Below, piece after piece: positions 1 through 64,000 of a DNA stretch of 64,000 bases. Position 1 is the stretch's first letter, and each line of letters opens with the position of its first letter. This DNA comes from Lepidodermella squamata. Taxonomy: Eukaryota > Animalia > Gastrotricha. Both the position numbers and the translations under genes were made by a program. The DNA is taken from the NCBI GenBank assembly GCA_047495785.1, contig JBLDXI010000015.1, positions 3,968,001 through 4,032,000 on the forward strand, in the 5' to 3' direction. The notes under the pieces were generated by a model. It made no database searches. It was not told the DNA's origin and saw only the letters and a list, made by a program, of their open reading frames with translations.

Positions 1-69
1 AGCGTTTTATTCGCGTGCCAGCCCATGCGGATGCATTGCTGATAGGGCGCCGTGCATGGTGTACACTTA

Positions 70-1228
70 CTAGCCGGGGCCTTTGCGCAACTCCTCGCGA
101 CATAGAGACACGTCTCGCCGATCGACAAGGTGAATAACTCCAGGGCACGGCGAGATGAACAGCGTTGAGGTAAGTCAGAGTCCTTACCCTCACATTTAGG
201 TTGGGCGTGAAGGTTCCAATTTACGAAAAAGTCCATATGCCCAACAGCTTCATCCGCACCTAGATCACCCAGACTCACCACACTGTCCCGCTCATTACCA
301 ACTGAACCACCTGTTGTAGTGTGGATCACATCCACCTGCCCAGCATCGGTCTGATCCAAACATTGATGGCCACATCCCTTAGGCACGGTCGGGTTTAACG
401 CGCTTATCCTGGCGAGCGGTTCGTGGAATGAATCCTGAAGTTGGGCACAAATGTGAGCTCCGATATCAACGCCGATACAATGAAGACCAAACTGCGGCAA
501 AATTGTGTGGCGCTTGTTGTAGAGACGATGCAAAAATTTACCTAGAATTCTTGGGAAAGAAATTCGATTAATAATTGAAGAAAAGATTTTTTATAATTTT
601 ACCTTGCTGCGACTCGAGAATTGCTGAAGGCCGTTGAAGCTCTGCGTTTAAAATTCGCATTGCTGACGACGCTTGTATAACCGCCGAAACTACCTCCCCG
701 CCAGTCGACGACTATAACGTTACATTCACATCTGTAAACCATTTTCCGGGCCAGTTCGATGACCAAGATATTGGCGGCATTCATGCCAAATCCGTGGACG
801 AACACCTTCAACGGCCGATCGTCCATGAAATTAACGCTCTCAGCCGTGACCGGTAAATCTTCGACCGTCGACGACTCGGGGGTGTACAGGTAATACCTAA
901 GCGGCATTCCAACGGGCGGGATGGGTAACGGTAGACCGTTATAAGGTGGCTGGTCGTTCGTGAAGCAAATGCCATCTGCGTAACAAACGCGCCGGCTTTT
1001 GCCCGTGTTAACATCGGGCGTATCGTCGAAACGCTGCCCGAGCCCGGCTACGTTCGTGCCGCTGCTTCTAGCGGTTTTATCCGCCGACGATAATCCACGT
1101 GGTTTGTCCCGGGGCGATTCCGAGCCGATTAACTCGGTGCCTCCGCCTTCGTCCGGGTACAGTTGATTGAGACACCCTGCAGCGGGTCTGATGATCGCAC
1201 TTGAAATAAGCAGAATAGTAAACAGCAT
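70..1228 (-). CDS. Secreted pancreatic-lipase-family protein, probably catalytically inactive (exons 1228-603 and 549-70; may continue past the window edge)
   Basis: Signal peptide and lipase motifs VFVHGF and CNVIVVDW. A 53-nt GT-AG intron (602-550) joins VAAR to ILGKFL. Exon 2 reads LHCIGVDIGAH...ISALNPT...VDVIHT...VGHMDFFVN...CSSRRA. The TAG at 72-70 overlaps a GTAAGT donor. Confidence 0.85.
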
Positions 1229-1964
1229 AATTCTACGAATAATAGCTACAATTTGAGCGAATAATAAGGCCCACGCTTGTCTGGGAAAAACGACGCCGCT
1301 GCTAAAACTTTGTTGTTTTAGTTAAAGCCGAAAAATTCCTGGCATTTTGTGTGTGTGTGTGTGTATGTCTTCTATAATATTGTGAGCAGCATCTAGCTGT
1401 ATACGTTTTGGAATATAAGTAAGGAATGAAATGTAAGATGATAACGTTATTATAATATTTGCGTTTTATACTGTGATATATACAGATACTTGAAATTTTC
1501 GTAAAATAACACAGCTTTGATTCAAGACTTGCCAAATTAGCATGTGCGCAGTCGCTTTGGCGCCAAAACAAAAAGACACGCGCACGCGACCAAAGCGCGT
1601 CTTTGTGTTTAACGTATTAGGTATAACCTACTCGAGATATTGAATAATGACTGGCTCGCGACTATGGCGAGACAAAACATCACAACGGCGCCGGACGGCA
1701 ACATCCGCCGGTTCTAGAAAATGTCGGATTGATAAACGTGTCCTCATTGCAATGCATTTTGAAGGCGAATCATCGTTGAAAAATGTTAAACAATTACGGC
1801 TTGAAACGTTTTAAATTTCAATTGATTAACCATAAAATCATTTGAACCAAAATAATGGCTCATTTACTTCTATAGAAGAATGTTTTCTTTCCATAACAAC
1901 CAGGCAGCTGTAAAGATTTCTTGGGGAATAATCCCCTATTATGAATTCGAGAATGCTATTGGAT

Positions 1965-2880
1965 AGATTCGAGGCATATTGCAATAGCTTGATCTCCATG
2001 AAGACATGTTGCTGCCACGCCGCGATAAAAGTTAGAAGGGTTGCCAGCCTGAGCCAATCAATGCCAGTTGGTGAGCGAGGGTAACAGCCAGCCGAGCCCG
2101 GTCGCCCCGAAAGGGTGCCCAATCGCTGTAGCACCGCCATTCACATTAACACGGCTCTCCCAAGCAGGTATAGCAAGCTCTTTGATCACGACAAGGGTCG
2201 TGCAAGCAAAAGCTTCATTGATCTCCCAGGAAATCGATCGATTCGATCGGCCAGTCGGTTTTAGATAATGCAAGTCGGATCGCTGTAATAGGCTCAGTTC
2301 CCATCAAATTGCATTGCCCAGCTGATTGGCCCATCGTTCACCAAGAAATCAACCAGGGCCATATTCCCAAATTTAGCTATATGTCAGGTAGATTTGTCGA
2401 ACCTCCTTTTTGAGGAGTTCTCAGCCTTATAAGATGAGATGCCTTGGCAAATAAACGACAAATCATTCTTATTTTTTGTTGGCAAAATGTCAACCGACCT
2501 GGCTTACACTTTCCATGCCACCCGAAACAGTGACGACTGAATCTCCACAGCGAATACTTTGAGCAGAATTAACGATCGCCTTCATTTTCCAGACTCACAG
2601 ACCATGTTAACCGTATAGGCTGGTATACGACACGAAAGGCCAGCTAGCGAGCGCTATTCATTCCGCATCCTTCGAAAATTCGTGTTTTTCACTAATTTTT
2701 TACTAAAATTTCCATAAGACATGTACCTGCTGAAAGGACCTGTCCGAATGTTACTTCAGAAATATCACCGGGTGAGAAAAGTGGCTGCGCATCCTTAAGG
2801 ACAGCGATGAGACATACAGCGCCGAGTTGAGCCGCAGATAGATGCGAAAGCCCGCCGCAAAAATTGCCAACCGTCATTCA
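1965..2880 (-). pseudogene. Thiolase pseudogene, an inverted and internally deleted copy of 23670-25155
   Basis: Fragments VGNFCGGLSHLSAAQLGAVC and [21 protein letters not shown]...GHPFGATG are nearly identical to the intact gene. Frameshifts are present, much of exon 4 is deleted, and intron positions are retained. Confidence 0.9.
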
Positions 2881-3096
2881 TTTCAAATAATGATAATAGG
2901 TAATAATAATTTTAATTCTGAAATTGAATAAAAATGTTAATAAAAACAATGCCAGGAACAAGCATTGGGATAAAAAATAATAAAAAAGTTTCAACTTGTG
3001 ACCTTCTTTAATTAAAGAATACAAATTGTCACCTGAATTCCTCAGATTCTTGAAGTATACATGCCTCTGAAATTTTTTTTTTACAATGGTAATATA

Positions 3097-3269
3097 CAGT
3101 GGAACCCCGATTTCCCGTCTGACGGGAAATCGCGATATGTCAATATTTAGGACCGACTTGGACCCGCAGAGGGCATTTACACGCCAAACTGCCTGGATTT
3201 TCCGTCAATTTGAATTTCCCGTCGGGATTTTCGTGGAACCGCAAAAGACGAGAAATCGGGGTTTCACTG
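3097..3269. mobile_element. Tc1/mariner-pogo-type MITE (173 bp)
   Basis: 24-bp terminal inverted repeats CAGTGGAACCCCGATTTCCCGTCT / AGACGAGAAATCGGGGTTTCACTG (2 mismatches), flanked by TA on both sides. Confidence 0.85.
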
Positions 3270-3728
3270 TATAGACTTCGAATTATTCCTCCTGGGTTAA
3301 TGCCGTTTTATTCTCGCTGAGCTTCTCCTCATTTTTATGGGATTTCATCATCTATTGAGGTTCAAGAATGGCCGGGAAGAGTGGGCTAGAAACCACAAAA
3401 ATGTTGCCTTGACTGGTAGAACGAAAACCTACGCATCCTTTTAAATTATTAGCCTCCTATGAGTCAAACATGACCATACCATACAATACACGCGCAGCTA
3501 TTTGACACGCATGCTTTTTTACAACAGCGCACAGCGACATTTAGGGCGGAAAATAGGTAATAAGGGATCTAATGTGAACGTGCTTAGCATTTTTCATATG
3601 CCAGCAACTTGCCGAAAATCAGAAATAGTATAACGGATGAAATGACACCAACGTAATATCTACATGCTTTGAATTAAAAAATCGCATGATAATAGGCCGG
3701 CGCAACATGCCCGTGGGAGAGTATACCC

Positions 3729-3736
3729 TATAAATA
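3729..3736 (+). promoter_or_regulatory. TATA box upstream of the alpha/beta hydrolase
   Basis: TATAAATA about 55 nt upstream of ATG 3790. Confidence 0.5.
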
Positions 3737-3789
3737 GGGGCAACGGGTGAATTATCCTTTCATTTTTGTTTGTTTCAAGTTTTCATATA

Positions 3790-4737
3790 ATGGGCGACAA
3801 TGGCATTATAGTTAAGCGTAGCGAGCTGCATCTAGCCGATGGCGCCACGCTCGCCTACCAGTTGAGGAATCTCGCTACACCGGATCCTGCAAAACCGACG
3901 GAACGAATTATCTTAATTATCGGGGCACTGTCGTGTATGCGCCATTTCGAAGAACTATCCGCGGCGATCATCCAACATTTCCGCAACAGATTCAACGTTG
4001 AAGTTCTCATCTACGACCACCGCGGCATCGGCCATTCAAAACTTCCGAAGGGGCCGGTTAAAAAGCAGTCGACGGATCTGCTAGCTCGCGACGCTCTTGC
4101 TTTGGTTAACCACGCGTGGGGTTACAAAGCCAAAGTCCACGCGTTTGGCGGGAGTATGGGTGGAATGATTGCGCAAAAACTTGGCGTTTTTCTGGCAAAG
4201 GAAGACCGATTAGCCTCTCTGGCACTTGCCGTGTGCGCGAAGACGCATCCGGCTTACAAATTTAGAAATGCGCCATATTTTCTGGTTCAACGCGAAATCC
4301 ACAAGTACAACCGCAACTATGACCATGTGAAAATGCTTGAAAATATACTCATGCCTCTGTGCTTCAATCGAGAAGATTTCGCCGATATGGGCGATGAAGA
4401 ATTTAAGGAGCTTTACGACAAGTGGTACAAAACTTGGCTCAACGACTTCGATACGTGGTGGCACCGGGCGGATCCGGAAATTTGCGCGGCTCACATTTAC
4501 GCAATGATTTCACACAGATTCACGCAGAAAGAGGCTAATCACCTGCATGGACAGCGCGTCGCTGTATTCATATCACTTCGTGATCAGTCTTTTCCTGTTA
4601 CGGCAGAATACGATCTGGCTAAAATGGTCCGTGCCTCTGCCATCTTTACAGCGCCGCAAACACATGCTCCAATGAATGGCAGAGTGTTTAAGCAGATTTT
4701 GCAACATTATGACATGGTCTTCAAAAACGAACAATGA
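3790..4737 (+). CDS. Intronless alpha/beta-fold hydrolase (Abhydrolase_1/6-like)
   Basis: YDHRGIGHS motif, nucleophile elbow GGSMGG, candidate acid (RDQSF) and candidate His (THAP). Uninterrupted ORF. Confidence 0.88.
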   Translation: MGDNGIIVKRSELHLADGATLAYQLRNLATPDPAKPTERIILIIGALSCMRHFEELSAAIIQHFRNRFNVEVLIYDHRGIGHSKLPKGPVKKQSTDLLARDALALVNHAWGYKAKVHAFGGSMGGMIAQKLGVFLAKEDRLASLALAVCAKTHPAYKFRNAPYFLVQREIHKYNRNYDHVKMLENILMPLCFNREDFADMGDEEFKELYDKWYKTWLNDFDTWWHRADPEICAAHIYAMISHRFTQKEANHLHGQRVAVFISLRDQSFPVTAEYDLAKMVRASAIFTAPQTHAPMNGRVFKQILQHYDMVFKNEQ

Positions 4738-5708
4738 TAATATCGCGAAGCGAACAATGATTTACTGTAATATGAAACCTGAACGAAAGGCAGAACTTTT
4801 GCAGTAATTATCAAAATGTTACAAATTTTGCCTCTACCTTGCAATAAACAATAAACAAGTTTCGGTTATCTTTCGGTTGAATGCTCCTTATAAAGCATGC
4901 GAACACGATTGAAGATGGTTGATGATTTTCCGATCGGGTGATCAGAAATTTTTTTGAAAAATTGCGAATCGATGAGAATGAGGAGCGGAATGAGGTCGTT
5001 GGAAAAATGTTTAAAGTTTTTTCTGCTAAAGAAAAAATGCCTCAAATTCGATGAATTATCCATGAAATCATTGAAACAAAAATCTCTTCATTTAGCATTA
5101 CAATTAATTTTCAAATTATTTAATTTGTTATGTTATTTAATTTGAAATCTCTGGATTTCACTGATTTTATACTTTTCTCTGATTTTCCTGATTTTATGCT
5201 TTTTTACAAGCCAAGTACATTGTCGTTAAATGCACCAAATTTATTGCTTCTATTGGCCAAGTTGACCTCAAGTGGGCCGGAGTTTGCGAAGGATTTCCGT
5301 ATTGCTGAAGTGAATGTCCCTTCGAGGAGGCCGCGGCCACAGCCGGCGCACTCGGGATCAGCCTTAAAAATGTTTTTTTTCAAAAATTAAGCGCCCTTAC
5401 AGAGACTAGAAAAATTTGAACTGGCCTTGGAAATCATTTTGAGAAACTTTAAACTTTAAACATAAAGCCAATTGAGTGGCCACGCATGAGTGACCGTATA
5501 TGAATGCTCTAAAAAGGGCATTTTCAAGATGCATTCAGTAAAAACAGGACGAAAAACCAGACATAAAGTCATTAGATCGTTTATTTTTTAATGGACCGGG
5601 TGTCAAAAGTATTTATTAAATTATAAAGTTGTTCCGTCATACATGAGTGCACAATTTTGTAATCACATTTTATACACATTATCGGCAGCAAAAAAATATC
5701 AATTCGAT

Positions 5709-6311
5709 CTATGCTTTAGCCACGCTTGAAATTCGAGCGAATTGCTCCCGCCGGCATATCAACCGACAAACTTCCTCCAGCTCGTAATACTGAGCTTTAA
5801 GGAGGCTTGTTTGGTCCTCTTGATCGAGCCGCGCCAAGATAGGCGCAGTTGCCGGAATATACGACCCGAAAACGTTGAGATCACGAGGCATCTGCGATCC
5901 AGCCAATTGGCACAATTTTCTAGCAAACGCCAACCCGTTGCACTGCCAGATCAGCAAATAGACAGGTGAAGCCTTCCGATCTACAGATTCGATTATCGAT
6001 TTGAAGCCTGGCCATTTAGAACCGGGAGCGCCGTGCCAGAACAACTCGGGCGTGACCTTGACGTACCGCTCATCGGTTGCTGAATAATCGAAGAAATTTC
6101 CGCATTCGTCGCCCTGATTAGCCAGATTGACAATCAAAGGACCGGGTTGATCGAGCCCGCGCCGCAGTGCGGTTTCGAAACTGATTTCACTGAAGCATGA
6201 CCGGCCCCATCCGACAAGGTTGAGTTCGGCTTTTAAGATACCATTTAACAGCTCGATTCCACGATGCCTCTGTTCGTCTGACACAGATAATTGGCAGTAA
6301 TTCACTTTCAT
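5709..6311 (-). CDS. Hypothetical 200-aa protein with a possible caspase/metacaspase-like fold
   Basis: Clean ATG-initiated ORF in AT-rich flanks. The motifs LIVNLANQG and VYLLIWQCNG echo the His-Gly and Cys strands of caspase-fold proteases. Confidence 0.6.
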   Translation of the reverse strand: MKVNYCQLSVSDEQRHRGIELLNGILKAELNLVGWGRSCFSEISFETALRRGLDQPGPLIVNLANQGDECGNFFDYSATDERYVKVTPELFWHGAPGSKWPGFKSIIESVDRKASPVYLLIWQCNGLAFARKLCQLAGSQMPRDLNVFGSYIPATAPILARLDQEDQTSLLKAQYYELEEVCRLICRREQFARISSVAKA

Positions 6312-7651
6312 TAATTAATTTCTGAAAATCTAGAATTGAGGCAAAAAAAATTCTGTTTATTTCTGAGCGGTGGTAAAAATTATCGTAAATGAGTCGTGAG
6401 ATCAATGGGTGCTTCAAGGTGTTTTTTGCACGCTATAATAGGTAGTTTGTTTTTGCGACACGCATGAAAGGACAGCGCCGGTTCAAAGCGGCCGTGTTTG
6501 TTTTTTCAAAAAGTCACCATGCGTGCGCGTTCATTCGCGCCTGCTGAGTGTCTCTCGAAGCCGCGCGCGCCACCGCCATGTGTCAAAAATGTGTATGTGT
6601 GTCTTCTTCACCTTCTAATGCTGCTATCGGCGAACGGGCATCTGCTGTAGAAATTCATAATGTCGGAGCGGCGGAATACAAAGCCGATGAAGGCGGTTGC
6701 TAGCGGCGTCGCAACCGCATTTAAAAGCGATTCAAGCACCGGTCGATGACGGCGATTAGGCCGGCTATTATCGCGCCGATTTCTACCGCTTACTCGTGTT
6801 TCTTTGTCGGTCATCATCGCTATTGTTTCCACTTGACCACGCCGTCGCCGCTCTCCCACTCGAAAACGCACCTGTGATGACAGCAATATATCGCAAGTCT
6901 ACTAAAAAATGCCTATACACTTAGGAATGTTTGTACAAAAGTGGCAAAGCGCAAGAATAATATTAGCTTTCCGTATTTTTTCGCCGCAAACGCTGATGAT
7001 TAAGTTGGCGCAGTACCAAACATCAGTTTTTATCGATGTTTTTCGCGAGTATCCGGCCCGTCGTTGTAATAATAAGCAGCTCTCCGGTTGACATTTGAGA
7101 GTCGCTTATTTTTGAGTGATCGCTTAGGCGTCGATCGCGCAATTATGTCAATTTAGCGGCGTCTTCATGATAAAAAAAACCTGAAAATATATCCAGAACT
7201 CCATGCGCATTAAAATGCATTTTTTCTACATAAAGACGGGCACATTTAAATGAAGAAAAAATGAATGGAACGAGTTTGAATTAAATTTAACCTTTAAAAT
7301 GTTATATTTGCGTGCAGACTCATATAATTCCGCAAAAAATGATGAATGAGAGAAATAAAAGATTCATTAGTTTTATGATTTTTCGTGTCAATCTCACCCC
7401 GGTAATGGCTTGTTCCGAGTCCCAAGTGGCGTTTTTGACGCGATTTATGCAGTCTTTAGCGAGACTGCGATCTGTCATGTAATCCAATCAAAATCAAAGA
7501 GGCGTCCATCTGGCTCGCAGTTCAGACAATAATTTTGATGGCGAAAATGTTGGTTCAGCCAAATCGTTTGGCAAATCAATCAAGTAAATACTCACCCCAG
7601 TTCAGTAGGTTTTTAGGAAATTTTCTAAATTTTTTCTAAATTTTTCTATAG

Positions 7652-7953
7652 CTGTTGTATCCAGGGCAGCTGTTGAGAATGAGTCGGGCAACTACCAGGA
7701 TTCGCTGTGTAGTTTTGCGGTGAATGACGCGTTCTATCGGCAGCCTGAATTGCTGTTCGACTTTAAAACCGCCAGATCTGTGACGAGGTCGTGCTGCGAC
7801 GGACCGCAGGCTGGAATTCGTGTTCTTCTGATTGCCCTCTTCTTCATCTCCTGCGTCACGACTGGAGCTGTTTTCTACCTATGTTACTGGGTCAATTCGT
7901 ACTTGCCTAATCTGGCCGAGACGGCAGCTCAGCTCGCTCTAGCCGATCATTGA
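7652..7953 (+). CDS. Terminal exon of a small membrane protein (upstream exons not resolved)
   Basis: Polypyrimidine acceptor TTTTTCTATAG ending at 7651, then an open frame ending in a hydrophobic segment (VLLIALFFISCVTTGAVFYLCYW). Confidence 0.45.
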
Positions 7954-8858
7954 ACAAAATACTGCATTTTTTAACTATCCCTCTTTTTAGCTTCGATCAA
8001 TATACTATTAACTCCGATTTTATCTTGTCGAAATCCGTAATAAAATTGAAGAAAATTCAATATCAGGATTTGTGTAGGGTGCAGGCGATAGCAGTATCGG
8101 ATCGTTTTTAAATTGTCAGGAACAGGGAACAAAACTAATTTTATCGGTATGAACTTTGGACCGATAGATCCATATAAGAAAAAAGTCTAGCTTGCGAAAA
8201 ATATTTATTTTATTTGTTAGAGCACCTCATGAGAGTGTAGGAATCATTTTGGAGAGCTCTTCTAATGACATGAGTGACAGCAGAAGGAGAAGATTTTTTT
8301 ACACATTATTTCCAATTTTCTAAAAGTCAAATTAACCTTTTTATATTTCAATGCTGGTCTCGTGAAAACGCTGCGTTGATTGCCTAAGGGTATCTTGCTA
8401 CGATTTGTAAAAAAAATAGGAATAATAGCACCAGAAGGCAATTTATCCTCTCCTAGGTAAATATTCAAGATAGCTCGTAGTCTGCGTTTTTTTTCCTGCA
8501 ATGTTATGATACAGCCGCCTCATTTGCCGGTCAACGCGGTCAATGGTATAAAATTCGCATTATCACTTACTTTATAGCAGGATATTACGCGTCTTACCTT
8601 AGAATAAGGAAAAAAATACAAAGCTGCCATTATTTCATTTGCTGATACTGTATGAAGAATAACCTGAATGCAAAACTGCCGTAGCGCCTCTAAAACTCAT
8701 CATAATTACGCATGATATACCATGCATTCTGTTCGAAATAGCACATTTCCACTAATAATATGTGTTTTTAGGATTAGGATAAATAGATCAGATGGTATCA
8801 ATGATCAAAGAGGATGCCTCAAACAGACAATTATCGTCGAGCTACCGGTAGCAATCGA

Positions 8859-11084
8859 ATGTTAAATTTCGTAACATTATCAACAGTTTTCTTCGGAATC
8901 GTCTCACCATGCCACGTTGTATCGTTTGACAATGTCGACCTGAGACTAGAATCACAAACAGCCCTAGCTACCTATCGCTGCTACAACGAAACAATTTTCG
9001 GCGATGGAGAATTCTCAAAAACGTGCTCCTGTTCGCGATCATGCACGCTGTACGAAAATTGCTGCACTAAAACGTTCGATGAATTTTCCGAACAAGTCCT
9101 CGCTAAAATTTTCGCCTGGCCTATGCTTGCTGTCCGAACCGCTATGAAAAACAGCTCGGTGAAATGCGTTAAACCTTACGAAGCAATACCAGCCGGTGAC
9201 GTGTTGAAGTTCTCCAACGAAGTTCCCGCTTTTATCCAAGCTCCGATATGCAAAATGCCTGATGGTGAGACAACAATGGCGCCGAATTCTCTTCTAGCGA
9301 GATGGCCAGTTTTCGAAACTCGAACGGGAGTTTTGTTCAGGAATATCGACGAGGCGAGGTGTACAGGTCGGAAGGTGCGAAAAATCAACAACAGCACATT
9401 CGGCCGGTCCTCAGAAATTCAATACTGGCCGTCATTTCGCGTTATCTGCGACGGAAATCCTGAGTTGGAGAGCAGTTACGAAAATTTCGACCCGTTCGAT
9501 GCGTACCAATCTGCGAGTTTCGAGCTATCTGGGGTTGAAGCCGGTTGCCGAATCGAATTATTCGAACCTCAAAACACGACATTCTCATCTTTAATAGCGT
9601 TTTGTGACTTCGAACAACAGCTGATGATATCAGAGTATGCGGATTTAAAAAACTGCTCGCAGGTAGAATTATTTAAAATTTATTTTCGATTTTCGAATTT
9701 TATTTTTAAGGTAAACAACAAAACGACGAAAAAGCCGCTGGTGAATGGTGAAGTTAAGATTCGTTATCTGATGAGTTTCCGAATGCTGATGGACTTTTCG
9801 GTCGATCCAAGTGAATCAACTTACACACTCGGTGACGAAGATGACATTCCGCTGAAGCAAATTGTTTATCGATACATGGCTTTGGCCTGCATGTCACTAT
9901 CTATTGTCTCGTTAGCTGTTATGTTGCTGATTTATTCGTTATTCAGACAGCTTAGAAATCTGCCTGGAAAAGTGACAATGTGCCTGTCTTCATCTCTTAT
10001 GGTCGCTCTTATCGGTTTCGCAATTGGCGTTCTCGGCATTCCTAAAATTTGGTTAGTTTCCACTTGAAAAATCCTCCTTAATCATGAGATTTTTCGAATA
10101 ATTATTCTCAGGTACCCAGTGTGTTTCTCAATCGCTGTGGTTTCTCATTTCTGTTTCCTGGTCTCGTTTTTCTTCGGCACTTGTCTCGCATTCGACATTT
10201 GGCGAACCTTTTACAAAGAAACGAATGATACCTTCTTCGTAACGACAAGTGCTGACAAATTATTTCTACGTTACAACCTATTTTCATGGGGCTGTCCTAT
10301 TATTGTTATCACTGTGGCTGTCTGCGCCGATTTGATTCCTCAATTAGGTCAAATTCTGCCCAGGCCAAGTTATAGTGCGCAGCCTAATAATATCGGCCCG
10401 CCGTCATCAAACAGCACGTGGGTTTGTTGGATAATGAATAGAAACGGGGTCATGGCCTACTTCAACACCCCGATTGCTATCAGCCTAGCATGCAGCATCA
10501 TTCTCTTCATAATGGCCATAGTCCTTATCGCTCGAGCTTCGATAAATTCAACAAAAGTTAACGCACGCGGGTCTGGGGTTAATCTTCGCCGTCGACTTGT
10601 CATCTACCTTAAATTATCGACTATAATGGGCTTGACGTGGCTGTTCGGTCTAATCGCCGCTCTTGCTCAGAGCGAAATAATTTGGCTGGCCTATGCCGGG
10701 TGCAACGCTCTGCAGGGTTTCTACATCTGCCTGTCGTTCGTATGCACCCGTCGAGTGATAAGAATGTTGAAATTGTGGCTGAGTGGCGGGCCTCGTGATT
10801 ATTATTCACACGGCCGCAGTTCTGTCTACGGCTCATCAGCCTCCGCGATTTTCAGCCAGCAGCAGTTAATGCTGAGACGTCGATCAAATCAAGCGTCTAA
10901 TAGTTTGCAGGATCTTCACAGCACCGATTCATTTAACGGCAGGAATAGGCAGGCGTCTAGTAACAGTTTCAACCGAAAAGTGATCGAAAATATCAGCAAA
11001 ATCGGTAGCATTACAGAGGCCGATGTCGAAAGACCGCTCAATTCACCTGGGAACCAAAGAAATGAAAGTATTGAGATGGAATAA
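8859..11084 (+). CDS. Methuselah-like/adhesion-class (secretin family, 7tm_2) GPCR with a somatomedin-B-like Cys-rich ectodomain
   Basis: Signal peptide from Met 8859 and CSCSRSCTLYENCC. Family motifs LRNLPGK, HFCFLVSFF, SWGCP, CWI, IMGLTWLFG and NALQGFYI. Introns at 9663-9710 and 10052-10111. Confidence 0.9.
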
Positions 11085-11155
11085 AAAGCTAAGGATGAAA
11101 TGCATGATTTATTCGAAAAGAATTATTATTTTTAATCCCGGAACCTGTAGAAATT

Positions 11156-12982
11156 TTACTCTTCGACATTCGCCCTTCGCAGGACCACCCAAACGTAGAT
11201 GTGCTCGATTAAGAAGGCTAGGAAAAATACAGCAAATGCGACGATATCAGCCAATCGGCACAGCCTCATAGTTCTTCTGTTGTTCAAGATTCGAGGATGG
11301 TGACGCGGGTGAATGGTTGGCGTGGGCTGTTTTGGCTTCCCCTTAGTCAAAGTCCTATTCGACAACCTGAATCGGTTATTACTACGTAATCCGCCGATTA
11401 TAGCCGGCTGAGATGTCGTTGGCAGCGAATTCTGGCGGTAACGATGCTGCTTACTGTTCTTGCCGTAGTAGTCCAACTCATTGCCGACATCTATCTCCCG
11501 TTCGTTATCATTGTAATGAGACTCGAAAACGTCGTAAAAATCGTAGTCAGGATGCGTGTACTTCTCAGTATGCTCAACATTGAACGGGTGGTGGAACTCC
11601 ATCGAAGGCGCGACAGGGAAATGCAAATTTTCTGCGACCCCGACCATAATAGCCGTATAGATTGATATCAGGGTGCCTAGAATAATGTTGATATTGATGT
11701 ACAAAATAACGACGATAGGCTCAGCAGTTCTAGGTATAGCTTCGATGATAGTCTCTTGAAGTATAGCCATCGCTAAGATAATCGTGATGCTGTAAACAGG
11801 CCGATCAGGCAGATGTGGGGCCATTCCGAATACCGATAAAAGGAGGGCAATTAGAACGCTTGACGGGATGAAAATCGAATAGACATAAGGCAGTGATTTG
11901 CGGTGTAAAATCAACGTGAATCTCGCGCCAGTCGAACAGTAAGTCTCATCATCAGCCATTTTGTAACAAGTTTCGTAAAGTGAAGCATTCGTATACTGAA
12001 GATGCCATATTTGCGATTGAGTAGTAACAGACATGTTACCTATGCTTGCTGAAATTAAACAAAATAATAAAATATAATTTAGGGAAAATTATATCTGACC
12101 ATGATTCCCGATGGTGACCTCGTCAAAGGTTACTAGGTCCTTAGTTAGTTCATGCTCGAAGGTGAAACTGCAAACTTGGCGATCGAATGGGAAAAGGCGA
12201 TGCGAAAATGGACACCGGGCCGCCCACTCGCCGATAGCATCTTGCCTCGCAACTCCATTTGAAGCAACAACTATCGCCGGTTGATTTTCACTATTGTCCC
12301 TCACAGACTAAAATTATAAAAACGTGAATTAAATCTGGTAAAAAATTCAAATTTATACATCTAGATCGCCTCCATTGATGAGTAAAATCGGCGGGCGCCA
12401 ATAGTCATGTGGTTCGAGATAAAAATGATGCCGTTTCCGCTGCAGCGCTAGAATTTCGTCCTCGCCAATTTCAGCATTCAGCAAGCATTCATCCTGCCAT
12501 TTCAGGTAGAAAACAGCGACGACTTTGATTACTTCCTCGACATCGCTGACCTCTCGAATGCTGATAAGTTCGAACCCGGCTGTGTAGTTGAGGGGCCCGC
12601 GGTTGAATGCTGCTGTTGGCATCTGGTTCAACCTTCCACATTCCTCGACAACGATCGGGGCTTCGGTTTGTTTAGTCGTGATTTTTGTTGACTGAGTGCT
12701 TGAATCTATCGGTTTTTGAGTCAATGTTATCGTGGCCGTTAGAGCCCCTCCTGTAGTAGCTGTTGACGTGGTAACATCGGGGTTAGGACTCGTAATTTGA
12801 GGAACGGTTGGTATGGTCACGGTTGGAATTGTTGTACTTTCCGTAATCAAAGTCCTAACCCTGGCTGTTTTCGGGGTATTTGCAACCGTGGTAGAAGTTG
12901 ACCCTGGGTCCTGGGCTTTGACAATAACAGGTAACAAGGATATTACTGTGGCGTGCAGAAGGACGCCAAATAAATGGTTCAT
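11156..12982 (-). CDS. Divergent Cys-loop ligand-gated ion channel subunit with a Thr-rich N-terminal extension (exons 12982-12359, 12307-12100, 12048-11156)
   Basis: Signal peptide, WQDE, YWRPPILLIN, Cys-loop CPFSHRLFPFDRQVC (C-x13-C), pre-M1 LHRK and four TM segments. Splicing the GT-AG introns restores one frame. Confidence 0.88.
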
Positions 12983-13228
12983 TTATGATGCTTATAGCCA
13001 AAAGATGGTAATACCATGTATAATTGACCATAGCTTGAGGCACGCATGTCTTCCCCTATTACACCACAGCTGGTTAAACAGCACTCATCCATCACAAGCT
13101 ACAAACTTACGATGGGCAATCAACATCGATATTTCAAGTCAACACCGATGAGAGAGATGCCCATCTTTATTTACAATAACTAAACTGTATCTTTTGGAAT
13201 CGGCTCAATAAAACCAACAATTATTATA

Positions 13229-13806
13229 TGACCGTTAACAAGTGAAAAGAGGGGATTTGACGTATTTTCTGTAATTTCCAGCAAAAAGTGTGTCGAATCG
13301 AAGATGGATGATTCTTGGAATCCCAGCTTTTCTTGCTCAGTTCATTTGAGGATTTTGAATTTTCTAATTTCAAACCTCTAGGAGGCTCCCATCCACCTCA
13401 AAAGGCGAGAGATCCCAAAGTGTCGCCGAAAAGGCTTATCGATTCAGGTTGACGTGGAAACACTAGCTTGGTTCCATCAAAATTATTGAATAGCCTCAAA
13501 TATCCTCACCTCAGATTACCACAAAAAATCTCGACTGCGCATAAGAAAATAACATGGGAGTTTATTTCGCGACAAATTATTAATTGGTGCAATAAAAAAA
13601 CTATTTTTTTAAGCGCGAATTTTTCGAAATTTGCAATTTTCACCCGTGAACTTATTTGAAGCCCATTTTCTCTGCAACCCTGATGACTGTTAACCTCTTT
13701 TAGATATCGTTCGAGTCCATCGTTCATGATGCTGCATCAAAGCTGCATCAAAATTTCACGATGTCATAAATTTCGCCAAACCCCACTTTTCACTTGTTAA
13801 CGGTCA
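13229..13806. mobile_element. Non-autonomous TIR element (MITE), copy 1
   Basis: TIRs TGACCGTTAACAAGTGAAAAG / CTTTTCACTTGTTAACGGTCA. Homologous over its full length to 25203-25765. Confidence 0.85.
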
Positions 13807-13923
13807 AATTGTCTATAAATCCATGACAGACACGTAAAGATTTAACGAAGTATAAATATTGGTTGTCTTGCTTTTAAATCATGCGAGACACTCTCGAAAA
13901 TTCAAGAGGCAATATAGGTTGAA

Positions 13924-15096
13924 ATGCACTGTCTTATTGCACGAATTATTTTGTTAAATTTCGTGATTTTGCTGTCTTATTCTCAGTCGAATTTCACGCA
14001 AAATGACATAACAAGATTACGCCTATTTCTGCTAGATCGAAGATCAGAGGCAGGTATCACGGCTCTTGACAAACCCGTTCAAAGTAGCAGGGATACATTT
14101 TCAATCTCAGTCTTCATCCAACCCATGGTTTTTCTCGGTCTGGACGACGTCAAACAAACCATAGCTATCAACCCCTTTATCGGCGTTATCTACAAAGACG
14201 TGACCTTCAAGTGGAGTGATTTGCCCGAGTTTTCGAACGTTACTCTTCTCATGCTGAAGCAGGGTGAGATCTACAAGCCGCATATAATCCATCGCAACAA
14301 CCCAACTGATATGGGGCTGATAGTCAAGTCTCAAACCCAGGAATCAGACGCCGTTTCAAATGCGATAATTTTCCCTGATGGAACCGTCGCGTGGTACCCG
14401 ATGATCTCAACGCTGGAAACGTCGTGCAAGCTCGATTTTACCTACTTCCCATTCGATACTCAGACGTGTGTCTTCGACTTCAATATCTACGAGTTCTGCC
14501 CGACCGGTTTCTTGAAAAGCGCATATGTCGAAGCTGCCCCTGATTTCATCAGTGAAAACTCGATATGGCAGCAAATCAGTTTCGACGCTGTGATAACGAG
14601 AAACTGTAACGCATCTGGGCAATATCCGCCGGCGAAAGTGTTTCCGAAACTTGAATTCAGGCTGAAACTTCAGAGGAAGACAACGCCTTATCTATACACT
14701 ATTTTCATCCCTGGATGTCTGTTAACACTCTGCCAACTAGCTTCGTTAGCAATTCCTCCCGACTGCCCGGATAGGTCTAGCTATGCCGTGACTGTTTTGT
14801 TGACATACTTGGTACTTCAAGGTGCTGTGAATTCAAGCATTCCAGCAAGTTCAAAGTCGATCATTCTGACAGTCCTGATCAATATTTTACTGGCAGTTGG
14901 CACTTTTATAACAATTTATTGCGCATTATCGCCAGCAATCACTCGATTTGTTGTCGAGAAAGTTGGAAATGAGAAGACAGGTGATCGCTATGTTCGAATT
15001 TTGGATGCAATTATCCTTCTTATCGCCTCTATTGCATGCGTGTGTGGTTGCATTTCTTGCTTTGGAAAAATGACAAGTTCGGCGGATTCAGATTAA
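13924..15096 (+). CDS. Intronless divergent Cys-loop channel subunit (390 aa)
   Basis: Signal peptide, IYKPHI, DGTVAW, CKLDFTYFPFDTQTC, LQRK, M1-M4 with a short M3-M4 loop. TATAAATA at 13851-13858. Confidence 0.92.
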   Translation: MHCLIARIILLNFVILLSYSQSNFTQNDITRLRLFLLDRRSEAGITALDKPVQSSRDTFSISVFIQPMVFLGLDDVKQTIAINPFIGVIYKDVTFKWSDLPEFSNVTLLMLKQGEIYKPHIIHRNNPTDMGLIVKSQTQESDAVSNAIIFPDGTVAWYPMISTLETSCKLDFTYFPFDTQTCVFDFNIYEFCPTGFLKSAYVEAAPDFISENSIWQQISFDAVITRNCNASGQYPPAKVFPKLEFRLKLQRKTTPYLYTIFIPGCLLTLCQLASLAIPPDCPDRSSYAVTVLLTYLVLQGAVNSSIPASSKSIILTVLINILLAVGTFITIYCALSPAITRFVVEKVGNEKTGDRYVRILDAIILLIASIACVCGCISCFGKMTSSADSD

Positions 15097-15414
15097 ATTT
15101 TTTCTGATTATTTTAGACAATTCTAAATTTAATTATGATTTTTTTCTATTAATTTTTTAATAAATCAGAAGTTTCAGAAAAATTTAAAATAAAATAAAAA
15201 AATAGTTGGATAAATAAATTTTTAAATTGCCCCAAATTCTTATAATTATCCCATCCTCGTTTATCTATTATCTATTTATATTTTTTAGGAAACTTTCTAG
15301 AACGGGATATCACTTTTTTGCTCGATTAGAAAATCACGAAACAATTCTCGAATTTCGATAATTAGCGGAAGTAAACGTCAGATTTAGTTTCTATATAACA
15401 AATTTCGCCAATAT

Positions 15415-15756
15415 TTATTTATTGATTAATTGCGAGAAAATCGCCATGACGATAATAAAACCGGCGTCAAAGTGAACTTCGGAACCTGCTGAAGGCGGGC
15501 AATTACAGTTATTTGAACTGCAGCAAACCGAGCCGTAATAGTTGTAGGAAATCGGGCAAGTTGTAGCACACGACATGTCCGTCGAATTCGTGCCAACATC
15601 GACGCGGATGCACATGTTCGAGTCTTCAGGGCACGTTTGAACGTCGCGGATTTTCGAATTTCGCAGACATCCTGAGCAAAAGCAGCAACTCAAGGCCGAT
15701 GACGAGCCAGCTTGAAGTGAGATAATGACGGCGGTCAAAATCCACAGAGACTTCAT
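15415..15756 (-). CDS. Ly6/uPAR (three-finger) protein, likely GPI-anchored
   Basis: Signal peptide, LSCCFC...CCSSNNCN LU-domain signature and a hydrophobic C-terminal tail. Confidence 0.85.
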   Translation of the reverse strand: MKSLWILTAVIISLQAGSSSALSCCFCSGCLRNSKIRDVQTCPEDSNMCIRVDVGTNSTDMSCATTCPISYNYYGSVCCSSNNCNCPPSAGSEVHFDAGFIIVMAIFSQLINK

Positions 15757-15923
15757 CAAAATTATTACAACCACGAATAAAGGTGTAAAACGGGTTAATT
15801 AATGAGAAAATCTTTATTTTGACGCGAAGTCTATAGCTGGCAAAAAACCAGCGAGGATAAAGCATGCCTTCAGGTCATTCTACACGAGAGTTTTGTAGAC
15901 AATTAATTGAAATAAAATAGTCA

Positions 15924-16274
15924 TCACAAAATGACCTTTAGAATAGTGCTAATGAAGGCAATAATCGCCAGGTCACTTTTGAGGTCATTCGAACTCGCTG
16001 CTGGGCAATTGCAACCGGAAGTTGAGCAACATTCGACCCCGAAATAGCCGACACTATTCGGGCACTGGGCAGCACACCCCCGATCGAGATTCACCTTTGT
16101 GTGATAGGCCGAAAAGCAGAAATTTTGATCAGCATTGCATTTTTCGATATCGCCGGCTGCAGTTGAGTTGTGCAGGCAATTCGAGCATTTGCAACAGGTC
16201 AGCGACAAGACTGGAGTTAGATGAAGAACGGCAATCAGTGCAAAAATCAGCGCTGTAAATTTGAAGAAAGCCAT
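15924..16274 (-). CDS. Ly6/uPAR (three-finger) protein, tandem paralog
   Basis: Signal peptide, LTCCKC...RGC...CCSTSGCN and a hydrophobic tail. Same Cys spacing as its neighbour. Confidence 0.85.
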   Translation of the reverse strand: MAFFKFTALIFALIAVLHLTPVLSLTCCKCSNCLHNSTAAGDIEKCNADQNFCFSAYHTKVNLDRGCAAQCPNSVGYFGVECCSTSGCNCPAASSNDLKSDLAIIAFISTILKVIL

Positions 16275-16821
16275 AGCGTTGAAAAATGACGAAATTGACG
16301 TACCATGTGGCCAAAAAGCACGCCCTAAGAGGCTTCAATTTCGCCGGATTAGCGATTTAAATGGGCGATTAAAGAAGGTGCGGGCACTCGACCTAGGATC
16401 ATTAGTCGCCAGTGCACAGTTTCGTCTGACAGGTGCGACGTGTATACTGTCAGTTTTTTTATGTTGTATTCTCTCATTCAATCATCGCAAGAAAAAAGGA
16501 AGAAGTTTTGTGTGATGAGAAGTCGAAGTTTTTTAATTGGCGTGTGAAAACTTGTTACATATACAAACCCACTCGCGCAGCTTCATTTGTTTATTTAAAA
16601 GTGACGACGCACAAAAGAAAACGAGTTGAAGGGTAATTGTAGGCTGAAGCTATAGAACGTGTACAGAACAATGGCGGCTGGTGAATAATCCGGTGATTTA
16701 TGCGCAGCAGAAAGAATGAATCGCAAAAATAGTCAAGCTATTTCCATGTTGTGAACCGGATTAAAAAAGTTTTCTGTCAAGTCACGTCTTCCTAAAAAGC
16801 CCACTACAATAATAAATATTA

Positions 16822-18960
16822 ATGGCGTCAAGATTTTGTTTTCTCTTAATAACTGCGCGTTTGTCCTTGGTTTCCGGCCAGGTGAGATCATAACTAGAAT
16901 CGCAATTTTTAGCATAATCAATTAATTCAGGGTGTGCCATGTACACTAACCCGTCAACCCCCTCGCGGCTTCTGGGTCGACTCTAATAAAGCCGGTATTG
17001 TCGAGGCTGATATCCAGCCAGGAACTGCGATTTTCATCTCGTGCCGAGTTGGGAATCAATTGTTTGACGGGCCGAATCGAACTGTTTGCCAGATTAACGG
17101 CAATTTTAGGCCCCCTGTTGACCAGTTGGGCGTGTGTAGACGTCCTACTACTGATGATTCGCAAGCAGCTACGACACCTACAACGACTACAACAACCGAA
17201 GAAGGGACGACTACGACGCGAAATAACCGCCGGACTAGGCCTACGACGACTACAACATTAGCAACACCGGAGCCGACTATAGAAATTACTACTACAGCAG
17301 CAACAACTCAGCCAACTCAACCAGTAAAAAATAATACAATTAATTTACTTAATTTACTTCAAATCTTCGTTTATAGGCACCGGCATTATGCACTTTGCCT
17401 ATTGTACCCGGCGGGAAATTCACTCCATCTAACGCTAGAACTTCGATAAATAACAACCGAGTTAGGCCGGGTGTTAGAGTCATCCTAACCTGCAACGATG
17501 GCTCGGATGTTATCAATGGAGCTGCGAGAGCTCTGTGTACGCAAAGTCTCGAATGGTCGGATAAAGTAAAACAGCTCAGTTTTCTTCGAAAATGAAGTAT
17601 TTTTAGTAATTGTTGTCCTAAAGTTTGGAAATTGCGGAACCGAGTCTGTGACTACTACTACTACAGTCGTACAGCCTGTAATAACTCAAAAACCGACATC
17701 AGCACCGGACGTTCCAATCAGCATACCTGTAGCTGATGGTAAATTCTGATTGGTAATCATAATAAAATTATACATCATTTTTTATAGAGTGCGAAAAGTT
17801 ACAAGAAATTGAAAACGGCAATCTAATCGGTAGCGGAGTAAAAGTTGGATCTAAATGGCGGGTTGAATGCAAAAGCGGTTTTGTGCTACGAGGCGCTCGG
17901 GAAACTACTTGCCAGCCCAGTGGTCAATGGTCGGATTTTGGTCAGTGCATTGATGAGCAAAATGTTGGAAAAGGTAAAGCTTGAATTAGGAATTAGGAAT
18001 TTATCGACTCTACTATATGCTGTTTTAGTCTGCGAAAAACTGCCCAAGTTAGATTTTGCCAATACAACGAACGAGAGTGAAGTCGCTTACGTAAGATAAA
18101 ATGTCCTAATTCCTACTGTGAAATGAAAAATTATTACTCAGGTTGGTGAAGCTCGCGAGGTTCAATGCAACGACAGCGCTCGAGTTCTACGGGTAGGCTA
18201 AAATAGCCGCATTTGAAAAATCCACCTTAAAAATATTAATAATTTTAGTCCGGCAATCCTGACAGCCGAGTGTTGAAGCAAAGTGATCACGAAATTCGCT
18301 GTACTAATAGCGGCCGGTGGACAAAATGGACTGGCCGTTGCGTTATAAGTAAGCTGATGTTTAATACTTTTGGGCTATCAAATTAATTCATGAGCTGATA
18401 GTATGTAACAAGATACCTGATGTGGAAGGTGGCTTCATTGGCGATGGTAATTCTTATTCAAATTTACCGAACATTTTACTGACCAATTTTGAATACAGGA
18501 CCATCCGAAGTGGGGTCCATTCGCAACGTCGCATGTAATGACGGAGCAAACATAATTTTAGGTGCCAGTATTATATCTTGCTGCTGGAATGGTGAGTGGA
18601 CTGCACCAGGCTCATGTAAAGATAGAAGTAAGTTTCATCACAATTTTGAACTCTCATTCATTAAATTCGTTACTTATCTGCCCAGGAGAGATATCGGCTG
18701 CAAGCTTAGTATATTCGCAACAGCAAGCTACGGCTAGTTGCCCACCTGCTCCCCAGGAGCTAAAATGTAAGCTCATATTCGAGTCACAAATTTTCATAGA
18801 TTTATTATTAATTTTTTCCGAAGATTGCCCCGGGTTTACCGGCCTTTTCGCGAATTGTGTCGCTCCGGCTCGAATAATTTCCGACCAACCGAACAGCTCG
18901 CCGAAAATTGCCGCTCTAATATATCACCTGCTTCTTTTTCTAATTATAGCTAATTTTTGA
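16822..18960 (+). CDS. Multi-exon Sushi/CCP-domain protein (about 5 CCP modules, Thr-rich linkers, GPI-like tail)
   Basis: Signal-peptide exon 16822-16881. Introns 16882-16930, 17324-17376, 17566-17623, 17739-17787 and several more join modules such as CEKLQEIENG...CKSGFVLRG...CQPSGQWSDFGQC. C-terminus is IAALIYHLLLFLIIANF. Confidence 0.8.
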
Positions 18961-19020
18961 TGACAATTTTAATGACTTCGGATTATCGCTCACTAAGTAA
19001 AACAAATCAACTTCGAATTT

Positions 19021-19923
19021 TTATTTTCCAAAATCGAAAAAATGACCAGAATTTTTAAGGTAGCAATCAATCATCTGCAACTTGTCGTCGTTATCACATA
19101 GCGATTCTACTTCATCCTCGAAATTCTCGCTAGAATTTTGCGACCTTATTTCGAAAGAAATCACCCGTCGAGGTTTCTTTCCAGCCGAGTGATCCACCGC
19201 CGGATTCAGCGAGCTGATCACAGATTGAAATACCTCTTCTTCCGCGACGCAGAATACATAGGGCAAAACGTCGGCTAGAGCCGATTTTCCAACATCCGAC
19301 CAGCTGATCTGCCTTAGAATTGAGCTAACAATTTCTGAGCTGTCCCTGACATCGGATTTAGCGATCCATTTGAAGACAAATCCAACCAGTTCTGTTTCGT
19401 TGAAATGTAGAGGTATGATTTCGCTCTTGAGAAGGCGAATTATGGCATCGTAGGAGATCTTCGATATCAACTCGCCTGAATCATCGTCCTTCAAAATAGG
19501 TATCCTCTTCTCCAGAAACGCGTCAAGTGAGTCGAGCAAGCTATTAATTTCGAAGGCAAGCGCTAGAGTTTCCAGTTCTTGAAAATTTTCGAAGTTGATG
19601 TTTGCACAGTCGAACAAATCTTTTTCCTCGCGCAGAATAGATAGAATATTCAATTCAGAGGCAGTTTCTAGGACAGACTGAAGCACGATTTCATCTTCAA
19701 TTTCAATTTTACCGCGGTACAGATAGTCGATGCATTTCGATAGGCCGATGGCTGAAAGGTCAGGCAGGCCGTAGAATTGCTCCATCATTTCGTCGCTACT
19801 GTTTTGCGAGAAAATTTCGCGGAAAAATGGCGATGCCGAGCTGAGAAGGCGGCGATGGACATGGTGAACTGTTCCATCGGCAGATATCAAGCAAGAGTCA
19901 GTAAAAGTCCTCGTTACACTCAT
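19021..19923 (-). CDS. BTB-BACK protein without Kelch repeats
   Basis: DSCLIS...HRRLLSSASPFF...IDYLYRG (BTB), then LLKSE...NETELVGFVFKWI (BACK). Confidence 0.85.
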   Translation of the reverse strand: MSVTRTFTDSCLISADGTVHHVHRRLLSSASPFFREIFSQNSSDEMMEQFYGLPDLSAIGLSKCIDYLYRGKIEIEDEIVLQSVLETASELNILSILREEKDLFDCANINFENFQELETLALAFEINSLLDSLDAFLEKRIPILKDDDSGELISKISYDAIIRLLKSEIIPLHFNETELVGFVFKWIAKSDVRDSSEIVSSILRQISWSDVGKSALADVLPYVFCVAEEEVFQSVISSLNPAVDHSAGKKPRRVISFEIRSQNSSENFEDEVESLCDNDDKLQMIDCYLKNSGHFFDFGK

Positions 19924-20298
19924 CGTAAAATTGATAGTAAGTTTTGGAGAGTGACTCAGAATCGTCTCATTTTCTGTTTCTCGGAGAGCAGTGTGCGGCG
20001 TGCGAGCACTACTTCGCACTCATCGCGCCGATTGACTACAATAAAGCTAATCTTATCGCGAAATTATGCTCGCTAATTGAGTGACATTGAAATTTTGATG
20101 AAATTGAAACGCGGTTTGAACAGACATGAAGTTTTTCCGAAACATCTTTGAGAATGTTAAAATCCGGTTGTTGAATGTTGAAAATTCTGATGAATCCTAT
20201 AGTATACAAATCCTATACTAATATCCAATATTTGAAGAGATTTCTTGCGAAAGCATATTCTGCAGCTGAGAAATTCGTCAAATGCTAGTGATTCGGTT

Positions 20299-21815
20299 TT
20301 ATTGAGCTACTGCCTTCGTGATAATTTCAATTATTCGCCGATGGTCATCTGAAATTATCTTGGTTGAATAAGGTTTGTTAGCCAAATCCGTTGCAGTTCG
20401 TCCCCTCTTGTTCTTCACCTTAGCATTGGCTTTGAATTTATTGACTAGAACATCAACAACAGCAAGTCGAGTCCAAAAGACAGCTTTCATCAGTGGCGTA
20501 TCGCCATCCTTATCTACCGCGTTAACCTTGGCTTCGAACCTGCCCACCAGCAGTTCCACGATCTCATCTCTGTCCCTCGTGGCGGCAATGTGCAGCGGCG
20601 TCGAGCCATACTTATTGGCCGCGTTGACGTCGGCTTTGAACTCGCCTGCCAGTAGTTCCACGACGTCGGCATAACCATTCGTTGCAGCCTCATGCAATGG
20701 AGTTTCCCCAACCTTATTCGCCACGTTCACATCGGCTTCGAACCTGCCCGCCAGCAGTTTCGCGACGTTAGCTTTGCCGTTACTAGCAGCATTATGCAAT
20801 GCCGTCGAGCCTTTCTTATCTCTAGCGTTAATATTGGCTTTGAACCTGCCCGCCAGTAGGTACACGACGCCAGCATGGCCATTCGTTGCGGCCTCGTGCA
20901 ATGGCGTGTCGCCATCCGCATCGGCCACGTTGACATCGGCTTTGAACTCGCCCGCCAGCAGGTACACAGCGTGAGCTCTGCCATGTTCGGCGGCCCAATG
21001 CAACGGCGTCGAGCCATATTTACATGGCGCGTTGACGTCAGCTTTGAACCTACCCGCCAGTAGTTCCACAACGTTGACTTTGCCATTGCTGGCGGCCCAA
21101 TGCAACGGCGTCGAGCCATACTTAGATGCTGCATTGACGTCGGCATTGAACTTGCCTACCAGCAGTTCCACGACGTTAGCATAGCCATGACGAGCAGCTT
21201 CGTGCAATGGCATCTCGCCATTCCTATCTACTGCGTTAACCTTGGCTTTGAACCTGCCCACCAGCAGTTCCGCAACCTCAGCAAAACCATTTGCGGCGGC
21301 GACGTGTAATGGCGTCGAACCGTATCCATTTGCCGCGTTGACGTTGGCTTTGAACTTGCCCGCCAGCAGTTCGATAACTTCAACGTGGCCTTTGAAGGCT
21401 GCATCATGAAGTGCAGTTCCGTCGTTGTTGTATCTGCCGTTAACATCCAGCCCCAATTTGTCCTTGCATAGCAGCAGTTGTGACATTCTCGCTACATCAT
21501 TTTCAAGTGTGCATCGCACGAATTCCTACTTCAATCATCAAATCGGAAAATATGATGGTTTCTTTAAAGAAAGCAACCTTGATAGCTTCCTGGGTGTTTT
21601 TCGGGAGTTCAACCGCCTAAATAATTCTAAATTATTTGAAACAGAATTCAACAGCCTTTGATAAACTTTACTGGGCTTGCAGAATTCTGCTCAACGGTCT
21701 CCTGCGACAATTGCCCTGTCCCTTCATTCGGCCTCACCGAATGAGGATTTTCTGGCTGTTCAAGACCACCACAGCCAAAAACCTTCCTTACTTGGAAGCG
21801 TACTGATTTGAACAT
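20299..21815 (-). CDS. Ankyrin-repeat protein (about 10 near-identical 34-aa repeats); main exon 20299 to about 21525, short 5' exons inferred
   Basis: Repeated GxTPLHxAAxxGxxxVVELLAGxFKADVNA. The upstream ATG at 21815 and its splice sites are tentative. Confidence 0.85.
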
Positions 21816-22636
21816 GTCTCGATCTATTACACAGGCAAAACTTATTTCCTACAACTGCCTGAGTAACAAGTCTGGTGTTGTTTTATGATAAGCTGTCGTG
21901 TCGTGGGCGATGTTGACATCTAATTACTATTGAGAAAGGGCGAGGAGATAACAATATGCGAGACAGGAAATGATATTTCCGTAATTTTTCAGCAGCTCTC
22001 CTTCACGATATTCGACCTTCCTCGTCCATTATCCTCATCTGCTCACAATTTTTCTATTATAATCGCAAAATGTTCAACAATTTCCGAAAATTTTGTCTTA
22101 AGAAGAGCCCTGCAGCAATCAACTAAAAGATCATACTTCTCGCTAACATTTTTTTTTTTATTTATTTATCAAGAGAGGAAAAATTCTCAACAATTGTCAC
22201 CATTTTAATCGTACATGATATATTTTATTGGTCCACTGAACAATGCCAGTTTATATATTGGAAAAGGTTGGATAAGTGCGACACTGAGGAATATGGCGAA
22301 ACTGATAAGAGGTCTGTCAACAAAGCTTCAACCAGAGTGACCAACAAAGAAATTCAAAATAATTACTATTTTAAAGGATCTTACTTTTAGCGGAATCAAA
22401 TTTCGGCCTAAACCCGCTTTTTTGAGCTTTCTAGGATGTCTTGATTGACCATCATAATTCAAAATAAATCATTTTTAAATTCAACCTAAAATTCTGTGTA
22501 AGACGCGGAATTCATATATTACCTTATAAATTCGTAAAAATTTTCGAAAAGCGACCTTTGGCTTATGTCAAATTTGGGTCCGCAACAGTTCTGTCTTTCG
22601 TTCAGGATTAATTACAGTATTTGAATTACATTGTCT

Positions 22637-22784
22637 TTATTGTTCGATTCCGAAGGACATGTCAAAGTGTTGCAAAACCTGCTTGAACACCCTGCCATTC
22701 ATTGGAGCATGCGTTTGTGGTGCTGTAAAGATAGCGAGATCGTATTCAGCCGTAACAGGAAAAGACTGATCACGAAGTGATATG
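22637..22784 (-). pseudogene. 3' remnant of the alpha/beta hydrolase gene
   Basis: The reverse complement reads ISLRDQSFPVTAEYDLA-IFTAPQTHAPMNGRVFKQVLQHFDM, matching 4570-4737. The rest of the gene is absent. Confidence 0.88.
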
Positions 22785-23669
22785 ACAGTTGTGTTTCATG
22801 ACAATTTGAGTCATACATCTAGACATTAAACGAGTTTGACTATTTCTTATTTCTGGACGTGGATGTCGTTATTTTTTTTTGAAATAACATGGTAAGCACG
22901 TGGAACTTTGACATTTGATACCATATTATTACCTATTTTCAGGCCTAATTGTCGTTCAAAAAAATAAGTGTGCTTAAGTTGATATTTACTTAGACGTTGT
23001 TTTTTGCGCAAAGGGGGAGACCGCGCGTGTTGGCTGGCGTATGGTATGATAATGTTTGACTCAGAGGACGCTAATAATTTTAGGATGCGTAGGATAGTTC
23101 TAGTCAAGTCAACATCTCTGTTGTTTTCAAGCCCACACTTCCCGGCCATTCTTGTACTTCAATAGGGAATGAAATTCCATAAAAATGAAGAGGAGCTAAG
23201 CGGTTTTTGCATGAATCTGTTTGATTAGGATGTTAACCCAGAAGGAATAGTTACATTATATAATGTATTTCCGGAGTGAAAACGTCTTCTGAAGAATATT
23301 CAAGCTCAGGATATTGCAAGTAAAAACCTAATGAAATTAAGACTCTAAGGCTCTCTTAAGTCTCTTAGTTATCTTAATGCTTTGCCCTGGCTCCGGGTCG
23401 GATTAATGTTTGGATGGCCCATGGGCATTATCCGATGGCAGCCTTCTATCTTATTTTACCAGAAAAATTAAATTTTATAGACCTAACAGCCGAGCCTCTT
23501 ATAATCTTGACTCTAGACCATACTCTAGACTTTCTAGTCTAATATTTGAATCAGAGATTTCTTGAAGCAACAATTGCTCCCATACTGAATTTGGCCCCGG
23601 ACTTCAGTCACATTTTATTCACACTTAAGTATTTCAATTTCTGAATTAGTATTATCAGTATTATTTGAA

Positions 23670-25155
23670 ATGAACGACGTGATCATTTACGCCGCAAAAA
23701 GAACGCCGGTTGGCAATTTCTGCGGCGGCCTGTCGCATCTATCTGCGGCTCAACTCGGCGCTGTATGTCTCAGCGCTGTTCTCAAGGATGCGCAGCCACT
23801 TGTCTCGCCTGACGATATTTCAGAAGTCACATTCGGACAGGTCCTTACAGCAGGTATATGCCTCATAGAAATTTTAGTAAAAAATCAGTTTAAAACACGA
23901 AAATATAGGATGCGGAATGAATAGCGCTCGACAGGCGTCAATTAACGCTGGCCTTTCGTGTCATATACCAGCCTATACGGTAAACATGGTCTGCGGGTCT
24001 GGAATGAAAGCGATCGTTAATTCTGCTCAAAGTATCCGCTGTGGAGATTCAGCCGTCACTGTTTCGGGTGGCATGGAAAGCCTAAGCCAGGTTGGTTGAC
24101 ACTTTGCAACAAAACATATCACTACTTTTTCGTTGATTTACCAAGGCACCTCATCTTATTAGGCTGAGAACTCCTCAAAAAGCAGATTCGACACCGAAGA
24201 TCCCGCCAAATCTACCTGACATAGCTAAATTTGGGAATATGGCCCTTGTTGATTCCTTGGTGAATGACGGTCTTACTGACACTAAACTGAATTGCTTGAT
24301 GGGAGATACAGGTTAGACAAAGGATATTGCTTTTATTTATTTCGAAGTTATTATTTCCTAATAGCTGAGCTGGTTGCCTGTCTATACGGCATTGACAGAC
24401 AGGAGCAGGATGAGTTCGCACTACGTTCCCACAAACTGTGGAGTGCATCAGCTGATCGCGGCCGTTTCGCCTTCGAAATTTCACCGGTTGAATTAGCTGA
24501 CGGGTCGCAGATAACGACCGATGAACTTCCGCAGCCTGATTTAACGCTTGAAAAGCTCTCCAGGCTAAAACCAGTTTTCAATTTGCCAAAATACGTCACG
24601 ACCAAGGATGGCCAAGTCGTGCTGAATGAACGTAATATTGAAGGATATGTTCCGACAGTAACGGCTGGAAATTGCTGTGGGTTGAACGATGGAGCCGCGG
24701 CTGTTGTCCTCGTCTCTTCATCGTTTTTAAAGAGCCTTCCAATCGAAAGCCAAAATCAAGGTTTAGCCCGTATCGTATCTTGGGGCCAATCAGCTGGGCA
24801 ATGCGATTTGATGGGAGTTGAGCCTATTTCAGCGATCCGACTTGCGTTATCTAAAACCAACTGGCCGATCGAATCGGTCGATTTCTGGGAGATCAATGAA
24901 GCTTTTGCCTGCACGACTCTAGTCGTAATCAAAGAGCTTGCTATTCCTGATTGGGAGAGCCGTGTTAATGTGAATGGCGGGGCTACGGCGATTGGGCACC
25001 CTTTCGGGGCGACCGGGGCTCGGCTGGTTGTCACCCTCGCTCACCAACTGGCTTTGGCTCAGGCTGGCGACCCTTCTCGCGTTTATCGCGGCGTGGCAGC
25101 TACATGTCTTGGAGGAGGTCAAGCCATTGCCATTTGCCTCGAATCTATCCAATAA
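23670..25155 (+). CDS. Acetyl-CoA acetyltransferase (thiolase), cytosolic ACAT2-like; exons 23670-23853, 23909-24090, 24146-24311, 24365-25155
   Basis: KRTPVG, catalytic [34 protein letters not shown] and CLGGG. Three GT-AG introns restore the frame. No targeting peptide. Confidence 0.93.
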
Positions 25156-25202
25156 CATTATCATTCTCGAATTCATTGGGGATTATTCCCACGATATATA
25201 TT

Positions 25203-25765
25203 TGACCGTTAACAAGTAAAAACTGGGGTTTGGCGTATTTTCTGTATTTTTCAGCAAAAAGTGTGTTGACTTGAATAGGGATGATTCTTGGATTCCTAGA
25301 TTTTCTTACTCAGCTTTTCCTGGGGATTTTGAATTTTCAAAACTAAGACCTCTAGGAGGCCACCTCAAAAGAGGACCCCGAAGTGTCGCCGAAGAGGTTT
25401 ATCGATTTAGGTTGACGTTGAAACACTATCTTGATTCCATCAGCATTTTTGAATATCTAGCAATATTCCTCACCTCAGATGACCCCGAAAAATCTCGCTT
25501 GCGCATAAGAAAAATCATCCGAACTTAATGCGCGACGAATTGCTAATTGATGCAATAAAAAACTAAATTTGTTAAGCGCGAATTTTTTCGAAAATTTAGC
25601 AATTTTCACCCGTGAAATTTGAAGCCCATTTTCTCACCAACCCTGATGACTATCAACCTAGTTTTGATATCGTTCGACTCCTCATTCATTGATCTTCAAA
25701 GCGGCATCAAAATCTCACGATGTCAAAAATTTCACCAGCCCCCACTTTTCCCTTCTTAACGGTCA
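25203..25765. mobile_element. Non-autonomous TIR element (MITE), copy 2
   Basis: TGACCGTTAACAAGT...TTAACGGTCA. Homologous to 13229-13806 and absent from the matching position of the thiolase pseudogene. Confidence 0.85.
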
Positions 25766-26003
25766 TTTGGATTTTTACTGCTGCCTTCATTTGTTTTTAT
25801 CAAAAGAAAACATTCTTTTATGAGAGGAAATGAGCCTTTGATTCTCAATTTCCTAACTGTAGTGCGCTTTCATGGGCCTTATGAAAGACTTCATTGAAGA
25901 GACGGCGGTCACTCTGTAAATAAAACTGAGCACTGCACTATATATTATTGAGTCCTCAGCTGTAATAATTTTAGTCGAGATTTCAAACCGATAATAGCAA
26001 GAA

Positions 26004-29000
26004 ATGACTAAACAATTACGCCCGAAAAATCTCGCAATGATGGCCACTGAGATGGCGAGTGCACGAATTCCTCCAAATCAAACAAAATCCGCCATAATTT
26101 TCTTGACAGGTAACAAAAATCCCTCATTTTCAGCTTTAATTCCTTTCGTTTCATATCAGCGAGAGGTAAGGAGGCTATAACGGATTATCGGGTGAACAGG
26201 CCTCCTGCTGTAGAAAAAGCAGATAATGAAAATGAAGACGACCTCAATCGTTGCGCATCGCCGTATGAAACGGAAAATCCACGCCGCCACATGTTAGCCG
26301 AATTTCGGCCTAATTACAAAAAATCCAAATTAGTGCTTAACGTCAAGTCAGTCTATCGCCGTGAGCCGTTAGACGTCGCTAAGATTTCTGCGCGGGCGAA
26401 CGCTGAGAAGCTGTCCCCCTCGACCACCATGAACGGGTGTTTGAAAAACCGCCGATCTTGGTCACCCAATTCAAGGTCATCGTTTGACACTTACCCGACT
26501 GAAGCGCCGCGGCCGATTGTTCACAAGCCTGATATTAAAATAGCTGGAGAAGCTGACTGGGGCAGAAATTTCGGCCAGATTTACGACTACGCTCCTCATG
26601 TTGAACCGGCTGAGGGCGAAAATGAGAAAATCATCGTTTTTCTCAGCTTCAACCTCGACTCCTTAATCGCTGGCGATGTTTTGAAGTACGCTGAAAATCT
26701 CCATAAATCAGACCTATATCGCGTATGGCTGCAGAAACCCAAGACGGGGAAACCTCATGACCAGGAGGAAAATTTATACTCAAGCATTGAGGTAAGATTT
26801 TAACACTAAAAACCTTGCCTAATTATTGCCTAATTTATAGGGTATTAAAGATTCTGATATCGTCGTAGTATTTCTCACCGATGACTACCTAAGCAGTCCA
26901 GCTATGAATGTCCAAGCTAGAGCAATTCGAAGGTATAAGAAGAAGAGAGTCGTTATAGATTTGATTGTATCAGCCCTACCGAATCCGTGGTTCGATGAAC
27001 TAATCTGCGAAGACTACGCCAGGGTCAAATTCGACCCGGGGGAGATTGAAACCGACTTTTGGGCGAAAATTGACTCCGAAATCGTATTGATGGCGAGGAG
27101 TAACCGACGTCCGAGGTTAGCGAAGCCATCCCGATGTGGGGTTCGAATGTTTGGCGTTGATACAAGTTACAATCAGCGTTACATAAATCGGCTGCAAGTT
27201 GAGGAAAATTTACGGCAAAGGGTTCGAGACGTAGTCACCCTACCTGGTACAGGTTAGTTAATTTCCCCGAATTTTACGAATCCTTATACCCTATTTCACA
27301 GCTATTTTAATGATCTATGGCGAGGATGGTATTGGCAAATCGTCCTTAGTAAACCATGCAATGGATGGCGAATTTTTGAACAGCGTCAAAATCGGAGCGA
27401 AAGCTTACCTTAACGTGAAGCATCTTTCAAGCGTTGAAGATTTCGAGAAGGCGGCCGATGAGCAATTTTTCTCTCTAATCGCTGAAGTCTTCGACGTGAA
27501 GTTGAATCAAGGGGAGAATGTAAAACGGGCCATTCAATCGCATCTGAGGACGAACATTCCAGGCAAGTCCCTGCTCATCCTCGACAGCGTTTATCACATT
27601 CGAATCATCGAATGCGTGAAATCACTCGGGCAAAGTTTGGTCACAATTTGCATTTCGACTCGTAATTTCCAAGCCGAGCTCAGTAGGTACAACTGGATGG
27701 TCGACCCGGCCTTTAGAATCGTTGACTTACCTATCGAAAACCAGCGAGAAATGTTCCGCCTTTGCGAGTCGAAGATTCAGTCTTCAACTTCAATCGCCTA
27801 CGACGCTCTTGATCGATTATCTGAGCTGAGCTTAGGTCTCCCCCTTTTGAGCCAGGTCATAAGTAGCAAAATTCTCATGACCCCGGAAGGCGATGAATTG
27901 AAAAATTACCTGAAAGACCTTGAGATGTTTTTCACGAAATTGAAAATCTCCCGCGAGATTGATAATGGCGAAAAGAGGCCGGAATCTGTTCGGAAGCTCT
28001 TACTGGTCGATTTCGATAAGGAAAACTACGAATTCAGACGGCGGCTGTATGTTTTCCTGTTGCTGAATGACGGCCAAAGTTCTGCCCTTGAAGATTTAGC
28101 AATTCTTTGGGGCTGTGAGGTCGACGAGGCGGAGGATTACGCTGATCAGTTGGTTGACCTTTGCCTAGTTCGAACTGACCATGACTTCAAAACCTTCAAC
28201 ATTCACTCGCAAATTTACGCGGCTTTGCTCGAGTTTATCGCCTCGAACTTCGACAATGACTACAAACATCTAGCCGATCTTGAAGCTATTCGTCGGGCGA
28301 TATTAGCCGAGTCTAAGAATGAGGCTACAAACGAGAATTTCCTGCATTTATCTGTTCAAAGGAACCGCCATAACCTAACGAAATCTCTGGCGTTTGCCTT
28401 AATTTCCGACTCAAGTGAAGACTTTATTTTCGAACAAATGTCCGAGCAGAACTCAAAGGGTGAAACGCCCCTCCATCTGTTGTTGAAGTCTGAATGGATT
28501 CAAAATGAGAACACCCCATGGGAGTCGAATCTTGGCCTCGAAATCGCTTGCCGGCTATCTGAACGAATGTTAGCCTTAGATCGTTATCGGACAGACGACT
28601 TATTCTCAAATGCGAAAAACCAGTTCGGCGAAACAATTCTCAAGTTACTTTCAAATGTGTTCGAATCCGGGAAGAAATGGCATCAAGTACCAATTTTCGC
28701 AGCTGTTAATTATGACTGCCTGGAACTTGTCGATTATTTGCTCGATAATGAAATTGACATCAACTCAACATCCGAGCTAGGGACATCGTTACTGTCCTTC
28801 GCCGCGAGTCGAGGCAAATCGCTGGCGATTCTTCGCCTGATTCAGCGGGATGTTGAGATGATCAACGTGAATTCGATTAACCAATCTGGCAAAAACGCGT
28901 TGATGATCGCGGCGGAGAACGGCGATCTTCAAGCTTGCACATGGCTAGTTGATGAAATGCAGAAGCTAAACATGACGCTTGAGATGGACGCGACTGATAA

Positions 29001-30969
29001 CGACAACGACACGGCGCTGATTTCAGCAGCTCGCCGGAAAAAGTTTGACGTAGTCGATTTCTTAGTGCAACAGGGCGCGAATGTTTTGATGCCGGGCAGA
29101 AATGGCGATTCAGCAATCTGGTTAGCTCTTACTGCTGGGAAGTTGAACTCGGCCCAGCTAATCTACGCAAAAGGAGGTCGGCTATCTGCTGATGAAAACG
29201 CTGTTCTCCAGCTAAGGGCTCAAATTACTGGCAATCGAGACATGGCCGATATTCTCAACAATTGGGAATTTGAGAATAAAATGCAGGAGATACCAACTGA
29301 TGACCAAAATTTCCCAGTCTTCCGCCGGGTTCAAACCGCTTTGTTCAGATATTTAAAAGTCAATCAACCCCCTAGCTCTTCGACTGAAGAGATCACGAAC
29401 ACCTATCTCCGCTACGCCTACGAAGGAAGTCATAAGCAATTGAAGACCTTGACCATTGGTAATAAGCCGTTTGATAAGGAGGTCAAAGAAACAGCCCTTT
29501 TTATTGCGTCGTATTTCGGTCATGACCTAGTTGTTAATTTCCTGTGCGAAGAAGAGCAAAATGCTGACCCGAATTTCTTTAATGGCGACCGCATCACTTC
29601 GCTAATTGCCGCATGCCTAAACCCTAAAAACTGCATAGGAATCGTGCGGAATCTTCTCGCGTGTAAGGCTGATGTGAACGCGGCTGATATCGAGGGACGG
29701 ACTGCCTTAATCGCGGCGTCATCTCGAGGCTACACCGAGATCGTTCAAGCTTTGCTGGAGGCTAATGCCGAGGTCGATTCGTTTGACGACGACGGCATGA
29801 CCGCTTTGATGCACGCTGCTTCGAAGGGCCATGAAGCAATCGTGAAAGCCTTGTTAGATCACCGGGCTAATGTCGAGGCTAGGACTAATCGTGATGGAAG
29901 AACTGCTTTGATGTTATCGGCTCAAAATGGCCATGAAGAGGTGACGAAAATGTTAATCCAGGTTGGGAAGGCCGTGTTCAATAATTACGACGAATCAGGC
30001 GCGACGGCTCTAATGTTAGCCGCCGAGAGCTGTCATCTAGACACAGTTCGAGTTCTGCTAGCCAATAAGGCCGACGTCAATACCGTCGACCATTTACAGG
30101 GCAGAAATGCGTTGATGTATGCGGCGAAGAACGATTTAGATGGCAAAACTGTTGGGCTGATTATTCCTTTCCGGGCTGATATCAACGCTCGGGATAAAAC
30201 TGGCCGAACTGCCCTGGCTATTGCTGCTGAGAACGGCCGGGATAACGCTGTTCGAGTTCTGTTGGACAACGAATCGATTGATATCAACATCCGAACCTTA
30301 GAAGACGGCATGACTGCGATAATGCTGGCGGCTCATTGCGGTCATGATTCAATCGTAAGGAAATTACTGGCTCGAAAGATTGATATTAATGGTGTTAATT
30401 ACTCCGGCTTGACACCACTCATGCTTGCGGTTGAGAATAACCACGAAACCGTTGTAGCCACCCTAGTTCGAAAGGGCGCGGATGTTAACGTGGCTAGATC
30501 GGCAACTGGCGCTACTGCTCTAATAATGGCGGCTGAGAAGGGTTTCGATTCAATTGTTCGGCTTCTCGCGAATAACAAGGCCTGCAACGTCAATGCCGCG
30601 ACGAAGGAGGGCATAACAGCCCTGATGACAGCTGCGATAAAAGGCTACGATGGCATGGTTGAGAGTTTGGTCAAGTCGGAGAATAAAGTCGATATCGATG
30701 CCCAGCAAAGCGAGGGCTATACAGCGCTGATGTTTGCGGCGATTTTCGGTCAAGAGGGCGTTGTTGAGGTCTTGTTCGCTGCTGGTTCTGACGTGAATTT
30801 AACCGATAAATCTGGTAATACAGCGGAGATGTTGGCTGAGGAAAACGGGCATCGCGAGGTAGCTAGATTGTTACATCAACGACCTGTGACTGTCACGTTC
30901 GCTTCAGAACCGGAAATAGCGTCTGCCGGCGATAGGGAAGAATCTTTCTGGGAAGTTACCGATTTGTGA
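26004..30969 (+). CDS. TIR - NB-ARC (STAND NTPase) - ankyrin-repeat NLR-like protein; exons 26004-26109, 26160-26791, 26841-27252, 27302-30969
   Basis: TIR-like IIVFLSF...RVWL...IKDSDIVVVFLTDDYLSS. Walker A GEDGIGKS, Walker B SLLILDSV, GLPL motif, LAILWG winged helix and MHD-position IHS. Roughly 20 ankyrin repeats follow. Three short GT-AG introns join the ORFs in frame. Confidence 0.88.
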
Positions 30970-32084
30970 ATACTTATTTATTGATATATTCAGTCTTCCA
31001 CTTAACTCTATTTTCCAATGTTGCATGGCGGTTTTTTGGTACAAATAAATTACAGAGCTATAGGAGTGTTGTGTTTTTTTTATCAGGTGTGTTGTATATC
31101 ATGCACATTGCTACGCAAATCTGGAACGCCGTGATGTTACACGCTGATTGCTTCATTATTTGTATGAAGACATCGTTGTTGTATCGGAGTTTCGCTAAAT
31201 GGTAGGGAGGTAGCGAAACATGATATAGCATCTCAGCGCTCATCCCAAGGTCGGAAAATCAAGCACGTGCATTACCTAAATACTACGCTGAATTCGATTG
31301 ATGCCTTGCAATCTCCGGAATAAAAAATTAAGGTGGAATTTCCCTTACAGTAATTTTTTTCATTATTTATTCGTTAACTGCCTGCGATCGTACATCTCAA
31401 CTTCCTCTCTCAAATTTTCGGTCGATGGGCTGTGTGGTATATGCTTGAAAAAGAGCGTTAAAATTTGATATAGATTTTACAGCGTGCCCCATAAGTTGTG
31501 CTGATTTTTTTAATATTGGAATTTTTTAGGAATTTAACCACTAATTTTCAGAAATTAAGCCGACTGTATGGAATCTTCCACCCTTTATCCACGATTTTAC
31601 CGAAAAAATTTATTTTACCGAAGAAGCCCATGAAAAACCCGTCGGTAACTATGGTTCGGTAATTTTCGGTTTTTACCTGGTTGGATCAGTTTCCTTCGGA
31701 TTTTTTTAATCTCATTTAACAAGAGACATACTTGATCACTATTCCCATGGCATTTTGGGACTCATTTTAGAGTTCTAGAACGCGACGCAATCATGATCTA
31801 AAAATATTATTTGAAAATTGTGCCTTTTATAGGTTTGCATTTGGGTTCCCTACAGTCAATTTTGGTTCCGCTGAAAGATATTCTGATTGATTTTCCCAAA
31901 ATATGGTATGTATCCAACATTGAAAATGCGCCTTGTTGAAATATATAAATCGGTGTAAAAATCCGAATTTCGATTTTTTAATGACATTTTTTTATTAATT
32001 TTTCTCGGAATTTTCACAAATTAAATTTTGACCTATTTCTTGGCGTTTGAGACAAATATTTTGTCTTTCCATTTAGGAATAAAA

Positions 32085-32465
32085 ATGTCTTTTTGCGCAC
32101 CACATCCAATGTCGACTCTGTGGGTGAGTCGATCAGCGCTAAACTGTACCGAACCTCGTCCCGTTTACTCCGAACCTGGCGACTACGGCAACTGTCGCAT
32201 CGAAATGGCTGAATCTCGCGAAACTTTGATCTACAACGCGAAACTACACAAAACCACGCTTCAATGCGCTATGCTGTCCATGGCCTGCGGATGTTGGTGC
32301 TGCGCCTTAGTCGCCTGCTATCGGGCTGTTCCACCATTCAACTCGGATGAAACTTACAAATCAGCCCGATCCTGCGCAAAATGTGCCATGATTTCGTACT
32401 TTTTGTTCATAATCACATACCTGATCGCCGTTTTCTTCATCTTGAGAATTTATTATTTTAGATAA
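32085..32465 (+). CDS. Small CD225/dispanin-like (IFITM/PRRT-type) membrane protein
   Basis: AMLSMACGCWCCALVAC hydrophobic Cys cluster, then YKSARSCAKCA and a C-terminal TM helix. Confidence 0.6.
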   Translation: MSFCAPHPMSTLWVSRSALNCTEPRPVYSEPGDYGNCRIEMAESRETLIYNAKLHKTTLQCAMLSMACGCWCCALVACYRAVPPFNSDETYKSARSCAKCAMISYFLFIITYLIAVFFILRIYYFR

Positions 32466-32560
32466 AGAAAAAGAAAAAGAAAATTAAACGATTTGATTTA
32501 TTCGCCAAAAACTTTAAAAGGCTATAATATATTGATGGAATAATAACAAAGGTATAATGA

Positions 32561-33829
32561 TTATTCAACGTTGAGTGGGCAAAAATCTCTGTCAATAATT
32601 GTGGCAATGTCGTCGAAATCTAGATATTTCTGGATTAGAATCGGCAAATTCAGGCTTTTTATTGCCGCTCGACGGTCATTGAGACCGAGCGGCAATTTAG
32701 CGAGAACAGCCCTTCGAGCGAAAGACGCGAGATTTAGCGGTAATAACCGACCGATTTCGTCGTTATCACGACGCTGAAAAACTTGGAAATCGCAGTGGAG
32801 TTCGATAAAAAATACGAGCATCGGATGGCTCTTGAGCGGAAGGCAGGTACAAAAAGCGGCCTGAGAACAGGGCAGTCGAAAGCCGCATCGCAACAATAAT
32901 AGAATGCTGTTATAAATTTCAACAAAATGTTTCTGGCTCAACATAGAATCAGGGTCAAAAACGGCCCACGAGCAGGTGAGTAAATGCCCAGCGCTGCTGT
33001 TCGCTGATCGCATCAAGTGTTCGAAAGCTGCGTTAACAAAAGCGTAAGTCGCCACAAATCGCCCGATTGCGAAAAAATTGAAGACATCCCAGGGCGATCG
33101 AACGATTTCAGCATGTAAATTATTCGTAAAAATCGAAGAAGAATTTCTGCTCTCACAGCATCGGCATGAAATTGCAGTTTGATTCAGGTCGTCAAAATTA
33201 GCCGAGCAATCAATGTCGTGGAAGCAATTATCCACAATAAAACCGACAATAGCCTCGACAAAACATCGCGGCAAAATATCGGCACTTATTGATACATTCG
33301 TGAGACATTTCTCGAAAATTGACTCGTAATTCTGACTCGCTGCCAACATACAGGTTAGGTAGAAACCAGGCTCCAACCGATCGATTTGCAGTGTTAAATG
33401 CCTATTCGTGAAAGCTGCTACAAAGTCGTACATGAACATTTCAAACTGTTCGGCTGTCCAATGCGGCAGGCCGAAAATTCGAACTCGAGGGCAGTTTGGC
33501 AATAATTTCGCGAAAATCGGCGACGTAAATAAGCCGCGATTCGGCCCGTCTTCAACATCCTTCTGCTCGCTGTAGGCGACGAGTTTGAAGTGATATTCAG
33601 GCTTCTTTTTGAAGACTTCGATTGAGCAAGTGTGGTCCATGCGGCGGACCATTAGCAGATTTCTTATGATTTTTCTAATTTCAATTTTGATGGCCTTTTT
33701 ACACCTCACGAGGAACTCGGGCTGATTAAATTGGCAATGGTCGCCGCATTTGCTGTGGATGTCAATCGGTTCTGGTTGCTGCTGTTTCGGCGAAAAATGA
33801 CGCTTCCAAAATTTTATTAACGCAGCCAT
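32561..33829 (-). CDS. SOCS-box protein with an unrecognised N-terminal region (422 aa)
   Basis: C-terminal PLNLASFARRAVLAKL...IKSLNLPILIQKYL (BC box plus cullin box). Confidence 0.8.
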   Translation of the reverse strand: MAALIKFWKRHFSPKQQQPEPIDIHSKCGDHCQFNQPEFLVRCKKAIKIEIRKIIRNLLMVRRMDHTCSIEVFKKKPEYHFKLVAYSEQKDVEDGPNRGLFTSPIFAKLLPNCPRVRIFGLPHWTAEQFEMFMYDFVAAFTNRHLTLQIDRLEPGFYLTCMLAASQNYESIFEKCLTNVSISADILPRCFVEAIVGFIVDNCFHDIDCSANFDDLNQTAISCRCCESRNSSSIFTNNLHAEIVRSPWDVFNFFAIGRFVATYAFVNAAFEHLMRSANSSAGHLLTCSWAVFDPDSMLSQKHFVEIYNSILLLLRCGFRLPCSQAAFCTCLPLKSHPMLVFFIELHCDFQVFQRRDNDEIGRLLPLNLASFARRAVLAKLPLGLNDRRAAIKSLNLPILIQKYLDFDDIATIIDRDFCPLNVE

Positions 33830-34221
33830 CGTCTAAAAAGAGATAAAAAATTAATAAGGCAAATAAATAAATCTAGAAAACTTCGGGGGTGAGATAATTA
33901 CGGGTAATTTGAAAAAATTATTGCTGATAAACTTTGCCGATCGAAAGAGCCTGTCTTTTAGTCAGCTTTTGCAGCTTTGCTAAAAATTTCACGAGAGAGG
34001 CGTGGCTATCAAAATCACGCGATAATAATAAGACAAGAGGCACGCGAATTATAGTAGCAGGTTACGCACGGGTTACGCTGCCTTATAAAAGAGCTTGTTT
34101 AGTTTTTTTTCGTAATAAAGCAATTATTTGTGGCATTAAGCCAGTGATCATTTTTTTCTTCGACATGATTTTATTAATTATTTTAGGGTCTTCCCTTTAT
34201 ACCTGAACCTAATTTGCTGTA

Positions 34222-34510
34222 ACGGAACCAAACTTGCCAGTAAGCTGAACCAAATTTTGAAATTTTTAATGGGTCTAAAACCACTTTTCGGAACTTTCAA
34301 GGATGCTATCGATGACCAATATAATTCTAAATAAATATTCATGGAATTCAGCGTAAAATTCTACGTAAGACGTAGTGTTCAATTCTGAAATCATGCTTTG
34401 CCTCAAATTCCTAAAATTAATCGAAAAGTGACTCTTTGCATATTTTCGGTTTTGGTTCCGCAAGATGCAAATTTGGTTCCGCTCAAGCATATTTGGTTCC
34501 TGAAAAAGAT
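34222..34510. repeat. Dispersed repeat/MITE with GGAACCAAA / TTTGGTTCC subterminal motifs; related copy at about 22390-22585
   Basis: 34275-34380 aligns by eye to 22408-22510. Inverted short motifs occur at both ends. Confidence 0.55.
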
Positions 34511-34827
34511 ATTCTGCCATTTTTATTTTTATTTCATTTTATTCTCACTCCTTCAATACTGTTCAATAGTATTCAAGACACGGGAATGTTTTTTCTATCG
34601 ATGAAATCTTTCGGATAAAATGTGTCACCTGTATGAATAATTCAAGAAAACAGCAGCTCAATCACACCTAATATGCATACGATGTAAACGTGAATCTAGG
34701 ATAGAAGTGTGATCGGTCCTTGGTAACGTACTGCAAAACAAATCTCGGTTTTTTATTGTACAAGTTATTAATTCGCTCAGCGTAGAATTTCCGTCATTTT
34801 TTGCCCATTTTTCGAATTTCAGACGAC

Positions 34828-36186
34828 ATGCTAGCCCGTAAACTTAGAAGCGCTCAACGACCACATTCTGACCTTGGTTTCATCACCACGGTTTCGGAAC
34901 GGAGCCGCAGAATAGAATCAACCCAGGCATGGCGTGGGTTCATAAAAATTGAAGAAGCAGCCTACTCGACCTTAGTCACCGAAGCCTGTCTACAAATCGT
35001 CGACGACAGAACCCGCCCAACAGCCAAAACTATCGATTCAATCGTAGAAAAATGCGTAAATCAGTCGCAAAATCTGACCTACGGCGATTTGTTAACCTAC
35101 AACAGGCGATATTCGAAAGGCTTTAAAGTTCTGTCCCAAACTGACAGCCCTATTATCGGGCTGCAATCATCACTTCGAAATGCTATAGTTCGCCATTTAG
35201 ACGAAGCTCCCTTCGGCATTTTGCTGGCGAAACCCGGTGAATGGTTGTCGATATCGGTGTTTTCTTCGCAAAATCTCGTGCTGTTCGACCCACATAAGCG
35301 CGACTACGTCGTCGGCCCGTACATCTACGTGGCTAATTCTATTCAAAACCTTGTCACCGAGGTACTGAAAATATGGCCGATCAGACGTAATCAAGCTATC
35401 GAGGAATATTTGAACACTGATGTTGTTAATCTGCTGCAAATTTATTGCGTTGCGAGGACGCATATAAATGTGAATAATTTGCCTGACCTACCACAACAAG
35501 ACCAAGCAATAAAAAATTACGCAAAATTACGCCCCGCAATCAAATTAACGACCACAGCTTGGACTCCCGAGTCTGAGGATAGAATGAAATTACCTGAATT
35601 AACACCGGCCCAGAAGTTGGAAGAATTCGCCGCGAGAAGGAAAAACAGCGAGCAATCCTTATTCGAAGTTATCGATAATTTTTGCAATGGAGTGAAACAG
35701 CCACCTGAAAATGACGAAGTTGCGCGATTGAATCAGCTGAGCGAGAATTTTCAAGATTCTGTTCAATGCCTGCAATGTAAACAGCGCGTTTATTGGGAGC
35801 GAATGGTAGTCCTCAATCGATGCAAGCACGAAATTTGCGATCAATGCCTGTACCAGCTGTTGCAGCAAGATATTCTATCGAATAGCAGCCCTTCAGTTTG
35901 CCCGCATTGCTTGATCGAGTTGAGCCTCGGTGATGTTGAAAAGGTGTTGTCGGAGGATTATTCAGATTTATTCGGCGATTATTTGCGGCTGCTTCAAATT
36001 CATCACATGCGAGCGCTGGCGAGGACCATTGAGCAAACGATTGGGGCTTGTGATTGCCCGACAGTTCGGCCGAAAACAGCCAAGGAGCGAGCGAGAGATG
36101 GCGTTATTACTGAACTGCGAGCCATCGGCAGCCACAGGCAACTGCGGCTGAGTGAATACATGAGACAAATGAATCAAACTTTTTGA
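34828..36186 (+). CDS. Protein with an N-terminal papain-like (FDxH) domain and a C-terminal RING finger
   Basis: GILLAKPGE...LVLFDPHKR, then CLQC...CKHEICDQC...CPHC (C3HC4). The 5' end may include an upstream exon (acceptor at 34822). Confidence 0.75.
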   Translation: MLARKLRSAQRPHSDLGFITTVSERSRRIESTQAWRGFIKIEEAAYSTLVTEACLQIVDDRTRPTAKTIDSIVEKCVNQSQNLTYGDLLTYNRRYSKGFKVLSQTDSPIIGLQSSLRNAIVRHLDEAPFGILLAKPGEWLSISVFSSQNLVLFDPHKRDYVVGPYIYVANSIQNLVTEVLKIWPIRRNQAIEEYLNTDVVNLLQIYCVARTHINVNNLPDLPQQDQAIKNYAKLRPAIKLTTTAWTPESEDRMKLPELTPAQKLEEFAARRKNSEQSLFEVIDNFCNGVKQPPENDEVARLNQLSENFQDSVQCLQCKQRVYWERMVVLNRCKHEICDQCLYQLLQQDILSNSSPSVCPHCLIELSLGDVEKVLSEDYSDLFGDYLRLLQIHHMRALARTIEQTIGACDCPTVRPKTAKERARDGVITELRAIGSHRQLRLSEYMRQMNQTF

Positions 36187-36520
36187 AACTTGTCCTAGCC
36201 TGAATGTTGTACCATTTTCTGTCGTCAATAGTCGCTGTAGAATATAGCTAATAAAATTTTTATTTGAAACGATTCTTGATCATATTTTTTTCCGAAATGA
36301 ATGGGCGTTATTTTAGATCGGTTAGGTTCAGATTGAATCAAGATTGAAACTGAATGACTGAAACCTGGCTTTGTAAAACTTAATTCAGATGAGAAATAAG
36401 GAAGGCCGGACTCGCCTCGGCGTTCGCCTCGGGGGAAATTGTATTTCTTCATAGAAAACCATAGAGCAATCCTATCACTACATGCGCACAATCTGGAACC
36501 ACTTTTTGGGTGTTAAAGAC

Positions 36521-37079
36521 CGTGGTCAGACTTTTCAGCAGTGACACTTCAGCAAATGAGGGTCAAATCATCAGTGACTTTTCATCAGTGACACTTTGTC
36601 AGCAAAAAATTCATAAAAATCAAATATTAGTACTAATTTCAATAATCCTTGAAGACAAGTGAGCAGTGACATTGCAGCAGCGACAAAATATCAGTGACTA
36701 TTGAGCAGTGACGTTTCATCAGTGACAAATGAGCAAGTGACACTTCATCAATTTTTATTTATTAATCTTGAGCACTGAACTTGCACTTTTTGAGCTCAAC
36801 TTCAATGTAGCGCATAGTCCCCCTGCTTAATGAGGCTAGATTTCTCCTGATGAAATGTCTCCGCTGAAATGTCACTGCGCAAATGTCATTGAGATAAAAA
36901 TAATAAATTTGAGAAAATATAGGAAAAATTAAAAAAAATCACTGCTGACTTGTCACTGATGATTTGTCACTGCGCAAATGTCGCAGCTCAAATGTCACTG
37001 CTCATTTGTCACTGATGAAAAGTCACTGATGATTTGACCCTCATTTGCTGAAATGTCACTGCTGAAAAGTCGTACAACC
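36521..37079. mobile_element. Foldback/MULE-type MITE with long TIRs built of CAGTGAC repeats
   Basis: About 65-bp near-perfect inverted arms (GACTTTTCAGCAGTGAC...GGGTCAAATCATCAGTGAC). Direct repeat GTTAAAGAC at 36512-36520 and 37080-37088. Confidence 0.88.
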
Positions 37080-37663
37080 GTTAAAGACGCATACCCCTGT
37101 GAAAATAGCAAAAAAATTAAAAAAAATAAGAATTCCATCTTAAAAAAATAAATATATTTTAATATACAAAATTCAATTTTTTCGAATTTTTCATCATTTT
37201 CAATAATTTTTTAATTTTTTTCCCAAATTGAGTATGATAATCCCAGCAGGTGATTATCTCGTAAATAAATCTTTATAGTAATTTTTTTTTCAAATTTGAA
37301 TGTAAACTCGAAAAACTGAATTTAGACATTTTACGCTTTTCTCCTCGTTGAATGACTTGAATTACGGAAAATTTAACAATTAGTGCGGATAATGCAACTA
37401 CTTGAGGCCGCTTGAAATAGCCGTTGTTCCTATTTTTTGAGGGTGCGAACGTGGTTTCCGGCTTGGTTTCCGCGCTGCGTTGCCTATAATAATCGCCACA
37501 ATTAACAACCTATTACACTCCGCTGGCTGGTTAAAGAAAAAAAGATTTGGACATGTATAATGAGTCTCGGCGGATATGGTCATTAATCAATCGAGGTGAT
37601 GTATATTACCAACTTCAGTGCAGGTTTCAAAAAAATACAGCGAATTATATTATACTGCTAAAT

Positions 37664-38599
37664 ATGGCGAGAATTTTGCATCTCATCATAATTTTGACAA
37701 ATTTTATTCCTTTGATTAACACCAATTCAATCAATCTGCAACCATGTGACATCATCCACGGTATCTGCATCGATGGCACAATATGCACCCTGGTCAATGT
37801 TTCAACTTCGCTATGTCTACCGAAAAATACTGCCGTTATTGGCATTCTGCCAATAAACAGCGGGGACGAAAATCTTGATGCGCCTGCTGAATCAACTACC
37901 TCATCGACTACTACTACGACCTCGATGACGACAAAATCCGCCTACATGCAATTCGACGAGGCCGCTGAGCTGATAAAAGTTACACCGAAAATTGATGGAA
38001 ATCGCGTATTATCGAACAACGGTAATATGTTCTCTGCCGGTTCGATTAGTAGCCGATTTCAGATAAGCGAAATCGATTTGATCACTTACGCCCTTGTTGC
38101 CGTAACTTTAATAGCGGTTGTCATTCTGTTAATCACCCTATTAACTGCCTGTTTTACCTGGCCGCCCTGCAGCAGTAAATCGGCGCCGATACAACGGCGG
38201 CGGGATCCACCGTCACGCATGGGTGATCGAGCGCGTTCCGCCGAGAATTTTGAGAATATCCCGTTTGTCCCGAATAATATTCATCAAATAAAGCCGCCGA
38301 AAAGGGTGGCATTTCGGGACGCGGCTAGCCAATCGCATGGTAGACTCAACGAAATGACGTCGTTGTTGCCGGTGACGACTATCCCAGCTCATCATCAATC
38401 AAGTTATGACATTGGCGCTAATACCGTCGTGAAATCGATGACGCCGCGGCAGATGCGGAAAAGCGAGACTTGCATTGAGAACACGGTTATTTTTGTCGAT
38501 CTCTACCTGCCGCCGAAGGACGGCCCGAGCAAGCCAACAGGGCTGAATGGTAGCAACAAAAGCGAACCAATTGTTGTCGATTTCATCACCTCGCTATAA
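37664..38599 (+). CDS. Single-pass type I membrane protein with a small 4-Cys module, a Thr-rich stalk and a PDZ-type C-terminus
   Basis: Signal peptide MARILHLIIIL, CDIIHGICIDGTIC...C, TTSSTTTTTS, TM LITYALVAVTLIAVVILLITLLTAC, and the ending ITSL. Confidence 0.75.
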   Translation: MARILHLIIILTNFIPLINTNSINLQPCDIIHGICIDGTICTLVNVSTSLCLPKNTAVIGILPINSGDENLDAPAESTTSSTTTTTSMTTKSAYMQFDEAAELIKVTPKIDGNRVLSNNGNMFSAGSISSRFQISEIDLITYALVAVTLIAVVILLITLLTACFTWPPCSSKSAPIQRRRDPPSRMGDRARSAENFENIPFVPNNIHQIKPPKRVAFRDAASQSHGRLNEMTSLLPVTTIPAHHQSSYDIGANTVVKSMTPRQMRKSETCIENTVIFVDLYLPPKDGPSKPTGLNGSNKSEPIVVDFITSL

Positions 38600-38638
38600 G
38601 ACATTTTATTTTTTTTAATCAATAAAACAATATTTTTT

Positions 38639-40043
38639 TCAATAATTAACAAAGATTATTAAGGCCGTTATGTTTAGAACGAAAATGAAAAGGGAGAGAA
38701 TGAAACCGACCGTAAGGTCGAGTAGTCGCTGGATTGAAATTTTAGTTTTATCTAAAATTCGGAACTCCCTGGCAGCGATATTGGGAAATTGGCATATGAA
38801 GAGGACAACAAGTGTATGAATCGTCATCAGGGTGCCTAGAATTAGATTGCACGACGTGTAAAGCGAGAATAAGCTGACCGTTGACGTCTTCGGCAGTTCA
38901 TATGATAACTGGCTTTGAATGCTGAACGCGAATGCCAGAACAACCGTTACCGAAAACATTGGCCGATCTGGGGAATCCGGTTCCATTAATAGCGCAAGAA
39001 TCTGCAGGGATCCTAAACTGAAACAGGGTATGACAAAAGTTCCTATGTAAAAGACGTTGCTACGGCGAAGTCCAAGCCTGATTTTCGCTCGAGTGTAGCC
39101 GTATTTTGCATTGTTGGTATAGTATTTGAGGTAAAGGCTTGAAGTGAGGTTGGTCATGCTCCAGATCTGCCCTAGATCTATGAACTCGTCCTGGTCAACC
39201 ACCTCCGCAATAAGGGAGGAATAATGAATGTAACGCGAGTCCTCCCAAGCTTCCAATCCAATGAAGCAGTCCTGAAAATGCAATTAGTCCTAGGCGATTA
39301 TTCTTTCACCAAAATTTTCTCACCTGTTCGTCGGCGGGAAATTTGAATAAATCTGTGAAATAATTATATTTTGAAATGATCTTACTTGGGGCAATTTTTT
39401 GAAAAATTAAATAATTCGTTGACTTGAACTTACTGAGGGCACAGCTAGATTCAAGAGTGGTCATTGCAGTCCATTGGATCCGTCCATCTGGATAAATATA
39501 AATTGTGCATATATCGCCGCTCCTGGAGAACAAGAAATCGAAAAATTGTCCAAAATGCTGGCTAATCATTACCGTTGTAGCGCTAAGGTATCGGCTACAG
39601 CATTCATGTGCTATGGTGAACAATTATCTTTCCTCTTATTAGCGATATTGATGCCGATTATTTCTTACCGTGATAATTGGAATCCAAACGTGATTAGGGG
39701 GTACTTCGATTCGGATAACATCACTCCACTGACTTGCTTCGCTGTCATTGCCCCATCTAACGCAAGGATGGTACCAGGTCGCTTCAACGTCGAGTAATAC
39801 TGAGAAAGATTCCTTTTGCGTGTCGAGGCCGAAAAAGCGATACAAATGCACGGCAAGGTTGATGTTAACGGGATCGTTAGCCTGTTGTACCGGCCTGAAT
39901 GCGCGTTTATCCAACGAGCATTTATTTGCGAAATACTGATAAATTTCATATTCTTGGAGACTGAAATCAGCCGAGGTTGTGTTTTGGCCCCGGATCTCCG
40001 CGATAATCGTCATTAACAACACAGCAGAATTGGCAAAGCTCAT
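38639..40043 (-). CDS. Cys-loop channel subunit, subfamily A copy 1 (exons 40043-39669, 39610-39573, 39522-39434, 39352-39324, 39271-38639)
   Basis: RPV...VNINL, VWIP, DGRIQW, spliced Cys-loop CALNLFKFPADEQDC, LRRS and four TM segments. Confidence 0.88.
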
Positions 40044-40232
40044 CTCTATTTTCTAGCTGGAGATTCAGACATGCTAAGTATGGAAATATTAAATTATGAA
40101 ATACGGGAGAAAATATATGAAATTTCCAGGGGCCACATGAGATAGATCGGATATTTCCTCGTAAAAAATTAAAGGAACGTCCCCACCTTCGCCAGCCAAC
40201 ATTATTTATTTTATCCAAAATTGAGCATTTTT

Positions 40233-40512
40233 TCAACACAGCATAAAAGCACACTAAGCGCGATCGTGTTGATGGTTATGAAAAAGTCGTGAAAATTGCG
40301 CCGAAAATAACATCGAGAAACCGGATGTTTCCGGATGAGAAACGGCAGTTGAACAACCGAAAATTTCAAACATTTGCCCATTTTCCGTCGATGACTTTTA
40401 CCTTTGCCGGCTAGCCATTACTAGGGTGATCAAATTCTATTTTTTTACTATCGCCCTGACAATCAAACTATGAAATTCAAGTAGAGCGAGAGAAAGATTG
40501 GTGAAAAGATTC
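40233..40512 (-). pseudogene. Degenerate 3' fragment (M3-M4) of a subfamily B Cys-loop gene
   Basis: Aligns to 51647-51900 with indels. It sits upstream of A copy 1 just as gene B sits upstream of A copy 2. Confidence 0.8.
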
Positions 40513-40921
40513 TGAGCCATTCAGGCTCATTAACTATATGCGCAAAACGATTAAAATTAATCAATTTTTGAGCTTATTCAATTTTAAGGTGGATCATAAG
40601 CTGAATGTATATCGGCTATGTTTCGATCCGAAACAGCCTTGGAAGAACGCCCTGGCACCCTGAAATGGTTCCTCCTGAAGCCGTAAAACTAGGCTTGAAA
40701 ACTGAGTCTAAAATCAGCCAACGCACTGAGACCTGGGATCCCAGAGAACTGGCTGACACCCTCAGGCCGAGATGGGCACCCAGAACCCGTCTAACTGTTC
40801 CCCGATGTTCGAACCTGAAATCAAACAATAACTAGTTTTACATTACATTCGCAGCGGTGACGGTGGTCTATTCACCACTCCGCTCTCCTCAGTTTGTAGT
40901 CTAAACATCTTTCTTCGGGTT

Positions 40922-40992
40922 GAAAGATGAGAGTGAAAGATGAGAGTTGAGATGAGAGTTGAGAGTTGAGAGATGAGAGATGAGAGTTGAAA
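40922..40992. repeat. Purine-rich simple repeat (GATGAGAGTT-like units)
   Basis: Directly visible degenerate tandem repeat. Confidence 0.8.
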
Positions 40993-41066
40993 GCAAATGG
41001 TTTCCCAAATTTTAAAAGAGGGTTTGACGAGATTTTACTAAACGAATCACATTATTTTTCAGAAGA

Positions 41067-41372
41067 GGCACGGTGGCTCAGTTGGGTCGTTGAGCTGCTG
41101 TGTATCTGAGGGGATATCTCTCGGGACTGGGTTCAAGTCCTAGTGACCGAGCTAGGATCGAGTCCCCCTTGGCCCCGCGGAGATTTTACCAATCCATCGC
41201 GTTACAAAATAGAAAATTGGGAGACCGGGAGTATCAGTTAGACTGCACCAGTCAAATCCCGTCATACGGAAATCTCACTCACTTATGGTAAGACCTAGGG
41301 CTAGAGTAAGTGGCATGCCCTTCTAGTCCTCAAAGTTCGCTTTGAAACATAAATTATTATTGTTATTATTAT
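41067..41372 (+). mobile_element. tRNA-derived SINE
   Basis: A box TGGCTCAGTTGG (41074-41085), B box GGTTCAAGTCC (41130-41140), no clean cloverleaf, and a (TTA)n-like tail at about 41353-41372. Confidence 0.65.
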
Positions 41373-42260
41373 AAGCAATAGGTAACTTGGGTAAAACAAC
41401 CAAAACTCATTTAACTCAACCCGCCCCAATCCCACGTCTGACACCAGAAAACTCGGATATATTACCTCGTAAAAATAGAAAACGTATAAAAAATAATGGA
41501 AAAAACTGAGCTGACAGAATAAATAAAAATAACATGGGCTGATTTGATATTCGCTGGGGACGTTGGTGACTGAAACGGAGTCTTGCCCAGGTTCTTGATT
41601 AAAAAAACATGACCCAAGTTATCGATTTCACTGCAAACGTGATCAAATCTGACGACGTGAGCTACAACAGTTTCATTAGATGGGCTGGTAAACAAACTCC
41701 ACGAAACCAAGGTAGGTTCGGCTTGAGGATTCGATATCGAGATAAAAATAGCGTATTGGTTTTCTATCAAAACAAAACGGCTGGAATACAGGGTGTGAAA
41801 ACTTGGATATATTGAGCTTGGTGTCCTACATGTTTTGAACAATAACACAATACCATAAGGGCAATGTTGTTCATCGGTTCGAGTGGGATGTTCTTGATTG
41901 GGCCGACAAGCGGTAAAAAATGTCATGTTAGTTTTTCATATGTAACAATAAAAACAAGCGGTACATTAACTCTAGAGGCCATAGCTTTTATATTACAAAT
42001 ATGTCACGTATGTATTCCACTAGGGAAAACATCTCATAATGAAAATTAAAGGTGAATTGTTTAAAATGCGAGTGAATCGAGGCGTGTTTCAAAATCCTTT
42101 CCCCGAAGTAAAAGCAAGCGTAGAATTTTAAAGTCTATATTTGTATGGTATGACATGAGTAAAAAGTTCATATCTGATCGGAGCCGGAGGCGAGTTGAGA
42201 TGAGTTAATCGAGTACGGCGATTTGTTACCGTAAAATCATAGAGAAAAAAATGACCAGAG

Positions 42261-43855
42261 TAAGCACTCAAGCTAAAATTTTGATCTGCTTTCTCAAAAC
42301 GGATATCTCCGTTTTTCACCATATTTTGCATGACTATAGAACGCGAGCTGCTCTTTCACGTGGTATAAGATTTGAGGTGGGCAATTGCTGTGCAGTCTTG
42401 ATCTCATCAAAATAAATGAAACCATAGTGAAAAAGAGGTAAAAGCTGGTCGCTATTCTCTTGGATTTCAAGGCTGCATTTGATGTTATATGGCACAACAA
42501 CTTGCGGCTAAAACTAAAACAATCAGGTTTGCCGATTCCATTGGTAAGATGGATTTCGGACTTCTTAAGAGAACGCTCGTTTCAAGTAAGGGTTGGCAGC
42601 AGTCTAAGTGCAAGCAGAGATATTTTTTGCGGCGTACCGCAGGGGTCGCCTTTATCACCTCTACTTTTTATCTTTTATGCCATGGACATTCAGCCAAAAG
42701 GTTCCTCGCCGCAAGACGCCACCAGATCTGTCGCAAAAGGCACATTTGCTGACGACTCCCTAATCTGGGCCTTCGGCTACTCGATTGCAGCCAGCGTCGC
42801 GAGGCCAAGAAAGCGCCTCCGCTCAATCGAAGTGTGGTGCAACAAATGGCGGCTTCGCTTAAGCCCGGGAAAGTGTGAAGTGATCGTCTTCGGTAGATAT
42901 GGCAACTCGCCTCCTGAAGTACGCTTTGAGCTATATGGCCAGCCCCTGCCTCAGGTCAACCGCGCACGCTACCTCGGGATTTACCTCACACCCCAGCTAA
43001 GTTGGAATTACCATCTTGAAATAATCGCCTAAAAACTGAAGCCTCGCATTGGCGCCCTCTACGCCCTGGCCAAGCGGCATGTTTTGCCTAAAAACCTTTG
43101 TGTGCTCTTTTATAAAACAGTCCTGGAGTCCTTGGTTGCCTATGGAGCCCCTGCCCTTCGTTGCCTTGCGTCCTCCTCGGTTGGAAAACTGTTGGAAATC
43201 CAAGCCCACTGCCTTCGAGCCTTGCTTGATCTGCCCTTCGAAACGGAAGTAATTGACGTCATCGCTTACGCCGGAGTCGACTCCATTGAGGATGTCTTCC
43301 TTGGTGCCTTCAAACGCTATGGCGAACGCTGCTTAGCAGCAGGTCTAGATACGGCGGACTACATCAACTACGTCTGCGGTATCCGCCCAACGTCAGAAGA
43401 CGCTCGCAAAGTACTTGCCGAAAAGTGCCCAGCTTGGCATTTACGTGAAGTTTCAAAACCTAGCCAGCTGAGCCTCTCACACGACCCACGGGACTGGCTA
43501 CACGTCGTTTTATAACCAGCACTCTTTTTAGAGAAACGGCATATTATCTTTTCTACCGTTAATTTTATATCGCATTTTTACATTGTTGATTGCATCATAA
43601 ATTTCTAAGTCTATGAGGCTATGTAATCGCGCCGAGAGCGCCGTAACAGGCGGTGGTAGTAAAATAAAATCAGAAATATGCCAGGTATTTGTATCGTAAC
43701 AATGGTTGGGTTGCCCACCTCAAATCTTATACCACGTGAAAGAGCAGCTCGCGTTCTACATGCATGCAATAAATGGTGAAAAACGGAGATATCCGTTTTG
43801 AGAAATTCAATTTTGAATAAAAATGAAGATTCTGAAATTTTAGCTTGAGTGCTTA
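42261..43855. mobile_element. TIR element with about 120-bp inverted arms enclosing a LINE fragment
   Basis: 42261-42384 is the reverse complement of 43711-43855 (TAAGCACTCAAGCTAAAATT...ATTTGAGGTGGGCAA), with one indel. Confidence 0.75.
42440..43515 (+). mobile_element. 5'-truncated non-LTR retrotransposon (Jockey/I-like) reverse transcriptase with a premature stop at 43030-43032
   Basis: LDFKAAFDVIWH, GVPQGSPLSPLLF, FADD and RYLGIYL. Confidence 0.92.
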
Positions 43856-44974
43856 CCATAGACATAATTTAGGATAGACTACTTACTCACGAGAAAAAGG
43901 GTGCTACGCCATGGGCGCCAGATGGTCAGCTGATTCATCAGCGCTTGGAGGTAAAGTAAACAAAATATTCCATTGGTTTTTAGCTGGTTCCGTGACGGCT
44001 TCGATTTTCCCAAGGGTTTAGATTTCGCAACGCAGTTTATTATGAAAGAAAACATAAAAACATAATATTCAATTTTGAGAATAACTCAGACGGAGGCAGC
44101 TTGGCCTTGACAGGCTTTCATTCGGGCAGAAAAAAATCGGCCGTAGGAACCAGAATTTCTTCGAAAAATCCAGAAACTCGGACAGCATTTCGTCCCCGAT
44201 TTGCATAATTCGGCAGCGTCTCGTGGGTGGGATCGCGCAGGATCCTCGAACAGATTCGGTCAGCAAGTCGTCTCCAAAGATCAATAGAACGCGCCGGGAA
44301 CACTGAGCAGAAAATCCAGAAAATCGGACAGCACTTTGATCCCATTTCGCAGAAATCACCACCTAGGACCTTGCAGCAATCTGCCAGCGGCAGTTCCCAT
44401 TCGATTGCGTCGGAAACATCGACGTACCAAACACCGTTGCGACGCGCTAGTCCGAAACTGAGCCATTTTTAACAACCAGAGCTGAAATTCCGACGGACTG
44501 CTGTAGAGCTTCTTTCATCGCATCCAAACGTGTCGTTCAAATCGAACCAGTTTCATCGGATTGCAAAGGCGCACAGTTTTCGCGAACATTGATGTCGATG
44601 AAGGAAGCCGGTTTCAGGGTTGATGGGTTATCAAACCATTCGGCTTCAAATGCGGCAGCTTATTTGCCAATCGGAGCAGAATTCTGGGAGCATTTGTTCG
44701 TGAAATTCGAGCAGAATTTCGGTCCGACGAAAATCGACGTTCGAAACGAGACGAAATTCGGAAGAATGAGAAAAATTAGCGAGAATGAGTGGAAAGCCAT
44801 TTTTCGATGAATTTTCAAGTTGGAGAGAGAAACCGATTCATTGTTGTTCTGTGTTACGGGTATTTACAGTAACATTGCCTTATCGACACAGGAGTATGTA
44901 ATTAATTGATAATATAGATTGGTATGTTTATTTGGGTTTCGATTGTTGATAATTTGAGTAAAGGTGATGATTAA

Positions 44975-45365
44975 CAATTCGTACGCTGTCCTTCAAGACT
45001 TGAGATGCCATTTCGACAGCTTTGACACTGTTGAAGCCAAAGTTCTGCTAAGGTTTCATTGCTTCAGTAGTTAATGAACCACGGGCACCAATGTAGAGAC
45101 CATGCACTTCGATTGAGTCTAAATTGTAAGCCTCACAAATGAAGTCGCTGCATGGGTCGTAGATTGTGCGTTTCTCTTTATTAACCAGTTCGAATTGGTC
45201 GATTGATGATTCGCATCGGATTGTGGGGTCAATTACTATACCGGTTCGGCTGCCTTTCCTAATAGCTAGGATGTCAAATCGTCGTGAAGAGCCGTTGTTG
45301 GCCACACAATGCCCTTCTTCAGTTACGTTACGCTGCGGGCTGAATGCTGGCAAAGCGAACCAATT
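44975..45365 (-). mobile_element. Fragment of an R2/NeSL-type non-LTR element (restriction-like endonuclease domain)
   Basis: EEGHC...RRFDILA...IVIDPTIRCE...EKRTIY...GLYIGARG. Confidence 0.7.
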
Positions 45366-45430
45366 GTTGCTGATTTCCTCACCTCGATACGAGAGATTAT
45401 TATATTCTCAATATATTCTCAAATATATTC

Positions 45431-46074
45431 TCAATAAATAACAAACACAATTATGGCCGCTACGTTCAAAACGAAAATTAAAACGGAGAGAAAAACACCG
45501 AGTGTGATGTCGAGAAGTCGAGGGAATGAAATTTTAGTTTTACGGCATATATGATATTCCTTTGAAGCAATATTAGGAAATTGGCAGATAAAGAGGACAA
45601 CAAGGGTATGAACCGTCATAAGGGTGCCCAGAATCAGATTGCACGACGTGTAAAGCGAGAATAAGCTGACCGTTGACGTCTTCGGCAGTTCATATTATGA
45701 TAACTGGCTTTGAATGCTGAACGCGAATGCCAGAACAACCGTAACCGAAAACATTGGCCGATCTGGGCTTTGCGGTTCGATGAAAAGCGCAAGAATCTGC
45801 AAGATTCCCAAACTGACACTGGGTATGACGAAAGTTCCAATGTAGAAGACGTTGCTACGTTGAAGTCCCAGCATTATTTTTGCATGAGAACAGCCGTACA
45901 GTATTTGGTATAGTCATTGGTATAGTATTTGATGTAAAAACTTGAATTGATGCTGGTCAAGCTCCAGATCTGCCCTAGATCTGTAAAATCCTCGAGATCA
46001 ACCACCTCTGCTGAAAGGGAGGAATATCGAAGGGATCGCGTGTCTTCCCAAGCTTCGAATCCGATGAAACAGTC
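45431..46074 (-). pseudogene. Subfamily A Cys-loop pseudogene (last exon only)
   Basis: DCFIGFEAWEDTRS...VAAIIVFVIY, with a frameshift in loop C and an in-frame TAA after SQLS. Upstream exons are missing. Confidence 0.88.
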
Positions 46075-46258
46075 CTAAACATTCGATTAGGACTGTTTTG
46101 TGTGCTAATTCACTAATTCACCATAGCATATATCCCTGGGTTAGCTCACTTAAAGAATTGTTCGAATTTCCTAATCATTTTTCCTACGATCTATACAAAT
46201 TTCCTTCCGACAAACAGGTCAGAAGAGTTTGCAGAAGATTATCTTAGACGCACATTTT

Positions 46259-46365
46259 CAGGCTAGCCTATGTTTCGTCCGCCAACGCACGCCTATCAAG
46301 TATCAAGGCGTATAAACGGGCGAACAAATTCGTGGGCGCGCACCGACGAAACATAGGCGGGCCTG
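46259..46365. mobile_element. Small hAT-type MITE
   Basis: TIRs CAGGCTAGCCTATGTTTCGTC / GACGAAACATAGGCGGGCCTG, with 8-bp flanks CACATTTT / AACATTTT. Confidence 0.65.
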
Positions 46366-46386
46366 AACATTTTGAAATTTAAAATT

Positions 46387-46530
46387 TAATCGAATGTTTA
46401 GGACTGTTTCATCGGATTCGAAGCTTGGGAAGACACACGATCCATTCGATATTCCTCCCTTTCAGCAGAGGTGGTTGATCTCGAGGAATTTACAGATCTA
46501 GGGCAGATCTGGAGCTTGACCAGCATCAAT
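46387..46530 (+). repeat. 144-bp inverted duplicate of 45946-46089 (Cys-loop exon start)
   Basis: Reverse complement match with 3 mismatches by manual comparison. Confidence 0.9.
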
Positions 46531-46799
46531 AGAGATGCGACTCTCTATATAATGGCACATCGTTCACCTTGTGTTCCCCCGTGGATAATGTGTGTGAATT
46601 TCGGCAACAATACCATTCTTCTGCCGCAGTTGGTCCATCCAGAAATGAAAAATATGAATTGCTAGATAGATGGTGCATCTAGCATTTATGAGCAAAAAAT
46701 CAAAAACCTAGATTGGGGAATTTGTGATTTTTCCGATTTTTCAAATTAACTATAATTATACTGGGCGGATATGGCATTGGGTGTTCACCAAAGTGGTCG

Positions 46800-47350
46800 C
46801 TTGCCGCGATTTATCCGAACTACAGAAAGATCGTTAGTTTCCTTGTAGGACAGAAAGCTACGCGAAATAATTGATACCGAATAGCTGTAGTCCGCTGAAT
46901 CCAAGAAGCACACAATGGAGAAATTCGAATTTCTTGAACGACAGGTGGGGTTGACCATTATTTGAGGCCTGACCTTTATTATTTCGAATGACCTTTGGAC
47001 CCCGTCAATGCTCTGATTCTTTCAATCGGCTCAGTGAAAGGCGATCTGTAATGTTCTAAATTGCTGGGGATAGAATAAGTATGGTCCACACTCGCATTCG
47101 TTGCGACCTGGCTTTTTTTAAAAGCCGACGGGATCAGTTGATTCTGAACGGGCTTTCAGCTATAGTTGCTGCTTTGATTTGCACGAGCCAGTAAGCGATG
47201 CTCAACCCTAAAATTATCACCGACCTGATCATAACGAGGAACGTTGTACTCTTATCGAAATTCCAACTGATTCGTATTCACTCCGTTTATCCTAAGGGCT
47301 GACTGCTGCAGTGGTTCCAAGTTTCTATGCAAGTGGATGCTGAGTGAGAG
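46800..47350 (+). mobile_element. Degenerate hAT transposase relic, copy 1, followed by an A-type Cys-loop C-terminal remnant at about 47395-47435
   Basis: Frameshifted WSTLAFVATWLF...PTGSVDSERAFS (hAT dimerisation motif). The minus strand of 47395-47435 reads VLNKAALIFFVFY*. Confidence 0.65.
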
Positions 47351-49089
47351 AAGATGAGACATTTTATTTTTTTAATTCATAAAACAATAATTTTCAGTAA
47401 AAAACGAAGAATATTAAGGCCGCTTTGTTCAAAACAAAAATTAAAATTAAAATTAATTCGAAAAATTAAAATATGCAGCAAAATTTAAGAGTCTCATCTT
47501 TACTCTGAAACCAGATCTATTTGAAGATAGAGGGATAGAAATTTCGAACTACTGGAGAAATAATAGGCGAGCCTCACGGGTCAAGGTTTTCGAAAACGGG
47601 GCAAAGTGATGAGCCGAGCTTAACGAGAAAGTAGTGTGCTATAAAATGCTTCCTTACTGAGCGAAGCGAGAGAGAAGTTTTATTTGTTTAATATTTTCTG
47701 CCTTTCCAACTATAAATGTCCGGTTATTTCCATCGAGCAAGCGAGAGAAGTGCGTACTTCATAGCTTAGCTCAAAAACACGAGAAGAGCCTTACAGCGTG
47801 TCAATTTTTTATCTGAATAGCAAGGTGTATGAATATTTGAAAATCATCAAAAACTTAAAGGTCGATGAAGTACGGACAATATTTGTTGCCTCGCAATATT
47901 TTATGTACAACCTAACCATGAGGAATTTTTGGGAGCGGTTTCCAACATTCGATAGATCCAGTGTAAACTTTCCTGAAATTCTCATTAGAATCAGATTCGA
48001 GCGAAAAAATTGGCGGTGAAATGCTTCTTGCGATTTGTCAACAGAATTCATCTGCCTACCTAAAATTGGTGGCTTCACCAAGTTGGCACTGATTTTCTAA
48101 AAAAATTCAAAAAGCTATTTCGGATCGCATAGGCGGATAATGAATTTGTTGTGTGTGTTCCAGATTGAAATTCTCGGTTGACGGTTGACGGTTAAAGCCT
48201 TTCCACAAGGATGATGCCATCCACCCTTAAAACCTGAAATAAGCTATTTTTCAAAAATGGTAACCTTTTGCTAAAATCGCAAGAAACATTTTCACCACTA
48301 ATTTTTTTATCTCTGAAAGAAATCATATTTGATAGCATTTCTAGGGGTTTTCGAAGGCCCCGATCACGATGTTGAAACCCGCCTGTCTACAGTGAAAATC
48401 AAAAGTTATGCACGGTCAGGATTTTGTTGAGTTAAAACTAAAAACATCTCGCACGCGCCCGAACTATTTTTAGCTCCAAGCTTGGGTCAGCTAAAAATAA
48501 AAAGTGTAACTCGGACAGACCAAGAAGTTTTAATAGTTGTAAAAATATGAATATTCATAAAGTGCTAATTAATATTCCGAAGGCCTCAAAGTTGATAATT
48601 ATGTCAGAAAAATTCCGAAAAAATTGTTTTTGATCTGTCGACACCTTATTCCAAATTTTGTTGCATTTTTTGGCACTTGATTGAGAATGTCCCAGTTTCA
48701 TGACACCTCATGAATATATTCATATTCTTGAAACTATCCATGGAGCTATTTTTGGAGCTCGTGAGAAAGGCGTCATTTTGTTCCGTTTTGCAGGCGATAA
48801 ACAGTCTTATTTCGCACGTGCGAAACATTTCAACTATCGCCTCAATTCCACCGTGCGGATCTTTTGATTGCCACTGTATATCTATCACCGTTAAGACTGC
48901 GAAAAGTGGTCGAAATCGCCCTATCGGTCCAGCTGATTTCAGGCGATTTTTTGAGCACCCTAATTTCTACATCTCATGTTTTCATGGAGGATTTTCAGAT
49001 TCTAAATTACTCCCATGAAGGTCCCTAACATCACCCTTCACTGATAACACTAACAACAGTCAGCCTGAAATAGTCATCAACAATTCATT

Positions 49090-50030
49090 CAGTTGTATTT
49101 TGCCGGATTTCAGAAATATCGTTAGCTTCTTTGTTGGACGGAAAGCTGTGCAAAACATTTGGTTGAAACAGATTTAAGAATAATTGGCCGGATGAGTGAC
49201 CAGAACTACATAGGGTCACCCTGGAGCTGCAAGTGAAAACCGCTCTGACTTCCATACTCCTCCTTAGCAGCTACATCTTACGAAGCACCTGACCAAGAAG
49301 CTTTTCGAAGAGTTACTAACGCGATTATTTCACTCGATTATCTGTGAACATTCTATGATAGCCTGGGTTGACTTCGCTCCAAGCTTTCGGTCGACGACCT
49401 GTTCCGGGCTGTGACCTTTCTGGATCCTATACCCGAATAGTCATCTGGGGTGCCGATCAGCTGTAATCCGCCAAATCCGCAGACATGATAGCAGTAGATG
49501 TCTATGGCGAAATCTATGAAGCGCACGCATTGGAAAAATGCGATATTCGTAAACGACGGTTACCGACTGGTTACCGACTGGCGGTCTATTCAGAACTTCA
49601 GGCGGAAAAATGCCCAATGGCGGAACCAAGTTTCGAAGATGGCCCACACTCGCATACGTTGCGATCTGGCTCTTTCAAACGCCGGCTGGATCGTCAGACC
49701 GCCGTAACAGCTAATACCCGAAACAGCGAACGCGACAAAACAGCGAAAAATCTAATTTGCGACATAACAGCGATTTTAATATCGCACATTACATAGCATT
49801 TTGGGGAGGATTTTTCGCTGCTCTGTCACTTTCGCTGTTATGGCGGATTCGCTGTTCAAGCCGAAAAACCTTAACAACTTTGATAATAACAAGAAACGGT
49901 GTAATTATTGTCGAGGTGATATTTTACGTTCACTTATTCAATAGATTTCACTTTGTTAATCCATATGGGGCCGACTACAGTGTTTCCAATTTTCAATGCG
50001 AGTGGATGCTAGAAAAAGTGCTGACTGACA
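49090..50030 (+). mobile_element. Degenerate hAT transposase relic, copy 2
   Basis: AVTFLDP and WPTLAYVAIWLFQTPAGS. Homologous to 46800-47350 and likewise tail-to-tail with an A-type gene. Confidence 0.6.
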
Positions 50031-50076
50031 AGATGAGACATTTTATTTTTTTATTCAAAATAACACAAATTATTTT

Positions 50077-51464
50077 TTAATAAATAACAAAGATTATTAA
50101 GGCCGCTTTGTTCAGAACGTAAATTAAAATTGAGAGAAGTAAACCGAACGTAAGGTCGAGAAGTCGCGGGAGAGAAACTTTAGTTTTACGGCAAACTCGG
50201 AATTGCTTCGAAGCTAAATTAGGAAATTGGCAGATAAAGAGGACAACAAGGGTATGAACCGTCATCAGGGTGCCTAGAATCAGATTGCAAGATGTGTAAA
50301 GCGAGAATAAGCTGATTGTTGAAGTCTTAGGTAGTTCGGTCGATAGCTGGCTTTGAATGCTGAAAGCAAATGCTAGAACAACAGTGACCGAAAACATCGG
50401 CCGATCTGGGCTTTGCGGTTCGATAAAAAGCGCAAGAATCTGCAGAGTTCCCAAACTGACACTGGGTATTATGAAAGTTCCAATGTAAAAGACGTTGCTA
50501 CGACGAAGTCCAAGCATTATTTTCGCATGAGTAAAGCCATATTTTGCACTGTTTGAATAGTATTTGATGTAAGTACTTGAATTGATGCTGGTTAGGCTCC
50601 AGATCTGGCCTAGATCAATGAACTCGTCCTGGTCAACCACCTCCGCAGTAAAGGAGGAATATTGCATGTAACGCGAGTCTTCCCAAGCTTCAAACCCAAT
50701 GAAGCAGTCCTAATAGAAAGCATTCAATTATAGTCTCAAGTGATTATATTCTTTCTGCGATGGTTCTCACCTGTTCGTCGGAAGGAAATTTGAATAAATC
50801 TAAAAAAATTGTCTCAGATATAATTTATGAATTTTGTTTAATTGAACTTACTGAGGGCACAGCTAGATTCAAGAGTGGTCATTGCTGTCCATTGGATCCG
50901 TCCATCTGGATAAATATAAATTGTGCATATATCGCCACTCCTGGAGAACAAAAAACTCGAAAAACTGTGAAAGAATTCGGGCTTATCATACCTTTGTAGG
51001 TCTAGGGTATCTACTACCGCATTCATGTGCTATAAAAAATGATCATCTTCCTTATATTGGGAGGTTCATGTCAAGTCATAGTAGCTTCCTACCGTAATAA
51101 TAGGAATCCAAACGTAAGTAGGGGGTACTTCGATTCGGATAACATCACTCCACTGACTTGTTTCGCTGTCGTTGCCCCACCTAACGCAAGGGTGGTACCA
51201 GGTCGCTTCAACGTCGAGTAATACTGAGAAAGATTCCTTTTGCGTGTCGAGGCCGAAAAAGCGGTACAAATGCACGGCAAGGTTGATGTTGACGGGATCA
51301 TTCGCCTTTCGTACCGGCCTGAATGCAGTTTTATCCAGCAAACATTTATTGGCGAAATACTGATACATTTCATATTCTTGAATACTGAAATCAGCCGAGG
51401 TCGTATTTTGACCCCGAATTTGCGCGAATGCCAGAAAAATGACACACAATCGTAGAACTATCAT
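50077..51464 (-). CDS. Cys-loop channel subunit, subfamily A copy 2 (5 exons)
   Basis: Close paralog of 38639-40043 with the same exon structure. Cys-loop CALNLFKFPSDEQDC, M2 PDRPMFSVTVVLAF. Confidence 0.88.
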
Positions 51465-51646
51465 CTTTACTTTTCAAGCTGGATTTGGTTAAAATGTAGA
51501 GCGAAAAATCGCGAAATGTGGAGCAATGATGAAAATTCCTAGGCTCCACGTCTGGCAACTCGGATATTACCCCGTAAAAAATAAATAAACCTCCACACCT
51601 TCGCTTTCCAACATTATATTTACTTGATCCAATATTGCACATTTTT

Positions 51647-53045
51647 TCAACAAGGTATAAGCACACTGAACGCAATCGCGTTGATGGTTATGAAAAAAGT
51701 CGCGAAAATTGCGCCGAAAATTGCATCGAGAAATCGGATGAACGGCAGTTGGAAACCGAAAATTTTGAACATGTGCCCATCGTTACTCGACTTGTACTTT
51801 TGCTGGCTAGCCATTACTAGGGTGATCAAAGTATATATGGTTACTACAGCTCCGAGAATTAAGCTAAAATTCGAATAGAGCGAGAAAAGGATTGTTGAAG
51901 AGGTTCTAGGCAGTTCCGACGATAATTGACTTTGAATAGAAAAAGCAAACGCTAACACAATCGTCGCCGAAAAAACCGGCCGATCTGGGTGTTTTGGTTC
52001 GAAGCAGAGTGAGCTAACTTGAAGGACGCCTAGGCAGAGACATGGAATTAGAAACATTCCGATGTAGAAGCTACTTTGACGGCGTAAAACCAGGCGAACT
52101 TCGGCATGGCTGTATCTTATAGAGTCGCCCTCGTATTGCTTGTGGCGAATACTTGCATTCGCCCCGCTAAACATCCACATTTGACCTTCGTCCATAAAGT
52201 AATCTGGATCCCCGACTTCACAGGAGATATTTTCAAAGTTTATCAATCTTTCATCCTCCCAAGGTTCAAATTGAATGAAGCAAGTCTTAATTAAAAGAAA
52301 TGAAATAACACTGAAAAAATTTGAAAGTAGCTTACTTCAACCTCGGCAGGAAATTTTAGTAAATCTAAAAAAATCATAAAAATTAGAAATTAGATGATAA
52401 TTTGAAGTGAGCTTTCAATACTCAAAGTGCAAGTTGATTCGAAAACTGTCATTGGCACCCACGTCATAACTCCATCAGGGTAAATATAGACAGCACAGCC
52501 ATCTCCACATCTAACAATAAAATTTAAAATTTAGTAAATTCTTCAAAAAACCGAATGAATATTACTTGTAGAGAATCATGATGTCATTTGCGGCGTTCAT
52601 GTGCTGAAAAATTAGTAAACATTTCCGATACCATGCACCAGTTTCGGACATCGTAACTCACGGTAATAGTTGGAACCCAAACAGCACTCGGTGGAATGGC
52701 CAATCTGATGACATTAGCCCACTGAGCTGTTTCGTTATCCTGGCCCCATCGGATGCAAGGATGCCGCCAAGTTATCCCAACTTCGGCTAGCACTGAAAAT
52801 GTTTCCTTCTGCGTGTCCAAACCCAAAAATTTGTACATGCGGACTGCAAAACTGAGGTCTACTACGATGCTGGCGTTTGCAACGGGACGGAAAAATCTCT
52901 CATTCAACATGCAACGATCTGTTAGATATTGCCATAATTTAGCTTCTTGAAGCTCGAACAAGTCGGCAGTGTTCGAATCAGCCAAAACATTACCCGGAGC
53001 GTGAATTCCGAAAATTACTAAAAATAACCTGAAATTGGACGTCAT
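51647..53045 (-). CDS. Cys-loop channel subunit, subfamily B (5 exons)
   Basis: Same intron positions as A. Spliced Cys-loop CTLNLLKFPAEVETC, loop B FEPWED, M2 PDRPVFSATIVLAF. Confidence 0.88.
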
Positions 53046-53122
53046 TTTTTGGACAATGCCAGGTCAATTTTTATTATTCTCAACAATAAAATGTACATCA
53101 TATTACAGCGGAAAGGCGTATT

Positions 53123-54313
53123 TTAATTCCCTTCCGAAAGCATGTGCGTGATCAATCCGAGGCTGGTTAGACTACAAATTAAAAACGAGACGATAAGTAC
53201 ACATAGATCGAGGTACTGCATCCTTCTCAAGCCCTTTGATTCATCGTCCAATTTTTGCGTTATCATGTGCAGAATTTTAGGCGACGCGGCGCAGTAGGCG
53301 GTTATGATTGTTCCGATGACGAAGAGTGTGCTAATCAATAAAACTAAGTCAATAAGCTTAGAGCTCGGCGGAATTTTCGAATCGACCAGCCCTTGTAGGA
53401 CCATAAATGCCAGTAAAACGGTGACAGCGAAACTGGCCCGATCGTTAGAATCGGGCGGAATGAGGAGAGCGGCTAGCTGGCTGATGGTGCATAGCGCACA
53501 TGGGATGAAGATCGAGAAGATGAAAGGTGTTGGTTTCCGCCGGAGTGTGACGTGAAAATTGAACATAGGATTGTCGTAATCGCGCCAGTCAAAGTTTGGG
53601 TCATTCAAATCACAATTTTCCTCAATCTCTGAGGTGAAATTCACGAATTGCCAAATTGAATTCCCGCTAAGAAATGAATTTGCATATTCCAGGGAAACAG
53701 TTACCGAGTCGAGATAGGCCAGAGGGCAGTACTCATACAAACTGAACGTAATTTTGCAACTTTGCGTGTCGAACGGAAATTTTGTAAAGTCGAGATTGCA
53801 CAGGGTGTACATACTTGGCATCATAGGGTACCAGCAAACGGTGCCATTTTGCGTCACCTGGGCGTTGTTGGCGCCGTCAAACTCCGACACCGACGACTTC
53901 ATAGCCACATTAATGTCGTCACGGTTGTTAAGGTGGACGATAAATGGCTTGTAGACAATGCCTTGGAGCAGCTCCAGAAAAGGGATGTGCTTGAATTGTG
54001 GCAGATGGTCCCACCTTAACGAGTCATCCTGGTAGTAAACTTCGAGATAGTGGTTTATCGCTAGTGTTGTAGTAACGTCATCCATTTTCAGAATAACCAA
54101 CGGGCGAAGAATGATGCTGAAGTGTATCGTGTCATTGCTCGATCGAATAGGTTTGTCTAACGCTGTTATTCCGGCATCCGCTCGGCGCTGCAACAGGTAA
54201 TTCCTAAGTTTCGCTATGTCATTCGGCTCGAACTCGGCGTGCTGCCCAAACGAAAAGTGACGTAGGCTTTGAGAAGCGACGATTGAGAAAATTAAAAAAT
54301 CAATTGCGAACAT
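53123..54313 (-). CDS. Intronless Cys-loop channel subunit C copy 1 (396 aa from Met 54313)
   Basis: CNLDFTKFPFDTQSC, LRRK and M1-M4. Start chosen by comparison with paralog 60415-61605. Confidence 0.92.
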   Translation of the reverse strand: MFAIDFLIFSIVASQSLRHFSFGQHAEFEPNDIAKLRNYLLQRRADAGITALDKPIRSSNDTIHFSIILRPLVILKMDDVTTTLAINHYLEVYYQDDSLRWDHLPQFKHIPFLELLQGIVYKPFIVHLNNRDDINVAMKSSVSEFDGANNAQVTQNGTVCWYPMMPSMYTLCNLDFTKFPFDTQSCKITFSLYEYCPLAYLDSVTVSLEYANSFLSGNSIWQFVNFTSEIEENCDLNDPNFDWRDYDNPMFNFHVTLRRKPTPFIFSIFIPCALCTISQLAALLIPPDSNDRASFAVTVLLAFMVLQGLVDSKIPPSSKLIDLVLLISTLFVIGTIITAYCAASPKILHMITQKLDDESKGLRRMQYLDLCVLIVSFLICSLTSLGLITHMLSEGN

Positions 54314-54645
54314 CGTAATATTATGAAATTTATTGCTCATGAAAAGTGATTTTTTGTATTGCGCGTCAGCTAGCTCATTGTATATTGTTTCAAACATTTG
54401 CTCACCGGGAAAACTAATAAAAAATTGGAAATTTCGATTTTAATTAAATCTTTTATTGAGATAATTGGAAAAAATCTTGCTTTTCTAGCTTCAGTTCTCT
54501 AAGAAAATGCACCTTGGTAGGTTCTGTTACCTACAAGGGTTCGGCGAAATTTAAGTTGAAAGCTATAAAAGTCAGAAATGAGACGTCACAGCACGTTACA
54601 GCAATATTCTGTTGAAGAGAGAAAAAGCATTTCGCATACATTAAT

Positions 54646-55803
54646 TTAGCTGATCATATGAGAAACAATTGAAAGAGCGCATATAATACTGAAAGCTAAA
54701 AAGATCAAAAGCAAGGTCAAATCGAGGAAAAACATGAATCTTCGACCTTTTTGGTCACTTTTTTGCTTCCGGATTAGCCAATCGACAAGGCGAGGTGATG
54801 CGGCGCTGTATAGAGTTATCAGGGTCCCAATGATGAATTGAATAACTATTAATAGCATGATATCTGTGACCTTTGAACTTGCTGGAATTTTCTGGTCAAC
54901 TGCGCCTTGCAGGACCATGAACGCCAACAGAACTTGGACTGAATAGTTAGCTCTTTCGTTACAATCCGGTGGAATCAAGAGAGCGATTAATTGACAAATT
55001 GCGACAAAAACACACGGCAACAGCATTGAGAATATTGCAGATGTCGGAACTCTGCAGATAGTGATGTAAAATCTCACTTTCGGGAAGGTGTATGAATCCC
55101 AGCTTTCGTTTCCAACGCAGTTTCGCTCAATTACAGCCCCGCTGTCGTACATTTTCCAGGCCGCGTTAGAGCCGAGAAATTTAGCGTGTAAATCGAGGCC
55201 GACTTCGCTAAGACGGCTAAGGGGACAAAATTCGTAAATTCCGAAGGTTATATCACACCGCTGCTTGTCGAACGGAAATTTCGTGAAATCGAACTCGCAA
55301 AGCGCATTCAAGCTTTTCATTGGCGGATACCATGTAACTTCGCCGTCTGATGTTACTAGCACGTTTACAGTTCCGTCGAATTCAGACAGACCTGACTTCA
55401 TCGTAGCATGGATGTCGTCCACATTATTAAGTTGGACGATGAACGGCTTGTAGACATCATTTTGCGTAAAATCGAGAGTGTGAATGTGTTCAAATTCAGG
55501 TAAGTAGTCCCATCTTAGCGTTTCGTCCATATATACAATTTCTAGGTAATGGTTGATTGAGAGTGTCTGCGCAACATCGTCAATTCCCAGTAAGATTAGT
55601 GGCTTCATGTTCATCTCAAATACAATGGTTTCATTCCACCTTCGAATAGGCTTATCCATCGCGGTGATTCCTGATTTCTCGCGTCGTGTTTTCAAGAAAG
55701 AAACCAATCGCCCGATATCGTTGCGTTCAAGTCCCTGATCCATTGCTGCGATTAGTGACAGAGGACTCATGATTAGAATGAATGACGGAAAAATAAGATA
55801 CAT
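54646..55803 (-). CDS. Intronless Cys-loop channel subunit D copy 1 (ORF extends in frame to ATG 55920)
   Basis: CEFDFTKFPFDKQRC and four TM segments. The signal peptide starts at Met 55803, as in paralog 61934-63091. Confidence 0.92.
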   Translation of the reverse strand: MYLIFPSFILIMSPLSLIAAMDQGLERNDIGRLVSFLKTRREKSGITAMDKPIRRWNETIVFEMNMKPLILLGIDDVAQTLSINHYLEIVYMDETLRWDYLPEFEHIHTLDFTQNDVYKPFIVQLNNVDDIHATMKSGLSEFDGTVNVLVTSDGEVTWYPPMKSLNALCEFDFTKFPFDKQRCDITFGIYEFCPLSRLSEVGLDLHAKFLGSNAAWKMYDSGAVIERNCVGNESWDSYTFPKVRFYITICRVPTSAIFSMLLPCVFVAICQLIALLIPPDCNERANYSVQVLLAFMVLQGAVDQKIPASSKVTDIMLLIVIQFIIGTLITLYSAASPRLVDWLIRKQKSDQKGRRFMFFLDLTLLLIFLAFSIICALSIVSHMIS

Positions 55804-55951
55804 TTCGATAAAGTCGAGATCAAAAAGACTGTTGAAGAGGCCAGCTTGCAATATTTCATCGAGTGGGTTTGTTCCTGACAAGTGAGTGACGAATGAGTGC
55901 TTCAGGTGTTGTTTTCTCATCGATTAAAAATTCCCTTTATTATTGATTTCA

Positions 55952-56707
55952 GCACATTTTCCGGCCCGCCGGTGTTTCCTCCGCGCGCGCGCTCCTATTG
56001 GTTGGGGCTTATTGCGCAACATTTCAAGATAATTATAGCCTACCCCCGCTCGCGCGCACTCGAACGCGCCCTGAGCGCCCGTCCGCCAAGTCTAAGACAG
56101 TTTGCTAAGTCGAAGACAAGCATGCTGCATGCCAACAAAAATATAAGCCCACCCTTGAAAAGGATGTTTGGTATTGTTAATACGACAGCAAAATTGACTG
56201 CATCGTGGCGGCCTACACGACTTTGTTTGATGACTTATCTGTTCGTATCCAACAACACCAGCCATAAGAATTCAAAAAGTTGATTTCAGAGAAAGGATGC
56301 GATGGATTTTTTCGAAGAACACGCTTTTTTTTTATGAAAATTTTTAAAATGATAAAAAAATAAACAAGAAATAGCCATTTTAGGCGCGCTATTTTAGGCT
56401 ATTTTAGGGTGATGTTGAACACTTCAGGGAAAAATTCTGTTCTAAGTTGAAATCAACTTGAAATACCAATGAAAAAGCGAAAATACGAAAATTTCGCCTT
56501 TTATTCCACCCAACACGCATATCCAGCCACTAGCGCGCCGTTATTCTCCTGAATTTCGGACTTGTACATTTTCCTGCGCGCGCGCGCGAGGGAGGGCTGC
56601 AATTATGTGTTGCGCAATAAATGCGAGCGAGGCGCATTTACGCGTAAAACGAGCCAACCAATAGGAGCGCGCGCGCGGAGGAAACACCGGCGGGCCGGAA
56701 AATGTGC
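55952..56707. mobile_element. MULE-type non-autonomous element (756 bp)
   Basis: About 54-bp TIRs GCACATTTTCCGGCCCGCCGGTGTTTCCTCCGCGCGCG... and a 9-bp TSD TTGATTTCA (55943-55951 and 56708-56716). An empty site is visible upstream of paralog D2 (about 63245). Confidence 0.9.
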
Positions 56708-56814
56708 TTGATTTCAGGGGTTTCATTACACTGCTCATAACCTAGCGCTATTTTTTCTAAATAGATTCTAATCGAATTATCGTGTACCAAAATGGTTGGA
56801 TAGAACTGAGAATG

Positions 56815-57210
56815 GAGACACACTGTCGATCGGTGGATGAAGGCAAATCGACTAGCCCTCGCTGCCAAAAGCCAAGTTGTGTCGATCGCTTATAATGCCA
56901 CTTCCGAGCCCATCGATGTTTCGCTTAACGGGCAGAAAATCGAGCCGGTGGACCAAGTCAAATACCTCGGTTTCAACGTCGATTCCCGCCTGTGTTGGTC
57001 ACCACAAATCGATCTCATCGCGAAACGTGTCTTATGGAGAATCAGCCAGTTCTACTATCTACGACGCTTTCTGTCAAAGAAGCAAATGCGAAACGTATAT
57101 ACAGCGCTGTGATCCAGCCCTACTTCGACCGCGGCAACAAGGTCTGGAGTACTACCACTAAGGGCAACCTCGACCGTCTTCAACGTCTTCAAAACCGTCA
57201 TATGCGGCAT
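56815..57210 (+). mobile_element. LINE (CR1/L2-like) RT C-terminal fragment, frameshifted
   Basis: WMKANRLAL...VKYLGFNVDSRLCW...IQPYFD...LQRLQNR. Confidence 0.8.
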
Positions 57211-57699
57211 TCGCCTGCGCGACAGAAAAGGAAGCGAGGAACTGCGGAACAGCCTGAAGCTCGACGATCTAGCTACTCGACTGAGAAGTTTTGTCGATTT
57301 TCTGGGAATTTTTGAAAATCGAATTCTGGACTTGGGTGAGGATTCAATTCAGACCCTTTGTTGACAGCACGTGCGGCGCATGCACATGTTGTGGTTGGAA
57401 AGAGTCCAAACCTCAATCTCGAACGGCCAGTAATGCAAATTATGTTCTCGGTTCCTTCAAAAATTCCCAGAAAATCGACAAAAATAAGAAGTTGTAACTG
57501 GTGCTTATCAAATAATAAGGTTTCAAGGTACTTTCGCACAGGAACTTCCGCATAATGGAACCTAGAGCACGGATTTTTCCGCACAGGTCAAGTTCTGCAC
57601 AAGTTTATTCCCGCACATTTTTATTGCAATCGCTATTACTTTGAAATGTATGAGCGATTAATTACTAATAAGTCCAATATTATGCAAAATATGGTTAAT

Positions 57700-59546
57700 T
57701 AGCAGCAAAGGCGGCTTCGACTTCTTCGATCGCCTCAACCCAGCCATCATCGGCCAGTGCAGCCTGCGCCCGAGCAGCGGCGATGTCCCAATCTTCTTCC
57801 GAGTCGGGTAGGACCTCCTTGATGTCGGCCATGCTGTAACTCGCAGAATCGAGAAAGGCCATGAAGCCTAATTCGCCCGAATCTAGTTGATCGAATAGGC
57901 TGTTGAGGCGGTCGTGAACATGAATGTAAGCTAGTCGGCGACGGACTTTCGGCGGTTTGCTCGGGTGATTTGCTCTTCACGAATGAGGAGCTCTGATAGG
58001 CGCCAAATGCCGAGGTGAATGCCATTAGCCAGCTTTCGAGAGCGGTAGTTCCAACCTAAGGAAGTTTCAAATAATTAGGCGAAAATGTATGCATAAAAAT
58101 CTTCTACCTTCCACGAAGTTATTCGTTCGAATATCTTCACGATAGACGTTTCAGACAACGACGCCCATTTTCTCAATCCAAAATTCTTCAAAATATCGAA
58201 GAACAGCTTCAGGTTCGGGTCAGCATTTGCAGGAACCATCAACTTCATTTGCTCAAAAGCGGGAACAACCAAGTTCTGGGGAAGCAAGGCGAGACACATT
58301 GTACGCCGAGCAACTCGACAAACTTAAGAGCCGTTTACCCCATACTCTGTCTTCAAGCCGTGGTTGTTCACCCGTCGAAGCAAGCACTGCTTGAAGTGAA
58401 ATAAACAGCCTTTTATCGCGACGTCATCGAATTTGGCTCTGATAGCTGCGAGAAGGCCGGTTTCAAAATCGCAGTTGATCTAAGCAACTCTCAGGGGCAT
58501 GTTAACCAGATCGCGAATCTCCTTCTTCAGAAAATCGAAAACTGCGCAGTATAAGTCAAGCGACTTGTGTGACATTAAAACGTAGACCGCCGGAAAAATC
58601 CCCGAACTCGATATCACGTGTATCGTAAATAATTGATAAAACCCGAGTTTATTAGGATCCACCTTAAAAGTGCCGTCTAGGAACCACCGATCTGACTCCG
58701 CTAGTCGGAACAGATCAGAATCGGTTGCGAAAACAAGAAAAAACCCAAATGAAAGCATCATCATCGATCGCAGAAAACGTTTCCCAATGGTCGAAACGAC
58801 GTATTTTCTTACTGGGTCCTCTTTGTCATCGATATCAACCGCCGCAATCTGGTCAAAATACTCCCCAACTGTCTTCAGGTTCCCCGGTTCAAACTCGCGT
58901 CGAATGGCGTAGAGGCTTTTCGACATCGAGGCAAAGTCATTCAGCAAATTAGCCGCTTCTCTAGCTAAATCTGCATTTTTCAGCGTGCAAAGATCGTTCA
59001 TGCGAGCCTTCTCCTCTTCGTAGACTGTCGGTTCGTAGAGGCCATTTCGGAATAAACCTTCGCGAAATTAGGAACCTGCTTGTGCTGGCCTGTGATCTTC
59101 TCGATGTTGTCGTCAGCAGTCAGAGTCAGGAGAGCACTGCAACGGTAACCCGAGCGGTACTTTTGGTAGCAATGACCATCGCTAACGGCAACGCAGTCCG
59201 TTTTCTTCGTGTTCAGGTAATGACAAAGAACCCTTTCTCCTTCGGGTTCCGGCGGCGGGATGGGTGCCTGCAGCGAAATTATCAATTTCACCTGTGCAAA
59301 AAACTGCATCATCCTCATCATAAGCGCGTGCTGTTAAGGCTGTTGTTCTTGCAGTTGCACCTGTGGTTGAACTTGAGGCAGCCATTGTTGGGCTTGCGGC
59401 TGAGGTTGTACCTGCGGCTCCGACGGCGGCGGTTGGGGCAGAAAAGGATTAGGCTCTTCTATCGGTTGTGGTGGCCATGGTGGAGGCGATGCTAGACGTT
59501 CGTCGTCACCCTCGGCCATCGGCGGCTGATTTTCGAGCTGAGTCAA
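57700..59546 (-). mobile_element. Mutator (MULE) transposase pseudogene
   Basis: FLDGTFK, FYQLFTIH, PAVYVLM..KS..LY, then DFETGLLAAI, GCYFHF and TNNFVEG across stops and frameshifts. FLYWCH-like N-terminal remnant. Confidence 0.88.
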
Positions 59547-60254
59547 GATGTATACGCCGTTTTTCAGTGTCGAATTCTAAAATTTTCCTCTCTTCGCTCG
59601 CGTTCAGTTTCACCCGGGATTTCATCAATTTCGAGCGCGGTGCCATCAAAAAGAAAAACAATTAGAACATGCAATCAATTTGTAATAGCTCAATAAATTG
59701 CACCAAATCCCAACCATGGTGTCCTACGAGCCATTCTCATAGGACACTGCTGTGTCATATGAGACAAAAAGTTTGGGAACCGCTGCCTTATGATGCGGTG
59801 CTCGACAAGACCAATTTTTATCAGACTTCGTTCAACACAAATACCCACCTGGTTGGCGGTCTTCCCCGTGGGAAAAACCAGTTTGAGTCGACCGCTTACC
59901 GACGCGACCGCGAGTAATAAATTTTGTTCTCAAGACTGTCAAGTTGTCACATTCGTCCTGTCCGATAATATGTCCCAAGTATTTCAACCTAAGTTTCTCT
60001 ATCGTACGACTCATCCATGACGTAAAAAATAAGCCTAATATCAATATTCGGAATATGGTCTATCGAGATATTCGAATATTCAAAACGCTACTGTTCATTT
60101 ATTTATCAATTAAATTGGATGCCACTTGGAAGAATAGTACATTCTTTTAACATCAAATTTGCTCAAATCAATAACGAAAATTACATTTAGCGGCCCTCGC
60201 AGCCTCGAATCGCATAGACAAATTGATTATACTCTTCGGATTACTTTAACATCC

Positions 60255-60360
60255 CAAAAAAATTACCAGGAGCGTGAATTACGAAAATGACCAATAACCC
60301 GAAATAGGACGTCACTTTTGGACAGTGCCAGGTCAATTTTTATTATTCTCAACAATAAAA
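60255..60360 (-). pseudogene. 5' remnant of a second subfamily B gene
   Basis: Aligns to 52990-53092 (signal-peptide codons plus the intergenic spacer to gene C). Confidence 0.7.
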
Positions 60361-60414
60361 TTTAAATTTACGTATTTAACGCGGCGGAAATGCGCATCAT
60401 ATGATACGATTATT

Positions 60415-61605
60415 TTAGTTCCCTTCCGAAAGCATGTGCGTGATCAATCCGAGGCTGGTTAGACTGCAAATTAAAAATGAGACGATGAGTACACATAGGT
60501 CCAGATATTGCATCCTCCTCAAGCCCTTTGATTCATCGTCCAATTTTTGCGTTATCATGTGCAGAATTTTAGGCGACGCGGCGCAGTAGGCGGTTATGAT
60601 TGTTCCGATGACGAAGAGTGTGCTAATCAATAAAACTAAGTCAATAAGCTTTGAGCTAGGCGGAATTTTCGAATCGACCAGCCCTTGTAGGACCATAAAT
60701 GCCAGTAAAACGGTGACAGCAAAACTGGCCCGATCGTTAGAATCGGGTGGAATGAGGAGAGCGGCTAGCTGGCTGATGGTGCATAGCGCACATGGGATGA
60801 AGATCGAGAAGATGAAAGGTGTTGGTTTCCGCCGAAGCCTGACGTAAAATCTGAACTTGGGATGACGATAATCGCGCCAGTTAAGGTTTGGGTCATTCAA
60901 ATCACAATTTTCCTCAATCTCTGCGATGAAATTCACAAACTCCCATATCGAATTCCCGCTCAGAAATGAGTCCTTATATTCGAAGGAAACATTAACCGAG
61001 TCGATATATGAAAGAGGGCAGTACTCATACAAGCCGAATGATATTTTGCAACTTTGCGTGTCGAATGGAAATTTTGTGAAGTCAAGATTGCACAGGGTGT
61101 ACATACTCGGCATCATGGGGTACCAGCAAACGGTGCCATTTTGCGTCACCTGGGCGTTGTTGGCGCCGTCAAACTCAGATACCGACGACTTCATAGCCAC
61201 GTTGATGTCGTCACGGTTATTAAGGTGGACGATAAATGGCTTGTAGACATTGCCTTGGAGCAGCTCCAGAAAAGGGATGTGCTTGAATTGAGGCAGATGG
61301 TCCCACCTTAGCGAGTCATCCTGGTAGTATACCTCGAGATAGTGATTTATCGCTAGCGTTGTTGTAACGTCGTCCATTTTCAGAATAACCAACGGGCGAA
61401 GAATGATGCTGAAGTGTATCGTGTGATTGCTCGATCGAATAGGCTTGTCTAACCCTGTTATTCCGGCATCCGCTCGGCGTTGCAACAGGTAATTCCTAAG
61501 TTTCGCAATGTCATTCGGCTCGAACTCGGCGTGCTGACCAAACGAAAAGTGACGTAGGCTTTGAGAAGCGAAGATTGAGAAAATTAAAAAATCAATTGCG
61601 AACAT
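60415..61605 (-). CDS. Intronless Cys-loop channel subunit C copy 2 (396 aa)
   Basis: 23 amino-acid differences from C copy 1 by manual alignment. Confidence 0.93.
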   Translation of the reverse strand: MFAIDFLIFSIFASQSLRHFSFGQHAEFEPNDIAKLRNYLLQRRADAGITGLDKPIRSSNHTIHFSIILRPLVILKMDDVTTTLAINHYLEVYYQDDSLRWDHLPQFKHIPFLELLQGNVYKPFIVHLNNRDDINVAMKSSVSEFDGANNAQVTQNGTVCWYPMMPSMYTLCNLDFTKFPFDTQSCKISFGLYEYCPLSYIDSVNVSFEYKDSFLSGNSIWEFVNFIAEIEENCDLNDPNLNWRDYRHPKFRFYVRLRRKPTPFIFSIFIPCALCTISQLAALLIPPDSNDRASFAVTVLLAFMVLQGLVDSKIPPSSKLIDLVLLISTLFVIGTIITAYCAASPKILHMITQKLDDESKGLRRMQYLDLCVLIVSFLICSLTSLGLITHMLSEGN

Positions 61606-61933
61606 CGTAATATTTTGATTTTATTGCTCAAAAAAGTTTCGCATTTTTTATTGCGCATCGGCTCGCTGTATTTTTTGAACATATTTTCCACTCGCCGGAA
61701 AAGTCAATAAAAATGGGGGAATTTATTTGATCATGACGACATCATTTATTGACCCACATTATTATCTTTTATTGACATTATAAAGAGGTAATATTTTTTG
61801 TACAAAATCATTCGGACAAAGACAAAGTCTTGCTTTCCTGGCCTCTGTCTCTAAGAAAATGAATTTAATTGGGGAAAATGAATGTTTAAAGCTAAAAATG
61901 TCCGAAATGAGATCAGTAAGGACATGAATTAAT

Positions 61934-63091
61934 TCAGCTCATCATATGGGAAACAATTGAAAGAGCGCATATAATACTAAAAGTTAAAAAGATCAAAAGC
62001 AAGGTCAAATCGAGGAAAAACATGAATCTTCGTCCTTTTCGCTCACTATTTTGCTTCCGGATCAGCCAATCGACCAAGCGAGGTGATGCGGCGCTGTATA
62101 AAGTTATCAGGGTCCCAATGATGAATTGAATAACTATTAATAGCATGATATCCGTGACCTTTGAACTAGCTGGAATTTTCTGATCAACCGCGCCCTGGAG
62201 GACCATGAAAGCCAACAGAACTTGGACTGAATAGTTAGCTCTGTCGTTAGAATTAGGCGGGATCAAGAGAGCGATTAATTGACAAATTGCAATAAAAGCA
62301 CACGGCAACAGCATTGAGAATATTGCAGCTATCGGAACTCTCCGGAGAGTGATGTGAAATTTTACCTTCGGGAAGGTAAATGTTTCCCAACTTTCGTTTC
62401 CAAAGCAGTTACGCTCAATTACAGCCCCCCTATCGTGCACTTTCCACGGCGCGTTGGTGCCTAGAAATTTAGGGTGTACATCGATGGTGACTTGGCTAAC
62501 ATGGCTAAGCGGGCAATATTCGTAAATTCCGAACGTGATATCACACCGCTGCTTGTCGAACGGAAATTTCGTGAAATCGAACTCGCAAAGCGCATTCAAG
62601 CTTTTCATCGGCGGATACCAAGTAACGTTACCGTCTGATGTTAGCAACACGTTTACAGTTCCGTCGAATTCCGACAGACCTGACTTCATCGCAGCGTGGA
62701 TGTCGTCAACATTGTTAAGTTGGACGATGAACGGCTTGTAGACATCATTTTGCAAAAAATCGAGAGTGTGAATGTGTTCGAATTCAGGTATGTAGTCCCA
62801 TCTTAGCGTTTCGTCATAATATACTATTTCTAGGTAATGATTAATTGAAATTGTCTCCGCAACATCGTCAATTCCCAGGGAAATTAGTGGCCTCATTGTC
62901 AGCTGAAATTCAATTGTTTGATTCCATTTTCGGAAAGGCTTATCCAACGCGGTGATTCCTGATTTCTCGCGTCGGGTTTTCAGGAAAGCAGCCAATCGCC
63001 CGATATCGTTGCGTTCAAGTCGCGGATCCATTGCTGTGATTAGAGACAGTAGAGGACTTGTGGCTAGCACGAATGACGTAATAAGATACAT
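61934..63091 (-). CDS. Intronless Cys-loop channel subunit D copy 2 (385 aa)
   Basis: Paralog of 54646-55803, with CEFDFTKFPFDKQRC and four TM segments. Confidence 0.93.
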   Translation of the reverse strand: MYLITSFVLATSPLLSLITAMDPRLERNDIGRLAAFLKTRREKSGITALDKPFRKWNQTIEFQLTMRPLISLGIDDVAETISINHYLEIVYYDETLRWDYIPEFEHIHTLDFLQNDVYKPFIVQLNNVDDIHAAMKSGLSEFDGTVNVLLTSDGNVTWYPPMKSLNALCEFDFTKFPFDKQRCDITFGIYEYCPLSHVSQVTIDVHPKFLGTNAPWKVHDRGAVIERNCFGNESWETFTFPKVKFHITLRRVPIAAIFSMLLPCAFIAICQLIALLIPPNSNDRANYSVQVLLAFMVLQGAVDQKIPASSKVTDIMLLIVIQFIIGTLITLYSAASPRLVDWLIRKQNSERKGRRFMFFLDLTLLLIFLTFSIICALSIVSHMMS

Positions 63092-63900
63092 TTCGACAAG
63101 GTCGAGATCAAAAAGACTGTTGACTAGGTCAGCTCAGAATATTTGCAATATTTCATGTGGGTTTGTTCCTGACAAGTGAGTGACGATGAATGAGTGCTTC
63201 AAATGTTTTTTTCTCATCGATTAAAAAAAAATTACTATTATTACTGATTTCATTTCACTTGCTATTTACCCAGGTCATATTTATTCTACCGAGATTCTAA
63301 TCGATGTTTCGTGTACCAAAAATGATGAAATTTAGGAGGAAACCGAGAATTTGAACTGCATCGTTGGAAAATTAGGATTCAAGCTGTTTACCGTTAGTTC
63401 TTTTACGCTTAAAATCGTCACTTACAACGATATCAGGGTGTAAGGGAATAAGCGAATTGCTAAATACTGCCAGCGTTTTAAAAAGCCCAGCTTAATGACA
63501 TTATTTGAAATGATCGTTTCAAAAAATAACAACATTTAAAAGGGAAAACAAAATCAAACGTTGACGTTTATGAGTGAACGAAACACAGAATTCAAATAAT
63601 GTTGGCCCACACACGGCCTCGAAGCGAAAGAAGTAATAATTGGGGTCACATTGCGGGCGGCGGCGCAGTATAATAAAACGGCGTTAGGGCCGTGCCGCGA
63701 TTTTTTCATTATGAGTCATATTCGCTTTTTGTGTAAAATGCAAACGCGTGCCGAGTGTTTTTTGCTGACGGCTCGCTCGAAAGTGTTTTGAGTCGAGCTT
63801 TCCCGGTATAAGCTGAACAGCGACGCAAAGAACGTTGAAATTCCTCGCATTTTAGCCTGTTATTTATTCAAATTTTAGATTTTCTGATTTGATTATTATC

Positions 63901-64000
63901 ATGGCTGATCAACCTGTAATCGACACGTTAATTTACCTTCCGGAAAGCCCTAACCGCCCGTTGAAAAACGACTCCACTCGAGCGTTTTGTTTGACAATGG
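63901..64000 (+). CDS. Possible start of a gene running off the window (MADQPVIDTL...)
   Basis: ATG in ATCATGG context after a GC-richer promoter-like stretch, open to the window end. No recognisable motif. Confidence 0.3.
   Translation, partial: MADQPVIDTLIYLPESPNRPLKNDSTRAFCLTM

Follow-up and report, generated by a model that had tools for sequence, protein, structure and literature searches.

Does a single gene of the gastrotrich Lepidodermella squamata join a TIR-like head, an NB-ARC switch and an ankyrin sensor in one protein, and is that head an enzyme? The question is raised by a locus at 26004-30969 of the 64,000-nt window, by which we mean the whole stretch of DNA that was analysed; the gene and all its features described below lie on the plus strand. 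Our analysis points, with moderate probability, to an intact 1,605-residue STAND (NLR-type) switch with a non-enzymatic TIR head that would provide a surface for assembly or regulation.

The locus holds a four-exon gene with a 4,818-nt CDS, encoding 1,605 amino acids plus the stop codon, with zero internal stops and with GT-AG introns of 50, 49 and 49 nt. An open reading frame of 1,219 codons greatly exceeds what chance would produce at 42-47% GC. Transcript evidence comes from contigs of the public run X2, the organism code of which differs from that of the best DNA holder and most contigs of which are at least 99% alike; sequence variants were taken from runs X1 and X2. Exon 1 (26004-26109; residues 1-35 plus one base) carries a predicted start codon and joins exon 2 in frame. 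Both this exon and intron 1 (26110-26159, 50 nt, GT-AG) are predicted, with no RNA junction in X2, where depth is low in this part, and translation could instead start at M80 (26291). The TIR-like domain is divided between exon 2 (26160-26791), which encodes its first half after a polar N-terminal region, and exon 3 (26841-27252), which encodes its second half plus a linker. Intron 2 (26792-26840, 49 nt, GT-AG), which interrupts the domain, is removed in an X2 contig that runs from 26791/2 directly into GTATTAAAGA (26842-26851). Intron 3 (27253-27301, 49 nt, GT-AG), which separates the NB-ARC exon from the TIR/linker exon, is likewise removed in two X2 contigs, in which CCTACCTGGT (27239-27248) stands immediately before 27298; its cut is ambiguous by 4 nt, ACAG being common to both sides. 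Each of the two junction 10-mers occurs a single time in the window. Exon 4 (27302-30969) encodes the NB-ARC domain, the ankyrin arrays, the tail and the stop codon, and about 75 nt past the stop a candidate polyadenylation signal, AATAAA, can be read from the sequence (31044-31049). The gene is intact and transcribed. The first-pass annotation had described three open reading frames spliced into one gene; the joining holds in the X2 junctions, and the exon count has to be corrected to four, the large frames being exons 2-4. Separate genes for TIR and NB-ARC, which it had named as the refuting case, are contradicted by the X2 contigs that join the two exons. The protein starts with about 190 polar residues that match no family; the TIR-like domain and the NB-ARC NTPase follow, and two blocks of together about 20 ankyrin repeats come last. 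That one animal gene combines a TIR-like domain, an NB-ARC and an ankyrin array is supported.

Relatives are few. A search of 1.84 billion cluster representatives in public protein data gave nine at E up to 0.001, so that the lineage is essentially unannotated. Every relative that was scanned encodes NB-ARC plus ankyrin repeats. The most informative for the head is P0001 (locus L001), an intron-less metagenomic homologue in which TIR-like domain, NB-ARC and ankyrin repeats lie on one uninterrupted ORF. The upstream ORFs of P0006, P0008 and P0009 are helical, mutually related and not TIR-like, and in P0002 an N-terminal domain would not fit. Word-index searches with the NTPase part, with the TIR plus NTPase of P0001 and with the TIR alignment A2 returned P0001 alone. 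No further TIR-bearing relatives were found on the genome contigs scanned, and none on metagenome contigs scanned with the TIR alignment; a scan of metagenome contigs with the NTPase alignment gave one short NB-ARC fragment (L005).

The NTPase is an NB-ARC domain in identity and fold (NBD-HD1-WHD, 27304-28251), as relatives, family profile and predicted structure agree. Its motifs are a P-loop GEDGIGKS (27319-27342), a Walker B LLILDSV (27571-27591), the sensor motif ISTRN (27652-27666), GLPL (27835-27846) and an MHD-like IHS within NIHS (28198-28209) that keeps the His of MHD. The protein alone matched Pfam NB-ARC (PF00931) at E 0.0087, under the cut-off, and a PDB sequence search with the NTPase alone gave no NB-ARC match. 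Its relatives, linked to the receptor at E 1e-24 to 1e-4, reached up to 3.6e-16 against the Pfam family, and against the PDB the nine-row family profile alone succeeded, matching NRC1 (2.9e-15), Apaf-1 (2.2e-14) and CED-4 (3.3e-6). The best NACHT match of the same family's NB-ARC profile in the PDB, an NLRP chain, stood at 0.008, and Pfam NACHT, at E 0.012-0.084, was never ahead of NB-ARC. An AF2 model of the domain (pLDDT 80.3, pTM 0.72) gave Foldseek matches at 1e-10 to 1e-12 to NRC2 (6.1e-12), Apaf-1 (6.7e-12) and NRC1 at the top, with WRR4A, Roq1 and RPP1 also listed and no NACHT protein among the best 50. Structurally, the model comes closest to resting or ADP-bound states (8xuo, TMq 0.56; 1z6t, TMq 0.59), and among predicted structures of the ESM Atlas its nearest neighbours are NB-ARC STANDs (TM 0.64-0.69). 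These profile and fold matches support the APAF-1/NB-ARC-type NTPase proposed in the first-pass annotation, and the motifs that it named are present. Walker B departs from the rule: in LLILDS the second acidic residue of the Walker B consensus hhhhDD is missing, where most relatives have DD and P0001 has QG, and D-S instead of D-D suggests slow ATP turnover.

The C-terminal 880 residues match ankyrin families alone in Pfam (Ank_2, E 8.7e-112; Ank, E 3.9e-91, 14 matched stretches). By eye and pattern we count approximately 19-23 repeats, in line with the figure of about 20 given at first reading. They form a first block of some 5-9 repeats, the first ones degenerate (28333-29271), and a second with about 14 regular G-x-T-A-L-M-x-A-A-type repeats (29485-30921), separated by a non-repeat insert of about 70 residues without a family match (29272-29484). 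The protein ends in -TDL, a PDZ-ligand-like tail.

These repeats and the NTPase also bear on the purpose of the scaffold, which might serve a non-immune job, either trafficking or cytoskeletal signalling as in ANKRD50/TANC or developmental cell-death control as in Apaf-1. Repeats of the TALMxAA type occur in ANKRD50/TANC-like proteins, the -TDL terminus would fit a PDZ ligand, and in feature space the NTPase piece has ANKRD50/TANC-like clusters as its neighbours. Their scores of 0.85-0.87, however, stay under the 0.9 lead threshold of that search, Pfam gives NB-ARC with an APAF-1-type WHD and not NPHP3_N or WHD_TANC1, and NB-ARC immune and apoptotic switches come first in the sequence and fold searches. 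Swapping of N-terminal domains within large, variable and lineage-specific families is, moreover, typical of immune receptors. We regard a non-immune function as rather unlikely; by analogy, the receptor may act in immunity or in cell death. Identity as an ANKRD50/TANC protein was rejected as such on HMM and fold evidence, with no PF24883 or PF25521 at E up to 10.

The TIR-like domain (26627-27107, residues 192-335, interrupted by intron 2) is 27% identical over about 145 residues to the N-terminal domain of P0001. It opens with the βA motif KIIVFLSF (26627-26650). Pfam TIR_2 (PF13676) matched the exon-3 half at E 8.7e-4 and 20.2 bits (profile positions 47-101 of 122) and the N-terminal domain of P0001 at E 2.6e-3 and 18.7 bits (positions 1-92), both under the gathering cut-off of 28 bits; the exon 2 piece, and with it the first half of the domain alone, gave no Pfam match. 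The profile match at 26625-27090, the lack of which the first-pass annotation had named as refuting, is seen in the exon-3 half, at a score below what Pfam itself accepts. In the ESM Atlas all feature neighbours of the exon-3 piece are TIR_2 clusters (best score 0.93), and TIR clusters were the neighbours throughout the TIR feature-space searches (0.93 and 0.89). An early MAFFT alignment (A1) was dropped, as it set the first TIR half wrongly against βC. We consider a divergent TIR of TIR_2 type probable, if weakly supported. Some other small α/β domain, for example a flavodoxin-like one, might resemble the TIR_2 profile, and 18-20 bits under the cut-off leave room for it. PDB sequence searches with the exon-3 half, the P0001 TIR and a two-row TIR profile gave no TIR match, neither PADLOC nor NCBIfam recognised a TIR or STAND, and the P0001 TIR had no tblastn match on plasmids; Foldseek of the poor single-sequence AlphaFold model of the P0001 TIR (pLDDT 47.5) was not significant and mixed TIR with DNPH1, MID and flavodoxin folds. 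Against such a domain, TIR_2 is the sole match for the window piece and the best for P0001, despite 27% identity between the two, the profile registers agree, the feature-space neighbours are all TIR clusters, and both the βA hhhLSF and the xVVVFxxxxYxxS pattern characterise TIR domains. We therefore hold a non-TIR head to be improbable.

If the head is a TIR, can it cleave NAD+? Enzymatic TIRs need a catalytic Glu and a BB-loop Asp, and plant sensor TIRs are without both (PMC13732033). In the gastrotrich protein the αC helix SPAMNVQARAIRRYKKK, from 26895, begins with SPAMNVQA (26895-26918) and contains zero Asp or Glu, and the codon CAA (26913-26915) places Gln271 at the catalytic-glutamate position, where P0001 has Glu (SIETETEA). 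This equivalence rests on motif spacing plus a pairwise alignment at 27% identity. The spacing from βC, by way of the conserved Tyr, to position 271 fits the plant TIR motif exactly and counts against a misaligned catalytic site. The helix was accordingly read correctly at first pass as lacking the NADase glutamate, and with Gln271 and no acidic residue in αC the head is most likely unable to hydrolyse NAD+; it probably acts as a non-enzymatic partner or scaffold. The head could still be an enzyme, acting on NAD+ or nucleic acid, if the catalytic residue lay elsewhere through an error in the alignment or if the Glu were on a second haplotype. The TIR alignment is weak, a single C-to-G change at CAA would give Glu, and a divergent second form in X1 (record 1, 17 differences over 26716-27008) spans the codon. 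A register shift of a few residues would be no rescue, however, in a helix without any Asp or Glu, and CAA is found both in the assembly and in the identical X1 contig. We judge enzymatic activity to be quite improbable, and return to the reading of a non-enzymatic head.

Variants in the two runs are mostly synonymous (19 synonymous versus 10 non-synonymous codons in X1, 16 versus 4 in X2), and the gene is therefore under constraint, that is, under purifying selection. That the copy is a decaying family member turning into a pseudogene after loss of its catalytic residue, as Gln271 and the D-S of Walker B might indicate, is very improbable in view of a 4.8-kb CDS without a stop, correctly spliced transcripts and the excess of synonymous changes.

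For an intact switch with a non-enzymatic head, we propose that the ankyrin array would keep the NB-ARC closed and ADP-bound. A ligand on the ankyrin repeats might lead to nucleotide exchange and oligomerisation, which would bring the TIR heads together. The Gln271 head could then offer an assembly or regulatory surface, for example by pairing with Glu-bearing TIR heads or other TIR adaptors, and such pairing would resemble that of the Glu-less sensor TIR in plant TIR-NLR pairs such as RRS1 with RPS4. A further step would be a division of labour in which Glu-less sensors or brakes (Gln271, D-S) hetero-oligomerise with Glu-bearing 'executor' paralogues, amounting to an independent origin of sensor/executor TIR-NLRs in animals; we put this forward tentatively and think it rather unlikely.

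Plant TIR-NLRs (TNLs) have the same order, with a TIR at the N-terminus, then the NB-ARC switch and a repeat sensor at the C-terminus; the NB-ARC folds match, and in lacking the catalytic Glu the head is like RRS1-type sensor TIRs. In contrast to plant TNLs, ankyrin repeats stand in place of LRR plus C-JID, the very divergent TIR belongs to the TIR_2 profile type, and the gene is an animal one, with no known EDS1-type pathway and, in the window, no head-to-head or otherwise adjoining partner gene. With Apaf-1 and CED-4 the protein has NBD-HD1-WHD in common; unlike Apaf-1 it is without CARD, HD2 and WD40 (no Pfam match to CARD or WD40), and its ankyrin repeats start about 45 residues after IHS. 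Metazoan NACHT-LRR NLRs differ in their NACHT-type NTPase. SARM1 represents the enzymatic lineage of animal TIRs and, in contrast to the receptor, keeps the Glu and has ARM-SAM domains and no STAND switch; its catalytic helix is of the W-x-x-x-E type. Among bacteria, NB-ARC-TPR STANDs of the AfsR/SARP type are the nearest Atlas structures to the NB-ARC, with TPR where ankyrin repeats are found here, and TIR_2 proteins form the nearest feature-space clusters to the TIR piece. The receptor gene differs from both in its spliceosomal introns and animal neighbours, and no significant sequence match to a bacterial protein was obtained in the searches run. In fungal NLRs ankyrin repeats preferentially follow NACHT, and a small fraction of NB-ARC domains carries them (Dyrka et al. 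2014, PMC4986451), so that the pairing seen here is a minority even in fungi. Fungal ankyrin NLRs described there are tripartite (effector-NOD-ANK) with N-terminal domains swapped among relatives, as here; their heads are HET, HeLo, PNP_UDP and similar domains, in a different kingdom. The novelty of an animal TIR-NB-ARC protein had been overstated at first reading: Zmasek et al. 2007 (PMC2246300) published one from amphioxus among expanded CED-4/Apaf-1 homologues and likened it to plant R genes. Compared by description, that family has C-terminal WD40, TPR or neither, and no ankyrin array is reported. We place the receptor, putatively, among the NLR-type receptors, as a Glu-less member of a variant specific to its lineage.

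If the TIR head is real, TIR-NB-ARC receptors were assembled in animals too, in this case with ankyrin repeats as the sensor, and an independent animal origin of the plant-type sensor/executor pairing becomes testable. The catalytic glutamate is absent, yet the copy is selected and expressed, which makes it a natural experiment on a non-enzymatic TIR in a STAND receptor. Within the 64-kb window no paralogue was found; an ankyrin ORF at 20299-21519 on the minus strand was rejected as one, being an unrelated TPLH-type ankyrin gene. No Rfam family or DNA tandem repeat was detected in the region. Elsewhere in the window, a secretin-type 7TM receptor and the ligand-binding domain of a Cys-loop channel are encoded, and these mark the DNA as animal.

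Our analysis revealed that the region 26004-30969 (forward strand) holds one gene, which is real, intact and expressed. The largest ORF of the region (27310-30969, 1,219 aa) is preceded by two ORFs that can be joined to it in frame and by a short first ORF, and joining the four exons gives a CDS of 4,818 nt that encodes 1,605 aa plus a stop codon with zero internal stops. The first-pass annotation had proposed three ORFs spliced into a single gene; the single gene stood, while the short first ORF raises the number of exons to four. All three introns, at 26110-26159 (intron 1), 26792-26840 (intron 2) and 27253-27301 (intron 3), lie on the forward strand and have GT-AG borders as read from the DNA. 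Two public sequencing runs, X1 and X2, matched the stretch. Contigs of X2, a run that was taken as RNA by guess, were present in 30 of 30 bins, and introns 2 and 3 are removed in them. The contig set with a loose end at 26792 continues with GTATTAAAGA, which is 26842-26851 on the far side of the intron, and the set with a loose end at 27298 reads CCTACCTGGT, which is 27239-27248, again on the far side. Both junction 10-mers occur a single time in the 64-kb window and are unlike the genomic continuation. These unique junctions show that the two exons of the TIR-like domain are spliced together and that the TIR/linker exon continues into the NB-ARC exon, so that the two domains do not belong to separate genes. 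Exon 1 and intron 1 are still predictions, since X2 depth is low there, and translation is predicted to start either in exon 1 or at M80 (26291). The closest relative, a metagenomic protein (P0001), lends independent support to the gene layout, since a single ORF of 1,456 codons, without interruption, encodes all three parts there, on a contig that also carries kinesin and C2H2 zinc-finger genes. X2 also contains dozens of "opposite strands" joints spaced ~90-150 nt apart along 27217-30892, which are probably fold-back artefacts of the library or the assembly.

The NTPase is an NB-ARC domain, as had been proposed from its motifs, and this was borne out by its relatives, by profile searches and by a confident structural model. 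Taken alone, the piece 27304-28599 gave weak Pfam matches to NB-ARC (0.0087), the APAF-1-like WHD (0.0047) and NACHT (0.012), and no match in a PDB sequence search. When 1.84 billion cluster representatives were searched exhaustively, no more than nine relatives reached an E of 0.001 or lower (best 1.2e-24, 26% identity). Eight of the nine were scanned with Pfam: ankyrin repeats were detected in all eight and an NB-ARC match in seven (the exception being P0003), with five above the Pfam cut-off and values of up to 3.6e-16. The nine-row family alignment (A3) was used as a profile against PDB, where it matched NRC1 (2.9e-15), Apaf-1 (2.2e-14), NRC2 (2.6e-12), Sr35 (6.1e-9), ZAR1 (RPP13-like protein 4; 2.6e-6) and CED-4 (3.3e-6), with the best NACHT chain at 0.008; these alignments reach as far as the MHD position. 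With the same alignment as input, AlphaFold modelled the NTPase with a pLDDT of 80.3 and a pTM of 0.72. Foldseek matches of this model were led by resting NRC2 (6.1e-12, TMq 0.56), ADP-bound Apaf-1 (6.7e-12, TMq 0.59) and the NRC1 NB-ARC, and NACHT proteins were absent among the best 50. Neighbours in the ESM Atlas were actinobacterial AfsR-type NB-ARC-TPR proteins and plant NB-ARCs. The motifs comprise the P-loop GEDGIGKS, ISTRN, GLPL and, in the place of MHD, IHS; Walker B (27571-27591) reads LLILDS instead of the usual hhhhDD, with DD in most relatives. An ANKRD50/TANC identity of the NTPase, to which feature-space values of 0.85-0.87 pointed, was supported by no HMM and was rejected.

The C-terminal part matched Pfam Ank_2 with an E of 8.7e-112, and counting by pattern and by eye gave a total of 19-23 repeats, mainly of the G-x-T-A-L-M-x-A-A type, in agreement with the earlier estimate of about 20. 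They form a first block of about 5-9 repeats (residues 728-1040), of which the first are degenerate, and a second block of about 14 regular repeats (residues 1112-1590), separated by a non-repeat insert of ~70 residues. Since the repeats start about 45 residues past IHS, the protein differs from Apaf-1 in that an Apaf-1-type HD2 is missing. The C-terminus E-V-T-D-L (30952-30966) fits the class I PDZ-ligand pattern [ST]-x-hydrophobic and may represent such a ligand.

The identity of the N-terminal head as a TIR domain is likely, but is the weakest link of the architecture. For the exon-3 half alone, TIR_2 was the sole Pfam family (E 8.7e-4, profile positions 47-101 of 122), although its 20.2 bits lie under the cut-off of 28 and the first half alone had no Pfam match. 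The N-terminal domain of P0001, 27% identical to residues 194-337, likewise had TIR_2 as its best Pfam match (E 2.6e-3, profile positions 1-92, again under the cut-off), in a register agreeing with that of the exon-3 match. All language-model feature neighbours were TIR clusters, both for the exon-3 piece (best 0.93, 14 at 0.9 or above) and for the P0001 head (best 0.89). TIR-like features of the sequence include the βA motif IIVFLSF and the αB-βC-αC pattern IEGIKDSDIVVVFLTDDYLSS. Searches of PDB, PADLOC and NCBIfam gave no TIR match, and P0001 remained the sole TIR-bearing relative in word searches and collection scans. When the P0001 head was folded from its single sequence (pLDDT 47.5), the fold search was not significant and listed TIR chains among flavodoxin-like folds. 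Residues 1 to ~190 (26004-26626) form a polar stretch with abundant Ala, Arg, Pro, Glu and Asn, which had neither a family match nor similarity to the P0001 N-terminus.

The plant TIR motif reads Y-A-x-S-x-W-C-L-x-E-L. With Tyr262 set on its conserved Tyr, the Glu position falls on Gln271 (CAA, 26913-26915), and P0001 carries Glu at the aligned position (SIETETEA). The helix SPAMNVQARAIRRYKKK has no acidic residue, and therefore a small register error supplies none; on this alignment the catalytic glutamate is missing from the helix, as the first-pass annotation had noted. The residues right after βB (WLQKPK), where the alignment is less certain, do not include the essential Asp of the BB loop either. 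TIR NADase activity is described as depending crucially, in all cases, on the catalytic Glu together with the Asp and Gly of the BB loop, and in plant TIR-NLR pairs the sensors are without these residues and the executors retain them (PMC13732033). Provided that the head adopts a TIR fold, it is reasonable to expect that NADase activity has been lost, because of Gln271, the helix free of acidic residues and this published requirement. As a caveat, codon 26913-26915 is also spanned by a divergent second form in X1, and CAA is the reading of the assembly. In P0001, Walker B reads VLVLQG, with both acidic residues missing (QG), yet the TIR Glu is kept. The two closest relatives hence show complementary "defects", Gln271 with a Walker B DS in the studied gene and a TIR Glu with a Walker B QG in P0001.

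A 2007 study reported a TIR-NB-ARC in an animal, amphioxus, and compared it with plant R genes (PMC2246300). In fungi, ANK preferentially follows NACHT, and of the NB-ARC domains no more than a small fraction carries ANK (PMC4986451). Our literature search, which missed most subscription journals, found no paper on TIR-NB-ARC-ankyrin proteins in animals. The gene represents a lineage-specific variant within a receptor class that is already known, and among the members of this variant it is one without the Glu; by analogy, we infer the mechanism and the immune role of the encoded protein. New here are splicing proven at the junction level, a confident NB-ARC model and a Glu-less TIR-like head.

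Among the best-supported variants listed, 19 codons were synonymous and 10 non-synonymous in X1, and 16 and 4, respectively, in X2. As the counts cover these variants only, they are a rough sign of purifying selection on the gene and not a dN/dS estimate. In X1, two contig forms were seen at 26716-27008 and 27858-28113, one identical and the other 6-7% different with 8 extra letters inserted within intron 2, reflecting either heterozygosity at a very high level or the collapse of a close paralogue.

The window is animal DNA, and its other coding content includes a Cys-loop channel ligand-binding domain, a secretin-family 7TM receptor and a BTB protein. The gene is flanked upstream by a multi-exon thiolase and downstream by a 422-codon ORF (32561-33829, minus strand) in which Pfam recognised no family at an E threshold of 0.001, and no head-to-head partner gene lies beside it. 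Rfam families and DNA tandem repeats were absent within 24-33 kb, as was any paralogue of the first 820 residues from the window. A 406-codon ORF (20299-21519, minus strand), whose ankyrin repeats are of the TPLH type (GRFKADVNA...GSTPLH), very regular, 34 residues long and unrelated to the TALM-type repeats of the receptor, adjoins the BTB-domain ORF (19021-20019, minus strand).

NLR families typically swap heads on a conserved switch. Among the relatives the N-terminal part varies, being TIR-like in P0001 and absent from P0002. Helical ORFs of about 130-150 residues without a Pfam family precede three further relatives, P0006 (L007:223-609), P0008 (L008:417-863) and P0009 (L009:1869-2267); those of P0008 and P0009 are clearly related (E about 2e-11), that of P0006 marginally (E about 0.05). 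They are probably an alternative, undescribed N-terminal head on the same NB-ARC switch. On the P0009 locus, a gene ending in ankyrin repeats (3-1757) lies directly upstream of the NB-ARC-ankyrin gene (2484-5033) on the same strand, a layout that points to tandem arrays of this family in a related metagenomic animal.

Follow-up and report, generated by a model that had tools for sequence, protein, structure and literature searches.

A 64-kb window, the whole stretch of DNA analyzed here, contains nine genes for pentameric ligand-gated (Cys-loop) channels, far more paralogs than chance would place there. This raises the question of what kind of receptors the array encodes and what these might do. 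The tblastn map, which placed each copy, together with Pfam matches and gene models, agreed with a sequence-only reading of this DNA that had described seven intact genes on the same strand (A1, A2, B, C1, D1, C2, and D2, at 38.6 to 63.1 kb) and two further family members at 11.2 to 15.1 kb (F and E). That reading had also counted at least four relics among the genes, and four were located (Table 1).

Spliced gene models built in this analysis give A1, A2, and B four introns each, of 50 to 81 nt and with GT-AG boundaries throughout, and a 29-nt micro-exon that codes for the Cys-loop core. There are two introns in F and none in C1, D1, C2, D2, or E. The start codons of C1 and D1 were set at conserved ATGs (positions 54313 and 55803, respectively). 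Longer N termini, as the upstream extensions of these two open reading frames (ORFs) would give, were ruled out: the equivalent stretch of C2 and D2 contains stops, and the RNA-like coverage described below also ends at the conserved ATGs. A search for trans-splice acceptor motifs 5' of the start codons gave no consistent pattern, and neither Rfam nor tRNA scans found a match in the window. Searches with the thiolase-like ORF and the hydrolase ORF yielded no informative named relative.

Table 1. Channel genes, relics, and mobile elements in the window
Feature	Position	Strand	Exons	Protein	Remarks
F	11156..12982	-	12982-12359, 12307-12100, 12048-11156	574 aa	Cys-loop subunit
E	13924..15096	+	intronless	390 aa	
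A1	38639..40043	-	5: 40043-39669, 39610-39573, 39522-39434, 39352-39324, 39271-38639	387 aa	
Relic, B-type 3' end (M3-M4)	40238..40469	-			stops and frame breaks; duplicated along with A1
Reverse-transcriptase fragment	42290..43805				between 95-nt inverted repeats; mobile-element insertion within the array
Relic, A-type exon 5	45440..46074	-			in-frame stop and frameshift; lacks exons 1-4
Relic, inverted A-type fragment	46315..46551	+			micro-exon remnant and start of exon 5
A2	50077..51464	-	5: 51464-51093, 51029-50992, 50940-50852, 50799-50771, 50709-50077	386 aa	
B	51647..53045	-	5: 53045-52662, 52603-52566, 52510-52422, 52364-52336, 52285-51647	392 aa	
C1	53123..54313	-	intronless	396 aa	counted from conserved ATG; ORF reaches 54397
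D1	54646..55803	-	intronless	385 aa	counted from conserved ATG; ORF reaches 55920
Element, about 760 nt	55951..56708				perfect 55-nt inverted repeats at both ends; directly upstream of D1
Relic, B-type 5' stub	about 60257..60320	-			traveled with the C block; start ATG changed to GTG
C2	60415..61605	-	intronless	396 aa	protein used for AlphaFold2 model
D2	61934..63091	-	intronless	385 aa	

The array has grown as A-B and C-D gene pairs were duplicated, in tandem or segmentally, and copies were also lost. Segmental duplications of two-gene blocks are visible in it, the inverted A-type fragment is 98% identical to positions 45946 to 46089, and the duplicated D block has the element of about 760 nt at its edge. 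The segmental duplications and relics back the earlier proposal that the array turns over by duplication and pseudogenization (birth and death). Four relics and mobile-element insertions interspersed with the genes would also be expected of decaying, nonfunctional duplicated DNA. That explanation is already largely refuted, and we consider it very improbable: the nine reading frames are complete and all splice sites are canonical, pairwise dN/dS is 0.12 for C1/C2, 0.33 for D1/D2, and 0.28 for A1/A2 at dS values of 0.24 to 0.36, and RNA-like coverage tracks the coding boundaries. The paralogs are thus under purifying selection. The genes also look transcribed, as contigs of a run labeled "RNA?" cover coding parts of A2, C1, and D1 and leave intergenic DNA uncovered; these contigs are short, the run type is a guess, and reads at 90 to 95% identity may come from paralogs or another strain.

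Constraint was also followed along the genes. In 60-codon windows, dN/dS was at most 0.33 in C1/C2 and A1/A2, and in D1/D2 it peaked at 0.72, at the signal-peptide end. Nineteen of the 23 replacements between C1 and C2 fall within codons 217 to 284, concentrating in the region that spans loops B, F, and C. Synonymous divergence is raised in this stretch too (dS of 0.64 versus 0.19; omega of 0.23). Diversifying selection between C1 and C2 was dropped for this reason and because no pairwise dN/dS exceeds 0.33; with dS raised as well, mosaicism or gene conversion under relaxed constraint explains the stretch better than positive selection.

Each of the nine genes encodes a signal peptide, a complete ligand-binding β-sandwich with a C-x13-C/FPFD loop (F/Y-P-x-D at its core), and four transmembrane helices; the vicinal Cys-Cys of loop C is absent from all nine. 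Matches to the Pfam domain Neur_chan_LBD had E values of 1e-20 to 1e-22 for C1, D1, C2, and D2 and 1.5e-20 for E; matches in the spliced genes were partial, in exons of A2 and B (the first exons) and of F. Pfam transmembrane-domain matches were also found. Just 78 to 83 residues follow the M2-M3 proline in eight of the nine genes. F alone has a long M3-M4 loop, of about 150 aa, and its N terminus carries a Thr/Ser-rich extension. An AlphaFold2 model of C2 (pLDDT 90.8, pTM 0.82) has helices at residues 262 to 284, 291 to 313, 322 to 355 (M3), and 358 to 392 (M4), with a two-residue turn linking M3 to M4, and a structural search matched it to nAChR beta, delta, and alpha7 subunits with a Z score of 29 over residues 30 to 396. 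The shared motifs, the missing Cys-Cys pair, and the reduced M3-M4 loop in all but one gene had been read from the DNA before, and they held up in the alignment and models; the motif alignment and C2 model likewise support the earlier description of minimal, non-alpha Cys-loop subunits.

We aligned these proteins with CC-bearing alpha-type subunits to compare their binding pockets. The TyrA position is occupied by Leu, Met, Arg, or Ile and the TrpD position by Tyr, Phe, or Leu; the TrpB position has Trp in A/B and Tyr in C/D/E and is not alignable in F. Judged from the alignment, the acetylcholine signature is gone, as the loop-C Cys-Cys is missing, TyrA and TrpD have no equivalent, and TrpB survives only in A/B. 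A/B also keep several loop-C aromatic residues. Such retained residues, and the strong purifying selection, would fit ordinary neuronal or neuromuscular channels gated by transmitters (amines, choline, betaine, protons, or similar) through diverged pockets, like nematode orphan ligand-gated ion channels (LGICs), and deorphanized invertebrate LGICs provide precedents (PMC8536830, PMC9962794). We regard this explanation as unlikely, however, because the intracellular domain, by which synaptic receptors are clustered and trafficked, is absent, because the array shows local turnover with relics, and because of the lack of close orthologs described below, which would be unusual for conserved synaptic subunits.

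In the M2 alignment of the nine genes, position -1' is Asp (Glu in D1), 0' is Arg, and 9' is Leu. The acidic -1' and Leu 9', together with nAChR and 5-HT3A as the best PDB matches, suggest a cation channel. Position -2' is Pro in A/B/E/F, an anion-channel trait, which makes the selectivity filter a hybrid.

The closest public match to these proteins has at most 32% identity, and no ortholog exceeded that value among 15 billion proteins; as the sequence-only reading would have it, no one-to-one orthology to conserved synaptic subunits emerged. The best named matches among pentameric LGICs (pLGICs) were mollusc proteins, from bivalves and gastropods, and fold searches of AlphaFold DB clusters and the ESM Atlas turned up nothing beyond generic nAChR-like clusters, with no named family any closer. 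A PDB profile search ranked nAChR delta, alpha7, and beta subunits and 5-HT3A first. These best matches (non-alpha nAChR beta1 and delta, alpha7, and 5-HT3A; profile E values of 1e-29 to 1e-23; Z scores of 28 to 29 over the extracellular and transmembrane domains) have in common with the window proteins a Cys-loop with FPFD, the acidic -1', and Leu 9'. Identity is only 18 to 22%, however, and the window proteins differ in lacking the vicinal Cys-Cys, TyrA, and TrpD, in the change of TrpB to Tyr in C/D/E, and, except in F, in lacking the intracellular domain with its MX and MA helices.

A phylogeny placed all nine proteins outside the mollusc-type nAChR-like groups. A branch with SH-aLRT support of 99% separates the nine window genes and 14 unnamed metagenome proteins from nAChR-like subunits of molluscs, nemerteans, echinoderms, and cnidarians; the tree is unrooted and has no outgroup, so that "clade" here means one side of a branch, and its members are long-branched. 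Within it, E is the sister of the C/D group. Clade proteins range from 347 to 410 aa; the median number of residues beyond the M2-M3 proline is 83 for them and 150 for the other proteins. None of 19 clade members carries the vicinal CC, which 21 of the 77 other matches have, and Trp occupies the TrpB position in 4 of the 19 and in 66 of the 77. Strict lineage specificity was not supported by this comparison. Each of the three subfamilies has relatives in metagenome eukaryotes, and the family is therefore older than the local expansions. On sequence evidence, the genes are a distinct, so far unnamed branch of nAChR relatives, and their independence from the known families in the tree is supported.

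Intronless tandem nAChR-like expansions are already known from lophotrochozoans. Those of molluscs and other lophotrochozoans resemble the window genes in their tandem, intronless, and highly diverged copies (PMC6896357), and many members have no CC tip and no known agonist, but the two sets lie on opposite sides of the 99% branch of the unrooted tree. By analogy with a proposal made for the expanded bivalve genes, the array might encode nonneuronal signaling channels with immune, stress, or developmental roles. Jiao et al. 2019 found such expression in expanded intronless mollusc genes (PMC6896357), window neighbors include Sushi, ankyrin/NLR-like, and adhesion-GPCR genes, and the metagenome contig of one relative carries Sushi and Anti-LPS (PF11630) genes. 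This evidence is circumstantial and the window clade is not nested within the mollusc families, which makes such a role improbable. The orphan receptor Alpo4 retains its aromatic cage and about 100 residues of intracellular domain (PMC10338036), whereas the window genes have an eroded cage and the intracellular domain is missing. The prokaryotic pLGICs GLIC and ELIC, like the window proteins, have a very short M3-M4 linker and no intracellular domain, but the window proteins have a eukaryotic Cys-loop, signal peptides, spliceosomal introns, and animal receptors as best matches.

We think it somewhat probable that these genes form a distinct, fast-evolving Cys-loop clade on the nicotinic/5-HT3 (cationic) side, whose members serve as extrasynaptic sensors not gated by acetylcholine. 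The subunits would assemble as pentameric channels, probably cation selective given Asp -1', Arg 0', and Leu 9', and would be gated by extracellular ligands other than acetylcholine. With no intracellular domain for synaptic anchoring, they would act outside classical synapses as peripheral, paracrine, or environmental sensors. Neighboring C and D subunits may coassemble, and likewise A and B. 5-HT3A channels stay functional when their M3-M4 loop is swapped for short peptides (PMC3335078). The long intracellular loop kept by F counts against the proposed explanation.

A more specific role would be that of a chemosensory repertoire like the cephalopod chemotactile receptors (CRs) or insect IRs, detecting environmental or prey chemicals in peripheral sensory cells. 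The tandem array with its pseudogenes, the loss of acetylcholine-binding residues and the intracellular domain, and the clustering of C1/C2 replacements across the binding loops would all fit, and cephalopod CRs are themselves intronless, tandemly expanded nAChR derivatives that have lost acetylcholine binding (PMC11526382). A, B, and F differ from them in having introns, and neither the top 60 PDB sequence matches nor the top 50 structural matches included a cephalopod CR. Such a role is possible but doubtful: the raised dS of the C1/C2 hotspot suggests mosaicism or gene conversion instead of positive selection, and dN/dS stays at or below 0.33 in 60-codon windows of C1/C2 and A1/A2 and peaks at 0.72 in D1/D2; similar bivalve expansions are tied to development, immunity, and stress (PMC6896357); and many Caenorhabditis elegans orphan channels proved to be neuronal transmitter receptors (PMC8536830).

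Beyond the preferred reading of non-acetylcholine-gated, extrasynaptic sensors, it is conceivable, though rather unlikely, that the genes represent a large unnamed animal Cys-loop family without an intracellular domain, publicly present only as anonymous metagenome ORFs, that was recruited as ionotropic chemoreceptors independently of cephalopod CRs and insect IRs and whose C-D and A-B modules are obligate heteromeric partners. Should the clade prove functional, animals as well as bacteria would be shown to maintain Cys-loop receptors that have no intracellular domain, and proteins this compact (about 385 aa) would lend themselves to structural studies and deorphanization. The array would be a further case of a neurotransmitter-receptor scaffold expanded and retuned through tandem duplication and, if expressed in sensory cells, the third time that ionotropic chemoreceptors arose independently from synaptic receptors. 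Automatic pipelines would overlook such genes, which have no annotated homolog above about 32% identity, or mislabel them "acetylcholine receptor delta-like."

C, D, and E also share two invariant extra cysteines, which are predicted to form a disulfide with each other.

The window DNA is compact and eukaryotic, with a GC content of ~42%, many long unbroken open reading frames (ORFs), and very short GT-AG introns. Seven co-oriented Cys-loop receptor subunit genes (A1, A2, B, C1, D1, C2, and D2), all on the minus strand, form an array at 38.6 to 63.1 kb, and two further genes (F and E) lie at 11.2 to 15.1 kb. The Pfam model Neur_chan_LBD matched C1, D1, C2, D2, and E with E values of 1e-20 to 1e-22, as well as the first exons of A2 and B; matches of Neur_chan_memb to the former five were weaker. 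All copies and fragments were placed by a tblastn map of every paralogue piece. Spliced models read from the DNA gave A1, A2, and B five exons each (372 to 384, 38, 89, 29, and 633 to 639 nt), separated by four introns of 50 to 81 nt that are GT-AG throughout. Because the 29-nt micro-exon holds the Cys-loop core, the C-x13-C motif of these three genes is put together from three exons. F is split into three exons and has an N-terminal extension rich in Thr and Ser and an M3-M4 loop of ~150 residues, and C1, D1, C2, D2, and E are intronless. C1 and D1 lie in long ORFs of 424 aa each, whose first codons were rejected as marking the true N termini, since the matching upstream stretch in C2 and D2 has stop codons; together with conserved ATGs, which give 396 aa for C1 and 385 aa for D1, this indicates that both ORFs run past the real start. 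The Pfam, tblastn, and spliced-model results bear out the sequence-only reading of seven intact co-oriented genes with relics and two relatives, with the starts of C1 and D1 corrected here.

Each of the nine proteins begins with a hydrophobic, signal-like segment and contains C-x13-C as well as four hydrophobic helices. An AlphaFold2 model of C2, built from a 96-sequence alignment (pLDDT 90.8, pTM 0.82), consists of a beta-sandwich and helices at residues 262 to 284, 291 to 313, 322 to 355, and 358 to 392. A two-residue turn connects M3 to M4 in this model, and the intracellular domain is therefore absent. Foldseek and VIA-align agreed that its top structural matches are the beta1, delta, alpha, and alpha7 chains of nAChR (Z of 28 to 29 over residues 30 to 396, 18 to 22% identity), with GABA-A chains ranking below them. 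A sequence profile search of the PDB likewise returned nAChR delta, alpha7, and beta, followed by 5-HT3A (E values of 1e-29 to 1e-23).

The acetylcholine-binding residues were compared with those of alpha-type subunits from the hit list that bear the loop-C Cys-Cys. None of the nine window proteins has this vicinal pair. At the aromatic-box position TyrA they carry Leu, Met, Arg, or Ile, and at TrpD they carry Tyr, Phe, or Leu; TrpB is Trp in A/B and Tyr in C/D/E, and F could not be aligned there. The C/D/E proteins share two extra invariant cysteines, one in YEY-C-PL after loop B and one in N-C of loop C, and a similar pair occurs in the anonymous metagenome proteins P0003 and P0004. These cysteines may form a putative disulfide that substitutes for the vicinal pair. 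In F, loop C instead contains a C-x10-C pair, as it does in glycine and GABA receptors. Positions -2' to 0' of M2 read (N/P)-D-R, or N-E-R in D1, and 9' is Leu. Read from sequence, these residues suggest a cation channel, though some proteins have Pro at -2', a trait of anion channels.

Among 5.8 billion proteins, a word-indexed search yielded only one weak match. When 1.84 billion representatives were searched exhaustively with an HMM, 8042 matches had E < 1e-3, just 24 of them below 1e-30. The top named matches were "acetylcholine receptor-like" proteins of bivalves and gastropods, several of which are fused predictions of tandem copies. By a profile of the nine genes, the nearest proteins are unnamed ORFs from ENA metagenomes (200 to 280 bits, versus 100 to 160 bits per domain for mollusc proteins), which are just 26 to 33% identical to the window proteins and sit on compact eukaryotic contigs, likewise in small tandem groups. 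In an unrooted maximum-likelihood tree of 76 rows, a branch supported at 99% (SH-aLRT) has the nine genes and 14 of these anonymous proteins on one side; the branches of this clade are long. On the opposite side are Biomphalaria, Mercenaria, Haliotis, Lottia, Mytilus, a nemertean, a crinoid, and a coral, which places this clade outside the mollusc expansions. Within it, P0003, P0004, and P0011 are sister to C/D/E, P0008 is sister to A/B, and P0015 falls near F; three subfamilies thus predate the local duplications in this genome. The 19 aligned clade members are 347 to 410 aa long, versus a median of 436 aa for the 77 other hits, with a median of 83 versus 150 residues after the M2-M3 proline. 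The vicinal Cys-Cys occurs in 0/19 versus 21/77, and Trp at TrpB in 4/19 versus 66/77. The proposed independence from conserved synaptic subunits is supported. What is new is a coherent clade in which the intracellular domain is almost entirely lost, the aromatic box is eroded, and annotated relatives are lacking; it has expanded in an animal with no close public-database match for its proteins.

P0008, the closest outside relative of A/B (at L002:355-1479), is a single uninterrupted ORF, so the four clustered short introns of A/B reflect gain in one lineage or loss in the other. An ENA metagenome scaffold, from a eukaryote (L001:1-13598), carries three intronless C/D/E relatives beside a Sushi-repeat gene and two Anti-LPS/scygonadin (PF11630) genes. 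This domain is known mostly from crustaceans and horseshoe crabs and may be a hint to the host lineage of that scaffold.

Features of the window, with window positions
Feature	Position	Strand	Remarks
Micro-exon, A1	39324-39352	minus	29 nt; encodes Cys-loop centre N-L-F/L-K-F-P-x-D/E
Micro-exon, A2	50771-50799	minus	as A1
Micro-exon, B	52336-52364	minus	as A1
C2	60415-61605	minus	extra cysteines at residues 196 and 233
Relic, B-type 3' end	40238-40469
Relic, A-type exon 5	45440-46074		stop and frameshift
Relic, inverted A fragment	46315-46551		98% identical to neighbour
Relic, B-start stub behind C2			ATG to GTG
Inverted duplication, A-type exon 5 start	45946-46089 / 46387-46530		98% identical
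Duplicated C block	52984-54434 / 60257-61724		89%
Duplicated D block	54640-55951 / 61928-63252		88%
Duplicated A block and B tail	38596-40513 / 50033-51907		80%
C1 stop to B start	53045-53123		78 nt; contains AATAAA
RT (RVT_1) fragment	42290-43805		flanked by 95-nt inverted repeats, 95% identity
MITE-like element, ~760 nt	55951-56005 + 56654-56708 (ends)		perfect 55-nt inverted repeats
GPCR (7tm_2)	8814-11084		two ORFs
Thiolase-like ORF	24292-25155
Ankyrin-repeat ORF	27310-30969		1219 aa

DNA self-comparison revealed three duplicated blocks, which indicate that the array expanded by copying the two-gene modules A-B and C-D. dS is equal for C1/C2 and D1/D2 (0.24), which fits one duplication of the C-D pair. 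These blocks and the four relics uphold the earlier suggestion of birth-and-death evolution. The inverted duplication of the exon 5 start is much younger than the relic around it. Remains of mobile elements lie between the duplicated modules, among them a reverse transcriptase fragment, whose flanking inverted repeats are unusual for LINE-type elements. A MITE-like element sits exactly where the duplicated D block ends on its upstream side. Besides the short gap between C1 and B, B and A2 are 183 nt apart and D and C ~330 nt; the spacing is either operon-like or the result of extremely compact promoters.

Pairwise dN/dS was 0.12 for C1/C2, 0.33 for D1/D2, and 0.28 for A1/A2. Between C1 and C2, 19 of the 23 amino acid changes fall within codons 217 to 284 (running from the last part of loop B across loops F and C as far as beta10). 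Positive selection was not demonstrated there, since dS is raised as well (0.64 versus 0.19), with omega at just 0.23. We take this pattern to reflect a mosaic or gene-conversion history in which constraint on the binding half was relaxed. Contigs from a run of 2015, labelled "RNA?" and derived from this organism or a sister of it, cover the coding parts of A2, C1, and D1, and cover falls to zero between genes and across most of B, which is suggestive of transcription without proving it.

Molluscs and other lophotrochozoans have massive expansions of intronless, tandemly arrayed nAChR-like genes, with proposed roles that include development, immunity, and stress (PMC6896357). Orphans without the Cys-Cys tip, Alpo4 among them, have resisted deorphanisation (PMC10338036). 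For contact chemosensation, cephalopods use chemotactile receptors, which are intronless derivatives of nAChR (PMC11526382). 5-HT3A channels are functional with the M3-M4 loop swapped for short peptides (PMC3335078); it is therefore plausible that a natural subunit lacking the intracellular domain works as a channel. We regard a chemosensory role for the window genes as a tentative and rather doubtful hypothesis.

A secretin/adhesion-type GPCR lies directly upstream of F. The 1219-aa ORF has ankyrin repeats as its sole Pfam match, in roughly its C-terminal half; the Pfam scan gave no match for the N-terminal part and so does not confirm a TIR-NB-ARC reading of this ORF. The top matches of the thiolase-like ORF are bacterial acetyl-CoA acetyltransferases (41 to 46% identity), and one anonymous JGI protein is 52% identical; horizontal acquisition may explain this, or the affinity may be an artefact of the word-limited search.
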